Below, in pieces: positions 1 to 50,478 of a DNA stretch of 50,478 nucleotides. Below the pieces are notes generated by a model, which made no database searches, was not told the origin of the DNA, and was given only the letters and a program-made list of their open reading frames with translations. How positions within the stretch are numbered: position 1 is the first letter of the stretch; each line of letters opens with the position of its first letter. Source of the stretch: a virus (Duplodnaviria; Caudoviricetes); the IMG/VR virus record IMGVR_UViG_3300023176_000477, positions 1-50,478 of that record. The stretch is one strand, 5' to 3'. Made by a program: the position numbers and the translations under genes.

Positions 1-139
1 GTTCCCACACTGCACACCAACCATATGGTGCTACTTGTTCCTGAAATTTAACGCAATAGTTATTAGAATAATATTCGCAATTACTACAATACTGACCAAT
101 TGTATTACTTCTGTTAACATATGCTCCTGGTAACGCCAT
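1..139 (-). CDS. Minimal HiPIP-like Fe-S protein (truncated by window edge; not in ORF track)
   Basis: Hand translation MALPGAYVNRSNTIGQYCSNCEYYSNNYCVKFQEQVAPYGWCAVWE shows Y..CxxC..C..VxPxGWCxxW. Confidence 0.7.
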   Translation of the reverse strand, partial: MALPGAYVNRSNTIGQYCSNCEYYSNNYCVKFQEQVAPYGWCAVWE

Positions 140-267
140 TATTTATTCTTACGTATTTTTTTAATTTTATTGTTATGTGTTTTAGCATATATAAAGTTTT
201 TAGTTTCACGAGTAACTGTACCTCTATAGGTTTTGCCACCCCACTTCCAACTTACTGTTTTAGCCAT
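139..267 (-). CDS. 42-aa basic protein, possible Tudor/SH3-like barrel (not in ORF track)
   Basis: MAKTVSWKWGGKTYRGTVTRETKNFIYAKTHNNKIKKIRKNK; TAATG-coupled to the next ORF; conserved at 41758-41886. Confidence 0.7.
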   Translation of the reverse strand: MAKTVSWKWGGKTYRGTVTRETKNFIYAKTHNNKIKKIRKNK

Positions 268-268
268 A

Positions 269-565
269 CTACCACTTAACTTTATCAGCCCAATAAGCTG
301 CTGACATTTTACCTTTTTTAATATTTTTAGCGTGTCTTGCTTTAAAAGATTTACGTTTCTTTTTCATTTTATCTGATTCACCAGCTTTAGGTTTACCAGC
401 AGTCTTAGCACCTTGCTCACCAAATCTAATTAATTTATATTTGCCATTAGAACTAGCCATAACAACATGTGATTTACTTGGATGACTAGGTGTACGCTTA
501 GGTTTATTAACACCTTTAAGACCGTTCTTTTTCATGGTAGCTTTTACTCTATCTGGAACTGCCAT
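269..565 (-). CDS. Small Lys-rich phage protein
   Basis: AGGAG SD; IRFGxQG...SFKARH...AYWA.KVKW motif; conserved in copy B. Confidence 0.85.
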   Translation of the reverse strand: MAVPDRVKATMKKNGLKGVNKPKRTPSHPSKSHVVMASSNGKYKLIRFGEQGAKTAGKPKAGESDKMKKKRKSFKARHAKNIKKGKMSAAYWADKVKW

Positions 566-618
566 TATATCTCCTGTTTTCTTTACGTACTAAGTATACT
601 GATATTACGTCAATAAAG

Positions 619-684
619 CTATTCGCAATGACAATTAATACTGCCATCAGGACAGTTACATATTTGAATAATTGTTTCATCCAT
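619..684 (-). CDS. 21-aa Cys-rich micropeptide (not in ORF track)
   Basis: MDETIIQICNCPDGSINCHCE; synonymous third-position changes and same stop position versus 42233-42319. Confidence 0.55.
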   Translation of the reverse strand: MDETIIQICNCPDGSINCHCE

Positions 685-880
685 TTAATTTAAATAATAA
701 TTCTGTAAAGTTAGATTCTAACATATCTAATTCACTATTCATTTCTAATACCATAGCATCACAAGCGTTTTGATGTGATTTAATTTCTTCTATAGAGTTA
801 AATACCCAACCAAATGCACCAAGCATTGCTGATAACACTATAGGTATAATTGTTTTGGTGTCTATTTTTATTTGTGACAT
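677..880 (-). CDS. Small protein with N-terminal TM helix and coiled coil (lysis-region membrane protein)
   Basis: IIPIVLSAMLGAFGWVF then heptads; AGGAG SD; conserved in copy B. Confidence 0.8.
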   Translation of the reverse strand: MSQIKIDTKTIIPIVLSAMLGAFGWVFNSIEEIKSHQNACDAMVLEMNSELDMLESNFTELLFKLNG

Positions 881-887
881 TGTTCTC

Positions 888-1061
888 CTACATTAAGGCA
901 GCAACAACAACACCACCTACTGCTACCAATAAGCCTAATACTTTATAAAATTCTGCTTTGTCTAGTTTTGCATCTAGTTTACTATCGATTTCATCAAGGC
1001 GTTTTAATACCATATCTAACATCTCCTTTTGTGTATAACCATTACCAAGATAGTCAGACAT
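888..1061 (-). CDS. 57-aa coiled-coil protein with C-terminal TM helix (not in ORF track)
   Basis: MSDYLGNGYTQKEMLDMVLKRLDEIDSKLDAKLDKAEFYKVLGLLVAVGGVVVAALM; mostly synonymous differences from 42532-42705. Confidence 0.8.
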   Translation of the reverse strand: MSDYLGNGYTQKEMLDMVLKRLDEIDSKLDAKLDKAEFYKVLGLLVAVGGVVVAALM

Positions 1062-1219
1062 TATGGAAGGTCATCCTCTGACATATAAATGTCATCACTC
1101 CAGGTGTATGATTTATCGTAGTAGTTACGATTTTCCCAATCCCAAGTGCTTAATTTTTTAAGAGATGATAGAATATCTTTTAAAAAAATACCTAATAAAA
1201 ATCCAATTATAAAATCCAT
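1061..1219 (-). CDS. 52-aa membrane-anchored protein, probably leaderless (not in ORF track)
   Basis: MDFIIGFLLGIFLKDILSSLKKLSTWDWENRNYYDKSYTWSDDIYMSEDDLP; TATAAT 7 nt upstream of ATG; conserved at 42705-42863. Confidence 0.75.
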   Translation of the reverse strand: MDFIIGFLLGIFLKDILSSLKKLSTWDWENRNYYDKSYTWSDDIYMSEDDLP

Positions 1220-1227
1220 AAGCAGGA

Positions 1228-1923
1228 TTATAACATAAACTTTTTAGGTTTTCGTTTAACTATATTTTTAGATATCTTATTTATATTATTAACAAAACTT
1301 GTAATATTTTTTATTTGATTATAATAATTTAATGTTTCTTTATTAAATTCTTTATAATTTATATTAATGTTTTTATTAAATAATAAATACATCATTGGTT
1401 TATTTTTTTTAAAATTAACAATTCCTGGTTTGTTTTTATCTATTAATAACCAAGCACTATTAATAGGTCTTATCCATAAATTAATATTAAATGCACCTGG
1501 AACAAATTGTAAATTTGTTGTTTCTATATTAGGTGGCAAAGTAATTATTTCTGTATTTTTGATATCTGTATATAAATTATACGGTAATAAAAATTGCAAA
1601 TCTACAATATTATTTTTTTTATTAACTGCAATAACATTTTTTAAATAAGTAATTAAATCAATATTATTAGGTGCGTTTTTGTATTGAAAATTATAAGTTA
1701 CATTGTTTATATTTTTATCATAGTTAATTTCAATTTGTAAATCTAAAGGAGAGTTAATATAAAATAATCTATTATTTACTGAACTAACAGCAGGACATTT
1801 AGGATTATCTATTAAAGTATATTGTTCAATATTATTAAAAAAACCTTTTGGTACAAAAATATTATCTTCGTTTTTTATATCGTAATAGACATTAGCTTTT
1901 TGTAAATTAAAAAATATACTCAT
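1228..1923 (-). CDS. Accessory beta-rich protein (CP...PG.F.I..W.RP family, possibly dUTPase-like fold)
   Basis: CPAV, VPGAFNINLWIRP motifs shared with 43837-44523 and 43115-43840. Confidence 0.75.
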   Translation of the reverse strand: MSIFFNLQKANVYYDIKNEDNIFVPKGFFNNIEQYTLIDNPKCPAVSSVNNRLFYINSPLDLQIEINYDKNINNVTYNFQYKNAPNNIDLITYLKNVIAVNKKNNIVDLQFLLPYNLYTDIKNTEIITLPPNIETTNLQFVPGAFNINLWIRPINSAWLLIDKNKPGIVNFKKNKPMMYLLFNKNININYKEFNKETLNYYNQIKNITSFVNNINKISKNIVKRKPKKFML

Positions 1924-2612
1924 TATTTTTTAATATTCTTTTTATATCCGCCAACAAAAGTATTTTGTATTCTAGCTTTTTCAATTAATATTTTATTTTT
2001 AAATTTTTTATTATAAGGTTTAACTTTATAAATAAATTTTTCTCTTTTAAAAGGAACTAAATAGCACAATGGAGTTCCACTTTTAATAAACACTTCGTTA
2101 TCTTTAGAAGTAAACATTAATTGTAAAACTATTTCACTTATTTTATCAGCTTCATAAACTCCATAAGCTATATGCCAATCAGGATTGTAATCATATATTA
2201 ATGGAACTTGTCTTAAACTATATCCTCTTGGAACTATTAATTGAAAAGGACTTATAATTTTAAATACTTTTTTAATATTTGAATTAGAAAAATAATCTAC
2301 AAATTGATTATCAGTATGATGTTGTAAATAAAATCCTGTATGTTCAGGTACTTCCCAATAATGTTTTTTATTTTCATCTACACTTAAATACATATCACAA
2401 TGTGCATATATAATGATTCCTTCTTTAAATATATCTACAAAACTTGGACATTGTTTTGCGGTTCTTAAATTAGGAAATTTACTAGGTCCTCTTTCAACAT
2501 TACTAGGAATATTTTTAAAATATTTTGGTATATCTTTATAAGCAGGTTTAGGAATTATATTATTAATTGATAATAATTCTTTTCTTTCAGTAGTAATTAT
2601 TATTTTTTTCAT
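1923..2612 (-). CDS. Accessory beta-rich protein (K.CPSF.D...GTPLCY..PFKR family)
   Basis: Clear diverged homologue of 44513-45250; ATG 2612 follows AGGTGG. Confidence 0.8.
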   Translation of the reverse strand: MKKIIITTERKELLSINNIIPKPAYKDIPKYFKNIPSNVERGPSKFPNLRTAKQCPSFVDIFKEGIIIYAHCDMYLSVDENKKHYWEVPEHTGFYLQHHTDNQFVDYFSNSNIKKVFKIISPFQLIVPRGYSLRQVPLIYDYNPDWHIAYGVYEADKISEIVLQLMFTSKDNEVFIKSGTPLCYLVPFKREKFIYKVKPYNKKFKNKILIEKARIQNTFVGGYKKNIKK

Positions 2613-2633
2613 ATCCACCTAGTTTAATTGATA

Positions 2634-3053
2634 TTAAGAAACAGACCAACCTTGTGTATTATCAGCTTGATACGCAGCTTCATCCCAATAATAATTATCA
2701 TTATTATAATCAGAAGGATAATCAATAGGTGGTTTCCAATCCCATATATTTGTATCTAGCACCCAACTATTTTTATCTAAAGGTTTTACAGGATAAAATA
2801 CATCATTGATTTCATCATAATAATCACCCATAGATGCAAAGTTTCCTCTAAATGGAGTGCCACCTAATATGTGTGTATTGTGCATTGTGTTATAAGAAGT
2901 TCTTACAACTTTTGCATTATTACAAAATTTTTTACTAATATAATCTTCCCAATTTTCATAACCTTCAGGTAATAAACTTAAATCGTCTTCATCTTTTCCT
3001 GTTAATACTCCAGTTACAATATTATTATTGTCTAGTACTGCATAATGTGCCAT
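2634..3053 (-). CDS. Tail-fibre-associated Trp/Pro-rich protein
   Basis: MAHYAVLD..TSYN..RGNFA..KP..SW.LD..W..P..YP..WDE pattern; directly after the Gly-rich gene; ATG 3053 preferred. Confidence 0.7.
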   Translation of the reverse strand: MAHYAVLDNNNIVTGVLTGKDEDDLSLLPEGYENWEDYISKKFCNNAKVVRTSYNTMHNTHILGGTPFRGNFASMGDYYDEINDVFYPVKPLDKNSWVLDTNIWDWKPPIDYPSDYNNDNYYWDEAAYQADNTQGWSVS

Positions 3054-3994
3054 TAGATACTCCAACTTACATTGTCTGAACCTGAAGTAAAATAATGTAT
3101 TTTATATTCACCACTTGTTACATAATTGTGTGTTAATAATGGACCAACAGTTGCTGTGTACTTAGCTGGATATTTAATAATAACTACACCTGAACCTCCA
3201 GCACCTGAAAAAGCATTATAATCACTTCCTCCACCACCGCCTGTGTTAACTGTTCCTGATACTCCATTTAATCCAGCGTCTTTTTCACCTCGGCCTCCAC
3301 CGCCAAGACCACCAGTTCCTTCTTGAAATGAACTAGCTGAACCACCACCACCTGCATAATATACATCAGAACCTTGAACATCTCCTACACTAGCAGTTGT
3401 AGCATCAGAAGCTGGTAATAAATTACAGATTACACCATCACCACCGTGAGTTCCATAACCGCCATAATTAGTAGTACCGACTTCAGAAGCACCGCCACCA
3501 CCGCCACCACCATCTTGTGTGTTAGCACCACCTCCTGCAAAACCTTGATTTGTTTCTCCTGCAGCACCTGCAGCACCACCATTATTAGAAGCACCTCCAC
3601 CTGAACCTCCAGTTCTATTTCCACCGTGGCGACCTTGACCACCACCGCCACCAATAGCAACTACAGGTTGAAAAGAACTTGCACTACCTTGACCACCGCC
3701 ATATCCGTATGTAGCACCACCACCTGCACCTACAGCAACTAAATAATCTTTTTCTAATTCAATAAAATTCTTAGGTGCAGCATCATCACCACCACCTGAG
3801 TTTTCTTCTGTAGTAGAGTTAATAAAACCTCCACCACCGCCACCACCAGTTCTACGGTTATTATCACCACCACCGCCACCGCCTCCACCAGCGACAACTA
3901 AATATTCTACAGCAAATCCTTTAAAAGCACTATTACTAAGAGTATTTGATTTACTTGCAGATATACCTTGATTACTTAATGATGTAATTGACAT
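3053..3994 (-). CDS. Glycine-rich tail fibre / receptor-binding protein, allele A
   Basis: EYLVVAGGGGG...YAGGGG...NTGGGGG...GGSGVVIIKY polyglycine architecture. Confidence 0.8.
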   Translation of the reverse strand: MSITSLSNQGISASKSNTLSNSAFKGFAVEYLVVAGGGGGGGGDNNRRTGGGGGGGFINSTTEENSGGGDDAAPKNFIELEKDYLVAVGAGGGATYGYGGGQGSASSFQPVVAIGGGGGQGRHGGNRTGGSGGGASNNGGAAGAAGETNQGFAGGGANTQDGGGGGGGASEVGTTNYGGYGTHGGDGVICNLLPASDATTASVGDVQGSDVYYAGGGGSASSFQEGTGGLGGGGRGEKDAGLNGVSGTVNTGGGGGSDYNAFSGAGGSGVVIIKYPAKYTATVGPLLTHNYVTSGEYKIHYFTSGSDNVSWSI

Positions 3995-4011
3995 TTAAAC
4001 TCCTATAATAA

Positions 4012-4341
4012 TTATGATATTTCTGTACCAAACACAGAAAAACTTACATCAGCACTTGAAGCTGTTGCAGTTACTACATCTGTAGTAGCTAAAGTTATAC
4101 CTAATGTTAATGTAACAGTATCATTAGCAGCTATATTTGCATCTTTAACAATAAAATGTTCATTAGCTTCTGCTGCACCTGATGGTCTAACAGATAAACT
4201 AAATGTTTTTGTTGCTGCACTTCTATTACAAACTACAATAGTTGAAACTATTGCTTCTGTTGAAGCTGGTACTGTATAAACATCAACTGAAGTAGTAAAA
4301 GCATCTCCAGTTTGTCCTAATACTTTATACGCATTTGCCAT
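4012..4341 (-). CDS. Small virion/tail structural protein
   Basis: MANAYKVLGQ..IVVCNR..LTLGITL..SFSVFGTE; GGAG SD; homologue at 46544-46876. Confidence 0.75.
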   Translation of the reverse strand: MANAYKVLGQTGDAFTTSVDVYTVPASTEAIVSTIVVCNRSAATKTFSLSVRPSGAAEANEHFIVKDANIAANDTVTLTLGITLATTDVVTATASSADVSFSVFGTEIS

Positions 4342-4372
4342 ATTTTATCTCCAATTATATTTTTATATTATA

Positions 4373-4576
4373 CTATACACCTACCAAAAGCAAGGTTTCT
4401 TCAGACAAATAAATTAATGCGTGTCCACTATCAGACCACAACATCATTTGTTCGCCTTCATTTATTCCACCACCACCTGCATCAGGTAGTAAATCTATAT
4501 CTTCATCTATTGGCAAATTACCAATAGTATCTATTCCTAAACTTCCACCTTCTTTGAGCATTAATAACATACCCAT
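4373..4576 (-). CDS. Small acidic tail-region protein
   Basis: N-terminal half nearly identical to 46906-47103; C-terminal half diverged. Confidence 0.7.
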   Translation of the reverse strand: MGMLLMLKEGGSLGIDTIGNLPIDEDIDLLPDAGGGGINEGEQMMLWSDSGHALIYLSEETLLLVGV

Positions 4577-5178
4577 TATGCACCCATTACTATAAAAGGA
4601 TGAACTTCTACTGGAGGTGCAACTTGACTTACATAAACTTTTTTAGCTGTGCTATCTGTTGCATCATAAACTAAAGCATAGTCTGCTTCAACATCTACTG
4701 TAATTCCAGTACCATCAGTAGCACCATCAAACATAGCTGTAGCTGAAGCTGCAGTAATAGCATCTATAGCTGCTTGACCTTCTGTTAATATACCTGCAAC
4801 TCTATCATTTTGGTCATTTATGTGTTGTGCTAGTACAGCCATTCTAACTGTAGTACCAATACCGTGTGATATACCTGTATCAGCTGCAGCACCTGCTGCT
4901 TCTTGTCTACCATCATAATCTCTTTCAACATCACTAAATGTTGTAGAACCTGATGTATGTGTTTTAACTACTACAATTTCTCTGTTAGATGTACTGTCTG
5001 GGTCAATAACTAAATATACCCAAGTATCTGCATCACCAGTTGTAGCTGATGTAATACCATTAGTACCATCTATTGTTGGTGTAGATGCAACGTCAAATGA
5101 TGTAGCACCTGCACTAAAATCTGAATTAGCAATAGTAGTTTCATAAAAGTTAAATACTTGTGTTGCTCTATCTGCCAT
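4576..5178 (-). CDS. Tail structural protein
   Basis: Ala/Thr/Asp-rich; TAATG coupling suggests start at 5178 (MADRATQ). Confidence 0.75.
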   Translation of the reverse strand: MADRATQVFNFYETTIANSDFSAGATSFDVASTPTIDGTNGITSATTGDADTWVYLVIDPDSTSNREIVVVKTHTSGSTTFSDVERDYDGRQEAAGAAADTGISHGIGTTVRMAVLAQHINDQNDRVAGILTEGQAAIDAITAASATAMFDGATDGTGITVDVEADYALVYDATDSTAKKVYVSQVAPPVEVHPFIVMGA

Positions 5179-7160
5179 TATGCTCCGTATCTCATTATAC
5201 CCCAAGCAGCAATACCTGGTGTATGTATTGATGTTACTTCTTCAATAGTACCTTGTCTAGTACCACGCACTGTAATAATAGCATACATTGTATCACTTCC
5301 AATTACTTCATTAGATTGTATAGGATAACTTATTTGCTCTACTACACCACGAATAATTTCTTGTGGTTCAAATATTTCTAATGTTACTGAATCACCTTCT
5401 TTAGCACGTAATGCTTTATATAAAGTATCTCCAAGACCTTTTACTTTTAATGGTTTTCTACCAGGTCTTTCTACTCTATCACTAATGTTTATAGGTATTT
5501 GTGCTACTACAAGTTCTGGTCTTGCTAATGCACGAAACTGTACTGATTTGACTTTAGGAGTTGACATACCATCTGTACTTCTAAGTATGACTTTACCTAT
5601 AATATATCTAGAAACTTCTGCTATTTGTTTTTCTTCGTCACCTGTACCACCAAGTTGTGTTAAAGCATTAGTAAACGTAGCAGACTCAGGTGCATCTAAA
5701 TCTTCAAATCTAGTTGAATATTGTAAACTTACTTGTGTATCTGCAGGCATTGTAACAGTAGATACTTCTGCACCTACAAACTGTTTAGATTCTGCAGTAA
5801 AAAAATCTGCAGCAGATAACACTACATAACCTTCAGATTCATATGTAGATGTTTCTTTATATACATCAGAACCTTCAACTACTATTACAAATTTACCATC
5901 AGATTGTGTAATACCTGATACATAACTATTACCAACTGTTTGTAAATCTCTAGCCAAACCACCTGTTGGTAGGTAATATCGCCACAAATTTACTTCATTA
6001 GTATCTTCTTTAACACCCATATACACACTATCACGGCTTACAAACATAGCGTGTGGTGTTGTATCTACGTTATCAACAACCCATTCTTTTACTAATTGTC
6101 TATTAGCAAGTACATATAAATCATCAGCATTAACAAGGTCTGCTCTGTATAACCTACCTACATCTCTTGTATTTTCTTTAGTACCAAAAAATATAATTCC
6201 TTCTGCAGCTGCAATAGAATGTATTTCTTCAAAAGGTATTTTTGTTTGTCCTTGATTTACAAATACACCAGATGACAATTTAAATGAATATATATTACCA
6301 TCAGTACTAGCTGTTAATACAACAGCTCCACCATCAACAATACCTGTTATTTCGTGTGTAGGTTCTACTTCTATTATTGCGTCAACAACAGCAAAAGCTG
6401 ATGCCCAGCTATCTGCAAATGCATCACCTTCCCATACATATTCTGCAGTACCATCATTACCAGTAACAAACAAAGTATTTTTAACAAACCATACACCTGT
6501 TAATCCACCTGTTGTATTAAAAGCTGTGTTATGTGTAGACCAACCGTGTCCATCTGGTTCATAATGTATAAACTCTGAGTTAGTATTAGTAGCATCAGCA
6601 GTAGTAAAATATACTGTGTTTCCAAATGCTGCAGCACCTGTAAAGTTATAAGTTGCACCATTAGTTGCAGCTAAAATAGCACTCCAAGTTTCTGTACTAG
6701 CATCATATTCGTGTACAGTTGTACCATCAGTGACGTATATATTACCGTTAGTAGTTTGTGTCATATAGTTATTGCTAGCACCAAAAGATAAACTTTCTGT
6801 AGCTGTCGTATATAACAAATGTATATGATATGCAGTTTCATCATCTCCGTGAAATACATCAATACCTTTGCTATCCCAAAATCTATTAACATCATCTGGT
6901 TTACCATCAGCTCTATGTGCAGTATCTAATCCTTGACCTGCAGAAAAATTGTTTCTTGAATATATACGTCCTAAGTTAGAAGTAAAATCTTCAGGGTTTT
7001 GTTTGACGTTTACGTTTTGTCCTTGTTGTACATCAGATGATTGTATAGTCATTTCACGACCAGGACCTACAGCTGTACGTAAATATATATTATCTAACTT
7101 TATATCATAACCAAATCGTTTTGGATTACGAACATTAGAAGTTGATGCAACTCTAGCCAT
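5178..7160 (-). CDS. Putative tail nozzle / packaged-DNA stabilisation protein (beta-propeller-like)
   Basis: 660 aa, beta-rich; position after the adaptor in a podovirus-like gene order. Confidence 0.6.
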   Translation of the reverse strand: MARVASTSNVRNPKRFGYDIKLDNIYLRTAVGPGREMTIQSSDVQQGQNVNVKQNPEDFTSNLGRIYSRNNFSAGQGLDTAHRADGKPDDVNRFWDSKGIDVFHGDDETAYHIHLLYTTATESLSFGASNNYMTQTTNGNIYVTDGTTVHEYDASTETWSAILAATNGATYNFTGAAAFGNTVYFTTADATNTNSEFIHYEPDGHGWSTHNTAFNTTGGLTGVWFVKNTLFVTGNDGTAEYVWEGDAFADSWASAFAVVDAIIEVEPTHEITGIVDGGAVVLTASTDGNIYSFKLSSGVFVNQGQTKIPFEEIHSIAAAEGIIFFGTKENTRDVGRLYRADLVNADDLYVLANRQLVKEWVVDNVDTTPHAMFVSRDSVYMGVKEDTNEVNLWRYYLPTGGLARDLQTVGNSYVSGITQSDGKFVIVVEGSDVYKETSTYESEGYVVLSAADFFTAESKQFVGAEVSTVTMPADTQVSLQYSTRFEDLDAPESATFTNALTQLGGTGDEEKQIAEVSRYIIGKVILRSTDGMSTPKVKSVQFRALARPELVVAQIPINISDRVERPGRKPLKVKGLGDTLYKALRAKEGDSVTLEIFEPQEIIRGVVEQISYPIQSNEVIGSDTMYAIITVRGTRQGTIEEVTSIHTPGIAAWGIMRYGA

Positions 7161-8170
7161 TAGGTTGGATACAATATACTATTTAATTGAACTGGTTCTG
7201 GGTATTTAGACCTTAAATTACTTCTAGCTTGTTGTATTAATAACTGTTGATATCTTAATAAACTACTGCTAATACTATTAGAACTACCTACAGGATAGTT
7301 TTGTGCAGCCATTTGTTCTGTAATATATCTTGCATCAACATTTTTAATATCTTTACCAACTAGCATTTGAGCAGCTACACCAGCCATAACAATTGGTTCA
7401 TACTCTGTTTCTAAACCTACACTAGATAATGTTGTTTCTTCTGATGTTGGTGCTACAAATTTCTTTTTAAAAGTTACATACACAGTATGACCTGCTGATA
7501 TACCCACAAACTGTACAGCATGAACTACGTTGGGACCTGAAGTATAAGTTTTAGTTCTTTCTGTTTGTGTATCATCAGTCCATACAAAAGGATTAGGTAA
7601 GTCAATCATTTCTATAGCTACACCATTATATTTAAGTCCTGTTTGGTCTGAGCCTGATTGCCAATCTGTATATTGTGATATAGCTTTTAATGGTGCTATT
7701 AAATAATTATTAGTATCTACGTCTGTACCATATGTACCAAGTAATTTATAACCTGTACTAGCAGTAAGTTCTATTGTTTCTACGGCAAATAATGTAGGAT
7801 AAAGATTTTTAATTTGGTCTGATACTGCATCATATACTGCTTGTCTTGTAAATGCAGGAGCTATTTTAATTATATCGTTTGCATCATGTGTAGTAGCAGT
7901 AGTACCTCTAACTCCACGTTCAACTGTTATTTCATTAGTAACGGCATTAAGAGATTTAGAAAACATTAATTCTCTATTAACTTCTATAATTGCACCAGCA
8001 CCTAATGCGTCTTCTTCTTCTGTAGAAAACAGACCTTCTTCATAGTTAATGGTGCTTTGTGTTGTAGTTGTTACATCACCAGTTAAATAAGAATAAGATT
8101 CAACAGAATCCATTGGCTCTAGGTATTCTCTAAATACCCTGTCTACTAGGTTGCCTATTGTGTCACTCAC
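7160..8170 (-). CDS. Putative head-tail adaptor
   Basis: Position after capsid genes; helical termini around a beta insert (ERGVRGTTATTH); GTG start with AGGAG. Confidence 0.6.
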   Translation of the reverse strand: MSDTIGNLVDRVFREYLEPMDSVESYSYLTGDVTTTTQSTINYEEGLFSTEEEDALGAGAIIEVNRELMFSKSLNAVTNEITVERGVRGTTATTHDANDIIKIAPAFTRQAVYDAVSDQIKNLYPTLFAVETIELTASTGYKLLGTYGTDVDTNNYLIAPLKAISQYTDWQSGSDQTGLKYNGVAIEMIDLPNPFVWTDDTQTERTKTYTSGPNVVHAVQFVGISAGHTVYVTFKKKFVAPTSEETTLSSVGLETEYEPIVMAGVAAQMLVGKDIKNVDARYITEQMAAQNYPVGSSNSISSSLLRYQQLLIQQARSNLRSKYPEPVQLNSILYPT

Positions 8171-8178
8171 AATGACTC

Positions 8179-8511
8179 CTAACTTTGTTTAAATATAAGT
8201 TGTATATTTCTATCAGCTAATTCAGTTGCATCTGAAGATACTCTAATAAATCCAGCAGTAGCAAAAGCCCAACCACTAGGGTCAACTCTTACAACATCAC
8301 CAGCTGTAACTGTATAAGTTACTTCAGTACCATCAGTTTCTACTACATCTACCCAAGTACTTCCATCAAATGAAAAATCAAATGTTACGGCTGTACCTGT
8401 CATAGCTGCAGGAAATACTATACCAGATAGTAATAAACCATCTGCTTGTACACCTGTAGAGTTAACTGCATCTTCTGATATATCTATTAAAACTTTTTTT
8501 GATAATTGCAT
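8179..8511 (-). CDS. Small virion beta-sandwich protein
   Basis: 110 aa with S.DG.TW motif; GAGG SD. Confidence 0.7.
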   Translation of the reverse strand: MQLSKKVLIDISEDAVNSTGVQADGLLLSGIVFPAAMTGTAVTFDFSFDGSTWVDVVETDGTEVTYTVTAGDVVRVDPSGWAFATAGFIRVSSDATELADRNIQLIFKQS

Positions 8512-8527
8512 ATTGTCCTCACTATAG

Positions 8528-8568
8528 CAGAAGAAATGGGAGGAAGGTGGATTCCCCCCAAATCTTCA
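8528..8568 (-). terminator. Probable terminator hairpin after major capsid gene
   Basis: Minus-strand G-rich arm, tccacc loop and ttcctccca arm, followed by tttcttct. Confidence 0.55.
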
Positions 8569-8575
8569 AAATAAA

Positions 8576-9694
8576 TTAAGCTACGTCAGTAATCTTCAAA
8601 TGGTATGAAGGAGGACCAAAGTCGTATCCCATTTCCATGTAGATTGCTTTAGCAACTTGTGCATTTGCATCTTGGTCAATATCTCTTACGAATACTGTTC
8701 CGTATCCAGGGATATTTGTAAAGACTGGCTGTATAAAAGCAAAGTCTATGATGAATGCAGTATTTGCAGGAATGATATTAGGGTCAATAACCATCATACC
8801 AATTTGTCCAAATGGTGTGACAATTACGTCAATATCAATACCGGCTAAGTTTCTATCTCTAGGAAGAATAGCACCTGTAATACCAACGTTACCTGCTAGT
8901 AATTCTTTGTTAAGGTCCAATAATTGTTTTGGACTTAAGCAAAGTACTGGTTGTACCATTGGTGCGTGTGCATCATACAATCTCTTTAAAGAGTTTGCAA
9001 TAGTATCCCAAGAAAGAACTTGGTCTGTTCCTGAACCATCTCCAGCTGTATCGTTGTAGTATACGTTACCACCAACGAATGTTGGAGCTGTGTCATTATC
9101 TGCGTTAGCATTTAATGCACAGTATTCAGAAAGACCACGCATTTCTCTAGTACCAGCTCCTGGAGTTACATTAGCTCCATCAGCAAAAGTACCATTGAAT
9201 GCGAACCATTCTACTTCTCTAGCTACTTTTTCAAGAGCTAAAGACATTTGCTCTGCAAATTCATCAACGATTGGATTAGAACCAGCTAGTCCAAGTTGTG
9301 TAGATGCGGATGTTGTACCATCTCCATCAGAAGCGTCAAAAGCTGCAGCTCCTAATGTGAAAGTATTTTGTTGTTGAAATGTTGCCATTGCAGTGTAAGT
9401 CATCTTGACACCTTTATGGAATATCTGTGTCACACCTGTGTAAGCAACTCTATCTCTACCGAGATATTCAGTTGGTGTATTACCTTCTTGACCTTTAGTA
9501 GGCTCAGAAGATACAGTGTGTGAGTCAGCAGCTTGGATTTGCCAGAAAGTAGATTGTAAAACCTTACCTCCGTTTAATCCACCTGTTGCAGATAAGAAAG
9601 GAGTTCTTTGACCACCTACACGGAATAGCTCCCCAGAAAAGTTATTAATATTCTGGGAGTAAATTGCGTTACCTGTCAGAGTAATCTCTGCCAT
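8576..9694 (-). CDS. Major capsid protein
   Basis: 372 aa after scaffold; TPFLS, TQIF, RxMxGL and TPFG motifs typical of HK97-fold capsids; GGAGG SD; biased codon use. Confidence 0.85.
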   Translation of the reverse strand: MAEITLTGNAIYSQNINNFSGELFRVGGQRTPFLSATGGLNGGKVLQSTFWQIQAADSHTVSSEPTKGQEGNTPTEYLGRDRVAYTGVTQIFHKGVKMTYTAMATFQQQNTFTLGAAAFDASDGDGTTSASTQLGLAGSNPIVDEFAEQMSLALEKVAREVEWFAFNGTFADGANVTPGAGTREMRGLSEYCALNANADNDTAPTFVGGNVYYNDTAGDGSGTDQVLSWDTIANSLKRLYDAHAPMVQPVLCLSPKQLLDLNKELLAGNVGITGAILPRDRNLAGIDIDVIVTPFGQIGMMVIDPNIIPANTAFIIDFAFIQPVFTNIPGYGTVFVRDIDQDANAQVAKAIYMEMGYDFGPPSYHLKITDVA

Positions 9695-9732
9695 TGTACA
9701 CCTCCGTATTGTGTCGTATTAAATTCTTTTAC

Positions 9733-10194
9733 TTATTTTTTTTGTTGTTCCATAGCATTTAACCTAGCTCTAAGTGAATCTTTAACAGACGCACCTTTTA
9801 ATGCTTTAGCTAATTGCTCATTAACATCAAGAGGTATTTCTGAAGTAGAATTTGCATCAAGTGCAGCTACTCTAGCACGTGCATCATCTTGTACAACCGG
9901 TTCAGGTTCAGATTGTGGTATAACCTCTACCTGTCCTGTTGGTTCAAAACCATACTCATCCTTAGCAAACTGTGCGATAGACTCTAAATCTACAGGGCCA
10001 TCATACACTTGTTTTAACGCCTTGCCGAAACCTTTGTCAGTAGATAATCCTAACTTACCAAAGACATTGTTAATTTCTTTATCTTTAAAAGAAGCTAACT
10101 CAGCCTCAAGTTTTTTGATAGTTTCATCTTTTCTATCAATTGTTTCTCTCATTTGTTTTACACCATGTTCTTGCGGTGCATCAAATTCTTCCAT
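9733..10194 (-). CDS. Capsid scaffolding protein
   Basis: Acidic coiled coil immediately upstream of the capsid gene; GGAGG SD. Confidence 0.7.
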   Translation of the reverse strand: MEEFDAPQEHGVKQMRETIDRKDETIKKLEAELASFKDKEINNVFGKLGLSTDKGFGKALKQVYDGPVDLESIAQFAKDEYGFEPTGQVEVIPQSEPEPVVQDDARARVAALDANSTSEIPLDVNEQLAKALKGASVKDSLRARLNAMEQQKK

Positions 10195-10401
10195 CTTGTA
10201 CCTCCACTATGTATTAACCTATCAGACAAGACCATAGGCATCTTGCCGTGGTGCTACCTTTACCACTTGACTTATCTCTCTGGTAGCTACAAGCTATAAG
10301 TCCATTACTCTACGATTTTAATACGAGCTTTCAACGTAGGCTTCGAAAGCTGATTTGCAGGTCTATTTGTAGCGGACCACGCAACGCTTAAACTTATTAT
10401 A
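10195..10401 (-). ncRNA. Structured 5' leader / ncRNA candidate with -10 TATAAT at 10396-10401
   Basis: GC-enriched, five hairpins, complementary loop segments GCTACC/GGTAGC. Confidence 0.55.
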
Positions 10402-10403
10402 CA

Positions 10404-11402
10404 CTAATCTTCTATTAGTCCAACTATATTACCATCTTTTTGAATAGCTCCTAAAGTTGCTCCTTGCATTGATTGCATTTCTGCATTTATTCTTGTAACT
10501 CTTTTAGTTGCATCTGCATCTCCTAACGCAGCTTCTTCTAATGTTGTTATATCTAAATCTCTACCAATACTTGAAGCACTACTTATAATTCCACTAGCAT
10601 TTTCATACAATTGTCTAGCCATTTGCAAGTCCATACCTCGTTGTTTTAATTCATTAAATCTACCAAATGAATATGAAAAACCTCTACTTACAGCTTCTGC
10701 ACCTAATGTAATTGTATCTATAGCTCCATTTAATACTTTATCTTCTATTTTAGGATTAATTAAAGATGCAAATATTGTTGCATCATCATATTCTACACCT
10801 AAATAATCAGCTAACATATTTTTAACTTCAGGTATACGATTATTAATTGCAGCATATACTGTATCAATTCTTTGTTGAAATTCTACAGGTGCAACATCTC
10901 CAACCATTTCATTAAATTCATCTTCAAAATCAGAAAAATCTTGTATACCTATTTCTCTTAATGTATTTTTAAAACTTTCTTTTACACCTATAGCTTCTAT
11001 TTCTGACATTTTAAGTGTTATTCCATCATCATTAAACAACCAACCAAATTCTTTTTTATATTCACTTGATGCTCTTGTAAAAGATAAAGCTAAATCTTTA
11101 TCACCACCATAATTTGCATAACCTTCAGCATATTTTTTAACTATTGATTCAGGTAAAAATCCATATAATGTTCTAGCAACAGATAAAGCATACTGATAAT
11201 CTCCTCCAGATTGTGATTGAGATTGAGATGATTGTTGAGGTGGAGTATATTCTTTATAACCATCTCTTTCATATCTTTCAAATTCAGATAATCCACCTGG
11301 GTCGTTTTGCCTAAGGTCTGTATTAACCATTTTGACATCACCACCAGGTCCTTGTACATAAATTTGACCTCGTCTTACTTCAATTACTGGATTTTCTGCC
11401 AT
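10404..11402 (-). CDS. Putative internal virion (ejection) protein
   Basis: Helical 332 aa in a TAATG-coupled run between portal and scaffold. Confidence 0.55.
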   Translation of the reverse strand: MAENPVIEVRRGQIYVQGPGGDVKMVNTDLRQNDPGGLSEFERYERDGYKEYTPPQQSSQSQSQSGGDYQYALSVARTLYGFLPESIVKKYAEGYANYGGDKDLALSFTRASSEYKKEFGWLFNDDGITLKMSEIEAIGVKESFKNTLREIGIQDFSDFEDEFNEMVGDVAPVEFQQRIDTVYAAINNRIPEVKNMLADYLGVEYDDATIFASLINPKIEDKVLNGAIDTITLGAEAVSRGFSYSFGRFNELKQRGMDLQMARQLYENASGIISSASSIGRDLDITTLEEAALGDADATKRVTRINAEMQSMQGATLGAIQKDGNIVGLIED

Positions 11403-12754
11403 TATCTAATCCTTTGTGTTGACGGTTCTAAGAAATTTTGACTTCGTATAATGTTTCCACCAAAAGAAGATATCATATCTCTTGCAAAATCATTAACTAC
11501 ACTACCTATATTATTTGCTAAACCTTCTTGTACTAAATATTTATTAGCTTCATTAACATCATTTAATGTAGCTACTTTGTTATAAACATATCCATACTTA
11601 CCATCTGGGTCTATTTCCATATCCCATTTGTTTTTAATAGTATTTTTTGTAATTCTATCTATAACACTCCATTTAGTTTCTTTATCGTATTGTGGATATA
11701 AAGCATATCTTGCATCTTTTAATTCATTTTCTAAAGTTTCTAAATATGAAGCATCTTGTCTATATTCACCAGCATGTTTTCCAATTTCATCTATGTAATC
11801 TTTTTTTGCAGAAGGAGGTAACCAGTCATCTATAACAGTCATAACTTCTTTTTCACCAACTGTAGTTTGTTCAATAGTAGAATTTGTTATAAACGATTCT
11901 AAATCTTTATCTAACGGTGTATCTCTATATTTATCTACTAATCTAAATAATTGACTTCTAGCTTTATTATTATCCCATGAACCCATAACAACTTTATTTG
12001 CTATCCATTCCATAGTTTTATCATCAACACTTGCACCACTAGGTAATAAATCATATAAATATCCTTTTTGTGCTGATAAATCTAAAGCATATTGTGCTTC
12101 ATTAACATTGTAAAAATCTAAAGCAGTAATTTCAGGTTCTGTCAAATTAAGTTCTTTTAATACTTGACTCATAACTCCTGCAGTATTTACATAATCATTA
12201 GCTGAAGCTATATCTTGAAATAATAAATATCCTTCTTGCCATTTTCTTCTATAAGTTGGAGATTTAAATTTAGTAGTTCCTTCATTTAATTTATTAAAAC
12301 TATTCATTGCTATATCTATTTGGTCTGAAATAGTAAAATCAGTAGTAGACATTACTACAGCTTCTTCAGGTGTTAATGTTCCAATTTGTGTTTGAAAGAA
12401 ATTTTCTGGTACTTCTATCCAGTTTTCTGTTTGAACATACATACTATCGTATTCAGTTGGAGTAACGTAATGAGCTGTTTCATCTTTTACCATATCTTTA
12501 ATGTATTCAAATGGATTTCCACCTTTATAATCAATAACATCTGTATAATCTTCTGCTGGATTAAATGCTAAATATTCTCCAGTTTCTGTGGGAACTATTA
12601 TTTTATAAGTTAAACTTGATAAAAAAGCTTTGTTTAATTCAAATTTACTTGTACCTCCAGCTTGATATAATTCTTTTTCTATTTCTTCTAATGATTTAGG
12701 ACCAACAATAATTATTACTGCTCCAGGAGGTAATTTAGTTTTATCTAAAGCCAT
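11402..12754 (-). CDS. Putative internal virion protein
   Basis: 450-aa helical ORF in the same coupled run. Confidence 0.55.
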   Translation of the reverse strand: MALDKTKLPPGAVIIIVGPKSLEEIEKELYQAGGTSKFELNKAFLSSLTYKIIVPTETGEYLAFNPAEDYTDVIDYKGGNPFEYIKDMVKDETAHYVTPTEYDSMYVQTENWIEVPENFFQTQIGTLTPEEAVVMSTTDFTISDQIDIAMNSFNKLNEGTTKFKSPTYRRKWQEGYLLFQDIASANDYVNTAGVMSQVLKELNLTEPEITALDFYNVNEAQYALDLSAQKGYLYDLLPSGASVDDKTMEWIANKVVMGSWDNNKARSQLFRLVDKYRDTPLDKDLESFITNSTIEQTTVGEKEVMTVIDDWLPPSAKKDYIDEIGKHAGEYRQDASYLETLENELKDARYALYPQYDKETKWSVIDRITKNTIKNKWDMEIDPDGKYGYVYNKVATLNDVNEANKYLVQEGLANNIGSVVNDFARDMISSFGGNIIRSQNFLEPSTQRIR

Positions 12755-12756
12755 TA

Positions 12757-14544
12757 TTAAGACCCACTTTCTGCATTATTGTACATTTGTATATCATACC
12801 CTGCCATTTCCATTATACCAGGTCCAAACCTATCTTTAATTTTTTGTAGCTTTTTCCAAGTGTCTACATGATGATTTGCATTACCAGGAACTAAATCTGG
12901 ATTATTAACTTGTGCAAAATAACTAGGATTTACTCCAAATTGTCCTGTTTGTTCAATTTCATTTTTCCACCAACCAAAAAAACCATCTTGATTTCTTATT
13001 TTAAATTCTCTTTGCCCACTAATAATATCCCAATAATCTTGTTCATCAGCATCTAATTCAAATCTTTGAGGAAACTGGGACATAACCATTTTATTTATAC
13101 CCCAGTTATGTGGAGTATTACCTGTTATTTTTGCAGGTAACATAGTATCTAAGATATACCATAAAGATGTAAGTTTTGAACCTTGCCAACCAGCACTTTG
13201 CCAATATCTACTTTGATGTGCTAAATGTTTATTTAAATCTTCATAGGGTATTACATCAATATTTTCTTTTACAAATTTTGGTAACAAACCATATTTATCT
13301 AATACACTATTTAAAGCATCTGAAGCATTAAGTGTTGTAGCAACTATAGCAGCAGTTCCTTGCCATGCTAATTGATTATATAATTCATACCAAAGATTAC
13401 TAGCTATTCCTCCTAGTCTACCAGTAAGTGCACCTGTTGCTTTAGCTCCTTTAGCAGCTTTTCTACCTTGATTAGCAGCTTTTAAAAGGCTATCACCCAT
13501 TGCATGTCTTCCTTTAATAGCATCTTTAATTATACCTGTTTTAACACCTATTCTTACAGCTGTTTCTATACCTTCTCCTATTGGGTCTAATATAGATATA
13601 ATTCCTCTATACAATACTTTGCTTAATTTACCACTTATTTTTACAGGATTAAATTTACTTAAAGAATTGTATTTATCAAAAACATCTGCACCAAATGTTT
13701 TAACTAATCCTAGTAATAAACTTTCGCCATTTAATTTTGCATTTTGCATAGTAGGATGATTGTTAATATAATCTAAAGCTCTACGTTCAGAATCAGTCAT
13801 TTTATCTAATATTGATTCTTTAAAACTTTTATGTATATCAGGGTCATATTCTTCTATTTTTTCTGGAAATATATTAGGGTCATTTAATTTAGCTGCACCA
13901 AGAGAACCACCAAAACCTTGATTATTAAGTATATTAGTTAATGCTTCTGCTTGATTAACTGTTTTATTAGGGTCACCTGCAAAACTATCTACTAAATTGT
14001 AACCTTCATCTACTTTAGCTTTTAATTGATTTATTAATTTAGGATTTTCATCTGCCCACATTTGCCAAAGTTTTTGATATTCATCTTTACTTACTTGGTA
14101 ATCTTTACCAAATAAAATACTATTTTGTGCAGGAGGTTTACCTTTACCAGATTTTTTAATTTCATTTTGCCATACATCTTCTATAGTTCTACCTTTGTAT
14201 GGTCCTTCTTTAAACGTAGCATTTAATGCAGAAAATTGTTTACCTAAGTCATCACCTTTAGTAGATACTTCAAATGTTTTATTAGCTGTTTCTTGTTTTG
14301 CAATATCTTCTACAATTAATTCATCAGGTATAGTGTCAGGTATTCCTATATTTGCACGATACTTTACACTATCAATTAAATCATCTGCTAACTGTTGTAA
14401 TAAATCATTTTTGTCTTCTAACAATGGAATTAAATCTTCAAACTGTAATACAGCTCTATCTATTTCTATTTGAGGTATATTAAATTCTTTTTGTAAAGCA
14501 TTAAGTTCGTCTAAAACTTTTTGTCTAATTTCATCTTTGTCCAT
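12757..14544 (-). CDS. Putative internal virion protein with an inserted globular domain
   Basis: 595 aa; FEVSTKGD..FSALNA..RTIEDVWQ..Y..LW..WA.ENP..DSFA..NQA.AL..IL block. Confidence 0.6.
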   Translation of the reverse strand: MDKDEIRQKVLDELNALQKEFNIPQIEIDRAVLQFEDLIPLLEDKNDLLQQLADDLIDSVKYRANIGIPDTIPDELIVEDIAKQETANKTFEVSTKGDDLGKQFSALNATFKEGPYKGRTIEDVWQNEIKKSGKGKPPAQNSILFGKDYQVSKDEYQKLWQMWADENPKLINQLKAKVDEGYNLVDSFAGDPNKTVNQAEALTNILNNQGFGGSLGAAKLNDPNIFPEKIEEYDPDIHKSFKESILDKMTDSERRALDYINNHPTMQNAKLNGESLLLGLVKTFGADVFDKYNSLSKFNPVKISGKLSKVLYRGIISILDPIGEGIETAVRIGVKTGIIKDAIKGRHAMGDSLLKAANQGRKAAKGAKATGALTGRLGGIASNLWYELYNQLAWQGTAAIVATTLNASDALNSVLDKYGLLPKFVKENIDVIPYEDLNKHLAHQSRYWQSAGWQGSKLTSLWYILDTMLPAKITGNTPHNWGINKMVMSQFPQRFELDADEQDYWDIISGQREFKIRNQDGFFGWWKNEIEQTGQFGVNPSYFAQVNNPDLVPGNANHHVDTWKKLQKIKDRFGPGIMEMAGYDIQMYNNAESGS

Positions 14545-15851
14545 TATCTACCAAACATAGCTTTTAACATAGCTTCATCCATTTTCATTTTTTCCTGAGC
14601 ATATGTAGCTGCATTAATATCATCTCTATATGTTGCTCTAAAATCTTCTTGTGTTGTTTGTGTTGCTGTATCAACAAATTGATTTAATACTTCATCAGTA
14701 GGTTCTACTTGCCATGATTGAGTAGGTGATTTAATCATATTCATATTGTCAATAAAAGAATACATTTCATTCATTTGATTAAATTCATCTATATAACTTG
14801 TTGCTAATAAACGTACTTGCTCTTTTAATTCATCTTTAGTAGGCAATCTGTTCATTGTTGTATAAAAAGCATTTTCAACCATTTGTTCCATACCAAGTTC
14901 TCCTGGTACGCCTTCCATGTATTTTTTAAATCTAGCTGCAGTATTAGCCCTATCCATAGTTGAAGCTACATTAGCATGATTATCTTTGTAATCAGATAAA
15001 AAGTATGCAAACATTTTCTGATGTTTTAAATTTTCTCCTACTAAAAAAGCTGAATTACTAAAAGGATTACTAGGGTCTGTATCTAAGTCATAATTCATTA
15101 CATTAACATAATCCTGTGTACCAGGGTCTACGTATTTATTTGTATCTATCCATGCCATATATTGTGCAAGTTGACTACGAAGTAAACCATTTGGTACTCC
15201 TTTAGTATCATCAAAAGCTCCTTGTTGTACTAAACCATTATTTTCTAACCATTCTTGAAACTCTGTTACAGTATCTGTATTTTGAAATATTAATTCATAT
15301 ACTCCAGCCATGTCACCAAAATGACCACCAAAAGGTTTTGTTTGAACTTGACCAGTATCCATATCTGTTTTTACAACACCTATTTGTGAAGGGTCGTAAA
15401 TAGGAACAGTTCTTAACGTACCACCTATACCAGCTATATAATCATTAATTGCTTGTTCTTTTTCTACTTCTGAAAGAGTTTCATCATTATTAATTATTGT
15501 TATAACTTTTTCTACATCAGAAGAATAACTATCGTATTTATCTGGACTTAATCTTCTAGTAACAAGTTCTAGTTGATTATTAATTTGTCTTCTAATATCT
15601 TCAGGGTCATCACCGTCTTTTATGTTGTTATAAATATCTCTAATAATATCTAAATCTTTTTTAGGAAAATTAGAATTAATACTTCCTAATGGTGGGTCAT
15701 TAGGATTTGCTGCTGGAATTTGTGAATGTTGTTCCCATATTTCATTAACTTTTAATGCTGCAAATTCATTTGCATTTAAACCAAATAAATTAGAATATTC
15801 TGGGTTACTTAGTAAATCTATTACTAATGCTTGTAATTCTTTTTTTGTCAT
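14544..15851 (-). CDS. Putative internal virion protein
   Basis: 435-aa acidic helical ORF, TAATG-coupled. Confidence 0.55.
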   Translation of the reverse strand: MTKKELQALVIDLLSNPEYSNLFGLNANEFAALKVNEIWEQHSQIPAANPNDPPLGSINSNFPKKDLDIIRDIYNNIKDGDDPEDIRRQINNQLELVTRRLSPDKYDSYSSDVEKVITIINNDETLSEVEKEQAINDYIAGIGGTLRTVPIYDPSQIGVVKTDMDTGQVQTKPFGGHFGDMAGVYELIFQNTDTVTEFQEWLENNGLVQQGAFDDTKGVPNGLLRSQLAQYMAWIDTNKYVDPGTQDYVNVMNYDLDTDPSNPFSNSAFLVGENLKHQKMFAYFLSDYKDNHANVASTMDRANTAARFKKYMEGVPGELGMEQMVENAFYTTMNRLPTKDELKEQVRLLATSYIDEFNQMNEMYSFIDNMNMIKSPTQSWQVEPTDEVLNQFVDTATQTTQEDFRATYRDDINAATYAQEKMKMDEAMLKAMFGR

Positions 15852-18800
15852 TAACTATCATTCCTTATAATATCTATTTCATCATCTGATAAATCTACAA
15901 AATCATAAGCAGCTCTATCTGGATTTAATAACCTTAATACTACATTGTAATATAAATTAAATCCACGTGGATATTTAGCTAATAATTCTTTAGCTTGTGT
16001 ATCAAATTGCATTCTAAAATATTGAGCTTGTGGTTCATCTGATTTTTTCCACCAATCAAATTTAACTTCTTTATCTTGACTAATTAAATATTTAGATGAC
16101 TTTTCATCATATTCTTGCATTATTGGATATAACTCTAAAAAGAATTTACCTTCTTCTGTTGTTTTAGTTAAATCTAAATTTGGCCATATTTCAGTTATTT
16201 CTCTCCATATATCTTCTATTTGAGTTAAAGTTATAAATCCATATTCATCTCTTTGAAAACCACTAAAATCTGCCATTATAGCATTTCTCATAATTGCAGC
16301 TAAATCATCTTCTCCACCACCAGTTAATTCTAAATTATCATTTTGTAATATATTATTCATAGTTTTTATATCATCTTTCCAAGATTGATACTGATAAAAA
16401 CCTTTAGTTTTATTTATATATCTTCTGTATTCATCCGGAGTTAAATCATATCTTTCATTGTTAATTGCTTGCCATGTCATTTTTGCTTCAGGATTATCAC
16501 CATATAAAAATTGAAATGACAATGGTAATAATTTTTTCTCTCTAGGATGACTGTTCCAAAAATCTACAGCATCATATGTTTTAACACCTTTACCAGATAC
16601 TTTAATATCTGTAGGACTAAATAAATACATATGGTCTAATCCAAATTTAGAATGAAAATCTTGTGATGTTTGTATTGTGTCGTAGTTATTATTTTCTAAT
16701 ATTTCTTCGTAAACTTCATACAAAACAGCCATGTGATAATGCAAACTATTTTTAGCTTTAATAAAATATTCTGGTTTATAATTACTTGAAGGACCAATAA
16801 AACTTCTAATAAACTGCATAAACATATCTACTTGTGCTCTATCTCTTGCATAATCTAACATTGCATCTTCTATTTGTTCATATGTAACATCATCTCCATC
16901 TTTCCAATTAGGTATGTTGTATTTAAAATATTTATCTAATCTTCCATCTTTATATATATTTACCCACTCTAAAGAAACCATTGCATGTCGCCAAAAATTT
17001 ATTGTTGAATCAGCACGTAGTGTTTCTAGTTCACTTAATGCTTCACCAGGTTCTCTTACAATATCTTCTGAAAATTCAAATACACCTACTTTATCACCCC
17101 ATTCACGGCTAAAATCTACATCAACACCTTGTAAAAAAGCTCCTAATTTTTTATATGTAGGTGCTAAGCTAGCTAAATCCGATAATGCTATTTCTTCAGG
17201 CATAGGAAATTGTGTTAACCAATTTTTAAATTCACCAAATACACCACGGCTAGGTAATACTTTATTAAGACCTAAAGCAACAATAGAGTTAGTACCAGGT
17301 ACTTGTGACTGTGCAAGTAGGTTAATACTGCTTAGTGTAGATTTATATTGAACTTTCATATTAGATTCATCATCATCACCTTCTACTAATAAAGGCCCCA
17401 TCCATGCTTCAAATGGTGTCATAAATACATCATCACTAGGATTCATAGGATGTGGTGCAAACCAACCAGTATTTGTGTCACTTACATCATTTGTACCTTG
17501 TAAAGCTCTCCTACCTTTTTGTATACCAACAACTGGATATGGATTGTTTGCTAATAATTTACCCCAAGTTTTAAATACCTCAAACCATATTTCAGGAAAT
17601 GGAAATATATTTCTTGTAACTTCAGATATTTTATGTTGTGTAGTTGTGTCGTATAATAAATCTTTTAAGTTTTCTAAAGCGTATGCTCTGTTCATAGGTT
17701 CTACTTCATTAAAATTACTCCAACTACCAGTACCTAATCTTGATTTAGTTATTAAATCATTAACAACTTGTGATGGAACACCGTATGCTTTTGCATTATT
17801 AATGTATTTTTTTTGTAATGATTTATCCATTTGATTTATATTATCCATAACCCATAACCAATAGAATTGTTTAAATACAGGAGCTCTGTTTAAATAACCT
17901 ATAGGTTTACGCATTAATACTTCAAATAAACCATCTATAATATCTTCATATCTACTTGTTTTATTTGCATCATCTAATTCTTCTGTAACACGTACATATC
18001 CACCATTTAAACCTAAACCACCATCAGTAGTAGATTTAAATAATTCTTTAGCAGCATTAATAGCTTTACCTTTTTGTTTATTAGACATAGCTTTGATATA
18101 ACTTCTTTTTTCCCAATTTTTAACATCTAAAGCTTTTTTATTGTTTTGTTTAATTCTTCCAGTAATACCTGTATAACCATCAATATCACTCATAAAATCA
18201 ACAAATTTATTTGTTACCTTTCCATCTTTAACTACAGGTATTTTTCCTTCAGAAATAATATTTCTAAGTATTGTTGAACCTTTATTACCTTCTTTAACTT
18301 TATCCAAAGTCATTTGATATTTAACATCACTACCTGCTTGTTTCATAAAATGAATACCTTCAACAATATTGTCACCAGTAATTTCTCTTATGTATGCTTC
18401 TTGTTGTTGTATAAGTTGGTCTAATGCCCAAGAATCTGTTAATATATCGTAGTTTCCTGAGTAATCAGCATACTCTTGTAACCAAAATTGTCCTTCAGAT
18501 GAATCTAACCATTTGTTTAATTCAGGACTACCCCATCCATATTTAGCTACTTTTCTACCAATAGGGTCTGTTCTTACTTGTACATAATCCCAAAGTTTAC
18601 TTTGTGAATATTCAGCATTAGAAACGTTTGCTTTTAATTCCATTCTGTATTCAATATTTAAAGGATTCCAACCAGCTTTTTTACCTAAGAAACCTGTAAG
18701 TCCAATTGTTTGTTGTGTACCTTCAAGTAACTCTTGTGACATTAAAACTGATTGTATATCTGGTATATCATCTATTTCAGCTTGAGTAAATCCCATATCT

Positions 18801-21800
18801 AATAATTTTTTATTAGACATTTTTTTACCAGTAGATAACCATTGTGTATATATAATAGGATTTGTAAAAAAGTTATCTAATCCTTTTACTAAAATACGTG
18901 CTTGTTCTTCAAAAAATACACGAGTTAAAAATGCAACACGCAACAACACTAAAGGTTTAAATATTTTTCTAGTATAAAAATCCATAGCTCTATTTACAAC
19001 ATCTGCATCAGTTGCAGATTTTCTAGGTAAAAATCCATTTGGAAAAATGTATCCTTCTTTACCCCATGAACTTACATATTTTGCAAATCCTTTAATATCT
19101 TCTGCTAATATTGTAGCTTGTGTGCCAAGTCCTGAATCAGGAACAACATTCCATGCACCACTTGTAACTCTTTGTATATATTGCCAAGGTATTAAAGGAA
19201 CTACACTGTCTGTCATTTGTGATAAAAACAATGCATTTAAAGTACCTACATTTTTAAATTTACCTACATCTCTAGAATCTTCTGCTAATACAACTTCATG
19301 TACTTCAAAATTGCTGTTAAAACCTGGAATGTTTTTTGTTTTAGCATTAGCATATATTTTAGAACGTTCCAATCTAGAGTTAAGATGTTTTAAATAATTA
19401 CGTAATGGTGCTACTTTTTCTGGTCCAAATTCTGGTCCAAGTAATTTTTCTGCTCTATCTACTTCCCATTCTCTAAAATCTTTTCCAAATTTATATATAG
19501 AAGTTTTTTTCGTATAATCTAAATTAACAAACTTTAATAACCATTCTGATGCTTCTTTTTCATTATAATTATTTACTTCCATATGCTTTAATAAATTTTG
19601 ATAAGCACGTTTTTTATTAGTAATAACTAAACCAGAATCAGGAACAAGACTTAATAATCCATTTAAATAAGGTTCATTGTATGTTTTATAAGCACCACCA
19701 AAACCTAAATATTTTTGTATTTCATATTCATCATATGATGTAAAATTTTCTTTAACTTTATTTAAAGCTAGTTTTATTTTTCCTACTTCTTCTGCTTTAT
19801 CAAAACTAAGTGACTCAACTGTAGGTGCTACAGTTTTAATATTTTTTGATGTTTTAAATGGTGATATATCTCCTGCAGTTTTTACAATACCTCTTGCACC
19901 TTGACCTATATAGCTACCAAGATTTCTATAAGCAGCATCTTGATTACCAAATCTTGCCATAGGTTTAGATAACATACGTTTTACAGAATTACTAGATTCT
20001 GCAAAAGATTTTGCATCATTTGCTAAATTAATTAGCAAGTTATTTATAAAACCTGATTGTCCTACTTCACCCATAGCATTATCAGATAATTTTTCTATTA
20101 CTTCTGATACAGGTGCTTTTTTATTCTTTTTTAATCCTGCTTTAGAATTTACAACTTTTCTACCTGTATTTGCATATACTTTAAAAAAGTCTTTTACTTC
20201 ATCAGCTTTATTCATAAAAAGCATTTCAGCTAATAAATCAGGATGAATGTGTCTAAACAAAGGCATTCTAGACATTGCATATAAATTTTCTGGTCCAGAC
20301 TCAGCTACAAGTTGAAAAATATTGTTCCATACAGGCATATCAAAAACTACATCTGTTGAGGGAGCAAAGTATTTATTTACTTTATTAAAAACTAATAATT
20401 GATTTCTCATTTGTTTAGCTTTTTTATTAGTAGCTCTGACTGCTTTAGCTTCTGATAAATAACCTTGACCAAATAATCTTTTAAATCTACTAAAGTTTTG
20501 TGTACCTTCTGAACCAAGTTCTTCTAATTTACCTAAATCTTTGTATGTGTTTTCAATAATTTTAGTTGTATTTACTTTAACTTTTTTACCTTGTTGTAAC
20601 AAAATACCATTATCTAAAAATTCTGATGCTCTATTTACTTGATTCCAACGTTTACCTAAGTTACCTACTTTTAACCATTTAGAATAAAGTAATGGGTCTG
20701 CTAACTGGTGTGCTACGTCAATAGAACCAGATAGTAAATTAAAAGATAATGTACCTGGTTTGTAATATTCTGATGCATGTACTTTACCTGGTGAGTATTC
20801 TAACAATGTATTATCTGCTGCCCATGCTGGATGATTGTTATCAGGGTTTAAAGAATACTTTCTATTCCTTGTATATCTACCAGCATAAAAATTTATCTTA
20901 TTAGGTCTGGCTATTGAAGTATAAAATATATCTCCGTTTTCATCTTTACGTTTTAATGGTTCACCAATAACAGAAACTGTTTTACTATACGATTCTTCAT
21001 CAGAATAACCAGCTTGTTTATAATATCTATATAACTCTGTTTGTTCTGGTATTACAGGTTGAAAACCAATTAAAGTACTTCTATCAAAGTTAACAGGTTT
21101 ATCTGTATATTTATTAGGTAAAAATCCATTTGACCATACTTCATTCCATAATGCACCTAAGTTAGTTTGACCTGACATTTTAAAAGCTTCTACTAATGCA
21201 CTACCTTTTCCTGTTGCTAATACATCACTATCACTAATATCAATCATTAATCTATCTTGTGCTTGAGATATAGACATACCTTGTTTCATATAATCTTGTG
21301 CTTGTTTAACTGCACCGTAATATTCAATAGCTCTACCTTGTGTAAAAGGTTTACCAGGTAATAAAGCATTTAAAGCTATACCAGGTAAATTTACTTTTCC
21401 TGATGGTCCTAATGTTTGCATTAACCATTCAAGACCTAGTACACCCCAAACACCGTATTGTATATCTCCTGGTCCTGCACCACCAGGAAATAAACCAAAA
21501 GAGAAAAAATCACTTACATTCATTTGCATATTTCTTGCTAAATCTTCAGGAGCATATCTATCGTATATTTCTTTATGTAGAGCTTGTTCTTTTTTAATAC
21601 GTTCTTTTGTTAACTCATCTTCAATATCAAACAAATCACGACTACCAGCAGGTATTTGAGCACCCCAAGCTGAATAAGTTACACCTAAAGGTAAGTTAGG
21701 ATGTGTTTCTAATAATCTTTCAAAATCATAAATAGATGCAGGATTAGCTTTAAACGCTTCTACTTCTCTATTAAACTGTGCTATTTCTCTTTGTTTATTT

Positions 21801-21841
21801 ATTAGATAATTTCTATTATCTAACCAATTTGGATTTATCAA
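15851..21841 (-). CDS. Giant (1996 aa) putative internal virion / DNA-ejection protein
   Basis: Size and position after portal; no catalytic motif recognised. Confidence 0.65.
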   Translation of the reverse strand: MINPNWLDNRNYLINKQREIAQFNREVEAFKANPASIYDFERLLETHPNLPLGVTYSAWGAQIPAGSRDLFDIEDELTKERIKKEQALHKEIYDRYAPEDLARNMQMNVSDFFSFGLFPGGAGPGDIQYGVWGVLGLEWLMQTLGPSGKVNLPGIALNALLPGKPFTQGRAIEYYGAVKQAQDYMKQGMSISQAQDRLMIDISDSDVLATGKGSALVEAFKMSGQTNLGALWNEVWSNGFLPNKYTDKPVNFDRSTLIGFQPVIPEQTELYRYYKQAGYSDEESYSKTVSVIGEPLKRKDENGDIFYTSIARPNKINFYAGRYTRNRKYSLNPDNNHPAWAADNTLLEYSPGKVHASEYYKPGTLSFNLLSGSIDVAHQLADPLLYSKWLKVGNLGKRWNQVNRASEFLDNGILLQQGKKVKVNTTKIIENTYKDLGKLEELGSEGTQNFSRFKRLFGQGYLSEAKAVRATNKKAKQMRNQLLVFNKVNKYFAPSTDVVFDMPVWNNIFQLVAESGPENLYAMSRMPLFRHIHPDLLAEMLFMNKADEVKDFFKVYANTGRKVVNSKAGLKKNKKAPVSEVIEKLSDNAMGEVGQSGFINNLLINLANDAKSFAESSNSVKRMLSKPMARFGNQDAAYRNLGSYIGQGARGIVKTAGDISPFKTSKNIKTVAPTVESLSFDKAEEVGKIKLALNKVKENFTSYDEYEIQKYLGFGGAYKTYNEPYLNGLLSLVPDSGLVITNKKRAYQNLLKHMEVNNYNEKEASEWLLKFVNLDYTKKTSIYKFGKDFREWEVDRAEKLLGPEFGPEKVAPLRNYLKHLNSRLERSKIYANAKTKNIPGFNSNFEVHEVVLAEDSRDVGKFKNVGTLNALFLSQMTDSVVPLIPWQYIQRVTSGAWNVVPDSGLGTQATILAEDIKGFAKYVSSWGKEGYIFPNGFLPRKSATDADVVNRAMDFYTRKIFKPLVLLRVAFLTRVFFEEQARILVKGLDNFFTNPIIYTQWLSTGKKMSNKKLLDMGFTQAEIDDIPDIQSVLMSQELLEGTQQTIGLTGFLGKKAGWNPLNIEYRMELKANVSNAEYSQSKLWDYVQVRTDPIGRKVAKYGWGSPELNKWLDSSEGQFWLQEYADYSGNYDILTDSWALDQLIQQQEAYIREITGDNIVEGIHFMKQAGSDVKYQMTLDKVKEGNKGSTILRNIISEGKIPVVKDGKVTNKFVDFMSDIDGYTGITGRIKQNNKKALDVKNWEKRSYIKAMSNKQKGKAINAAKELFKSTTDGGLGLNGGYVRVTEELDDANKTSRYEDIIDGLFEVLMRKPIGYLNRAPVFKQFYWLWVMDNINQMDKSLQKKYINNAKAYGVPSQVVNDLITKSRLGTGSWSNFNEVEPMNRAYALENLKDLLYDTTTQHKISEVTRNIFPFPEIWFEVFKTWGKLLANNPYPVVGIQKGRRALQGTNDVSDTNTGWFAPHPMNPSDDVFMTPFEAWMGPLLVEGDDDESNMKVQYKSTLSSINLLAQSQVPGTNSIVALGLNKVLPSRGVFGEFKNWLTQFPMPEEIALSDLASLAPTYKKLGAFLQGVDVDFSREWGDKVGVFEFSEDIVREPGEALSELETLRADSTINFWRHAMVSLEWVNIYKDGRLDKYFKYNIPNWKDGDDVTYEQIEDAMLDYARDRAQVDMFMQFIRSFIGPSSNYKPEYFIKAKNSLHYHMAVLYEVYEEILENNNYDTIQTSQDFHSKFGLDHMYLFSPTDIKVSGKGVKTYDAVDFWNSHPREKKLLPLSFQFLYGDNPEAKMTWQAINNERYDLTPDEYRRYINKTKGFYQYQSWKDDIKTMNNILQNDNLELTGGGEDDLAAIMRNAIMADFSGFQRDEYGFITLTQIEDIWREITEIWPNLDLTKTTEEGKFFLELYPIMQEYDEKSSKYLISQDKEVKFDWWKKSDEPQAQYFRMQFDTQAKELLAKYPRGFNLYYNVVLRLLNPDRAAYDFVDLSDDEIDIIRNDS

Positions 21842-21843
21842 TG

Positions 21844-22254
21844 TTAACCCTGTCGTCTATTAAGTAAATCTAAAATAATAGGTGATTTACTAACTTCATA
21901 CATAGCAGCAAGAGTAATATCTATACTTTGTGTGTTTGACTCAGGTATCATACCAGGACCTAAAGGTGCTCCTGATGTAGGAACTTCAGTAGGTCTTTCA
22001 GATGGTGCAAACACATTTGGTCTTTGTGGTTGTTGTTGTGATGTAGGTCTAGGTTGTATGTTACGTTGTGCAGGTAACGGAGCTGCTTTTTGTTGATTTA
22101 ATAATTGTTGTTGTTGACCATAAGGTAAACCAGGCATATCTCTTAAAGGTTGTTTTGAACTACCTGGACCACCATCAGTTCTATTTCTATTTTGTGTAGC
22201 TACTGGAGCTGGTTTGGCAGGTTGTCTATATCCACCTCGTCTATTTTTCGCCAT
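21844..22254 (-). CDS. Pro/Gln-rich basic protein downstream of portal
   Basis: RGGYRQP..RTDGGP..PYGQ..P(S/T)ERP.E motifs; AGGAG SD. Confidence 0.75.
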   Translation of the reverse strand: MAKNRRGGYRQPAKPAPVATQNRNRTDGGPGSSKQPLRDMPGLPYGQQQQLLNQQKAAPLPAQRNIQPRPTSQQQPQRPNVFAPSERPTEVPTSGAPLGPGMIPESNTQSIDITLAAMYEVSKSPIILDLLNRRQG

Positions 22255-22399
22255 CAAATTCTCCTGTTAATAAAATTATAATACCTGGTGCTGGATATAT
22301 GATTTGTTTAACATTATCACCCATAACATCAAGTTCATCAACAACACCATATTCATTGTATATAGTTTCCCAAAAAGTATCTTCGTAATATTCTTCCAT
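22241..22399 (-). CDS. 52-aa acidic protein (not in ORF track)
   Basis: MEEYYEDTFWETIYNEYGVVDELDVMGDNVKQIIYPAPGIIILLTGEFDGEK; TAATG-coupled to portal stop. Confidence 0.6.
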   Translation of the reverse strand: MEEYYEDTFWETIYNEYGVVDELDVMGDNVKQIIYPAPGIIILLTGEFDGEK

Positions 22400-24177
22400 T
22401 ACATACCACCAAATGCACCTGCAATTGAAGGTTGTCCACCCATCATTTGTTGTTGCATCATTTGTTGTTGTATCATCATTTCTTCTTCAGGTGTCATCTG
22501 AGGTTCTTGTGGAGTATAAAACTGTTTCATAATCTCTGTTATAGCAGTTGGATACTCGTAAATAGCAATAGCAGCCATTGTAGCTGCAGGGTCACCTTGT
22601 GCAGACCTAGCTAGTATAGAATCAAATAATACTTGTTCAGCTTTATTTTTACGTATACGTTCCTGTACTTTAGCTATATTCTCTAAACCATCAATGTTAT
22701 CTTGTAGTGTTTCTACGTCTATAACACCTGCTTGTAACAATTGCAACCCAGTTACAATTTTTTGTGGTTCATCAAATCCAGCCATAACACCATAGATACG
22801 TCTAGTTCTAAAGTCACCACCAATATCTTGTAATACATTATAGTTTTCACTAAATGCAGCACCATTAAGAAAACCAGCCATAGGTTTTTTAGATATGCCT
22901 TGTGAGTAAGATAATATTACATCCATCTCTAATCTCTTAGCATCCATCTGTACCATAGCTGATTTAATAACATCTCTATATTCTGAAATCATAAGTGACA
23001 TAGTGCTGTTTAATTCTGATAGTCCAGCACCAGTAACAAAACTATTAGGAGATTGGCTATCGTCAGTTACAGGATAACCACCTACCATACGCAATTGTCT
23101 TTCTAATCTATCTATCTGTTGAAACAATTGATACGGCATATTGTTCATTGGTTTAGAAACTTGTGTACCAGGAGCTAGATAATTAACCGCAAATCGACCT
23201 TTTCTATATTGTCCGGATTCTATCTCTCCTGATATGTTAGTTTCTGTAAACACACTGTCTTCCATAGCAATAGCTGACATAATGTTTATTTTTGCCATCA
23301 TTGCCATCAAACCTATTACGTGGTCGTATTGTCCTTTAAGCTGGTCAAAAGATACACGTTTCATAAATACAAATGGTGGAGTAGATAATACGTTAGGTAT
23401 AAAATCTAAAATCATATTACGTTCTGGGAATACAATGTATGTACCTCCCATGTCATAGTATTCAATAATTCTTACACCAGAGTATGTATTATCTTCCCAA
23501 GCTTGTTCTCTGTTATTTTCATAAGACAAAAATGGTGTAGCATTATCTTGTGCTTCTTCAGCATCTTCATCTTGTTTTAAAATTTGTTCTGCAAACTCTG
23601 GATAGATTTGTGCAAGTTTATATCTAGGTACACGTCTAATAACAGCCATTTCTCTTGGTTGTTGGTCAGGACCTAAGTTACCTACAAAAGTATCATAAGG
23701 GTCACGTAACTCTGCACTAGGATAAAAGAAACCATTAGTATCACGTTTAGTTGTAATAACCCAAGCACAGTAACCATAACCAGGTAACCATCTAGCTGCT
23801 TGTTGTAGTTGACCTAATAAGTTTTGTTTTTCATCATAGTTAGTAACAATACGTTCTAATTTTTCTGCACGTACTTTACTTCTAGTAGAATCATTTTCAT
23901 TAGGTACATCAACTCTAACTTGTGGTATACCTGAAATCTTTTGTGCAAGTCGGTCAATACCAGATTGCAACATATTAGGAGCTGGTAATAAATCAGCATC
24001 AGAGGTTTCCATTGTATTACCTAACAATGCTTTAATGCCATCTGCACCACCATTAAGAATAGCTTTTATTCTAGCTTTCTGTACTTGTCTTTCTTGTACT
24101 AACTTACCTGATGTAAGTTCAGCAGCGTTTCTAACTATCTCGTCATAAGTTTTAACATCTAAGTTTTCTATGCCCAT
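22399..24177 (-). CDS. Portal protein
   Basis: 592 aa directly after terminase; helical, Gln/Met-rich C-tail typical of podoviral portals. Confidence 0.85.
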   Translation of the reverse strand: MGIENLDVKTYDEIVRNAAELTSGKLVQERQVQKARIKAILNGGADGIKALLGNTMETSDADLLPAPNMLQSGIDRLAQKISGIPQVRVDVPNENDSTRSKVRAEKLERIVTNYDEKQNLLGQLQQAARWLPGYGYCAWVITTKRDTNGFFYPSAELRDPYDTFVGNLGPDQQPREMAVIRRVPRYKLAQIYPEFAEQILKQDEDAEEAQDNATPFLSYENNREQAWEDNTYSGVRIIEYYDMGGTYIVFPERNMILDFIPNVLSTPPFVFMKRVSFDQLKGQYDHVIGLMAMMAKINIMSAIAMEDSVFTETNISGEIESGQYRKGRFAVNYLAPGTQVSKPMNNMPYQLFQQIDRLERQLRMVGGYPVTDDSQSPNSFVTGAGLSELNSTMSLMISEYRDVIKSAMVQMDAKRLEMDVILSYSQGISKKPMAGFLNGAAFSENYNVLQDIGGDFRTRRIYGVMAGFDEPQKIVTGLQLLQAGVIDVETLQDNIDGLENIAKVQERIRKNKAEQVLFDSILARSAQGDPAATMAAIAIYEYPTAITEIMKQFYTPQEPQMTPEEEMMIQQQMMQQQMMGGQPSIAGAFGGM

Positions 24178-26081
24178 GGTGCTTCGTTTATCTCCGTCAT
24201 CTTATAATCTCCATAACTAGGATTATAATCTAATCCTATGTTGGCAGTATGCTCTTTTTGCATACGCCTAAAAACTTTCATTGGAAACCAACTAGCCATA
24301 ACTATGTCAGTCTTCTCTTTGTTTCGTTTAGAAACAGGTTTACCATCAAAGTATAACAGTTGTTGTCTGTATTTCTGTATTTTAGCATTAGATTCTCCAT
24401 CACCAACAGGTAGATGTATTCTTTTATCTTCAAACAAATCTGCCATAGCACCAACACCATACAATGGGTCATGTTTATTTTTACCTGTTAAATGACCTTG
24501 TACAGTTATACCAGTACGTAATGTAAATTCTTTTATTGCAGCATCTTGTCGTATAGCAGATTGAAATCCGTTTTCTTCTACTATCCAATGTCTACAATCG
24601 TACTCGTGTAACCATATTGCCATTTGGTCTAACGCAGCTCTAATACCACCACCACGTCTGTTTTCTAAATCAACTAAATACAACTCACCTCTGTATTGGT
24701 CTATACCCCAAAGTACAGATGCTTGGTAACCACTTGATGCAGGGTCTAGTCCAGCAACAAGATATAAGTTTTTATATACCTGCCCTAGTACTAAATCAGG
24801 TCGCATACATTGGTCAATCATGTTCATAGTAAATATTTGCGTACCTTCTACATATGCTTGATTAAAATAAACCATTTCAAATGTTTGCCTACCACCTGTA
24901 GATTCAGCAGAATGTAACCTAGACATTAACCATTTAAAAGTTCTTTTACCTGGCCATAACATACAATCAGTATGTTCTTCTTCTAAATGTTCTGGTATTT
25001 GACACTCTAATGCATGTGCAGTTTCTACTATGCTTGTAAAGTTATCTGATTCAAGTAAGTGGTTATATAAATCATCAGGGTGCTGTCTTGAACCAATTAC
25101 AACAACAGCAGTATGTTCCTCTTTACGACTAGATAATGTAGTAGTCCACCATTGTCTTGTACTTTCTCTAGCACCAGGTTGCATAGTAGTTTGGTGGTCT
25201 TCAATGTCGTCTGCAATAATTATGTCACAGTCACGTGATAGAATCTTACCACCCTTACCTACAGCAACCATAGTTGGTGATTTAATACCTGCAACTGTTC
25301 TAGTACCTACAGTAAATTGGTTTTGTGACCAGTTTTTACCTGACCTGTTATCTGGTTTAAATGATTGACCAGGTGGACAGAAATCTTCTCTAAGTTCTTC
25401 ATTAGTATCTAGTACGTCAAGTACAGCAGATAATGCGTTTTTAGCTATGTCTTCGTTACCACCTACCCACATAATACGTACGTTAGGGTTTTTACATATC
25501 TGATATACAGCAAAGTGTATTAATAACTCTGTCTTTCCATGTCGTGGGGGTGACAGTATCAATAATTCTTTACCGTGTTCTATAGAATCTATAATATTAT
25601 TAATCCAGTTAGTGTGAAAATCTGCGGTGTCATAGTGTTTTCCTAGTTCTGTTCTAAAGTATTTGTGTCGGAAGTTCGAAAAATTTTCTAATGCAGCTTC
25701 TGCTTCAGCTGATAGTTCCCAATCTTCTGCTGCTATTTCGTTTCTACTATCTATCTTGTAGGCAGCGAGCATGCGACTGACAGTAGCTGGGGTGCAGCCA
25801 AGGAGGGAAGCTGCGTTTGCTACTGTCATGTCGCCAGTTGCAACTTCTTCGGCTATACCTTCGCTTACGAAAGCTCGGTAATACTGCCCTCTGCGTACAG
25901 AAGCATAATCGCCTGTATCAGCATTATACTCTTTATTGATGGGCTTGGTGTCCACTTTGTCATTATGTCGCTTGTCACGTGCAAATTGACGCTTCTGGCA
26001 CGTTCCTGAACAGAATTTTGTTTGTCTACCTCGTAATTTCTTTCGACAACCTTCTGCTATACAGATTACATTCTTTGACAC
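24168..26081 (-). CDS. terL: Terminase large subunit with N-terminal Zn-finger and HTH extension
   Basis: Walker A PPRHGKT, Walker B IIADDIED, GLDPA nuclease motif, VEENGFQ, DIVMA. Confidence 0.93.
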   Translation of the reverse strand: MSKNVICIAEGCRKKLRGRQTKFCSGTCQKRQFARDKRHNDKVDTKPINKEYNADTGDYASVRRGQYYRAFVSEGIAEEVATGDMTVANAASLLGCTPATVSRMLAAYKIDSRNEIAAEDWELSAEAEAALENFSNFRHKYFRTELGKHYDTADFHTNWINNIIDSIEHGKELLILSPPRHGKTELLIHFAVYQICKNPNVRIMWVGGNEDIAKNALSAVLDVLDTNEELREDFCPPGQSFKPDNRSGKNWSQNQFTVGTRTVAGIKSPTMVAVGKGGKILSRDCDIIIADDIEDHQTTMQPGARESTRQWWTTTLSSRKEEHTAVVVIGSRQHPDDLYNHLLESDNFTSIVETAHALECQIPEHLEEEHTDCMLWPGKRTFKWLMSRLHSAESTGGRQTFEMVYFNQAYVEGTQIFTMNMIDQCMRPDLVLGQVYKNLYLVAGLDPASSGYQASVLWGIDQYRGELYLVDLENRRGGGIRAALDQMAIWLHEYDCRHWIVEENGFQSAIRQDAAIKEFTLRTGITVQGHLTGKNKHDPLYGVGAMADLFEDKRIHLPVGDGESNAKIQKYRQQLLYFDGKPVSKRNKEKTDIVMASWFPMKVFRRMQKEHTANIGLDYNPSYGDYKMTEINEAPWA

Positions 26082-26118
26082 TATTAACTAACTTTCCGTA
26101 GATGTTTGTATAGTGAGA

Positions 26119-26124
26119 ATTATA
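26119..26124 (-). promoter_or_regulatory. Putative -10 element (TATAAT) for the terminase operon
   Basis: Consensus hexamer about 38 nt upstream of the GTG start; no clear -35. Confidence 0.4.
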
Positions 26125-26389
26125 TGCTATAGTCACATTAAATACAAACACTAAACAATAGTATTTTGTTACAGGTAAAGCGGTGACCGGGACATCAAAA
26201 GCTGCTCACAGGTAAAACTGTACACTAGAAAGACAAAGGCAGTACCCAAGGACATTAAAAAAGGTTTAGTCAGGACTGGTACATACATTGCCCGCTCCTG
26301 CCCAGAAAGGCAACTACTATAAGGCTTTTATCTGTACGAAAGATTACCAACATATTTTTTAGACCTTACGTTAATATATAGAACACCTT

Positions 26390-26587
26390 AGATTAACATT
26401 AGGTAGTCAAACTAACAGAAGTAAGCATAAATACTGCATACCTATACAGAATTTTATTCTGTATGCAGTATTATGCTTTCTAGTTCTGTAGTTTGACTCA
26501 GAATGCAGGCATTCTGTAGTTAAATGCAATACCCTACCGGTTACTTTAATTCATTGATATCTGCATTTAACTTACCTATGTTAATCT
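26390..26587. other. Four-way-junction inverted-repeat element (candidate origin, packaging site or structured RNA)
   Basis: Outer stem 26390-26405/26573-26587 encloses stems 26405-26498, 26499-26516 and 26518-26572. Confidence 0.7.
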
Positions 26588-26644
26588 GGATAGCTTATCA
26601 TCTTTAGTATGTTTGTTAGGTGTCCGACAAGTTGTATCTACTGC

Positions 26645-26673
26645 TTGCTTTAATGCTTCCGACACAATAAATT
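26645..26673 (+). promoter_or_regulatory. Putative sigma70-type early promoter
   Basis: TTGCTT-17nt-TAAATT; predicted start near 26680 coincides with the first hairpin. Confidence 0.4.
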
Positions 26674-26680
26674 ATCATAC

Positions 26681-26750
26681 TCTCACGTCTTTCTATAGTT
26701 CTTTAGAAATTCTTTATGAATTTCTCTAAAGAACAGAAAGGACAGTGAGA
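26681..26750 (+). promoter_or_regulatory. C-TTTAY-G loop hairpin 1
   Basis: agaaattc-TTTAT-gaatttct, extended by gttctttag/ctaaagaac and tctcac/gtgaga. Confidence 0.75.
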
Positions 26751-26945
26751 GATATGATTAATTGTTTATTGTGCGGTGAAGCATTCACAAGCAAGGGCAG
26801 TAGAATACATGACTTGTCATGGGACACTGCTAACAAAACATACAAGAAAGATGACAAAGGTATGCCGAAGGCATACGCTTTGGCTATCCACAGAAACTGT
26901 TATTGGGATAAATACAATGCAGAGAAAGAAAGTGTAGCACAATAG
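26745..26945 (+). CDS. Small CxxC...HxxC Zn-finger protein
   Basis: CLLC...IHRNC; AAAGGA SD. Confidence 0.65.
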   Translation: MRDMINCLLCGEAFTSKGSRIHDLSWDTANKTYKKDDKGMPKAYALAIHRNCYWDKYNAEKESVAQ

Positions 26946-26978
26946 TGCTACCTTTCTTCCGCATCTGGAAGTATTGAT

Positions 26979-27206
26979 ATGACCATTAATGGCGTAAATA
27001 TAGTACATTGCGGTTATTGTCAACACGAAGTAATGAGTGATGACAGATACCCAATATACTTACGAAGTAAGGGTGTGTCCATACCTTCTTATCTACACAA
27101 TAGTTGTGGTGTTAAGATAGATAACTTAGGCGAAAATGTATGGCATTTTCACAAGTTATCTTGGACATATCAAAAGAAACTAAACAAACAAGATACGTTA
27201 TTTTAA
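26979..27206 (+). CDS. Small CxxC...HxxC Zn-finger protein
   Basis: CGYC...YLHNSC. Confidence 0.65.
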   Translation: MTINGVNIVHCGYCQHEVMSDDRYPIYLRSKGVSIPSYLHNSCGVKIDNLGENVWHFHKLSWTYQKKLNKQDTLF

Positions 27207-27217
27207 GAAAGGAAATT

Positions 27218-27430
27218 ATGAATTACGTAAACGTTGAAAAACTAAATGAAGCAATCGCAGAGATTGGGAAGTATGTTACTAATGATACTATTGTAACAAT
27301 AGAAAAGGCATTAACACAAGGTATCCAAGATTGGTATGATAATCAAGCTAATGGATTAGCCGAAAGTGATACCAAAGCATTGGGTATAAAAGTAGTTGAT
27401 GAATATGCATTTGATGAAAGCCCATTCTAA
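27218..27430 (+). CDS. Hypothetical acidic protein (70 aa)
   Basis: AAAGGAAA SD precedes ATG 27218, in frame with the listed 27140 ORF. Confidence 0.7.
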   Translation: MNYVNVEKLNEAIAEIGKYVTNDTIVTIEKALTQGIQDWYDNQANGLAESDTKALGIKVVDEYAFDESPF

Positions 27431-27553
27431 AATTACGCACAATATGATGAGTGCCGACATGAATATGTTGGCATTCATCCAAATGGAATTAAGTCATGGA
27501 CATTTTGACCACTTAATAATTGGCGTATCTCTTATGATAATGGAAAAAATTGT

Positions 27554-27590
27554 GTCTTTCTTTTTTTCTTTACGAAAAATAAAGAAAGAC
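27554..27590 (+). promoter_or_regulatory. C-TTTAY-G loop hairpin 2
   Basis: gtctttctttttttc-TTTAC-gaaaaataaagaaagac, upstream of SD and ATG 27617. Confidence 0.75.
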
Positions 27591-27616
27591 TTTATATATA
27601 TAAAGGAAGGAAATAT

Positions 27617-27877
27617 ATGACTAAAGAATATGTGCCAGTAGATTGCGGTGTATGTCATACACCAATTGACGCATGGCGTGATAGAACATGGGCATCTGTG
27701 CCTATTGATGGTAACTTGGAAAAGATACCATTTTACTTACACATTAATTGCGTAAGAGAATTACATAGAAAATCTGCAGACTATGTAAAGAAAGAAACTA
27801 ATGCAGAAAACAATACTACAGATGCGAAAGGAACTGTATCAACTACTGCACCGGTAGAAGATACTGTATCTGTATAA
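27617..27877 (+). CDS. Small CxxC...HxxC Zn-finger protein
   Basis: CGVC...YLHINC; strong SD. Confidence 0.75.
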   Translation: MTKEYVPVDCGVCHTPIDAWRDRTWASVPIDGNLEKIPFYLHINCVRELHRKSADYVKKETNAENNTTDAKGTVSTTAPVEDTVSV

Positions 27878-28009
27878 CAAATACGGTGTATAGCTTGCAG
27901 TCTATAGATTATTCTATGGACTGCTGGGTATATTATACCAATAGTCTAGCTTCCGCACGGAATAAAGTAAAACATATTAAGTTGGCTAGACACGATAGAA
28001 AGGAATAAA

Positions 28010-28369
28010 ATGCGACAATATACAGACAGTGCAGATGCTATCAAAGCATATGCAGAGGAAGTTAACTTTGACTTTACAAATGTAAAGGTTGAGGAACTAA
28101 CCGAAGGCGAAAATAATGAGAGAGGTGGATTAAAACTTGCGTTTAAAAACTACCAAGGTGACGACATGGAAGTAACTGTTATACATACATGGTTTGATAC
28201 CTTTGCTGTTACATTTTGGACAGAAGAAAAAGGTAGTGAAACTATGCAAGATATATATTTCCCAGAATTAATGGAACTATTCAAGGGTTTAAAAGTTGCT
28301 TTAACCGGAGTAACAAAAGATGAATGGAATAAAATTCTAAATCACCAAAGTCAATTGGAGGAAGAATAA
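28010..28369 (+). CDS. Hypothetical protein
   Basis: AAAGGA SD; TAATG-coupled end. Confidence 0.8.
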   Translation: MRQYTDSADAIKAYAEEVNFDFTNVKVEELTEGENNERGGLKLAFKNYQGDDMEVTVIHTWFDTFAVTFWTEEKGSETMQDIYFPELMELFKGLKVALTGVTKDEWNKILNHQSQLEEE

Positions 28370-28518
28370 TGGCTAAGAAATATAAAATATATTTTATAGG
28401 CGAACGTACATACACAGCATCAAGTGAAGACCAAGCTATACGTATGGCGGAAACACACCTAGAAAATCTACCACCACAATTTAAATTAGATATAGGAGGT
28501 GTACGTAGTGAAGACTAA
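28369..28518 (+). CDS. 49-aa hypothetical protein (not in ORF track)
   Basis: MAKKYKIYFIGERTYTASSEDQAIRMAETHLENLPPQFKLDIGGVRSED; GGAGG SD. Confidence 0.65.
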   Translation: MAKKYKIYFIGERTYTASSEDQAIRMAETHLENLPPQFKLDIGGVRSED

Positions 28519-28624
28519 TAAAGAACATTCAATGTATCCAAGCTATATATATTGGAAAGAAAATGAACGTACAATTAAGGATAGAATAAAGGTAAGATTT
28601 GAATTGGATTACGATTTAAAATGA
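28508..28624 (+). CDS. 38-aa hypothetical protein (not in ORF track)
   Basis: GTG start after AGGAGGT; ATGA overlap with the next ORF. Confidence 0.45.
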   Translation: MKTNKEHSMYPSYIYWKENERTIKDRIKVRFELDYDLK

Positions 28625-28728
28625 GTAGCCCAACTGGACAACCTTACCCACAATGTTACAAATGTTTAGAATACACAGAGTATCCATTAGAAGAAGACGA
28701 ACTTTGTTTTAATTGTAACGTTATCTAA
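28621..28728 (+). CDS. 35-aa CxxC...CxxC Zn-ribbon microprotein (not in ORF track)
   Basis: MSSPTGQPYPQCYKCLEYTEYPLEEDELCFNCNVI. Confidence 0.55.
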   Translation: MSSPTGQPYPQCYKCLEYTEYPLEEDELCFNCNVI

Positions 28729-28741
28729 ATGAATACTTGGC

Positions 28742-28778
28742 GTTCTTTTCTTTTTCTTTATGGAAAATAGAAAAGAAC
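28742..28778 (+). promoter_or_regulatory. C-TTTAY-G loop hairpin 3
   Basis: gttcttttctttttc-TTTAT-ggaaaatagaaaagaac, upstream of ATG 28807. Confidence 0.75.
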
Positions 28779-28806
28779 TTATTATTAATTATAAGAAAGG
28801 GAATAT

Positions 28807-29010
28807 ATGGATATTGATGACAAGCTAGATAATCTAACTAATACACAGTTACGTACTGTTATTAAGTGGACACTAGCAGATACACATAATGCAGCTAAAA
28901 ATTACTCAGGACTTGATGAGAGAGTCAAGGGTTGGTGTGCAATGCTTAATGAAGCTATTGAATATCAAATTGATAAAGCTGTTAATAAAAATAATAGAGA
29001 GGAAGAATAA
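28807..29010 (+). CDS. Hypothetical protein
   Basis: AAAGGGA SD; coupled stop/start. Confidence 0.75.
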   Translation: MDIDDKLDNLTNTQLRTVIKWTLADTHNAAKNYSGLDERVKGWCAMLNEAIEYQIDKAVNKNNREEE

Positions 29011-29276
29011 TGAGTACTAAAGAAATATTAGAACACGTTAAACAATTATCTATGCGTATAAATGTGTTAGCTGATATGCAGATGTTAGTTATGGAAGAAT
29101 TGGGTGATAAAAATCCAAGGTTTCAAACAAAAGCTATAGCAAAAATATTATCGCACGATGAACTTAGAGAAGACTTTACTGAGTTTGTACAAACTGAAAA
29201 AGGTATGTCAGATAATGTAAAACTATTTATGCAAGATATAAATGAGATGATTAAAGATATAAGAGAGGAAGAATAA
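29010..29276 (+). CDS. Hypothetical protein
   Basis: GAGG SD; coupled stop/start. Confidence 0.75.
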   Translation: MSTKEILEHVKQLSMRINVLADMQMLVMEELGDKNPRFQTKAIAKILSHDELREDFTEFVQTEKGMSDNVKLFMQDINEMIKDIREEE

Positions 29277-29860
29277 TGCCTAACATATGTAGAAATAGCG
29301 TTGAAATTACAGGTGATACAAAAGATATTACTAAATTTTTAAATACTATTACAAAGAAAGATGATAATGGTGAGTACTATTACAGCTTCACAGAGGCTAG
29401 TCCTATGCCAAAAGAATTACAAAACTTACACCAAGGTTTAAGAACTATTGATGGTGTTAGATGTAACGTATGGTATGAAGATGATGATGGTGCTAGGCCA
29501 ATGCTTGATATAACTAAAGATGAATTGATAGATAAGTATGGTACATATGAACCAATTAGTTGGCAGTATGACTACTGGGGTACTAAATGGGGTGATATGT
29601 CAACACAATTAGTATCAGATACAACAATTGATGGTAAAAGAACTGTGCAATTTTGGTTTGAATCTGCATGGGGACAACCATTTATATTATTACATGACAT
29701 ATGTACTAAGTTTAGTTTAACTATGAAAAATACATATGACATTGAGTTTGAAGAAGAACTTAAAACAGATACGTATCCTATAGAAAACGCAGAAGAAATG
29801 TTTAATGAATACAGAAATAGTATGCGTGATATGAGAAGTAGCGTACGTGATGTTGTATAA
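29276..29860 (+). CDS. DUF1281/YubB ferredoxin-like domain protein
   Basis: MPNxCxN.V.I.G, PMP, W...WGTKWG, FESAW motifs. Confidence 0.75.
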   Translation: MPNICRNSVEITGDTKDITKFLNTITKKDDNGEYYYSFTEASPMPKELQNLHQGLRTIDGVRCNVWYEDDDGARPMLDITKDELIDKYGTYEPISWQYDYWGTKWGDMSTQLVSDTTIDGKRTVQFWFESAWGQPFILLHDICTKFSLTMKNTYDIEFEEELKTDTYPIENAEEMFNEYRNSMRDMRSSVRDVV

Positions 29861-30080
29861 AGAAAACTTAATAGTACAATATGCACACTGCGGTGAATGT
29901 TTACAATCTAAACCACCACATTATTCGCCAATGGAATGGCAAGATATATCAGTAGGTTTAGTTGAAGATATGCAACACTTACAAATATGGTGTAATAGAC
30001 ATGATGCTGAAGTTGCTTTGTTAGCTTTAGCAAGCAAAGTTACACCAGATATGCAGTGTGATTGTAGTGAACATGATTAA
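29847..30080 (+). CDS. Small Cys/His-rich protein
   Basis: HCGECL...QIWCNRHD. Confidence 0.65.
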   Translation: MMLYKENLIVQYAHCGECLQSKPPHYSPMEWQDISVGLVEDMQHLQIWCNRHDAEVALLALASKVTPDMQCDCSEHD

Positions 30081-30332
30081 AGTCAATGCAGCAATACTGT
30101 AATTGAAACGCAGAGCTATTTACATTGTTGACTTCCCCTTTGTCAACCGATAGACCATAATGTAGATAGCTTGTAGCACATAGGTAGTAACTCAATTTCC
30201 AACTTCTACTTGTGTGTTACAAGCTATCTATGAATGTTTTAGAAACGATGTAATATCTACAACTACAATTCATAGATGCAAAGCTAGTTATGTGTATTCA
30301 TGCCCAGTCTAAACAACATAATTAGCGTCTAT

Positions 30333-30373
30333 GTATGTAAGCCTTTCTCTTTATGAGCCAAAGGCTTACATAC
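30333..30373 (+). promoter_or_regulatory. C-TTTAY-G loop hairpin 4
   Basis: gtatgtaagcctttctc-TTTAT-gag(cc)aaaggcttacatac, upstream of ATG 30396. Confidence 0.8.
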
Positions 30374-30395
30374 TATAAAAAAAGAAAGGAGATAT

Positions 30396-30866
30396 ATGCC
30401 ATCAGGTGATTACTTAGAAGTACACGAACAAGATGACATTGAGTTCATGGTTACTCTTACATATTTAGATATGCCAGGAGCACCAAAAGAACATAATGCT
30501 AGAACTGTACGTGTGTTGTTAAAAGCCAAAGATATAATTCAAGCTGTAACTATGGCTACAACAATTGACATGGTAAACAAAGCAGAAATGATGACCGATT
30601 TTATCGGTTCACATCCATCGCTAATAAATAAACAAGTATTTACTAGAGATGAGATAAATAATCTAAGGCAGCAAGCTATAGATAATGGTGTATTTGCTAG
30701 CTGGCTAATGCATCCAGCATCTGCAATACAAGTTGTTCAATATGATAAGAGTCAAGAAATGAATGATATCGTATTGAATGACGTAATGGAACATGCTTCT
30801 CACTTGGGTGACCAAGCTGAGGAGTTCTTAAAAGATATAGACGAAGGAAAGGAAGGTACAAAATGA
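30396..30866 (+). CDS. Hypothetical protein preceding AAA+/VWA pair
   Basis: AAAGGAG SD; ATGA overlap with the ATPase. Confidence 0.8.
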   Translation: MPSGDYLEVHEQDDIEFMVTLTYLDMPGAPKEHNARTVRVLLKAKDIIQAVTMATTIDMVNKAEMMTDFIGSHPSLINKQVFTRDEINNLRQQAIDNGVFASWLMHPASAIQVVQYDKSQEMNDIVLNDVMEHASHLGDQAEEFLKDIDEGKEGTK

Positions 30867-31573
30867 ATTGTTGGGAATTACTTGACAATGTAATAAGTGT
30901 ATCAAATAGAATATTACTATATGGGCCACCAGGTACTGGTAAAACATATAGTGCTGTAAAGCAAAATCAACCTATAAATGCGTTTGGCGAACCAAATGTG
31001 TTTCAAATTACAATGACAGAAGATACTGCTTCTGCTAATTTAGAAGGCTTTTATAAACCAAGTAAAGATGGTGGCTTTCAATGGCATGACGGTATCGCTA
31101 TACAGGCATGGCGACATGGTGGTAGATTGGTAATCAATGAGATTGACCACGCATCACCAGACGCTATGACTTTTCTGCATGCAATTTTAGATGACCCAGA
31201 GATAGCAGGTATCACTCTTAACAATGATAAGAGAGAAACTGTTAGACCAGCAGATGGTTTTCAGGTTATCGCAACAACTAATAGTCCACCTGAGAGTTTA
31301 CCTTTGGCACTCAAAGATAGATTCCCAGTTAAAATTAATATGGATACAATACATCCAAAAGCTTTGGCTGTATTTCCTACTGAGTGGCATAAAGTTATTA
31401 ATGAAACTACATTAGTTGATGACCCAGAACAACGTGTATCTATACGTGCATGGAAAGAGTTCTTTATGCTTAAAGACCAAGACTTCAGTCAAGAAGTTGC
31501 AGCTAAACTTATATTTGCTGATAAATCAGAAGAAATTATCGATGCAATACTACTAGCTAAAGCTAATGACTAA
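30863..31573 (+). CDS. MoxR/CbbQ-like AAA+ ATPase
   Basis: GPPGTGKT, LVINEID, FQVIATTN, ALKDRF. Confidence 0.9.
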   Translation: MNCWELLDNVISVSNRILLYGPPGTGKTYSAVKQNQPINAFGEPNVFQITMTEDTASANLEGFYKPSKDGGFQWHDGIAIQAWRHGGRLVINEIDHASPDAMTFLHAILDDPEIAGITLNNDKRETVRPADGFQVIATTNSPPESLPLALKDRFPVKINMDTIHPKALAVFPTEWHKVINETTLVDDPEQRVSIRAWKEFFMLKDQDFSQEVAAKLIFADKSEEIIDAILLAKAND

Positions 31574-33002
31574 AGCATATCCATATCCAGAGATTGTAAC
31601 TGGAGAAGACTGGACTGTTTATGGTACTAGCGAATTTAATTCAACACCACGTACTGACAATGTCAATAACAAGATGGTTGTACCACTTGATAGAGAATGT
31701 GAGGCATGTGGTGTTAATCATAGTCGTATGGTACGTAGACATCAGTTAGGTCGTGCTAAATGGTCACCTAAAACATTAGGTAAGTTTGGTCCAGATGTAA
31801 GACAAGAAGCTGTAGAAATACTAGAACGTATGCGTATTGATTGGCTACTTGGTTATGCAGGTAGAGGTATAACAGACCCTTATGTATGCCAAGAGTTTAC
31901 AGATATGCAAGTACTTAAAGTAATCTATGAAGGTTCTATTGCAGAACTAATTACTTGTTTTCTTAATTTAGTTACATGGATTGATTCAAAACATCCACGT
32001 GCATATTATTCTACTAGTGCTAACTTAACTGGTAGAGCACAATGGTACTTAAGTGTACTAAGTAATTGTGCAGATGATATGCGTTTTACTGAGGCAAGAC
32101 GTATGGAATATCTATTTGTTTATCATCAAGTATATAAGTTTATGAGAAAGCTTATAGACGATAGACGAGCTGATTTACCTACGTTTGCTGCTGTAAAAAG
32201 ACAAGCAAAACTTTTGTCAATACTATTAGAAATGGATGAACGTCCAGATAAACAATATGTATTTAAACCTATGCCTAAGAAAGGTGAAGGTAGTGGCGAA
32301 AGTTCTGATGAATCTGAACAACAACAATCAGGTGGTTATGGTAATGGTTCTGCTAAAGACTTAGAAAAACGTATGAAACGTAAACTTATGGAAGACATGT
32401 CATACTATACAAGTTCTAGTATGGGTCAATGGGGTGAAATGAGAATACATGAACCACCATTGTCAGTTAATCTACAAGCTAGATTAAAGAATGGCAGAGA
32501 TTATAGACCACAAGATTATGGTTACAATCCTAAATACATTAATAGATATTGTATTGACAAGAAGATATTCAAACAAAGACAACGTGTCAAAGGTGGCACA
32601 ATATTGATTGACGCTTCTGGTTCAATGCGATTTGATGGTAAAGATATCTTAGATATTATGATGATATTACCTGCAGTTAACATTGCTATGTACAATGGTA
32701 GTGGTAACTGGGGTGACTTACGTATCATTGCTAAGAATGGACTACGTGTTAATGATGATTATTTAAACATACACTCTGGCAGAGGTAATGTTATAGATGG
32801 TCCAGCATTACGCTGGCTAGCTGAACAACCAGCAAGACGTATATGGGTTAGTGATATGAAAGTGTTTGGTAGAAACGATAGCAGTGTTGGTTACAATTTA
32901 CTTAGAGATTGTATAGACACATGTACTAAAGCACAGATAATTAACTTAAAAAACGTAGAGGAAGTAAAAGAACACGCATTAAAACTAAGCGTGCTAAACT
33001 AA
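31566..33002 (+). CDS. VWA (MIDAS) domain partner of the AAA+ ATPase
   Basis: ILIDASGSM, GNVIDG, IWVSD; Gly/Ser/Glu linker before the VWA region. Confidence 0.75.
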   Translation: MTKAYPYPEIVTGEDWTVYGTSEFNSTPRTDNVNNKMVVPLDRECEACGVNHSRMVRRHQLGRAKWSPKTLGKFGPDVRQEAVEILERMRIDWLLGYAGRGITDPYVCQEFTDMQVLKVIYEGSIAELITCFLNLVTWIDSKHPRAYYSTSANLTGRAQWYLSVLSNCADDMRFTEARRMEYLFVYHQVYKFMRKLIDDRRADLPTFAAVKRQAKLLSILLEMDERPDKQYVFKPMPKKGEGSGESSDESEQQQSGGYGNGSAKDLEKRMKRKLMEDMSYYTSSSMGQWGEMRIHEPPLSVNLQARLKNGRDYRPQDYGYNPKYINRYCIDKKIFKQRQRVKGGTILIDASGSMRFDGKDILDIMMILPAVNIAMYNGSGNWGDLRIIAKNGLRVNDDYLNIHSGRGNVIDGPALRWLAEQPARRIWVSDMKVFGRNDSSVGYNLLRDCIDTCTKAQIINLKNVEEVKEHALKLSVLN

Positions 33003-33158
33003 ATAGCAGGTAAGGTACTAGCAATAGTGACGTGTTCCTTTCCACGTAACCCTTACTAAGTAATGGAATAGAGTCGGAGGAGAACTCCGGACGAGGTTTT
33101 TCGCACATCTTGTGCAAGTCAATCCCTATAGTGAACACCATTACGCTATTTTTTTTTA
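33001..33158 (+). ncRNA. Structured ncRNA candidate ending in a U tract
   Basis: Closing stem aaatagc/gctattt, nested stems, GCAA tetraloop, T10 run. Confidence 0.55.
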
Positions 33159-33200
33159 TATAAAGTTTGACTAAATATCAATGAAAGTATAATGAATAGT

Positions 33201-33443
33201 ATGAATATAGATGATATGCTTTACGAAGCAGAAAATGGTAAAAGAAGTCCGATACTTGACAGGATAACTGAAGAAGCTGAACCTTTTTGGCATGGCTGCG
33301 AAGAACGTGTTAAGTCAGGACGCAACATAAAACCATATGTTGTTTCAAGATTATTGAAAGAACAATATGGTATCAAAATAAGTGAGAGTGCAGTGCGTAA
33401 TCACTTTGAAAACTTGGCGAATCTAGGTTCACAATATGAGTGA
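33201..33443 (+). CDS. Small protein with possible HTH, probably leaderless
   Basis: TATAAT-gaatagt-ATG; VSRLLKEQYGIKISESAVRNH. Confidence 0.7.
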   Translation: MNIDDMLYEAENGKRSPILDRITEEAEPFWHGCEERVKSGRNIKPYVVSRLLKEQYGIKISESAVRNHFENLANLGSQYE

Positions 33444-34494
33444 TAAAGATATTGATAAGCTATTTATAGAAGCTGAATCTAAATTAGTTCAAGAACTCAA
33501 AGCTGATAACCTTAAACTACTTAAGTCATTAGAAAAAGCTAAAAATAAAAAAGCTGATATGATTGAAGCAGTTTATGAAGCTGTATCTACTAACCTTCGT
33601 ACATGGGACAAACCAAATATCCCTAAACCTAAATTACATAAACGTAATAAGAACGAAGAAGTAGCTGTAGCTGTACTCTCAGATGTACAATTGGCGAAGG
33701 TAACGCCAGATTATAACACACAAGTAGCAGAAGAACGTGTAATTGAATATGCAAATAAGATAGTTGAATTGACAAATGTTCAACGTTCTGCACATCCAGT
33801 TAATAAATGCGTAGTCCTAGCTGCTGGTGATATCGTAGAAGGTGAGCTTATATTCCCAGGTCAAACACATTTGATTGATGCAAGTTTGTACAATCAAGTA
33901 ACAATAGATGGCCCAAGAATACTTACCAAATTCTTTGATACATTATTGGCGAACTTCCAAGAAGTAGAAGTACATTGGGTAATAGGTAATCATGGTTCAT
34001 TAGGTGGACGTGCAAGAAAAGATTATCACCCAGACTCTAACGCTGATAGAATGCTAGGCAAAATAATGGATATGGTATATGAAAAAGATAAACGAATATC
34101 ATTTGTTATTCCTGATAGTGAAGGCGATAATCATTGGTTTGATATTGCTGATTTGGGTAAGGGATGTAAATTCTTTGTATGGCATGGCGATAATGTAAGA
34201 GGACACAGCGGTTTTCCATGGTATGGCTTTGGTAAAAAGTTATTAGGATGGAAAGCACTAGCGTCTAGAGGTTTAATGCCTGACTTTGATTATGCTATTG
34301 CTGGACACTGGCATACACCTACAACTATGTATGTTAATGACATAAGATTGTGGGTAAATGGTAGTACTGAAAGTTACAATACATATGCATTAGAACAATT
34401 AGCGAGCATGGGAAGACCATGTCAATGGTTATTGTTTGCTAAACCTAATCATGGAGTAACTGCAGAATACCTTGTAAAATTGTCACATAAGTGA
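33436..34494 (+). CDS. Calcineurin-like metallophosphoesterase
   Basis: SDVQ, GDIVEG, GNHG, WHGD, GHWH, NGS motifs. Confidence 0.88.
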   Translation: MSDKDIDKLFIEAESKLVQELKADNLKLLKSLEKAKNKKADMIEAVYEAVSTNLRTWDKPNIPKPKLHKRNKNEEVAVAVLSDVQLAKVTPDYNTQVAEERVIEYANKIVELTNVQRSAHPVNKCVVLAAGDIVEGELIFPGQTHLIDASLYNQVTIDGPRILTKFFDTLLANFQEVEVHWVIGNHGSLGGRARKDYHPDSNADRMLGKIMDMVYEKDKRISFVIPDSEGDNHWFDIADLGKGCKFFVWHGDNVRGHSGFPWYGFGKKLLGWKALASRGLMPDFDYAIAGHWHTPTTMYVNDIRLWVNGSTESYNTYALEQLASMGRPCQWLLFAKPNHGVTAEYLVKLSHK

Positions 34495-34508
34495 CTATAA
34501 TGAATACT

Positions 34509-34679
34509 ATGACAAACATAGACACTAAGTCTAGTTGGGAGTTAACAGGCATAGAGTACAGTGGTTTAGGTGATAAGCCATACTTTATTCTGACCAACAT
34601 AAATGGCGAGTGCAAGCTTGTACCCATAGAAAAAGGGGTACATAACTTGCGAAGTTTATTAGACTTAGATAAAGAATAG
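34509..34679 (+). CDS. Small hypothetical protein, probably leaderless
   Basis: TTGTAA-18-TATAAT-gaatact-ATG. Confidence 0.6.
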   Translation: MTNIDTKSSWELTGIEYSGLGDKPYFILTNINGECKLVPIEKGVHNLRSLLDLDKE

Positions 34680-34681
34680 AA

Positions 34682-34718
34682 GTATTTGTTTTTCTCTTTA
34701 TGAGAAAAAAACAAATAC
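34682..34718 (+). promoter_or_regulatory. C-TTTAY-G loop hairpin 5
   Basis: gtatttgtttttctc-TTTAT-gagaaaaaaacaaatac, upstream of ATG 34732. Confidence 0.8.
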
Positions 34719-34731
34719 AGAAGGGAATGTT

Positions 34732-35298
34732 ATGACTAATAACGTTGACTTACTATCCCCATTTCCACAGGAGATAGTTAGGAAAGCACCAGCTGGTAAG
34801 TTTGGTGATTATGTTCCACACGCACACTACGTTGAGCGTTTAAGGGACAGTGGAGTTAAATACACATGGCAATGCGAACCTGTATATGGTACATACAATG
34901 GTGAAAAACGTATTGTCGGTGCTAAAGGTACTATAACAATTGATGGCATGGGTAGCTATGATGGCTTCGGTGACGTTGATACATTTAAGCTAGGTAATGC
35001 TAAGTTTAATGATGGTACTAATCTTAAAGATGCAGAGTCTGATGCATTTAAACGTGCATGTATGAGATTTGGTCTAGGCGTAGAGCTATGGTCAGGTTCA
35101 GTACAATCAGAAGAAGAAGCTACATCTTATGGAACTGATGGTTACACTCAAGAAATGGCTGACAAAGATGCCAAGGTTGAAGTAACTAAAGTAGATATGC
35201 GTAAAAAAGAGAACAAACCTACTAAGGAAGATGTTCAACGCATGAATGACATTATGGATAGTATCTTAGATACTGAAAATAATGAAGCACCATTCTAA
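34732..35298 (+). CDS. Rad52/Sak-like single-strand annealing recombinase
   Basis: L.SPFP..YV....ERL, KDAESDAFKRACMRFGLG signature. Confidence 0.85.
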   Translation: MTNNVDLLSPFPQEIVRKAPAGKFGDYVPHAHYVERLRDSGVKYTWQCEPVYGTYNGEKRIVGAKGTITIDGMGSYDGFGDVDTFKLGNAKFNDGTNLKDAESDAFKRACMRFGLGVELWSGSVQSEEEATSYGTDGYTQEMADKDAKVEVTKVDMRKKENKPTKEDVQRMNDIMDSILDTENNEAPF

Positions 35299-35840
35299 TG
35301 CAGGACTTAAACTTTATAGTAAATACTATACAGTCTATGACTGCATCAGTACAAAATAAAGAAACTCTAAACAAAATCATAGGTACTGCTAATCAATACG
35401 CAGTTACTATGAAGTTTCCTGCTGATAAAACAACATGGTCAGATAAACAATTAACAAAGTATTTCGATATGATTGAAAGACTTGTTGATATGCCTGTTGA
35501 GTATACACAAGATGAGTTTGATAGCTTATCAATACAAGAAAAACTATCAGCAGTTGGTATAGAGTCAGAAGATATCACACCAGGATTACAAGATTCTAGT
35601 GGAGTGATAGGAGGAATAGTAAATAAAATGGAACAACAAAATAAGTATAGAGATGACTTAAAATGTCCATATTGTGGAGAAATGGTTTATGATAATCGTA
35701 ACTCTAAAAGGTCAGATAAAAGTCCAGACTTTACATGTAGCACAAATGACCCTGCAAAATGCGGAGGACATAGTGGTAAGTGGCGTAAGTCTTGGTGGTT
35801 AGACAACTCAGATATACCTGAAGAATGGGGTATTAACTAA
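35298..35840 (+). CDS. Protein with C-terminal Zn ribbon
   Basis: CPYCG.MVYDNR..KSPDFTC..C. Confidence 0.75.
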   Translation: MQDLNFIVNTIQSMTASVQNKETLNKIIGTANQYAVTMKFPADKTTWSDKQLTKYFDMIERLVDMPVEYTQDEFDSLSIQEKLSAVGIESEDITPGLQDSSGVIGGIVNKMEQQNKYRDDLKCPYCGEMVYDNRNSKRSDKSPDFTCSTNDPAKCGGHSGKWRKSWWLDNSDIPEEWGIN

Positions 35841-36112
35841 TGATACCTGAATACTTTAGAGGCAGAGAAATACCTGCTTTTATTAAATCTAAAACACAGT
35901 TAGTTGCTTGGGCATTAACTGAGTTTATTGATGATGAACCAATTAGTAATTGGGAGTTTGTGGCAGAACTACATTGCCATAGGTTTGGTGGAATAATACA
36001 TAATCTTAGAGCAGAAGGTTATGAAATTACTACCTTACCTAGTAAGAAACGTGGGTTAGTACATTACTACTGTACTAAATTACCTACTAAGAAAGCTGCT
36101 ACCATTAGCTAA
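35840..36112 (+). CDS. Winged HTH DNA-binding protein
   Basis: PISNWE..RFGGIIHNLRAEGYEI.T pattern. Confidence 0.7.
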   Translation: MIPEYFRGREIPAFIKSKTQLVAWALTEFIDDEPISNWEFVAELHCHRFGGIIHNLRAEGYEITTLPSKKRGLVHYYCTKLPTKKAATIS

Positions 36113-36549
36113 TGATAGAAGTATTGGTCGGTTGTATGATACCCCTGTTGATTACAACCGATACATTACCAGAGTACAGGGACTGTATGGAAGTGGCTTC
36201 TAAAGTCGAGTATGTGTTAGAACATACAGACCTTGTACAAAGGTACTTTAAGGAGGACGACATCTTGCAGGCACTAAATGTAATTTACTGTGAAAGTTCA
36301 GGAAAACCTGATGCAGTAGGCAAGAACACAAATGGTACTGCAGATGTTGGACTCTGGCAATTTAATGATAATACATGGGCTTGGTTAAAACCTAAGCTTG
36401 ATATAATAAGTAATAGGACTAATCCAAAAGTATCTACAGCTGTAGCTAGTTGGTTAGTCTACAATGATGGATGGCATCATTGGAATAGTAGCAAGCACTG
36501 TTGGAAAGATTACAATAACAGATACTTGTATATGGAGGAAACTAATTAA
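36112..36549 (+). CDS. Lysozyme-like lytic transglycosylase (SLT/Rpf-like)
   Basis: CESSG.P.A, GLWQF...TW, GWHHW; hydrophobic N-terminus. Confidence 0.8.
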   Translation: MIEVLVGCMIPLLITTDTLPEYRDCMEVASKVEYVLEHTDLVQRYFKEDDILQALNVIYCESSGKPDAVGKNTNGTADVGLWQFNDNTWAWLKPKLDIISNRTNPKVSTAVASWLVYNDGWHHWNSSKHCWKDYNNRYLYMEETN

Positions 36550-36734
36550 TGAATGAGTATTATAAATCGTATACATCTAACAAATGGAACATATGGCGTA
36601 ACCAATTAGATTCAAATACGTATGATATTAGATGTAAAAATTGTCGTAAAAAATTTGAATCTGATTATATGTACACAGAGAGATGTGTATCTTGTGAACA
36701 GAAAATGTTTGACGAATATTTTGGAGAGGAATAA
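36549..36734 (+). CDS. Small Zn-ribbon protein
   Basis: CKNC...CVSC; GGAGG SD. Confidence 0.7.
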   Translation: MNEYYKSYTSNKWNIWRNQLDSNTYDIRCKNCRKKFESDYMYTERCVSCEQKMFDEYFGEE

Positions 36735-36977
36735 ATGGCGAAAATAGACATAAATAAAATAAATATATTTACACACCATAAGTATTTAAAAGTATGGGCT
36801 ACACAGTTTAATCAAGCATGTGGTAGTGATACATTTAAAGTACAACCTGATATGAAAAAATTAAGGTTTCTTATGGATAAGTTTGTAGCAGATTACAATT
36901 GGCATCTAGAACAATTAGAATCAGAGTTTCAACAAGATGCTCATGTAAAAGATTACAGACGTTTAGAAGAAGAATAA
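36735..36977 (+). CDS. Hypothetical protein
   Basis: GAGG SD; coupled end. Confidence 0.7.
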   Translation: MAKIDINKINIFTHHKYLKVWATQFNQACGSDTFKVQPDMKKLRFLMDKFVADYNWHLEQLESEFQQDAHVKDYRRLEEE

Positions 36978-37252
36978 TGGAAAGTTTATCACCAATAAGA
37001 GAAGAAGCTATGAAACGTGCAGGTGGTCGTTGTGAGTGGGCTTATTGTAATGATAACAAGTGGCTAGAGCTAGCACATATACAAGGCATAGGTATGGGTG
37101 GCAACAAAAAACGTAAGTATGATATTAATAATGTTGCCATACTATGTAAATGGCATCATGATATATATGATGGTAGGCAATCAAGTGGACATAGTAAAGC
37201 TATAAGAGATTTATTAAAAGGATTTCTAAAAAGAGAAAGTACTATAACTTAG
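36977..37252 (+). CDS. HNH endonuclease
   Basis: RAGGRCEWAYC..LELAHI..N.AILCKWHH; start at coupled ATG 36977. Confidence 0.8.
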   Translation: MESLSPIREEAMKRAGGRCEWAYCNDNKWLELAHIQGIGMGGNKKRKYDINNVAILCKWHHDIYDGRQSSGHSKAIRDLLKGFLKRESTIT

Positions 37253-37778
37253 TATTTTTATTTTTTTTATTTCTATCTTCCCATACTGGAAGGGTTGGTG
37301 AACTATTTAAACGTGTAATAGTATTACCTGCATTACTACCCCAAGGATTTACTGGTTTAACACCACCAGGAAGTAATCCATAGTTTATAGCATCTAATAC
37401 TTTGTAACCTTTAGCAATATTTTTAGCCCATTTTTTAGCAGTACCTTTGTAACCTTGAACAGTCATATCCCATGCTCTTTTAAGACCATCTTTATTTATA
37501 GTAGGAGATACACCAGGAATTATAGGTTTATTATCTTTTTGTTTAGGAAAAGAATATGTTTTATCACCTATAGATTGCATTAATTTAGCATCATTTTTTA
37601 ATTTAATACCACGATAAATGTTAGCTACATCAGCAGCAGTAAGTTGTTCTTTACCTTTAACACTAGCAAATGCTTTCTCAGCTAATGCATTGTGTTGTTT
37701 TACACGCCTTTTAAGTTCGTCTTTACCAAGACCAGCTTTACCTTCACCTACTAATTTATTGTAATTAGGACTTCCCAT
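37242..37778 (-). CDS. Basic hypothetical protein
   Basis: 178-aa ORF, TAATG-coupled. Confidence 0.7.
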   Translation of the reverse strand: MGSPNYNKLVGEGKAGLGKDELKRRVKQHNALAEKAFASVKGKEQLTAADVANIYRGIKLKNDAKLMQSIGDKTYSFPKQKDNKPIIPGVSPTINKDGLKRAWDMTVQGYKGTAKKWAKNIAKGYKVLDAINYGLLPGGVKPVNPWGSNAGNTITRLNSSPTLPVWEDRNKKNKNTKL

Positions 37779-38023
37779 TATAGATTTTCTAATGTATATA
37801 CGTTACGTTCGTCTATTTTTGGAGCTGCAACTGCAGCAGCAACTGAGTTAACAGATACTTGACCATCACTTTTACCATGTGATACAGGTTCTTGTACTAA
37901 TCCCATGTCAGTAAGTACACTATGACTAGCGATTTTTTCAAAGTTAATACCTGATTCTACAATAGATTCTTCATCTTTATTTTCTAAAGATATTTCGTGT
38001 TTGTTATGATAATGTCCAGGCAT
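37778..38023 (-). CDS. Hypothetical protein
   Basis: 81-aa ORF coupled at both ends. Confidence 0.65.
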   Translation of the reverse strand: MPGHYHNKHEISLENKDEESIVESGINFEKIASHSVLTDMGLVQEPVSHGKSDGQVSVNSVAAAVAAPKIDERNVYTLENL

Positions 38024-38232
38024 TATTTACTCACTTTCTTAACAGGTTTAGCTAATTGTTTTTTAGCAAACTCTTTAATTACTACTAAAGCTGCAGACGC
38101 ACCTGATATTGCAGCTAACTGTACTGTATCAGCATCTACACCAACTAATGGTGCTACTGTTAATGCACCAATAAATGCTTCAACAAATGTCCATAATGTT
38201 TTTTCTAATATATCTTTATATTCTTTACTCAT
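38023..38232 (-). CDS. Holin (r1t-like, actinophage type)
   Basis: LEKTLWTFVEAFIG..AAISGASAALVVIK, two TM segments and a basic tail. Confidence 0.7.
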   Translation of the reverse strand: MSKEYKDILEKTLWTFVEAFIGALTVAPLVGVDADTVQLAAISGASAALVVIKEFAKKQLAKPVKKVSK

Positions 38233-38234
38233 AA

Positions 38235-39299
38235 TTATCCTAACTTAGAAACTAATCTTATTATTTTTGGAATACCTTTTTTAGATTTCCAAGCTTGAAA
38301 TTCTTTAAGACCTTTTTCATAATTAACTTTAGTTAATTTTTCATCAATCCATTTTTTCTCACCAATAGGTCCACGAATCATATGGTCTATTATAGCCGCA
38401 GGAGTTTTAGCAGTATCACCAACGATAGTTGCTGCATACTGTGATAATGAACTGTAATTTCTACTTATATCAGATGCTTCATCAGTAAAAGAAATCATTT
38501 TTTGTAATTGTCTTTTAGCTTCTTTTTTACTTGCATCATCAGGAAAATATTTATTTTCTAATTCATTATTTGAAAGTGGTTGTCTTCGTTCAGAGGAAAA
38601 TATATTATCATTTACTGCCTCATCAACTTCATCTAATAAACCACTTTTAACTTCATTAATAAAATCATAAACAGTCCCTTTAAATTCCATAGCAAAATCT
38701 CTTGTTCTAGCTTTACGTGCTTGTAGTTCTTGATTGACACCAGCGACTGTATTAGGCATTGGTTTATCTTTTAAAAATTCCATAGTTTCTTCATTCCAAC
38801 CTTTAATACCTCTAAAACTACCTGTATCAAATGCTCTAGTTTTATTTTCTGATACTACTTTATCTGGTAATCTAAACACTTCTTCAAAAAATGTATCTGG
38901 ATTAGTTGGGTCATAAGAGAAACCAAACTTAGCTAATTTATCACTTAATGATGCAGGTTTAGAAAACTTAGGATTAATTTGTGGACCACCAACTCCACCT
39001 GGGTTTAAACGTTCACGTTCTCTAGCTCTAAAATAAGATACAGTATCGCTTGTTTGTTTATCAGCTTTAACTTTATCATAAGCTGCTTCACCTTCTGCTT
39101 CTATAACATCATCATATTCACCTGCACCAACTTCGTAATATTGATAATTTGCAGTTTCTGCCCAGTCAGCTGATTTGTTAGCTTGATTTTTAATGTAATC
39201 TGTAGAAGACTTACCATCTTTTTTAGGGTCATAATTAGGATTATCATAATAATCTACATTCTGACCACCTGTATTATTGCCGCCTTTAAATGCTACCAT
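38235..39299 (-). CDS. Hydrophilic hypothetical protein
   Basis: 354 aa; AGGAG SD. Confidence 0.75.
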   Translation of the reverse strand: MVAFKGGNNTGGQNVDYYDNPNYDPKKDGKSSTDYIKNQANKSADWAETANYQYYEVGAGEYDDVIEAEGEAAYDKVKADKQTSDTVSYFRARERERLNPGGVGGPQINPKFSKPASLSDKLAKFGFSYDPTNPDTFFEEVFRLPDKVVSENKTRAFDTGSFRGIKGWNEETMEFLKDKPMPNTVAGVNQELQARKARTRDFAMEFKGTVYDFINEVKSGLLDEVDEAVNDNIFSSERRQPLSNNELENKYFPDDASKKEAKRQLQKMISFTDEASDISRNYSSLSQYAATIVGDTAKTPAAIIDHMIRGPIGEKKWIDEKLTKVNYEKGLKEFQAWKSKKGIPKIIRLVSKLG

Positions 39300-39307
39300 T
39301 TATACTC

Positions 39308-41011
39308 CTAAAAAAACTTACTAAGGTTTAACAATAATTTTTTATTAACTGGTAAACCATATTCTTTTTCCATATTTCTTAACGCTAGTCTAACAAGATT
39401 ATTTTTATTTGCAACGTTTGGATACATTGCCTTTAATTGATTCATTTGATTAACTAAAGATTCTTGTGTTTTATATTCAGCTTTAGATATTCTAGGTGTA
39501 CTCTCATCAATAGCACTAGGTACATATGTTTGTTTAGGTTTGTATTCTCTTTTTGTTTTATCATAAATTTCTATTTTACCTGGTTGTTCTTTACTAGCTC
39601 TTTCAGCTTGTACATCTGAGTCGTATCTTACACCTGATAATCTATCAGTACCAAAAGAAGTAATACCAGTACCTATTGGTTTTGCTTCATCAACTTCAGG
39701 TCCTACTTTTAAAAATATTGACTTACCTTTTTTATCAATACCTACAGGTAATTTATCTCCAACATTAAAACCCATTTCTTTTATAGTTTTATTTCCTGCA
39801 GCAGTTGGATGTTTAAAATTAATAGGTATTGTATTATCACCATAAGCTTTTTCATAATTTATTTTTGCTGCAGCTTCTAAATCTTCTTGAGTTTTATTCA
39901 TAAATCCACCACCTATTTTCATATCACCAAAGTTTTCTGTAAGCATAGGTTTAGTTTGTGTACCCATAGCTTGTCCTTCTAGTAAACCACCCTTACCTTG
40001 TTCTATAATATTTGCTTGTGATTCGTCTAATGATTTACTTAATTTTTGTGCACGTTTAGTTTCAGTAGATAAATCTATTTTGTCAAAATCTTGTACCATT
40101 TTGTTGTATTCTTTAATTTCAGCACTACTTTCAAATGGCATTTGTTTACCAATGTTGCTTTCATTTGCAGTTTTAATTAAATTATATTGTTTTACATGAC
40201 TATCTACAGGTCCGTAATACTTATCATCATATAAACCTGATTCTCTTTGTAAATATTCTAAGTCTTCAGTTGCTTGATTAGCAGCTTCTACTGCTTTTGT
40301 TAAAGCACTGTCACCAACTGAAGGTAATGTTTTTGATATGTCAGTTCCAGATGTACGTAACATACGACTAATACTAGATTTAGTTACTTTTAATGCAAGT
40401 TTATCTGATAGTCCTTTGTTTTTAGCAGTAAAATATTGTTTAGTTAAACGCAATTCATTGTCACTAAAATCATTCAATGATTTATAAACAGGTACATATT
40501 TTTCTACAAAACTAGGTCTAGGACCAGCTGAACTTACATCTTTTAACATAGGTGTATAACCTCTACGAAGTTGTTTACCTATATCAATGTCAGCTTGTAT
40601 ATCTGACAAACCTCTAGATACAGTAGTTTCTATATCACCTACTTTTCTAGGTACATCTCCTTTACTTTGTTTAAATATTTGTTTACTTTTTACACCACCT
40701 ATATTTTCTACATCACTTATATTTGCTAAGTTACTATCTTTAAATTCACCTAAGCCATGATTACCTGTTGATTCTAAAATTTTATTTATAATTGCTGTAT
40801 CAAATGCATCATCAGCACCTTCAGATATTAATTTACTTGCATCTACTGAACCTAATGCTACTTCACCACCTAATTTTAATTCAGCATGTATGCTTTTTAA
40901 TACAGGTAAATCTTTTTTACTAACATTAAATTTATTAGATAAACGAACAGAACGACTACCACCTTTAGTTAATTGTTCTATAATGTATTCTATTCTGTCT
41001 ATGTCACTCAT
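39308..41011 (-). CDS. Hydrophilic hypothetical protein
   Basis: 567 aa; ATGA overlap with the endolysin-like gene. Confidence 0.75.
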   Translation of the reverse strand: MSDIDRIEYIIEQLTKGGSRSVRLSNKFNVSKKDLPVLKSIHAELKLGGEVALGSVDASKLISEGADDAFDTAIINKILESTGNHGLGEFKDSNLANISDVENIGGVKSKQIFKQSKGDVPRKVGDIETTVSRGLSDIQADIDIGKQLRRGYTPMLKDVSSAGPRPSFVEKYVPVYKSLNDFSDNELRLTKQYFTAKNKGLSDKLALKVTKSSISRMLRTSGTDISKTLPSVGDSALTKAVEAANQATEDLEYLQRESGLYDDKYYGPVDSHVKQYNLIKTANESNIGKQMPFESSAEIKEYNKMVQDFDKIDLSTETKRAQKLSKSLDESQANIIEQGKGGLLEGQAMGTQTKPMLTENFGDMKIGGGFMNKTQEDLEAAAKINYEKAYGDNTIPINFKHPTAAGNKTIKEMGFNVGDKLPVGIDKKGKSIFLKVGPEVDEAKPIGTGITSFGTDRLSGVRYDSDVQAERASKEQPGKIEIYDKTKREYKPKQTYVPSAIDESTPRISKAEYKTQESLVNQMNQLKAMYPNVANKNNLVRLALRNMEKEYGLPVNKKLLLNLSKFF

Positions 41012-41616
41012 ATTATTCTTTTTCCATCAAGCTTAGCAGATAATATTTTGACTTCACCACTTATCTCTTGCAATTTTTCCATAACTTGTTTAGGTTGTAT
41101 CATATCTGGTGGAGCTGCATTAGAAACTTCAGGTGTAGGTAACTTACCATCATAATCTATATATTCTACTTCTACATCTAATCCTGATTCAATAGCAGCT
41201 AATACACGAGGATATACAAGTGCATATGCATCACGACTTGAACCAATAAACCCATCTTTAGCTACTAAATTGCTAGTTTGTGTGTTACCTAACAGCAAAC
41301 AACCTGCAGTATTTTCATCTGTATTACCTGAATGCCATAGTATCCATTCAAATCCAGGTACATCTAATACCCATATCATACCTTTATGAAAGTCTGCACC
41401 ATATCTGGACAGATAACGATTATGAAAACCACCTTCTGTACGTAAACCTAGCTTATAAGTACCAGCAGGTATGCGTGTTTCACCCCAGACTTTAACATCA
41501 CGTTGTTCATCTTCTAATGTATAACAAAGAAATGTACGCTTACCATTGTTGACTTCAAATAACAAACCTGATGTAGAGTCTTTTTGACTACTAACTCTTA
41601 ATACTTCGTATTTCAA
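41008..41616 (-). CDS. Putative endolysin, DUF5675 / L,D-transpeptidase-like
   Basis: CYTLED, ETRIPAGTY, VPGFEWILWHSGNT..NTAGCLLLG (His/Cys pair). Confidence 0.75.
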   Translation of the reverse strand: MKYEVLRVSSQKDSTSGLLFEVNNGKRTFLCYTLEDEQRDVKVWGETRIPAGTYKLGLRTEGGFHNRYLSRYGADFHKGMIWVLDVPGFEWILWHSGNTDENTAGCLLLGNTQTSNLVAKDGFIGSSRDAYALVYPRVLAAIESGLDVEVEYIDYDGKLPTPEVSNAAPPDMIQPKQVMEKLQEISGEVKILSAKLDGKRII

Positions 41617-41758
41617 TTGATTCCCACACTTTACACCAACCTCCTGGTGCTACTTGTTCTTTGAATGCAATGCAATAGTTATTAATATAATGTTTGCAAT
41701 TAGAACAATACTGACCAGTTGTATTACTTCTGTTAACATATGCTCCTGGTAACGCCAT
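41591..41758 (-). CDS. Minimal HiPIP-like Fe-S protein, complete 55-aa copy (not in ORF track)
   Basis: MALPGAYVNRSNTTGQYCSNCKHYINNYCIAFKEQVAPGGWCKVWESIEIRSIKS. Confidence 0.7.
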   Translation of the reverse strand: MALPGAYVNRSNTTGQYCSNCKHYINNYCIAFKEQVAPGGWCKVWESIEIRSIKS

Positions 41759-41886
41759 TACTTTTTCTTACGAATCTTTTTAATTTTATTGTTATGTGTT
41801 TTAGCATAAATAAAATTTTTAGTTTCACGAGTGACTGTACCTTCATAGGTTTTGTCACCCCATTTCCAACTTACTGTTTTAGCCAT
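41758..41886 (-). CDS. 42-aa basic protein, copy B
   Basis: MAKTVSWKWGDKTYEGTVTRETKNF...; homologue of 139-267. Confidence 0.7.
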   Translation of the reverse strand: MAKTVSWKWGDKTYEGTVTRETKNFIYAKTHNNKIKKIRKKK

Positions 41887-42179
41887 TACCACTTAACCTT
41901 ATGTGACCAATACTTAGCAGATAATTTAGATTTAGGTTTACCTTGTGCATTATGTCTAGCATAATACGACTTTTTACGTGCTTTATCTTTTTTACTTTTA
42001 GGATTTTTACCAGCACCTTTAACACCTTGTTGTCCAAATCTAATTAACTTATACTTGTTACCTTCTTTAGCCATAACAACATGTGATTTTGTTTTGTGAC
42101 TAGGTGTAAGCTTAGGTTTATTAACACCTTTAAGGCCGTTCTTTTTCATAATAGCTTTAACTCTATCTGGAACTGCCAT
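41886..42179 (-). CDS. Small Lys-rich phage protein, copy B
   Basis: Homologue of 269-565 with a diverged C-half. Confidence 0.85.
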   Translation of the reverse strand: MAVPDRVKAIMKKNGLKGVNKPKLTPSHKTKSHVVMAKEGNKYKLIRFGQQGVKGAGKNPKSKKDKARKKSYYARHNAQGKPKSKLSAKYWSHKVKW

Positions 42180-42232
42180 TATATCTCCTGTTTTCTCGTT
42201 TAACTAAGTATAATGATAGTATATTACTAAAG

Positions 42233-42319
42233 CTAGTTATTAGTGCAGTTATCACTGCCGTGCTTACAATTACAAATTTGTACAAACGAACCATCTTCTT
42301 TTTCTTTTACCATACACAT
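42233..42319 (-). CDS. 28-aa Cys-rich micropeptide, copy B (not in ORF track)
   Basis: MCMVKEKEDGSFVQICNCKHGSDNCTNN; AGGAGG SD. Confidence 0.6.
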   Translation of the reverse strand: MCMVKEKEDGSFVQICNCKHGSDNCTNN

Positions 42320-42320
42320 A

Positions 42321-42524
42321 CTATCCTCCTATTTTAAATAATAACTCTGTAAAATTAGATTCTAACATATCTAGTTCACTATTCATTTCCATAACCATAG
42401 CATCACAAGCGTTCTGATGTGATTTAATTTCTTCTATCGAGTTGAATACCCAACCAAATGCACTAATTACTATTGTTGCAATTATTGGAATGATTGTTTT
42501 TGTGTCTATTTTTAATGTTGCCAT
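42321..42524 (-). CDS. TM + coiled-coil protein, copy B
   Basis: Homologue of 677-880. Confidence 0.8.
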   Translation of the reverse strand: MATLKIDTKTIIPIIATIVISAFGWVFNSIEEIKSHQNACDAMVMEMNSELDMLESNFTELLFKIGG

Positions 42525-42531
42525 TATTCTC

Positions 42532-42705
42532 CTACATTAAGGCAGCAACAACAACACCACCTACTGCTACCAATAATCCTAATACTTTATAAAATTCTGC
42601 TTTGTCTAGTTTTGCGTCTAGTTTACTATCTATTTCATCAAGGCGTTTTAATACCATATCTAACATCTCCTTCTGTGTATAACCATTACCGAGATAGTCA
42701 GACAT
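42532..42705 (-). CDS. 57-aa coiled-coil + TM protein, copy B
   Basis: Homologue of 888-1061. Confidence 0.8.
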   Translation of the reverse strand: MSDYLGNGYTQKEMLDMVLKRLDEIDSKLDAKLDKAEFYKVLGLLVAVGGVVVAALM

Positions 42706-42863
42706 TATGGAAGGTCATCCTCTGACATATAGATGTCATCACTCCAGGTGTATGCTTTATCGTAGTAGTTACGATTTTCCCAATCCCAAGTACTTAATCT
42801 TTTAAGAGTTGATACAATATCTTTTAAAAAAATACCTAATAAAAACCCAATTATAAAATCCAT
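42705..42863 (-). CDS. 52-aa membrane-anchored protein, copy B
   Basis: Homologue of 1061-1219. Confidence 0.75.
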   Translation of the reverse strand: MDFIIGFLLGIFLKDIVSTLKRLSTWDWENRNYYDKAYTWSDDIYMSEDDLP

Positions 42864-42881
42864 AAGCAGGATTATAACATA

Positions 42882-43118
42882 TTATAACTTTTTGGAAATC
42901 ATTTTAGAACTTCTACCAGTTTTAGTATTTTTATTTTTTTCTATAACTTCAGAAGTTAAATATTTTTTAATATCTTCTTCTTTTAATATTAATTCATTAG
43001 TTGCATAACTAACAATTTTTTCTACTTCTTCAGGATTGTGCATATCTATTTCTTTATCAACTAAAATATCATCAATCCATAAACTAAATTTAACTGAATA
43101 ACTTATATATTCTTTCAT
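42882..43118 (-). CDS. Hypothetical protein unique to cassette B
   Basis: 78 aa, ATGA overlap; no counterpart in copy A. Confidence 0.6.
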   Translation of the reverse strand: MKEYISYSVKFSLWIDDILVDKEIDMHNPEEVEKIVSYATNELILKEEDIKKYLTSEVIEKNKNTKTGRSSKMISKKL

Positions 43119-43840
43119 TCTATAATCCTTTCTTTTATTTTAGCTAAAGTTTTATTTAACATTTTACTTTCGTGAAATCTAGCATATCTATTTATTAACG
43201 GTACATTGCTTTCCCAAGAACTTGCAGTACTACAAACATTCATAATTTTTGCTAAATCATTTGACATTTCAAACATTTTAAATTTAATTTTTTTATTTGT
43301 TAAAAAATTAATAAAAGCTAAAGGTTCATTTTGTTTAATAATAAATTCATCTACATTTGACCACAAGTTAAATTCTACTTGTATAGGTCTAAACCATTTA
43401 CCAATATTATATTGTCCAGGAGTTACTGAACCATATTGCATATGAGGTGCATTAATAAAATAAGGAGCTGTAAATTGAACTTCTAAACTTTCATCAGCAA
43501 ATAATATTATTGGATAACTATATTCTAATAATATTTGATTATTTAATTGTGGTTCTCTTTTTATTGTTGCACTTAAAGAATTTTTACCAGTAGATAAAGC
43601 AACGTTTGTTATTTTATAACTAGATTCTATAGGATTTTCTAACACATATAAATTTTTAGATAAGTTTTGATAAGCAGTACAAGATAAATAAGCTCTATTA
43701 TTTAGTTCTTTACTACGAGTTTTATTTATATTTTTATTTAATAAACTACTTAAACTAACAGGTTCTTTATAAAGTATTGACCAATCTTCTGTTTGATGTA
43801 AATTATCAGGACTTGCATAATATACAGTTATTTCTTTCAT
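43115..43840 (-). CDS. Accessory beta-rich family paralogue unique to cassette B
   Basis: YLSCTAY, TPGQYNIGKWFRP, IKQNEPLAFINF. Confidence 0.75.
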   Translation of the reverse strand: MKEITVYYASPDNLHQTEDWSILYKEPVSLSSLLNKNINKTRSKELNNRAYLSCTAYQNLSKNLYVLENPIESSYKITNVALSTGKNSLSATIKREPQLNNQILLEYSYPIILFADESLEVQFTAPYFINAPHMQYGSVTPGQYNIGKWFRPIQVEFNLWSNVDEFIIKQNEPLAFINFLTNKKIKFKMFEMSNDLAKIMNVCSTASSWESNVPLINRYARFHESKMLNKTLAKIKERIIE

Positions 43841-44523
43841 AATAATTTATTAGGTCTTTTATTAATTATGTTATTAATTATAGGTCTAACATTTTTATAG
43901 TAACTTACAATATTGTTACTGTATTTATAATATTTATTTATATTATCTGTACTATCTATATAATTTAAATCTACTTTGTAATTGAACATTAAGTTAGCAA
44001 ATGATTTACCAAGTGTTAATGTTACAGTTGCTGATTTATCTGTTGTTTGCATATAAGTAGGATTTATTTCTCTTATCCAATTATTAATATAAAAACCTCC
44101 AGGTACAAATACACAATTATCATAAGTTTTTTCATCAGGTGGTAACATAGTAATTTCAATATCTTTAGCATCATCAGTAGCAAACACTAAATAAGTATGC
44201 AATTGCAAAACAGCTCTACCATTATGTAGCTGTACATTAATTATATGATTAAATACATCACTGACTTCATCTGTTACTTGCATATCTTTATTATTAAAAT
44301 TCCAATAAGCAAATGGTTTTGCATTGTTATCAAGACCAAAAGTAATTTCTACAGTGTATGGAGATAATAAGTTATACAATTTATTATGCGTAGATTTAAT
44401 AGCAGGACAACCAAAGTCAATTGTTTTTCTTTTAATAATTTCAGGTAACAAAAACTTAGGTATTATTGAGTTAGGACTTTGCGTGTAAGATACTTTATGT
44501 TTTTTTTTATCATTAAATATCAT
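43837..44523 (-). CDS. Accessory beta-rich family protein, homologue of 1228-1923
   Basis: GCPAI, FVPGGFYINNWIR, C-terminal KRP.KL. Confidence 0.75.
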   Translation of the reverse strand: MIFNDKKKHKVSYTQSPNSIIPKFLLPEIIKRKTIDFGCPAIKSTHNKLYNLLSPYTVEITFGLDNNAKPFAYWNFNNKDMQVTDEVSDVFNHIINVQLHNGRAVLQLHTYLVFATDDAKDIEITMLPPDEKTYDNCVFVPGGFYINNWIREINPTYMQTTDKSATVTLTLGKSFANLMFNYKVDLNYIDSTDNINKYYKYSNNIVSYYKNVRPIINNIINKRPNKLL

Positions 44524-45250
44524 ATTTACGTTTTTTAAAATATCCTTTACTAAAACTTCTATGTGCTAAATATTGTGATTTAATAACTTTATTTTTAAGT
44601 TCTTCATCCATAGGTTTCATTTCTACTTTTGTATCAGTTCTTTTAAATGGAATGTAATAACATAGTGGTGTTCCAGCTTTTATATACACTTCATCTTTAT
44701 CACTAACATAAAATATTTGTGGATTAACTTCGTGATGAATATCAATATCTATAACACCATATGGTACATACCAATCATCCATTTGGTCATAATGATAAAA
44801 CATTGGTAACTGCATTAAACTATAACCAGGAGGACCTATTATTTGTATTGGATTTACAAATTTAAATACTTTTTTAATTGGACTATTTATGTGTTGTATC
44901 ATTTGACTATCGTGATGTATTTCTATTTCAAATGCTTCATTAGCAATTTTCCAATAATTAATATCGTGATTATCTTTAGCTACAGAAAACCACATATCTA
45001 CAGGTGCAGGTAATACATAACCTAAATTAAATATATCAGCAAAACTAGGACAATATTTTACAGTTCTACCATTAGGTATTATTTCTTTTCCTACAACAGG
45101 AAATGACAAACCTTCTTCATTTATATCTCTTGGGATATTTTTCCACCAAGGTGGTATAAATTTATTAGCTGGTTGTAAATGCACATCTAATGATGAATAA
45201 ACACCCATATTAAATGTACAGGTTATTATTTTATCTTTTTTGAATTTCAT
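44513..45250 (-). CDS. Accessory beta-rich family protein, homologue of 1923-2612
   Basis: RTVKYCPSFADIF, IKAGTPLCYYIPFKR. Confidence 0.8.
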   Translation of the reverse strand: MKFKKDKIITCTFNMGVYSSLDVHLQPANKFIPPWWKNIPRDINEEGLSFPVVGKEIIPNGRTVKYCPSFADIFNLGYVLPAPVDMWFSVAKDNHDINYWKIANEAFEIEIHHDSQMIQHINSPIKKVFKFVNPIQIIGPPGYSLMQLPMFYHYDQMDDWYVPYGVIDIDIHHEVNPQIFYVSDKDEVYIKAGTPLCYYIPFKRTDTKVEMKPMDEELKNKVIKSQYLAHRSFSKGYFKKRKYDI

Positions 45251-45276
45251 AGTTCCACCTTACTATAGTTAATATT

Positions 45277-45651
45277 TTATTCTTGAACTTCCCATTGTTG
45301 TAGTTCTTCATTCCAATGTTTATAAACACCTACAGGTTCAACTGGATATTCAACAGGTGCTACCCATTCAGCATTATCAACATCTAATGTCCAACTATCA
45401 AAAGGTTTTGGAGGCATAAATATATCGTGTTCTCTAATATAAAGATACCCTTCACTAGCATAGTTACCACGTATATTATTATTATAAGAAGTTTTTAACC
45501 AAATTGTTTCTTCACCATATAATGATTTACAAAAAGCAATACCTGCTTCTTCTGTTTCTAATTGTGTTACAGGGTCTAAGTTGTCATTATCATTAACTGC
45601 AATAACTCTTAATACATTATCTTGGTTATCTAATTCTGCGTAATAAGCCAT
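45277..45651 (-). CDS. Tail-fibre-associated protein, allele B
   Basis: MAYYAELD..TSYN..RGNYA..PPKP..SW.LD..W. Confidence 0.7.
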   Translation of the reverse strand: MAYYAELDNQDNVLRVIAVNDNDNLDPVTQLETEEAGIAFCKSLYGEETIWLKTSYNNNIRGNYASEGYLYIREHDIFMPPKPFDSWTLDVDNAEWVAPVEYPVEPVGVYKHWNEELQQWEVQE

Positions 45652-45653
45652 AG

Positions 45654-46535
45654 TTATTTCCTATACTTTACTATAACAACACCTTTACCACCTGAACCGC
45701 CACCAACGTTACCAGCGTATGAAGTACCTCCACCGCCACCTCCTCCAAGGTTAGCTGTTCCTGATTGTCCACCACCGCCACCAGAGCCGCCATTTCCACC
45801 GCCTCCGTCACCGCCTGGTTGACCACCACTTAATTCTCCACCAGCACCACCGCCACCATAAGTAACAGCTGTACCAGTTATGCTTGAAGTACGTCCTTCA
45901 CCACCGTGACCATCACCATCATTATCTCCTACAGTTCCTGCACCACCGCCAGAACCACCAGAACCTGAACCATAACCACCATTATATCCTTCAGGAGTAC
46001 TGTCATAAGAGGAGTTACCGCCTATATTACCTGAACCAGGAGAACGTCCTCTACCACCGCCACCGCCAGTTCCTCCATTACCACCATTATTATTAGGTGC
46101 AAATCCACCTCCGCCTCCTCCATAAGATGAAGCAAAGTTTGAGAAAGATGACATACCACCTCTAGATGCAGTAGCTGCGTATCCAGAACCACCAGAACCA
46201 TTACCAATAGTTATTGTATAACTACCTGGTCCTAAAGGAGTTGTTGTTGTACCAGTACGAAAGCCTCCACCTCCGCCACCGCCACCTTCGTTAGAGCCTT
46301 CAGTAGCTAATCCACCACCAGCTCCTCCTCCAACAACGACAAACTCAACAGCTCTTTTACCAAAAGTAATATTAAAACTTCCACTGTTATTAAATTTATG
46401 CACTAAATAACCATTAACTTCGGTTACTACATCACCACCTGATGCTTTAAAACCACCACCATATTCATTACCAACACTAGCTGCACGGAATGAACCTCCG
46501 TTAACTCCTTGTCCTCTAGCAGACTTTACGCTCAT
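45654..46535 (-). CDS. Glycine-rich tail fibre / receptor-binding protein, allele B
   Basis: ASGG..YLVHKF..EFVVVGGG..GGKGVVIVKY. Confidence 0.8.
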   Translation of the reverse strand: MSVKSARGQGVNGGSFRAASVGNEYGGGFKASGGDVVTEVNGYLVHKFNNSGSFNITFGKRAVEFVVVGGGAGGGLATEGSNEGGGGGGGGFRTGTTTTPLGPGSYTITIGNGSGGSGYAATASRGGMSSFSNFASSYGGGGGGFAPNNNGGNGGTGGGGGRGRSPGSGNIGGNSSYDSTPEGYNGGYGSGSGGSGGGAGTVGDNDGDGHGGEGRTSSITGTAVTYGGGGAGGELSGGQPGGDGGGGNGGSGGGGGQSGTANLGGGGGGGTSYAGNVGGGSGGKGVVIVKYRK

Positions 46536-46543
46536 TTAAACTC

Positions 46544-46876
46544 CTAAGCTGTTATTACTGTACCAAATGCACTAAAACTTACATCTGCTGTGCTAGCTGT
46601 TGCTTTAAGAACATCACCATCAGCAAGTGTTATACCTAATGTAAGAAATAATGTATCGTTTGCAGGAACTGGTACATCTTTAGAAATGTAATGTTCATCA
46701 CCTGCTGTTTCTCCTGCAGGTACAACTTGCAAGTCATAAGTTTTTTCTGCTGATGACCTATTGCAAATTACAACAGTAGAAACAATTACTTCTCCGTCTT
46801 GGTCAGGTATTAAATCAACAGGTGCGCTTGTAAAAGCGTCTGCTGTTTGTCCTAGTACTTTATATGCGTTTGCCAT
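46544..46876 (-). CDS. Small tail structural protein, allele B
   Basis: Homologue of 4012-4341. Confidence 0.75.
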   Translation of the reverse strand: MANAYKVLGQTADAFTSAPVDLIPDQDGEVIVSTVVICNRSSAEKTYDLQVVPAGETAGDEHYISKDVPVPANDTLFLTLGITLADGDVLKATASTADVSFSAFGTVITA

Positions 46877-46905
46877 ATTTTATCTCCAATTATTTTTCTA
46901 TTATA

Positions 46906-47103
46906 CTACACATCTACTAAAAGCAAGGAATAATCATCAGATAAATAATCTAATGTTAAAGCTGGTGTCCACATAGTTTTTTGTAGAACGTAGCTTATTG
47001 TTGAACCTTCAGGTAATAAATCTATATCTTCATCTATAGGTTTATTTCCAATAGTATCTATTCCTAAACTTCCACCTTCTTTAAGCATTAATAACATACC
47101 CAT
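46906..47103 (-). CDS. Small acidic tail-region protein, allele B
   Basis: Homologue of 4373-4576. Confidence 0.7.
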   Translation of the reverse strand: MGMLLMLKEGGSLGIDTIGNKPIDEDIDLLPEGSTISYVLQKTMWTPALTLDYLSDDYSLLLVDV

Positions 47104-47771
47104 TATGAACCCATCACTAAAAATGGATGAACTTCAACAGGTGCAGCAACTTGATTAACATAAACTTTTTTTGAAGTGCTATCAGTTGCATCATAAACTA
47201 AAACATAATCTGCTGCAGTATCTACTGTAATAGAAGTACCATCAGTAGCATTACTTATCATAGCTGTAGCTGATGAAGCATTAATAGCTGCTATAGCATC
47301 ATCACCATCACTATTAAAATCTGATATAGCTGTTGTACTGTCTGTATCAAAATCTGTTAAAGCATCAGATAATGATGTAATATTTGTAGCAACTCTATCG
47401 TTTTGGTCTTGTATATGTTGTGCAAGTACAGCCATTCTAACTGTAGTACCAATACCGTGTGATACACCTGTATCAGCTGCAGCACCTGCTGCTTCTTGTC
47501 TACCATCATAATCTCTTTCAACATCACTAAATGTTGTAGAACCTGATGTATGTGTTTTAACTACTACAATTTCTCTGTTAGATGTACTGTCTGGGTCAAT
47601 AACTAAATATACCCAAGTATCTGCATCACCAGTTGTAGCTGATGTAATACCATTAGTACCATCTATTGTTGGTGTAGATGCAACGTCAAATGATGTAGCA
47701 CCTGCACTAAAATCTGAATTAGCAATTGTAGATTCATAAAAGTTAAATACTTGTGTTGCTCTATCTGCCAT
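47103..47771 (-). CDS. Tail structural protein, allele B (22 aa longer)
   Basis: Homologue of 4576-5178. Confidence 0.75.
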   Translation of the reverse strand: MADRATQVFNFYESTIANSDFSAGATSFDVASTPTIDGTNGITSATTGDADTWVYLVIDPDSTSNREIVVVKTHTSGSTTFSDVERDYDGRQEAAGAAADTGVSHGIGTTVRMAVLAQHIQDQNDRVATNITSLSDALTDFDTDSTTAISDFNSDGDDAIAAINASSATAMISNATDGTSITVDTAADYVLVYDATDSTSKKVYVNQVAAPVEVHPFLVMGS

Positions 47772-49786
47772 TATGCTCCGTATCTCATTATACCCCAAGA
47801 AGCTATACCTGGTGTATGTATTGATGTTACTTCTTCAATAGTACCTTGTCTAGTACCACGCACTGTAATAATAGCATACATTGTATCACTTCCAACTACA
47901 TCATTAGATTGTATAGGATAACTTATTTGTTCTACTACACCTTTAATAATTTCTTGTGGTTCAAATATTTCTAATGTTACTGAATCACCTTCTTTAGCAC
48001 GTAATGCTTTATATAAAGTATCTCCAAGACCTTTAACTTTTAATGGTTTTCTACCAGGTCTTTCTACTCTATCACTAATGTTTATAGGTATTTGTGCTAC
48101 TACAAGTTCTGGTCTAGCTAATGCACGAAACTGTACTGATTTGACTTTAGGAGTTGACACACCATCTGTACTTTTAAGTATGACTTTACCTATAATATAT
48201 CTTGACACTTCTGCTATTTGTTTTTCTTCGTCACCTGTACCACCAAGTTGTGTTAAAGCATTAGTAAACGTAGCAGACTCAGGTGCATCTAAATCTTCAA
48301 ATCTAGTTGAGTATTGTAAACTTACTTGTGTATCTGCAGGCATTGTAACTGTAGATATTTCTGCACCTACAAACTGTTTACTTTCTGCTGTAAAAAAATC
48401 TGCAGCAGATAATACTAAATAACCTTCAGCTTCATATGTAGATGTTTCTTTATATACATCAGAACCTTCAACTACTACTACAAACTTACCATTAGATTGT
48501 GTAATACCTGATACATAACTATTACCAACTGTTTGTAAATCTCTAGCCAAACCACCTGTTGGTAGATAATATCGCCACAAATTTACTTCATTAGTTGCTT
48601 CTTTAACACCCATATACACACTATCACGGCTTACAAACATAGCGTGTGGTGTTGTATCTACGTTATTAACAACCCATTCTTTTACTAATTGTCTATTAGC
48701 AAGTACATATAAATCATCAGCATTAACAAGTTCTGCTCTGTATAACCTACCTACACTTCTTGTATTTTCTTTAGTACCAAAAAATATAATTCCTTCTGCA
48801 GCAGCAATAGAATGTATTTCTTCAAAAGGTATTTTGGTTTGTCCTTGATTTACAAATATTCCACTAGATAATTTAAATGAATATACATTACCATCAGTAC
48901 TAGCAGCTAAAACTACAGCACCACCATCAACAATACCTGTTATTTGATGTGTAGGTTCTACTTCTATTATTGCATCTCCTGTTGCAAAAGCTGATGCCCA
49001 ACTGTCTGCAAATGCATCACCTTCCCAAACATACTCTGCAGTACCATCATTACCAGTAACAAACAAAGTATTTTTAACAAACCATACGCCTGTTAATCCA
49101 CCTAATGTATTAAAAGCTGTGTTATGTGTAGACCAACCGTGTCCATCTGGTTCATAATGTATAAACTCTGAGTTAGAATTAGTAGCATCAGCAGTAGTAA
49201 AATATACTGTGTTTCCAAATGCAGCAGCACCTGTAAAGTTATAAGTTGCACCATTAGTTGCAGCTAATATAGAACTCCAAGTTCCTGCAGTAGCATCATA
49301 TTCGTGTACAGTTGTACCATCAGTAACGTATATATTACCATTAGTAGTTTGTGTCATATAGTTATTTGTATATGTACCACTTAATATTGCAGTGTCAGTA
49401 GTACCTTCATCAACATCTTTTGCTTGGTCAGTCGTATATAACAAATGTATATGATATGCAGTTTCATCATCTCCGTGAAATACATCAATACCTTTACTAT
49501 CCCAAAATCTATTAACATCATCTGGTTTACCATCACTTCTATGTGCAGTATCTAATCCTTGACCTGCAGAAAAATTGTTTCTTGAATATATACGACCTAA
49601 GTTAGATGTAAAATCTTCAGGATTTTGTTTAACATTAACTTGTTGTCCTTGTTGTACATCAGATGATTGTATTGTCATAGCTCTATCAGGACCTACAGCT
49701 GTACGTAAATATATATTATCTAATCGTATGTCATAACCAAATCGTCTTGGATTACGAACATTAGAAGTTGATGCAACTCTAGCCAT
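47771..49786 (-). CDS. Putative tail nozzle protein, copy B
   Basis: Highly similar to 5178-7160, 11 aa longer. Confidence 0.6.
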   Translation of the reverse strand: MARVASTSNVRNPRRFGYDIRLDNIYLRTAVGPDRAMTIQSSDVQQGQQVNVKQNPEDFTSNLGRIYSRNNFSAGQGLDTAHRSDGKPDDVNRFWDSKGIDVFHGDDETAYHIHLLYTTDQAKDVDEGTTDTAILSGTYTNNYMTQTTNGNIYVTDGTTVHEYDATAGTWSSILAATNGATYNFTGAAAFGNTVYFTTADATNSNSEFIHYEPDGHGWSTHNTAFNTLGGLTGVWFVKNTLFVTGNDGTAEYVWEGDAFADSWASAFATGDAIIEVEPTHQITGIVDGGAVVLAASTDGNVYSFKLSSGIFVNQGQTKIPFEEIHSIAAAEGIIFFGTKENTRSVGRLYRAELVNADDLYVLANRQLVKEWVVNNVDTTPHAMFVSRDSVYMGVKEATNEVNLWRYYLPTGGLARDLQTVGNSYVSGITQSNGKFVVVVEGSDVYKETSTYEAEGYLVLSAADFFTAESKQFVGAEISTVTMPADTQVSLQYSTRFEDLDAPESATFTNALTQLGGTGDEEKQIAEVSRYIIGKVILKSTDGVSTPKVKSVQFRALARPELVVAQIPINISDRVERPGRKPLKVKGLGDTLYKALRAKEGDSVTLEIFEPQEIIKGVVEQISYPIQSNDVVGSDTMYAIITVRGTRQGTIEEVTSIHTPGIASWGIMRYGA

Positions 49787-50478
49787 TAGGTTGGATACAA
49801 TATACTATTTAACTGAACTGGTTCTGGATATTTAGACCTTAAATTACTTCTAGCTTGTTGTATTAATAACTGTTGATAACGTAATAAACTACTGCTAATA
49901 CTATTAGAACTACCTACAGGATAGTTTTGTGCAGCCATTTGTTCTGTAATATACCTAGCATCAACATTTTTAATATCTTTACCAACTAACATTTGAGCAG
50001 CTACACCAGCCATAACAATAGGTTCATATTCTGTTTCTAAACCTACACTAGATAATGTTGTAGCTTCTGATGTAGGTGCTACAAATTTCTTTTTAAAAGT
50101 TACATACACAGTATGACCTGCTGATATACCTACAAACTGTACAGCATGAACTACGTTAGGACCTGAAGTATAAGTTTTAGTTCTTTCTGTTTGTGTATCA
50201 TCAGTCCATACAAAAGGATTAGGAAGGTCAATCATTTCTATAGCTACACCATTATATTTAAGTCCTGTTTGGTCTGAGCCTGATTGCCAATCTGTATATT
50301 GTGATATAGCTTTTAATGGTGCTATTAAATAATTATTAGTATCTACATCACTACCATATGTACCAAGTAATTTATAACCTGTACTAGCAGTAAGTTCTAT
50401 TGTTTCTACGGCAAATAATGTAGGATAAAGATTTTTAATTTGGTCTGATACTGCATCATATACTGCTTGTCTTGTAAA
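49786..50478 (-). CDS. Putative head-tail adaptor, copy B (5' part outside window)
   Basis: Near-identical to the 3' part of 7160-8170; homology continues to the window edge. Confidence 0.8.
   Translation of the reverse strand, partial: FTRQAVYDAVSDQIKNLYPTLFAVETIELTASTGYKLLGTYGSDVDTNNYLIAPLKAISQYTDWQSGSDQTGLKYNGVAIEMIDLPNPFVWTDDTQTERTKTYTSGPNVVHAVQFVGISAGHTVYVTFKKKFVAPTSEATTLSSVGLETEYEPIVMAGVAAQMLVGKDIKNVDARYITEQMAAQNYPVGSSNSISSSLLRYQQLLIQQARSNLRSKYPEPVQLNSILYPT

Follow-up and report, generated by a model that had tools for sequence, protein, structure and literature searches.

The DNA analysed here (the window, 50,478 nucleotides) is an entire metagenome-derived virus record that is classed 'linear', is given a CheckV completeness of 100 and encodes a tail nozzle-like gene twice, which raises the question of whether one phage molecule carries two tail modules or whether the second copy arose during assembly. 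Both answers had been put forward in a first-pass annotation of the sequence, the headline of which was a single heterozygous molecule with two adsorption modules and the second reading of which was an assembly path through two strains. Comparing the two copies with each other, with an explicit assembly-graph model and with related contigs, we conclude, as far as sequence comparison carries, that the contig is very probably a strain-bubble over-assembly, its 'second copy' being an assembly artefact rather than part of one molecule with two tail modules.

Divergence between the two copies of the end region

In a blastn self-comparison, copy A (1-7852) was colinear with copy B (41620-50478) and non-identical to it. 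Matches were obtained between 4796-7852 and 47389-50478 (94.8% nucleotide identity over 3090 columns), between 2-1245 and 41621-42893 (82.8% over 1291 columns) and between 3992-4770 and 46533-47297 (73.9%), together with two further weak central matches, every match being colinear. These coordinates agree with the first-pass annotation, which had described an end region recurring in colinear, diverged form where a circular map closes. The unit circles measure 41,619 bp (core plus A) and 42,626 bp (core plus B), with a redundancy of 18.9-20.8% of the unit (7852/41619 and 8859/42626). The repeat reaches both contig ends, where a gene is truncated in each case, while the 336-aa gene of copy A runs unbroken into the core (Table 1).

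Alignment of the conserved block gave 180 mismatches in 3376 columns and four indels of 45, 21, 6 and 27 nt, each a multiple of three that keeps the reading frame. Substitutions in the conserved genes lean towards synonymous or third-position changes: the 336-aa gene differs in 13 synonymous and 2 non-synonymous codons, and the 660/671-aa gene in 48 and 40, respectively, with 59 of its 113 differences at codon position 3. Indel lengths and codon counts bear out the earlier description of synonymous-rich changes in intact frames, and neither read-type errors nor frameshifts were found in the contig.

Table 1. Coordinates of features in the window
Feature	Position	Strand	Remarks
Copy A of wrapped region, strain A version	1..7852	.	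Alignment; tail-fibre cassette, nozzle gene and 3' two-thirds of the 336-aa gene
Copy A of small gene (55 aa in B, 41591-41758)	2..139	-	3' end open, without stop codon at contig start
Cassette A, strongly diverged centre	1245..4796	-	Genes 1228-1923, 1923-2618, 2634-3065, 3053-3994 (Gly_rich_2), 4012-4341
Internal 261-nt stretch	4873..5133	.	Identical to 47466-47726; only other shared run of at least 127 nt; path crossed twice
Tail hub/nozzle-like protein, copy A, 660 aa	5178..7160	-	AlphaFold2 model and Foldseek
Complete 336-aa gene	7160..8170	-	phrog_7578; weak tail-fibre PHROG match
Single-copy core	7853..41619	.	Read as common to, or collapsed between, two strains
Major capsid protein (SU10_MCP)	8576..9694	-	Pfam domain
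Terminase large subunit	24168..26081	-	In the core
202-aa DUF5675 gene, left anchor	41008..41616	-	Adjoins single cassette directly in relatives
Fork vertex, two-strain k=127 model	41493..41619	.	Position 1 is the first base after it; first A/B difference, G versus A at 41620
Copy B of wrapped region, strain B version	41620..50478	.	Entered from core at 41619/41620; truncated by contig end
Cassette B, syntenic diverged centre, first genes	42893..47389	-	43115-43840 and 43837-44523 (two phrog_17480 paralogues), 44513-45250
Cassette B, remaining genes	42893..47389	-	45277-45651, 45654-46535 (Gly_rich_2), 46544-46876
Tail hub/nozzle-like protein, copy B, 671 aa	47771..49786	-	93.9% aa identity with copy A
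Copy B of 336-aa gene	49786..50478	-	Without first 106 codons; 99.1% aa identity with copy A over the remaining 230 aa
Terminal 127-mer	50352..50478	.	Identical to 7726-7852; merge vertex of two-strain graph; only contig-end 127-mer already in contig

Proteins of the central cassette share 27-45% amino acid identity between A and B, those of the neighbouring genes 94-99%; at the nucleotide level the nozzle gene has diverged by 5% and the left edge by 17%. The central cassette, earlier described as replaced, proved to be syntenic: PHROG families 17480, 7084, 7759 and 2295 follow one another in this sequence in both copies, with one additional phrog_17480 paralogue in B. The AlphaFold2 model of the 660-aa nozzle-like protein (mean pLDDT 69.6) had its best Foldseek PDB matches in the podovirus tail complexes of P22, Sf6 and Pan3 (E 2e-12 to 2e-11; TM 0.37-0.54), and a putative role of the cassettes in host recognition rests on their position beside the nozzle gene, the Gly_rich_2 domain and the weak tail-fibre PHROG match.

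The left block of B is 94.6% identical to locus L090, 90.9% to L003 and 86.3% to contig G001, as against 82.8% to A, and its 97-aa protein is 90.7% identical to that of G001 and 68.8% to that of A. Because B is closer to relatives than to A, the two copies are alleles rather than recent paralogues. Among the records accessible to searching, which may not include all near-identical ones, no near-identical contig with cassette A alone or cassette B alone was found (best matches 52% and 63% amino acid identity), and an exact-match search for a single-cassette contig elsewhere gave no match.

The core between the copies encodes the capsid, an internal/giant protein block, a portal-like gene, the terminase, early genes and the 567-aa and 202-aa genes. 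The sole lysozyme-like domain found, SLT at 36112-36549, lies inside the core and no lysis gene was identified in the repeated part, so that the 'lysis' of the former label 'tail/lysis end' is not borne out. The product of 34732-35298 matches the PHROG 'single strand annealing protein' (E 2.6e-10) and no Pfam family; an annealing protein is retained from the former label 'Sak/Rad52-type annealase', its Sak/Rad52 type is not. Integrase was absent from the 40 ORFs compared with Pfam, in keeping with that part of an earlier remark that no att site, integrase or host DNA was visible, and a tRNA search of the window found none.

Contig ends and the k=127 graph

The last difference between A and B lies at 7725/50351, and the contig finishes exactly 127 identical bases beyond it. 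Only one of the 280 identity runs is longer than this terminal one. For an end point placed at random, a distance of exactly 127 bases from the preceding difference is expected at 2 of the 3376 positions, and a distance equal to one of k=21, 33, 55, 77, 99 or 127 with p=0.032. Of 50,352 127-mers, 136 occur twice, comprising one internal 261-nt segment and the single terminal 127-mer.

When 1-41619 and 7853-50478 were modelled explicitly as two circles in a k=127 de Bruijn graph, paths forked at two vertices and merged at two. One of the merge vertices is formed by the last 127 bases of the contig, and the base that follows one of the fork vertices is the contig's first. The left end does not include the fork k-mer itself, and node boundaries explain that end only in part; from the right end, k-exact as it is, no more follows than that B has come back to sequence which the path already contains. 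The same right end would be expected of a genuine duplication with identical sequence on its flanks.

Related genomes

Among 14 contigs of relatives at least 40 kb long, 13 span 40.6-43.9 kb, matching the units of 41,619 and 42,626 bp. Contigs G001, G002 and G005 (41.7-43.9 kb) have end overlaps of 127, 91 and 83 bp, and each carries one nozzle gene and the region in single copy. G001 aligns colinearly with the unit circle, linking the 202-aa gene, one cassette, the nozzle, the 336-aa gene and the capsid; its end overlap is an exact 127 bp, from which it follows that k=127 assemblies occur in this collection. Both anchor genes were present in 33 of the 63 relatives' loci, one copy each and with a single cassette in all 33, at a spacing of 4282-8713 bp (5180 bp for A, via the closure, and 6154 bp for B in the window), and one nozzle homologue was found in 57 of the 63 loci, with none at 50% coverage or more in the 6 partial loci.

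The exact first 40 nt of the window recur in three metagenome contigs and one viral record (the same sequence as one of the contigs), always directly beside a homologue of the 202-aa gene, and the closure of position 41619 onto position 1 was observed in L056/L088, L089 and L090. L056 is identical at the closure to A in 145 of 147 positions and to B in 126 of 147, and in L090 the exact A 40-mer sits in a left block that otherwise resembles B (94.6% to B).

A layout like that of the window is also seen in G003, a 'linear' record of 61,426 bp in which 1-15854 matches 47709-61426 at 66-86%. Its diverged wrap-around covers a different block (the giant protein and internal proteins), and it ends exactly 77 identical bases past the last difference, the longest run in the block (the next being 49), with a left end that begins 8 nt ahead of the first difference.

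Probable assembly through two strains and alternative explanations

The contig would be the product of a short-read, de Bruijn-graph metagenome assembly of a sample with at least two strains of one podophage population, each with a circular map of ~42 kb. Over the core these strains would be identical, or collapsed by the assembler, and would differ in the tail region, giving a graph in the form of a cycle with a bubble. A path through this graph may have followed branch A, traversed the core back to the fork and entered the unused branch B, stopping as soon as a k-mer of B (k=127) led back into used sequence and yielding an A-core-B product of 1.2 genome lengths with a gene truncated at each end. 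We infer here the assembler and its k, the occurrence of both strains in one sample and their identity over the core; the underlying biology would be that of two co-occurring strains with alternative tail-fibre cassettes. The earlier second reading, an assembly path through two strains, is upheld by the ends on k=127 nodes and by end-overlap relatives that are single-cassette and 41.7-43.9 kb long.

Published descriptions of assemblers are pertinent to both ends. In metaSPAdes, weak strain edges are described as being disconnected 'by removal of its first k-mer' in each case (PMC5411777), and a contig start just past the fork k-mer is expected if a strain edge loses its first k-mer in this way. 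According to the CheckV paper, the lengths of direct terminal repeats (DTRs) pile up at assembler k-mer sizes, and some contigs are genome copies concatenated by assemblers (PMC8116208). Two observations run against this account of the left end: a plain SPAdes path is expected to begin with the fork k-mer, the left end here being without k-mer overlap, and 'disconnection' is hard to reconcile with a branch A whose opposite end is connected to the core.

One alternative is a real genome of ~50.5 kb or more with a tandem tail hetero-duplication gained through recombination with a related strain, two fibre cassettes and a contig break at flanking identity. Phages with two receptor-binding modules exist and offer a precedent, frames are intact in both copies barring the genes truncated by the contig ends, and an end k bases past the last variant is also expected if a copy enters an identical repeat. 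We nevertheless consider this extremely unlikely: one cassette is present in 33 of 33 two-anchor loci and one nozzle homologue in 57 of 63 loci, a length of 50.5 kb is ~20% above a group in which 13 of 14 long relatives measure 40.6-43.9 kb, the repeat boundaries are both contig ends, and doubling would extend beyond the fibres to the nozzle gene and a portion of the 336-aa gene. The G003 layout over a different region moreover fits assembler behaviour, not a selected dual-cassette design. A real genome or recurrent packaged class with a tandem tail hetero-duplication from co-infecting strains, of which G003 would be a second instance, appears equally improbable; were it true, one virion lineage would encode two alternative nozzle-plus-fibre modules, and G003 would represent a second large heterologous duplication within these marine podophages. 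A genome with two receptor-binding cassettes was rejected as a candidate because genes at both contig ends are truncated and two cassettes occur in 0 of 33 relatives.

Terminal-redundancy heterozygotes, established in T4 and P22, are individual molecules that are not inherited and are redundant over a few percent of the genome. A corresponding linear molecule, either such a heterozygote or part of a hetero-concatemer, arising through recombination of two co-infecting strains with headful packaging, would explain why the two ends differ in their alleles of one region, and is compatible with the single-strand annealing protein homologue encoded at 34732-35298 and with relatives that assemble as circles, as permuted or concatemer-replicating genomes would. 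Such a one-off molecule is not a lineage, however, and would be visible in an assembly only as a single long read; the ends here are k=127 graph nodes, frameshifts and read-like errors are absent, the redundancy of 18.9-20.8% of the unit is well above a few percent, and G003 repeats the layout with a k=77 end. We regard this as the least probable of the readings, although the evidence against one physical molecule is indirect, and the earlier headline is unsupported: no feature points to a single long molecule, the redundancy would be 19-21% of the unit, and the layout recurs in G003 over another region.

It is very unlikely, finally, that the contig is a chimera of more than two strains or has a consensus core, in which case neither of the circles 1-41619 and 7853-50478 would correspond to a real genome and the cassettes would come from strains with cores unlike the printed one. 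Natural mosaicism, as in the exact A 40-mer within the B-like left block of L090, points in this direction, as do the left ends of G000 and G003, which have no clean k signature, and the consensus backbone that metaSPAdes builds of strain mixtures (PMC5411777). The contig itself offers no counter-evidence, and this reading is a variant of assembly through two strains rather than a true rival to it.

Comparison with known systems

Like the assembler-concatenated contigs of the CheckV paper, the window is over-length from running round a circular template, and its ends recall the k-mer-length end repeats described there, with 127 bases here, 77 in G003 and an exact 127-bp overlap in G001 (PMC8116208). 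It differs from those concatemers in that the second pass takes the diverged branch of another strain, sharing 136 of 50,352 127-mers, and in overshooting by 0.2 genome lengths, not 2x or more, with ends that do not overlap. The diverged second-strain region resembles the bulges and filigree edges of metaSPAdes, forming a long uncollapsed alternative path, whereas a path that takes both branches of one cyclic bubble is not described in the metaSPAdes passages cited here (PMC5411777).

As in T4 and P22 heterozygotes, one region is present in the window as two alleles, one at each end of a linear sequence; unlike them, the window is an assembly with 19-21% redundancy and graph-node ends. Long exact direct terminal repeats are found in phages of the T5 and SPO1 type; this arrangement was rejected for the window, in which the flanks (94.8% and 82.8% nucleotide identity) and the centre (27-45% amino acid identity) are non-identical.

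Hypervariable regions for host recognition are known from marine phages as metaviromic islands (Mizuno et al. 2014, PMC3909814), and the present group is like them in having a conserved backbone and a hypervariable block of 4.3-8.7 kb beside the tail genes among 33 relatives. In these 33 loci the variable block lies between conserved anchors, as is characteristic of a metaviromic island.

Implications for viral sequence records

The biology of the window is ordinary, since co-occurring strains of uncultured marine-type podophages with a common backbone and a hypervariable tail-fibre cassette are a known pattern. Judged on the sequences compared, the double tail region is in all likelihood not a real feature, and the record, classed 'linear' despite its circular closure, exaggerates the genome length by about 21%, counts ten genes twice and risks being mistaken for a phage with a dual host range or with long terminal repeats. 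As the diverged second pass repeats only 136 of 50,352 127-mers, duplicate-k-mer and DTR checks presumably miss such records. A simple screen would look for end-to-end colinear self-similarity that finishes exactly k bases after the last difference; G003 is the second such record in the same group.

Diverged repeat at the contig ends

The 50,478-bp window comprises the entire record, a single contig classed as a linear virus with a CheckV completeness of 100, and our analysis indicates with considerable confidence that it is best explained as an assembly path through two strains, in which the assembler would have gone round the circular map and then entered the second strain's diverged tail region. 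As the first-pass annotation had described, positions 1-7852 (copy A) recur colinearly at 41620-50478 (copy B), with flanking blocks of 94.8% (4796-7852 versus 47389-50478) and 82.8% identity (2-1245 versus 41621-42893) on either side of a centre in which A and B match only weakly. The four indels in the conserved block (45, 21, 6 and 27 nt) are each a multiple of three, and codon changes in the 336-aa gene lean synonymous (13 versus 2 non-synonymous), which rules out sequencing noise, in line with the original reading. An exact long DTR is likewise ruled out by the differences between the copies. Protein identity between the copies descends from 99.1% (336-aa protein) through 93.9% (660/671 aa), 88.5% and 63% to 27-45% in the cassette, and stands at 68.8% on its far side.

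The central cassette had been described as replaced; it is indeed strongly diverged, but not by the substitution of unrelated genes, since cassettes A and B share an identical order of PHROG families and each encodes a Gly_rich_2 protein, with B carrying one additional phrog_17480 paralogue. Nor could the repeated region be upheld as a lysis end, as no lysis gene was identified within it. Searches for integrase (among the window ORFs scanned), tRNA (in the window) and host genes found none, which agrees with the reported absence of integrase and host DNA and rules out a prophage with host flanks.

Contig ends and the assembly graph

The repeat extends from the first to the last base of the contig and one gene is cut at each end, such that copy A of the 55-aa gene lacks its stop codon on the left and copy B of the 336-aa gene is short of 106 codons on the right. 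The final A/B difference falls at 7725/50351, and the contig ends exactly 127 identical bases beyond it, a run that is the second longest among 280 identity runs; a distance of exactly 127 to the preceding difference is found at just 2 of 3376 positions. The usual series of assembler k values is 21, 33, 55, 77, 99 and 127. Among the 50,352 127-mers of the contig, 136 are present twice, 135 of them in an internal 261-nt identical segment and the remaining one at the terminus, and the contig end is thus a 127-mer re-entering sequence that had already been used.

An explicit k = 127 graph built from two circles (1-41619 and 7853-50478) contains two forks and two merges, and the last 127 bases of the contig are a merge vertex. 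Base 1 comes after a fork vertex and is also the first A/B difference. This left end is accounted for only in part by the two-strain graph: here, and in a second wrap-around contig, G003, the left end lacks the k-mer overlap expected of a plain graph path, with the first A/B difference as the very first base of the window and, in G003, a start 8 nt ahead of a difference (1-9). As described in PMC5411777, metaSPAdes disconnects weak strain edges through removal of the first k-mer; a rule of this type fits the left-end coordinate and is possibly its cause, as is, alternatively, overlap trimming by the assembler. More generally, the CheckV report (PMC8116208) describes end repeats whose lengths concentrate at 55, 77 and 99 bp, and also documents genomes concatenated by assemblers.

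Single cassettes in related genomes

Relatives are numerous in IMG/VR, with 63 loci matching the 660-aa protein, and 13 of their 14 contigs of at least 40 kb measure 40.6-43.9 kb, compared with implied units of 41,619 bp (A plus core) and 42,626 bp (core plus B). Three related records have overlapping ends and one nozzle gene each: G001 (41,691 bp; exact 127-bp overlap), G002 (42,180 bp; 91 bp) and G005 (43,905 bp; 83 bp). G001 follows the unit circle colinearly, reading 202-aa gene, a single cassette, nozzle, 336-aa gene and capsid, and in this order the context to the left of B is connected with that to the right of A. Three metagenome contigs, one of them also a viral record, contain an exact match to the window's first 40 nt, which always immediately adjoins a homologue of the 202-aa gene (in contig L056, 145/147 positions there are identical to A); the closure 41619|1 is thus found in nature. 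A further relative classed as linear, G004 (L098-L100), carries a 330-bp repeat of 100% identity (1-330 versus 43113-43442), offset two bases from the very end, and would effectively be a closed 43.1-kb genome missed by the end-repeat test.

A true hetero-duplication of the tail region flanked by identical sequence would likewise produce a contig ending k bases past the last variant. Against it stand the genome size and the relatives, in which both anchors (the 202-aa DUF5675 gene and the nozzle gene) are present in 33 of the 63 loci, each in single copy in all 33 at a spacing of 4282-8713 bp; nozzle homologues at a coverage of at least 50% number one in 57/63 loci and zero in the other six, which are partial. 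We consider such a duplication very improbable, and still less probable a single packaged heterozygote molecule, the reading offered first in the initial annotation, which gains no support from a window ending at k = 127 graph positions. Instead, the annotation's other reading, in which an assembly path ran through two strains, is favored by the k = 127 end, the single-cassette relatives and the recurrence of the pattern in G003.

That record (L091-L094; 61,426 bp; classed as linear and 100% complete) repeats 1-15854 at 47709-61426 with 66-86% identity, again from first to last base, and ends exactly 77 identical bases past the last difference, the longest run of the block (next 49). Here the redundancy lies over the giant-protein and internal-protein block instead of the fibre cassette, and the record is probably another strain-bubble over-assembly. 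Recurrence over different hypervariable regions, with k-like end distances, points to the assembler rather than to a selected two-cassette design. Such wrap-around contigs call for caution in viral databases.

Allelic variation of the tail-fibre island

Biologically, the repeat amounts to microdiversity of an ordinary kind within a tail-fibre island. The independent contigs L090 (94.6%), L003 (90.9%) and G001 (86.3%) resemble B's left block more closely than A does (82.8%), and B's 97-aa protein shares 90.7% identity with its G001 counterpart versus 68.8% with that of A; within the nozzle block, each copy has the other as its nearest relative (94.8% versus at most 86% to others). On these affinities A and B are best read as alleles, not paralogues, and such mixed affinities would be the mosaic expected when co-circulating strains exchange tail modules. 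L090, a metagenome contig of 2168 bp, is itself mosaic, joining A's exact first 40 nt to sequence that otherwise resembles the left block of B, suggesting that natural populations recombine on a fine scale at the edge of the cassette. In these searches neither a near-identical sibling nor a highly identical cassette A or B in an independent contig was seen: in the search for independent genomes with just one of the two cassettes, matches to the Gly_rich_2 proteins reached at best 52% for A (one locus) and 58-64% for B (four loci), and an exact 40-mer spanning B's last variants had no match.

Cassette-border genes and genome content

A PDB sequence search returned no matches for the 660-, 336- and 313-aa proteins. 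The 660-aa protein, modelled with a mean pLDDT of 69.6, is named from a fold search only, in which the best PDB matches were podovirus tail complexes (P22, Sf6 and Pan3; E 2e-12 to 2e-11, TM 0.37-0.54); because G-protein beta-propellers, unrelated to phages, also score well, we describe it as likely, not proven, to be tail nozzle/hub-like. At the other border, the 202-aa gene may in fact start at a different position.

Coordinates of selected genes in the window
Feature	Coordinates	Strand	Remarks
phrog_17480 protein, cassette A	1228-1923		single copy
SU10-type major capsid protein	8576-9694	-	
1996-aa ORF	15851-21841	-	no match in PHROG search
Portal-like protein	22399-24177		~24% identity to annotated portals
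Terminase large subunit	24168-26081	-	
SLT/lysozyme-like domain protein	36112-36549	+	in early-gene block, away from tail genes
202-aa DUF5675 protein	41008-41616	-	TTG start; adjoins cassette
55-aa gene	41591-41758	-	overlaps 202-aa gene by 26 nt (41591-41616)
phrog_17480 paralogue, cassette B	43115-43840	-	241 aa; tandem
phrog_17480 paralogue, cassette B	43837-44523	-	228 aa; tandem

The window has a GC content of 32.7%, and its + strand early block encodes an AAA ATPase, a metallophosphoesterase/exonuclease, a PHROG single-strand annealing protein and the SLT lysozyme domain. Among GenBank phages, positions 1-12000 had no nucleotide match and the 660-aa protein no protein match, while matches to TerL, capsid and portal-like proteins were all below 30% amino acid identity, so that a close cultured relative is absent. 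In the IMG/VR relatives, homologues of the 1996-aa ORF are 23-31% identical, compared with 70-90% for the adjacent portal and terminase genes, and its region appears to be the group's second hypervariable block.

Follow-up and report, generated by a model that had tools for sequence, protein, structure and literature searches.

Five hairpins with a fixed UUUAY tip before early genes of a marine phage, probably an RNA control tag

Hairpins and their neighbours in the early arm

The window analysed here, a 50,478-base stretch of DNA from an uncultured marine phage, carries five sense-strand hairpins in its early arm, all of which lie where the initial annotation of this DNA had placed them and were also returned by a mechanical hairpin scan. 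They are 37 to 41 nt long, four of the five being exactly 37 nt, and are built alike, with a stem of 15 to 17 bp, a 5-nt loop (TTTAT or TTTAC), a C-G closing pair and one 2-nt bulge on the 3' arm. The C-TTTAY-G apex and the 2-nt excess on the 3' arm that had been claimed are thus present in every one of them.

26681-26752, plus strand: H1, with an inner 37-nt module at 26698-26734 and the tip TTC-TTTAT-GAA
26681-26697 paired with 26735-26752, plus strand: outer helix of H1, capped by the inner module
27554-27590, plus strand: H2, 37 nt, tip TTC-TTTAC-GAA, with a 2-nt AT bulge on the 3' arm
28742-28778, plus strand: H3, 37 nt, tip TTC-TTTAT-GGA, which includes one U.G pair
30333-30373, plus strand: H4, 41 nt, tip CTC-TTTAT-GAG, with a 2-nt CC bulge three pairs below the loop
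34682-34718, plus strand: H5, 37 nt, tip CTC-TTTAT-GAG

The first early gene has H1 in its leader, and the outer helix of H1 takes in the Shine-Dalgarno run AGAAAGGA (26735-26742) of that gene. The other four occupy leader or intercistronic positions, each before another cistron. H2 ends 26 nt before the ATG at 27617 of an 86-aa CxxC protein. H3 starts 13 nt past the stop codon of a 35-codon CxxC ORF (28621-28728) and ends 28 nt before the ATG at 28807; H4 ends 22 nt before the ATG at 30396 of a 156-aa gene heading an AAA+ block. H5 starts 2 nt past the stop codon of the ORF at 34491-34679 and is followed at the very next base, 34719, by the Shine-Dalgarno run AGAAGGGAA and then by the gene for a single-strand annealing protein (ATG at 34732). 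In all five cases the distance from hairpin end to ATG is 13 to 28 nt, and a purine-rich Shine-Dalgarno run, the only sequence that the leaders share, begins 0 to 16 nt past the hairpin end, which agrees with the proximity to ribosome sites noted in the initial annotation. The absence of a terminator U tail is likewise borne out, since no T-tract follows any of the five. That each hairpin heads a gene block is only partly true: H3 and H5 sit directly behind upstream stop codons and, conversely, the block starting at 33192 has no such hairpin. The closeness of H3 and H5 to stop codons, together with Shine-Dalgarno runs right after the hairpins, points to mRNA as the level at which this geometry has meaning. 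Pre-gene hairpins with other loops also occur in the window, at 26926-26958, 27446-27479 and 27885-27940.

In predicted folds, the H1 helix is about 30 bp long (30 to 45 bp across relatives), and it buries the Shine-Dalgarno run not only in the window but also in two related loci, L081 (-36.3) and L088 (-46.8, with the AUG also paired). The outer-helix sequences of these three are unrelated, yet the Shine-Dalgarno run is paired in each. At H2 to H5 the predicted fold leaves the Shine-Dalgarno run unpaired, so that H1 is the one site to which simple masking could apply.

Rarity and stability within the window

The five account for five of the seven plus-strand hairpins of at least 15 bp in the whole window. 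The word CTTTAYG occurs 16 times on the plus strand and twice on the minus strand, and it caps a stem of at least 9 bp five times on the plus strand and never on the minus strand, so the tip on a stem is not equally frequent on the other strand; dinucleotide-preserving shuffles (n = 300) gave a mean of 0.07 such hairpins and a maximum of one. Folded as RNA, the five reach -11.8 to -28.7 kcal/mol with z-scores from -4.2 to -7.7 (H1 -5.3, at -28.7 kcal/mol; H2 -4.2; H3 -5.5; H4 -7.7; H5 -6.0), and none of 200 shuffles was equally stable.

A covariance model scored the five at 37 to 47 bits (H2 45.5, H3 45.7, H4 41.7 and H5 46.8 bits), matches that exist by construction because the model was trained on these same five. 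The next-best matches in the window are the reverse strands of the five, at 20.5 bits or less, and no sixth copy was found on either strand of the whole window, where everything else scored at most 15.7 bits. No Rfam family reached its gathering threshold in positions 26000-37300, where only sub-threshold, miRNA-like noise was seen, and Rfam gave no match in 12 relatives (139,953 bases), with no ribozyme at these junctions. The observation of five fixed-tip hairpins is confirmed.

Conservation in relatives

In relatives the element recurs at the same junctions between genes, and in every case it is the early sense strand that carries it. Scanned with the covariance model, 80 loci gave 25 matches at E<0.01, every one of them on the plus strand (the early sense strand in those loci). 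A set of 80 terminase-anchored loci gave 14 matches, which without exception lie on the early sense strand and precede the terminase. No significant match fell in the late arm of the relatives.

Among 12 distinct sequences, 98.3% of the cells are paired, compared with 71.4% after shuffling (none of 500 shuffles reached the observed value) and 37 to 55% in slid controls, and seven of the 10 stem pairs are changed on both sides, which upholds the claim of stems that vary in sequence and still pair. In the H4 orthologue of locus L083, two pair changes are fully compensated. Seven tip columns (T14, C15, T16, T17, T18, A19 and G21) are invariant in these 12 sequences from two clades. When four pairs of orthologues were compared across the clades, the tips were identical at 38/48 positions and the rest of the element at 53/100 (Fisher p 0.002), so the tip is better conserved than the stems at orthologous sites. 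These comparisons support the structure-plus-loop signal of the initial annotation as one under selection, with stems that covary and a tip conserved beyond the need of folding. The interpretation in that annotation is thus supported in part; a single factor that reads all five copies and coordinates the whole early arm would be a further step.

Some orthologous tips drift in loci L084 to L091 (TTGAT, TTTTT and a 4-nt CTTAT form), and in other clades the tips are heterogeneous inside one genome. In the phage group at large, a hairpin before the Shine-Dalgarno run is general and the tip sequence is lineage-specific: the 80 loci and the window hold 106 distinct pre-gene hairpins with many loop types, and orthologous genes retain a hairpin while its loop changes. 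Pre-gene tips share a 6-mer in 28 of 97 pairs from the same genome versus 57 of 1229 pairs between genomes, and such genome-specific tips fit a reader that travels with the genome. Sense-strand G.T mismatches outnumber A.C mismatches before genes (28 vs 12), an excess that does not single out these hairpins because it is equally strong in other inverted repeats (52 vs 26).

Candidate readers

Two small Cys-rich proteins are essentially confined to the clades that carry this tip.

26754-26945, plus strand: 63-aa Cys/His zinc-type protein encoded by the first early gene, next after H1; a candidate reader only
36549-36734, plus strand: 61-aa protein carrying two CxxC pairs; likewise a candidate reader only

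The 63-aa protein is encoded in all six of the model-positive loci that cover the region and, at 35 to 37% identity, in only two other loci, a distribution that is confounded with phylogeny. It has no Pfam or PHROG family, and its structure model (pLDDT 87) found no significant match among PDB folds (best E 0.56). The 61-aa protein, for which the profile scan was against PHROGs only, was detected by tblastn (E<=1e-3) in eight model-positive loci and in no others, with a weak match in L096 at E 0.003.

Proposed mechanism and alternatives

The fixed-tip hairpin is probably an RNA control tag. As the best, if tentative, reading of the data, we propose an RNA operator, in leader or intercistronic position, whose tip is read by a lineage-specific factor. 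The data show the fold and its covariation, its strand and position, and the surplus conservation at the tip; action as RNA, reading by a protein and the direction of regulation are inferred. On this reading a single RNA module would occur five times in the sense strand of the early transcripts. It has a lower stem whose sequence is free, a 2-nt surplus on the 3' side that folds either as a bulge or as a 1x3 internal loop, and a short upper stem ending in Y-T-C / G-R-R with a C-G-closed UUUAY pentaloop. A trans-acting factor particular to the phage lineage, most likely a small phage protein, would recognise the tip by its sequence. As the module lies right against the ribosome-binding site, its binding or cleavage could determine how well the next cistron is translated, how stable it is, or both. 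At H1, where the module caps a 30 to 45 bp helix that is predicted to bury the Shine-Dalgarno run, the first gene would start in an off state and the helix would need to be opened or cut.

A bolder form of this proposal, which we consider unlikely, is a lineage-wise 'tip code', in which each lineage marks a subset of its early cistrons by its own apical sequence and the zinc protein encoded behind the first hairpin reads it, timing early translation including its own. The reader would then be fast-evolving and would co-evolve with its sites, amounting to a phage-borne RNA regulon in abundant uncultured marine phages.

The main rival to a tip reader is RNase III-type punctuation, in which the early polycistronic RNA is divided into units at the hairpins, acting as host processing sites or as 5'/3' stabilisers without a dedicated reader, and the shared tip reflects common descent and a folding preference. 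We regard it as somewhat unlikely. The early precursor of T7 has five RNase III signals, with 22 bp given as the ideal substrate (PMC3867540, in excerpt), and in both phages about five early hairpins of the same orientation, one in the leader of the first gene and the rest intercistronic, stand ahead of ribosome-binding sites (PMC3867540, in excerpt). The distances of H3 and H5 from upstream stop codons, and of all five hairpins from an ATG, agree with such leader and intercistronic positions in early RNA, and the group-wide habit of a hairpin before the Shine-Dalgarno run, kept at orthologous genes while loops vary, is also what punctuation would give. RNase III signals of the T7 type span about two helical turns, often with an internal loop; H1 has about 30 bp of helix, and the bulge-interrupted stems of H2 to H5, four of the five, have 15 to 17 bp and fall short of two turns. 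Stems turn over here whereas the tip stays fixed, and tips are genome-specific; RNase III does not require an invariant apical loop and closing pairs, and the Rfam search of the 12 relatives placed neither a ribozyme nor any other family at these junctions. Recognition of apical loops is not a known property of bacterial RNase III.

A DNA-level promoter, whether a hairpin extruded and read by a phage polymerase as in N4 or a TTTAYG -35 box inside a palindrome, is improbable, and the N4-type and sigma-70 readings both fit poorly. The early promoters of N4 are hairpins upstream of early genes with conserved loop and closing-pair or stem bases on otherwise free stems (PMC4496689, in excerpt), as seen here. 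TTTAYG is followed after 17 to 18 nt by a TAnnnT-like hexamer at H2, H3 and H4, an arrangement that resembles the T4-type early promoters TTTACW-N17-TAYWAT of PeSL, a promoter plus stem-loop cassette (PMC4122927, in excerpt), and the phage encodes a 1996-aa virion-arm protein of unassigned fold. However, H1 and H5 have no -10-like hexamer, so the PeSL arrangement fits H2 to H4 only, and a start 8 nt past the hairpin (the N4 ruler) or about 35 nt past the loop would, at H1 and H5, where the Shine-Dalgarno run follows the hairpin without a gap, fall in or beyond that run. N4 hairpins have stems of 5 to 7 bp and loops of 3 nt, with a GC-rich heptamer whose centre is at -11, as opposed to stems of 15 to 17 bp and an AT-rich 5-nt TTTAY loop here, and the N4 signal, as the same source describes it, is read on the template DNA strand, exists in three copies and needs a giant virion polymerase (PMC4496689, in excerpt), features for which this phage showed no recognisable counterpart. 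Its only giant ORF, the 1996-aa protein, lacks a DxDxD motif, and neither the single sequence nor a profile of 7 sequences matched anything in Pfam, PHROG or the PDB sequences. Sigma-70-like sites show no enrichment (49 vs 52.9 expected), and no positional -10 or -35 signal was found upstream of 96 distinct pre-gene hairpins.

It is highly improbable that the hairpins are marks of module junctions or a small selfish repeat, spread by recombination like the PeSLs of T4-type phages and with little regulatory role. In favour of this reading, the window, L081 and L083 carry different genes between H2 and H3, a homology break against L083 ends at 27551, 3 nt before H2, and H2 with its leader cross-matches H3 with its leader at 77.6%. 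Against it, most breakpoints lie away from hairpins, the strand bias is strict, and elements at orthologous junctions in clades with fully diverged stems argue for long vertical retention and not for recent spread.

Significance

The control of early genes has been worked out in detail in just a handful of model phages. The marine group studied here is large, with more than 596 terminase relatives in one viral collection, and no cultured phage close to it was found. If the tip of the proposed RNA operator is read by a phage protein, the two would form a compact pair of RNA tag and reader and would show how early genes can be timed without a recognisable phage polymerase; if the hairpins are plain processing sites, they are an ordinary relative of the T7 arrangement. 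With five sites, natural compensatory variants and two candidate readers, the proposal is directly testable.

Comparison with known systems

Among the analogues named in the initial annotation, T7 RNase III sites and translational operators stand as candidates, whereas the N4 hairpin promoter and lambda boxB each fail on defining features that this analysis examined. Lambda nut also has a small leader hairpin, the loop of which is read by the phage protein N. The boxB hairpin has a 5-bp stem and a GNRA-like purine pentaloop, in contrast to the pyrimidine-rich UUUAY loop on long stems found here, and lambda has two sites behind its early promoters in place of five that abut ribosome-binding sites. 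The boxA word, in the form YGCTCTTWA, has no match in the window.

In Cluster K mycobacteriophages, the start-associated sequence (SAS) is an invariable 13-bp word located at the ribosome site, and the extended SAS (ESAS) is an inverted repeat with conserved arms around a variable spacer (PMC3203893, in excerpt). Like the hairpins described here, they are repeats that all point the same way, directly precede the starts of only some genes and are conserved across subclusters (PMC3203893, in excerpt); the hairpins do not belong with them, as it is the arms that vary here and the loop that is fixed.

[quoted passage not shown] Unlike Com, with its one target, a reader here would have five, and the start signals at H2 to H5 are not buried. 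Resemblance to Com in sequence or fold is also lacking: a Pfam scan of 10 small early proteins, with the 63-aa protein among them, gave no match to a Com family, and the 63-aa model had no significant match among PDB folds. The likeness to Com and mom lies at H1, where, in three lineages, the hairpin adjoins and caps a helix that is predicted to bury the Shine-Dalgarno run, and where the gene directly behind it encodes a 63-aa Cys/His protein.

Hairpins of the early arm

All five hairpins reported in the initial annotation (H1 to H5) are present in the window, where they accompany the plus-strand genes of the early arm.

Features of the window
8576-26081, minus strand: late arm, with the large terminase, the major head protein and a 1996-aa ORF without a recognisable family
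15851-21841, minus strand: the 1996-aa ORF, in the virion arm, without a Pfam, PHROG or PDB-sequence match
26754 to about 36977, plus strand: early arm, in which an AAA+ ATPase, a metallophosphatase, a single-strand annealing protein and a winged-helix protein are recognisable
26681-26752, plus strand: H1, with its inner module at 26698-26734
27554-27590, plus strand: H2
28742-28778, plus strand: H3
30333-30373, plus strand: H4
34682-34718, plus strand: H5

A mechanical scan gives each hairpin a stem of 15-17 bp, a 5-nt loop of TTTAT or TTTAC closed by a C-G pair and one 2-nt bulge in the 3' arm; four of the five are exactly 37 nt long, and together they are five of the seven strongest plus-strand hairpins of the window. 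Their RNA folding z-scores range from -4.2 to -7.7. The word CTTTAYG occurs 18 times in the window, five times at a hairpin tip and then always on the plus strand, while shuffled sequence yields a mean of 0.07 such tips and a maximum of 1 (300 trials). With a covariance model trained on 13 members of the family, H1-H5 included, these five score 37-47 bits, and no other match above 20.5 bits is found on either strand of the window. The statement of the initial annotation that they lack a terminator tail holds, as a T-tract is found behind none of the five.

H5 lies 2 nt and H3 13 nt from the upstream stop codon, and the Shine-Dalgarno run starts at the base directly 3' of the H1 inner module and of H5. 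At H1, the 37-nt module tops an outer helix in which, by RNA folding (-28.7 kcal/mol), the Shine-Dalgarno run ahead of the first early gene is predicted to be paired, an arrangement that recurs with unrelated sequence in the related phage loci L081 (-36.3 kcal/mol) and L088 (-46.8 kcal/mol, with the AUG paired too). At H2-H5, the Shine-Dalgarno sequence is unpaired in the predicted fold. The 5' arms of H1-H5 are pyrimidine-rich, with CTTTCT-like words complementary to the AGAAAGG Shine-Dalgarno sequences of the phage, and the 3' arms are purine-rich and Shine-Dalgarno-like; the outer 5' arm of H1 pairs with a genuine Shine-Dalgarno sequence. The stop codon before H3 belongs to a 35-codon ORF (28621-28728) that is too short for the ORF listing, which starts at 50 aa, carries two CxxC pairs and keeps its C-terminus and stop codon in L081, L085 and L088. 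The remaining early-arm genes encode many small Cys-rich proteins.

Conservation and covariation in related phages

The window is one contig of 50,478 bases with 32.7% G+C and is the entire record. Its ends (2-7852 and 41621-50478) are colinear and non-identical, with 67-95% identity in blocks, so that the phage genome would measure about 41.6 kb, with one end present again as a diverged second copy; the duplication is probably due to two strains joined in assembly or to a hetero-concatemer. The terminase has more than 596 relatives in one viral collection; in a large protein collection, its relatives at E<=1e-20 form 967 protein clusters, of which several come from ocean surveys. No close cultured relative was found among phage records by megablast with 10 kb of the window, and the terminase protein is at most 29% identical to those of cultured phages.

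An ungapped alignment of 37 columns was made from 13 members in five genomes, in which T14, C15, T16, T17, T18, A19 and G21 are invariant. Pairing was evaluated for the ten pairs that every member has, seven basal and three at the tip. The paired cells amount to 98.3% versus 71.4% after shuffling (none of 500 shuffles equals the observed value), changes on both sides are found in seven of the 10 pairs, and a control in which the partner columns were slid gives 37-55% paired. In every member the 3' half exceeds the 5' half by two bases, but the location of the excess differs: in the window a bulge lies three to eight pairs under the loop, and in a second clade there is a 1x3 internal loop below a CTC/GAG upper stem.

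The closest relatives, L081 and L083, carry the five elements at identical junctions, with compensated stem changes at H1, H2 and H4. In the second clade (L084-L091), whose AAA+ protein is 77-79% identical, members outside the training set of the model are found at the H3, H4 and H5 junctions with 20-47 bits, and their lower stems are quite unlike those of the window. Among 80 loci anchored on the AAA+ gene, 25 matches at E<0.01 are found in 10 loci, on the sense strand throughout, and among 80 loci anchored on the terminase there are 14, although the two sets are not independent because they share contigs. All 14 lie upstream of the terminase, on the early sense strand; the late arm holds no copies in these loci, as had been noted for the window. 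In four orthologous pairs across both clades, the 12 tip columns are identical at 38 of 48 positions versus 53 of 100 elsewhere (p 0.002). H1-H5 are a real and conserved hairpin family, specific in strand and position, with a selected tip.

Pre-gene hairpins across the phage group

Stable hairpins 0-45 nt ahead of a Shine-Dalgarno sequence and start codon are a general feature of this phage group, of which the 80 loci and the window together hold 106 distinct examples. Orthologous genes retain the hairpin, and its loop differs between clades. The tip is specific to the genome, as a tip 6-mer is shared by 28 of 97 pairs within genomes versus 57 of 1229 pairs between genomes. Other clades have tip sets of their own, such as C-TTAC-G in L094, C-TTAT-G in L106 and CTTTAT-AAA in L112.

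The lineage of L112, L110 and L018 bears a fixed tip of its own, CTTTAT-AAA-AAAAAG, on four to six pre-gene hairpins; this tip has TCTTTAT in common with the window tip and pairs differently. Further strong hairpins of the early arm in the window lie at 26926-26958, 27446-27479 and 27885-27940, with the loops AATA, GAAT and TTAT, respectively. The first and third precede the genes at 26979 and 28010, and in other clades the first has orthologues ahead of the same Cys-rich gene. In the window, L081, L085 and L088, H2, H3 and H4 are preceded, at a distance of 0-32 nt from their 5' base, by a recurring word such as TTGGCGT or ATGGCGT, which is not seen before H1 or H5.

Possible functions of the hairpins

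As the likeliest of several readings, we tentatively propose that the family is an RNA operator next to the ribosome-binding site that is read by a lineage-specific factor. Its main rival, which we regard as rather unlikely, is punctuation of the RNase III type: the early precursor of T7 contains five RNase III signals in a layout that matches H1-H5, but the invariant tip is not matched by those signals (PMC3867540).

Promoter readings, in which the hairpins act as DNA, are improbable. H2-H4, but neither H1 nor H5, accommodate the pattern of TTTAYG, a spacer of 17-18 nt and a TAnnnT-like hexamer. At H1 (inner module) and H5 the Shine-Dalgarno run begins at the next base and so leaves no room for a -10 box or for transcription to start a few bases past the hairpin, as it does in N4. 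Nor are sigma-70-like sites enriched. Over 96 distinct pre-gene hairpins the frequency of TAnnnT is about 4% and rises only to 8-9% at offsets 6-8, and no informative column of a positional promoter signal was found upstream of them. A host-type promoter upstream of each hairpin, considered on account of an ATAAT-like hexamer seen by eye 8-12 nt before each stem, was dropped. That the hairpins are a recombination cassette is very improbable.

The region is present in eight salt-marsh RNA libraries, four of which were compared as contigs, which are blind to starts, ends, strand and level and may include DNA. At most 3 nt from the 5' bases of H3 and H4, single contigs start at 28743 and 30336, which is not counted as evidence. 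H1, H2, H4 and H5 are bridged by other contigs. The low depth at 27906-29108 could reflect variation between strains. On the sense strand, G.T mismatches outnumber A.C mismatches about two to one, a skew that does not discriminate because it is equal in all early-arm inverted repeats. We therefore infer that the element probably acts in the mRNA.

The contigs of three of the four libraries skip 129 bases at 32699-32829 and 117 at 36123-36241, for which strain deletions or another cause may account. About 100 nt upstream of H4, 30162-30232 forms a hairpin with an 18-nt loop and a 26-bp stem without mismatch (G-U allowed). In all four libraries this stretch occurs in contigs where it is flanked on either side by different sequence, the loose ends being at 30161/30162 and 30231, and it is therefore present in other contexts.

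Candidate readers

No antisense or kissing partner was found in the window, where none of 13 other CRTAAAG sites lies in a convincing hairpin loop, and no ribozymes were found at the same junctions in relatives. Two Cys-rich proteins are candidate readers, as leads and no more: a 63-aa Cys/His protein encoded behind H1 (26754-26945) and a 61-aa protein with two CxxC pairs (36549-36734). By counts that leave out the ORFs 27218-27430 and 28621-28728, the former is found in six of the six model-positive loci in which the region is covered and, as distant copies, in two other loci, and the latter in eight model-positive loci and no others at E<=1e-3; L086 has neither a model match nor a 63-aa homologue. 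Both proteins are essentially confined to clades with the window-type tip, an association that is confounded with relatedness. No family was found for the 63-aa protein, whose AlphaFold model (pLDDT 87) has no Foldseek match in the PDB at E<=0.001 (best E 0.56).

The 1996-aa protein, considered as a polymerase, has no DxDxD motif and shows no polymerase signature at the level of sequence. Only nine homologue clusters were found for it, down to 30% identity, and its clusters in the Atlas are all unnamed.

Comparison with known systems

No Rfam family matches the hairpins, and a search of the literature found no paper on them, which does not prove that there is none. For two analogues named in the initial annotation, lambda nut sites, including boxB, and N4 hairpin promoters (PMC4496689), the defining features that were tested are lacking in H1-H5. 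The PeSLs of T4-type phages fit poorly at two of the five hairpins (PMC4122927). The arrangement at H1 recalls that of Mu Com and the mom leader, without homology (PMC6483171). The SAS/ESAS of Cluster K mycobacteriophages share the placement of H1-H5 but have the opposite pattern of conservation (PMC3203893).
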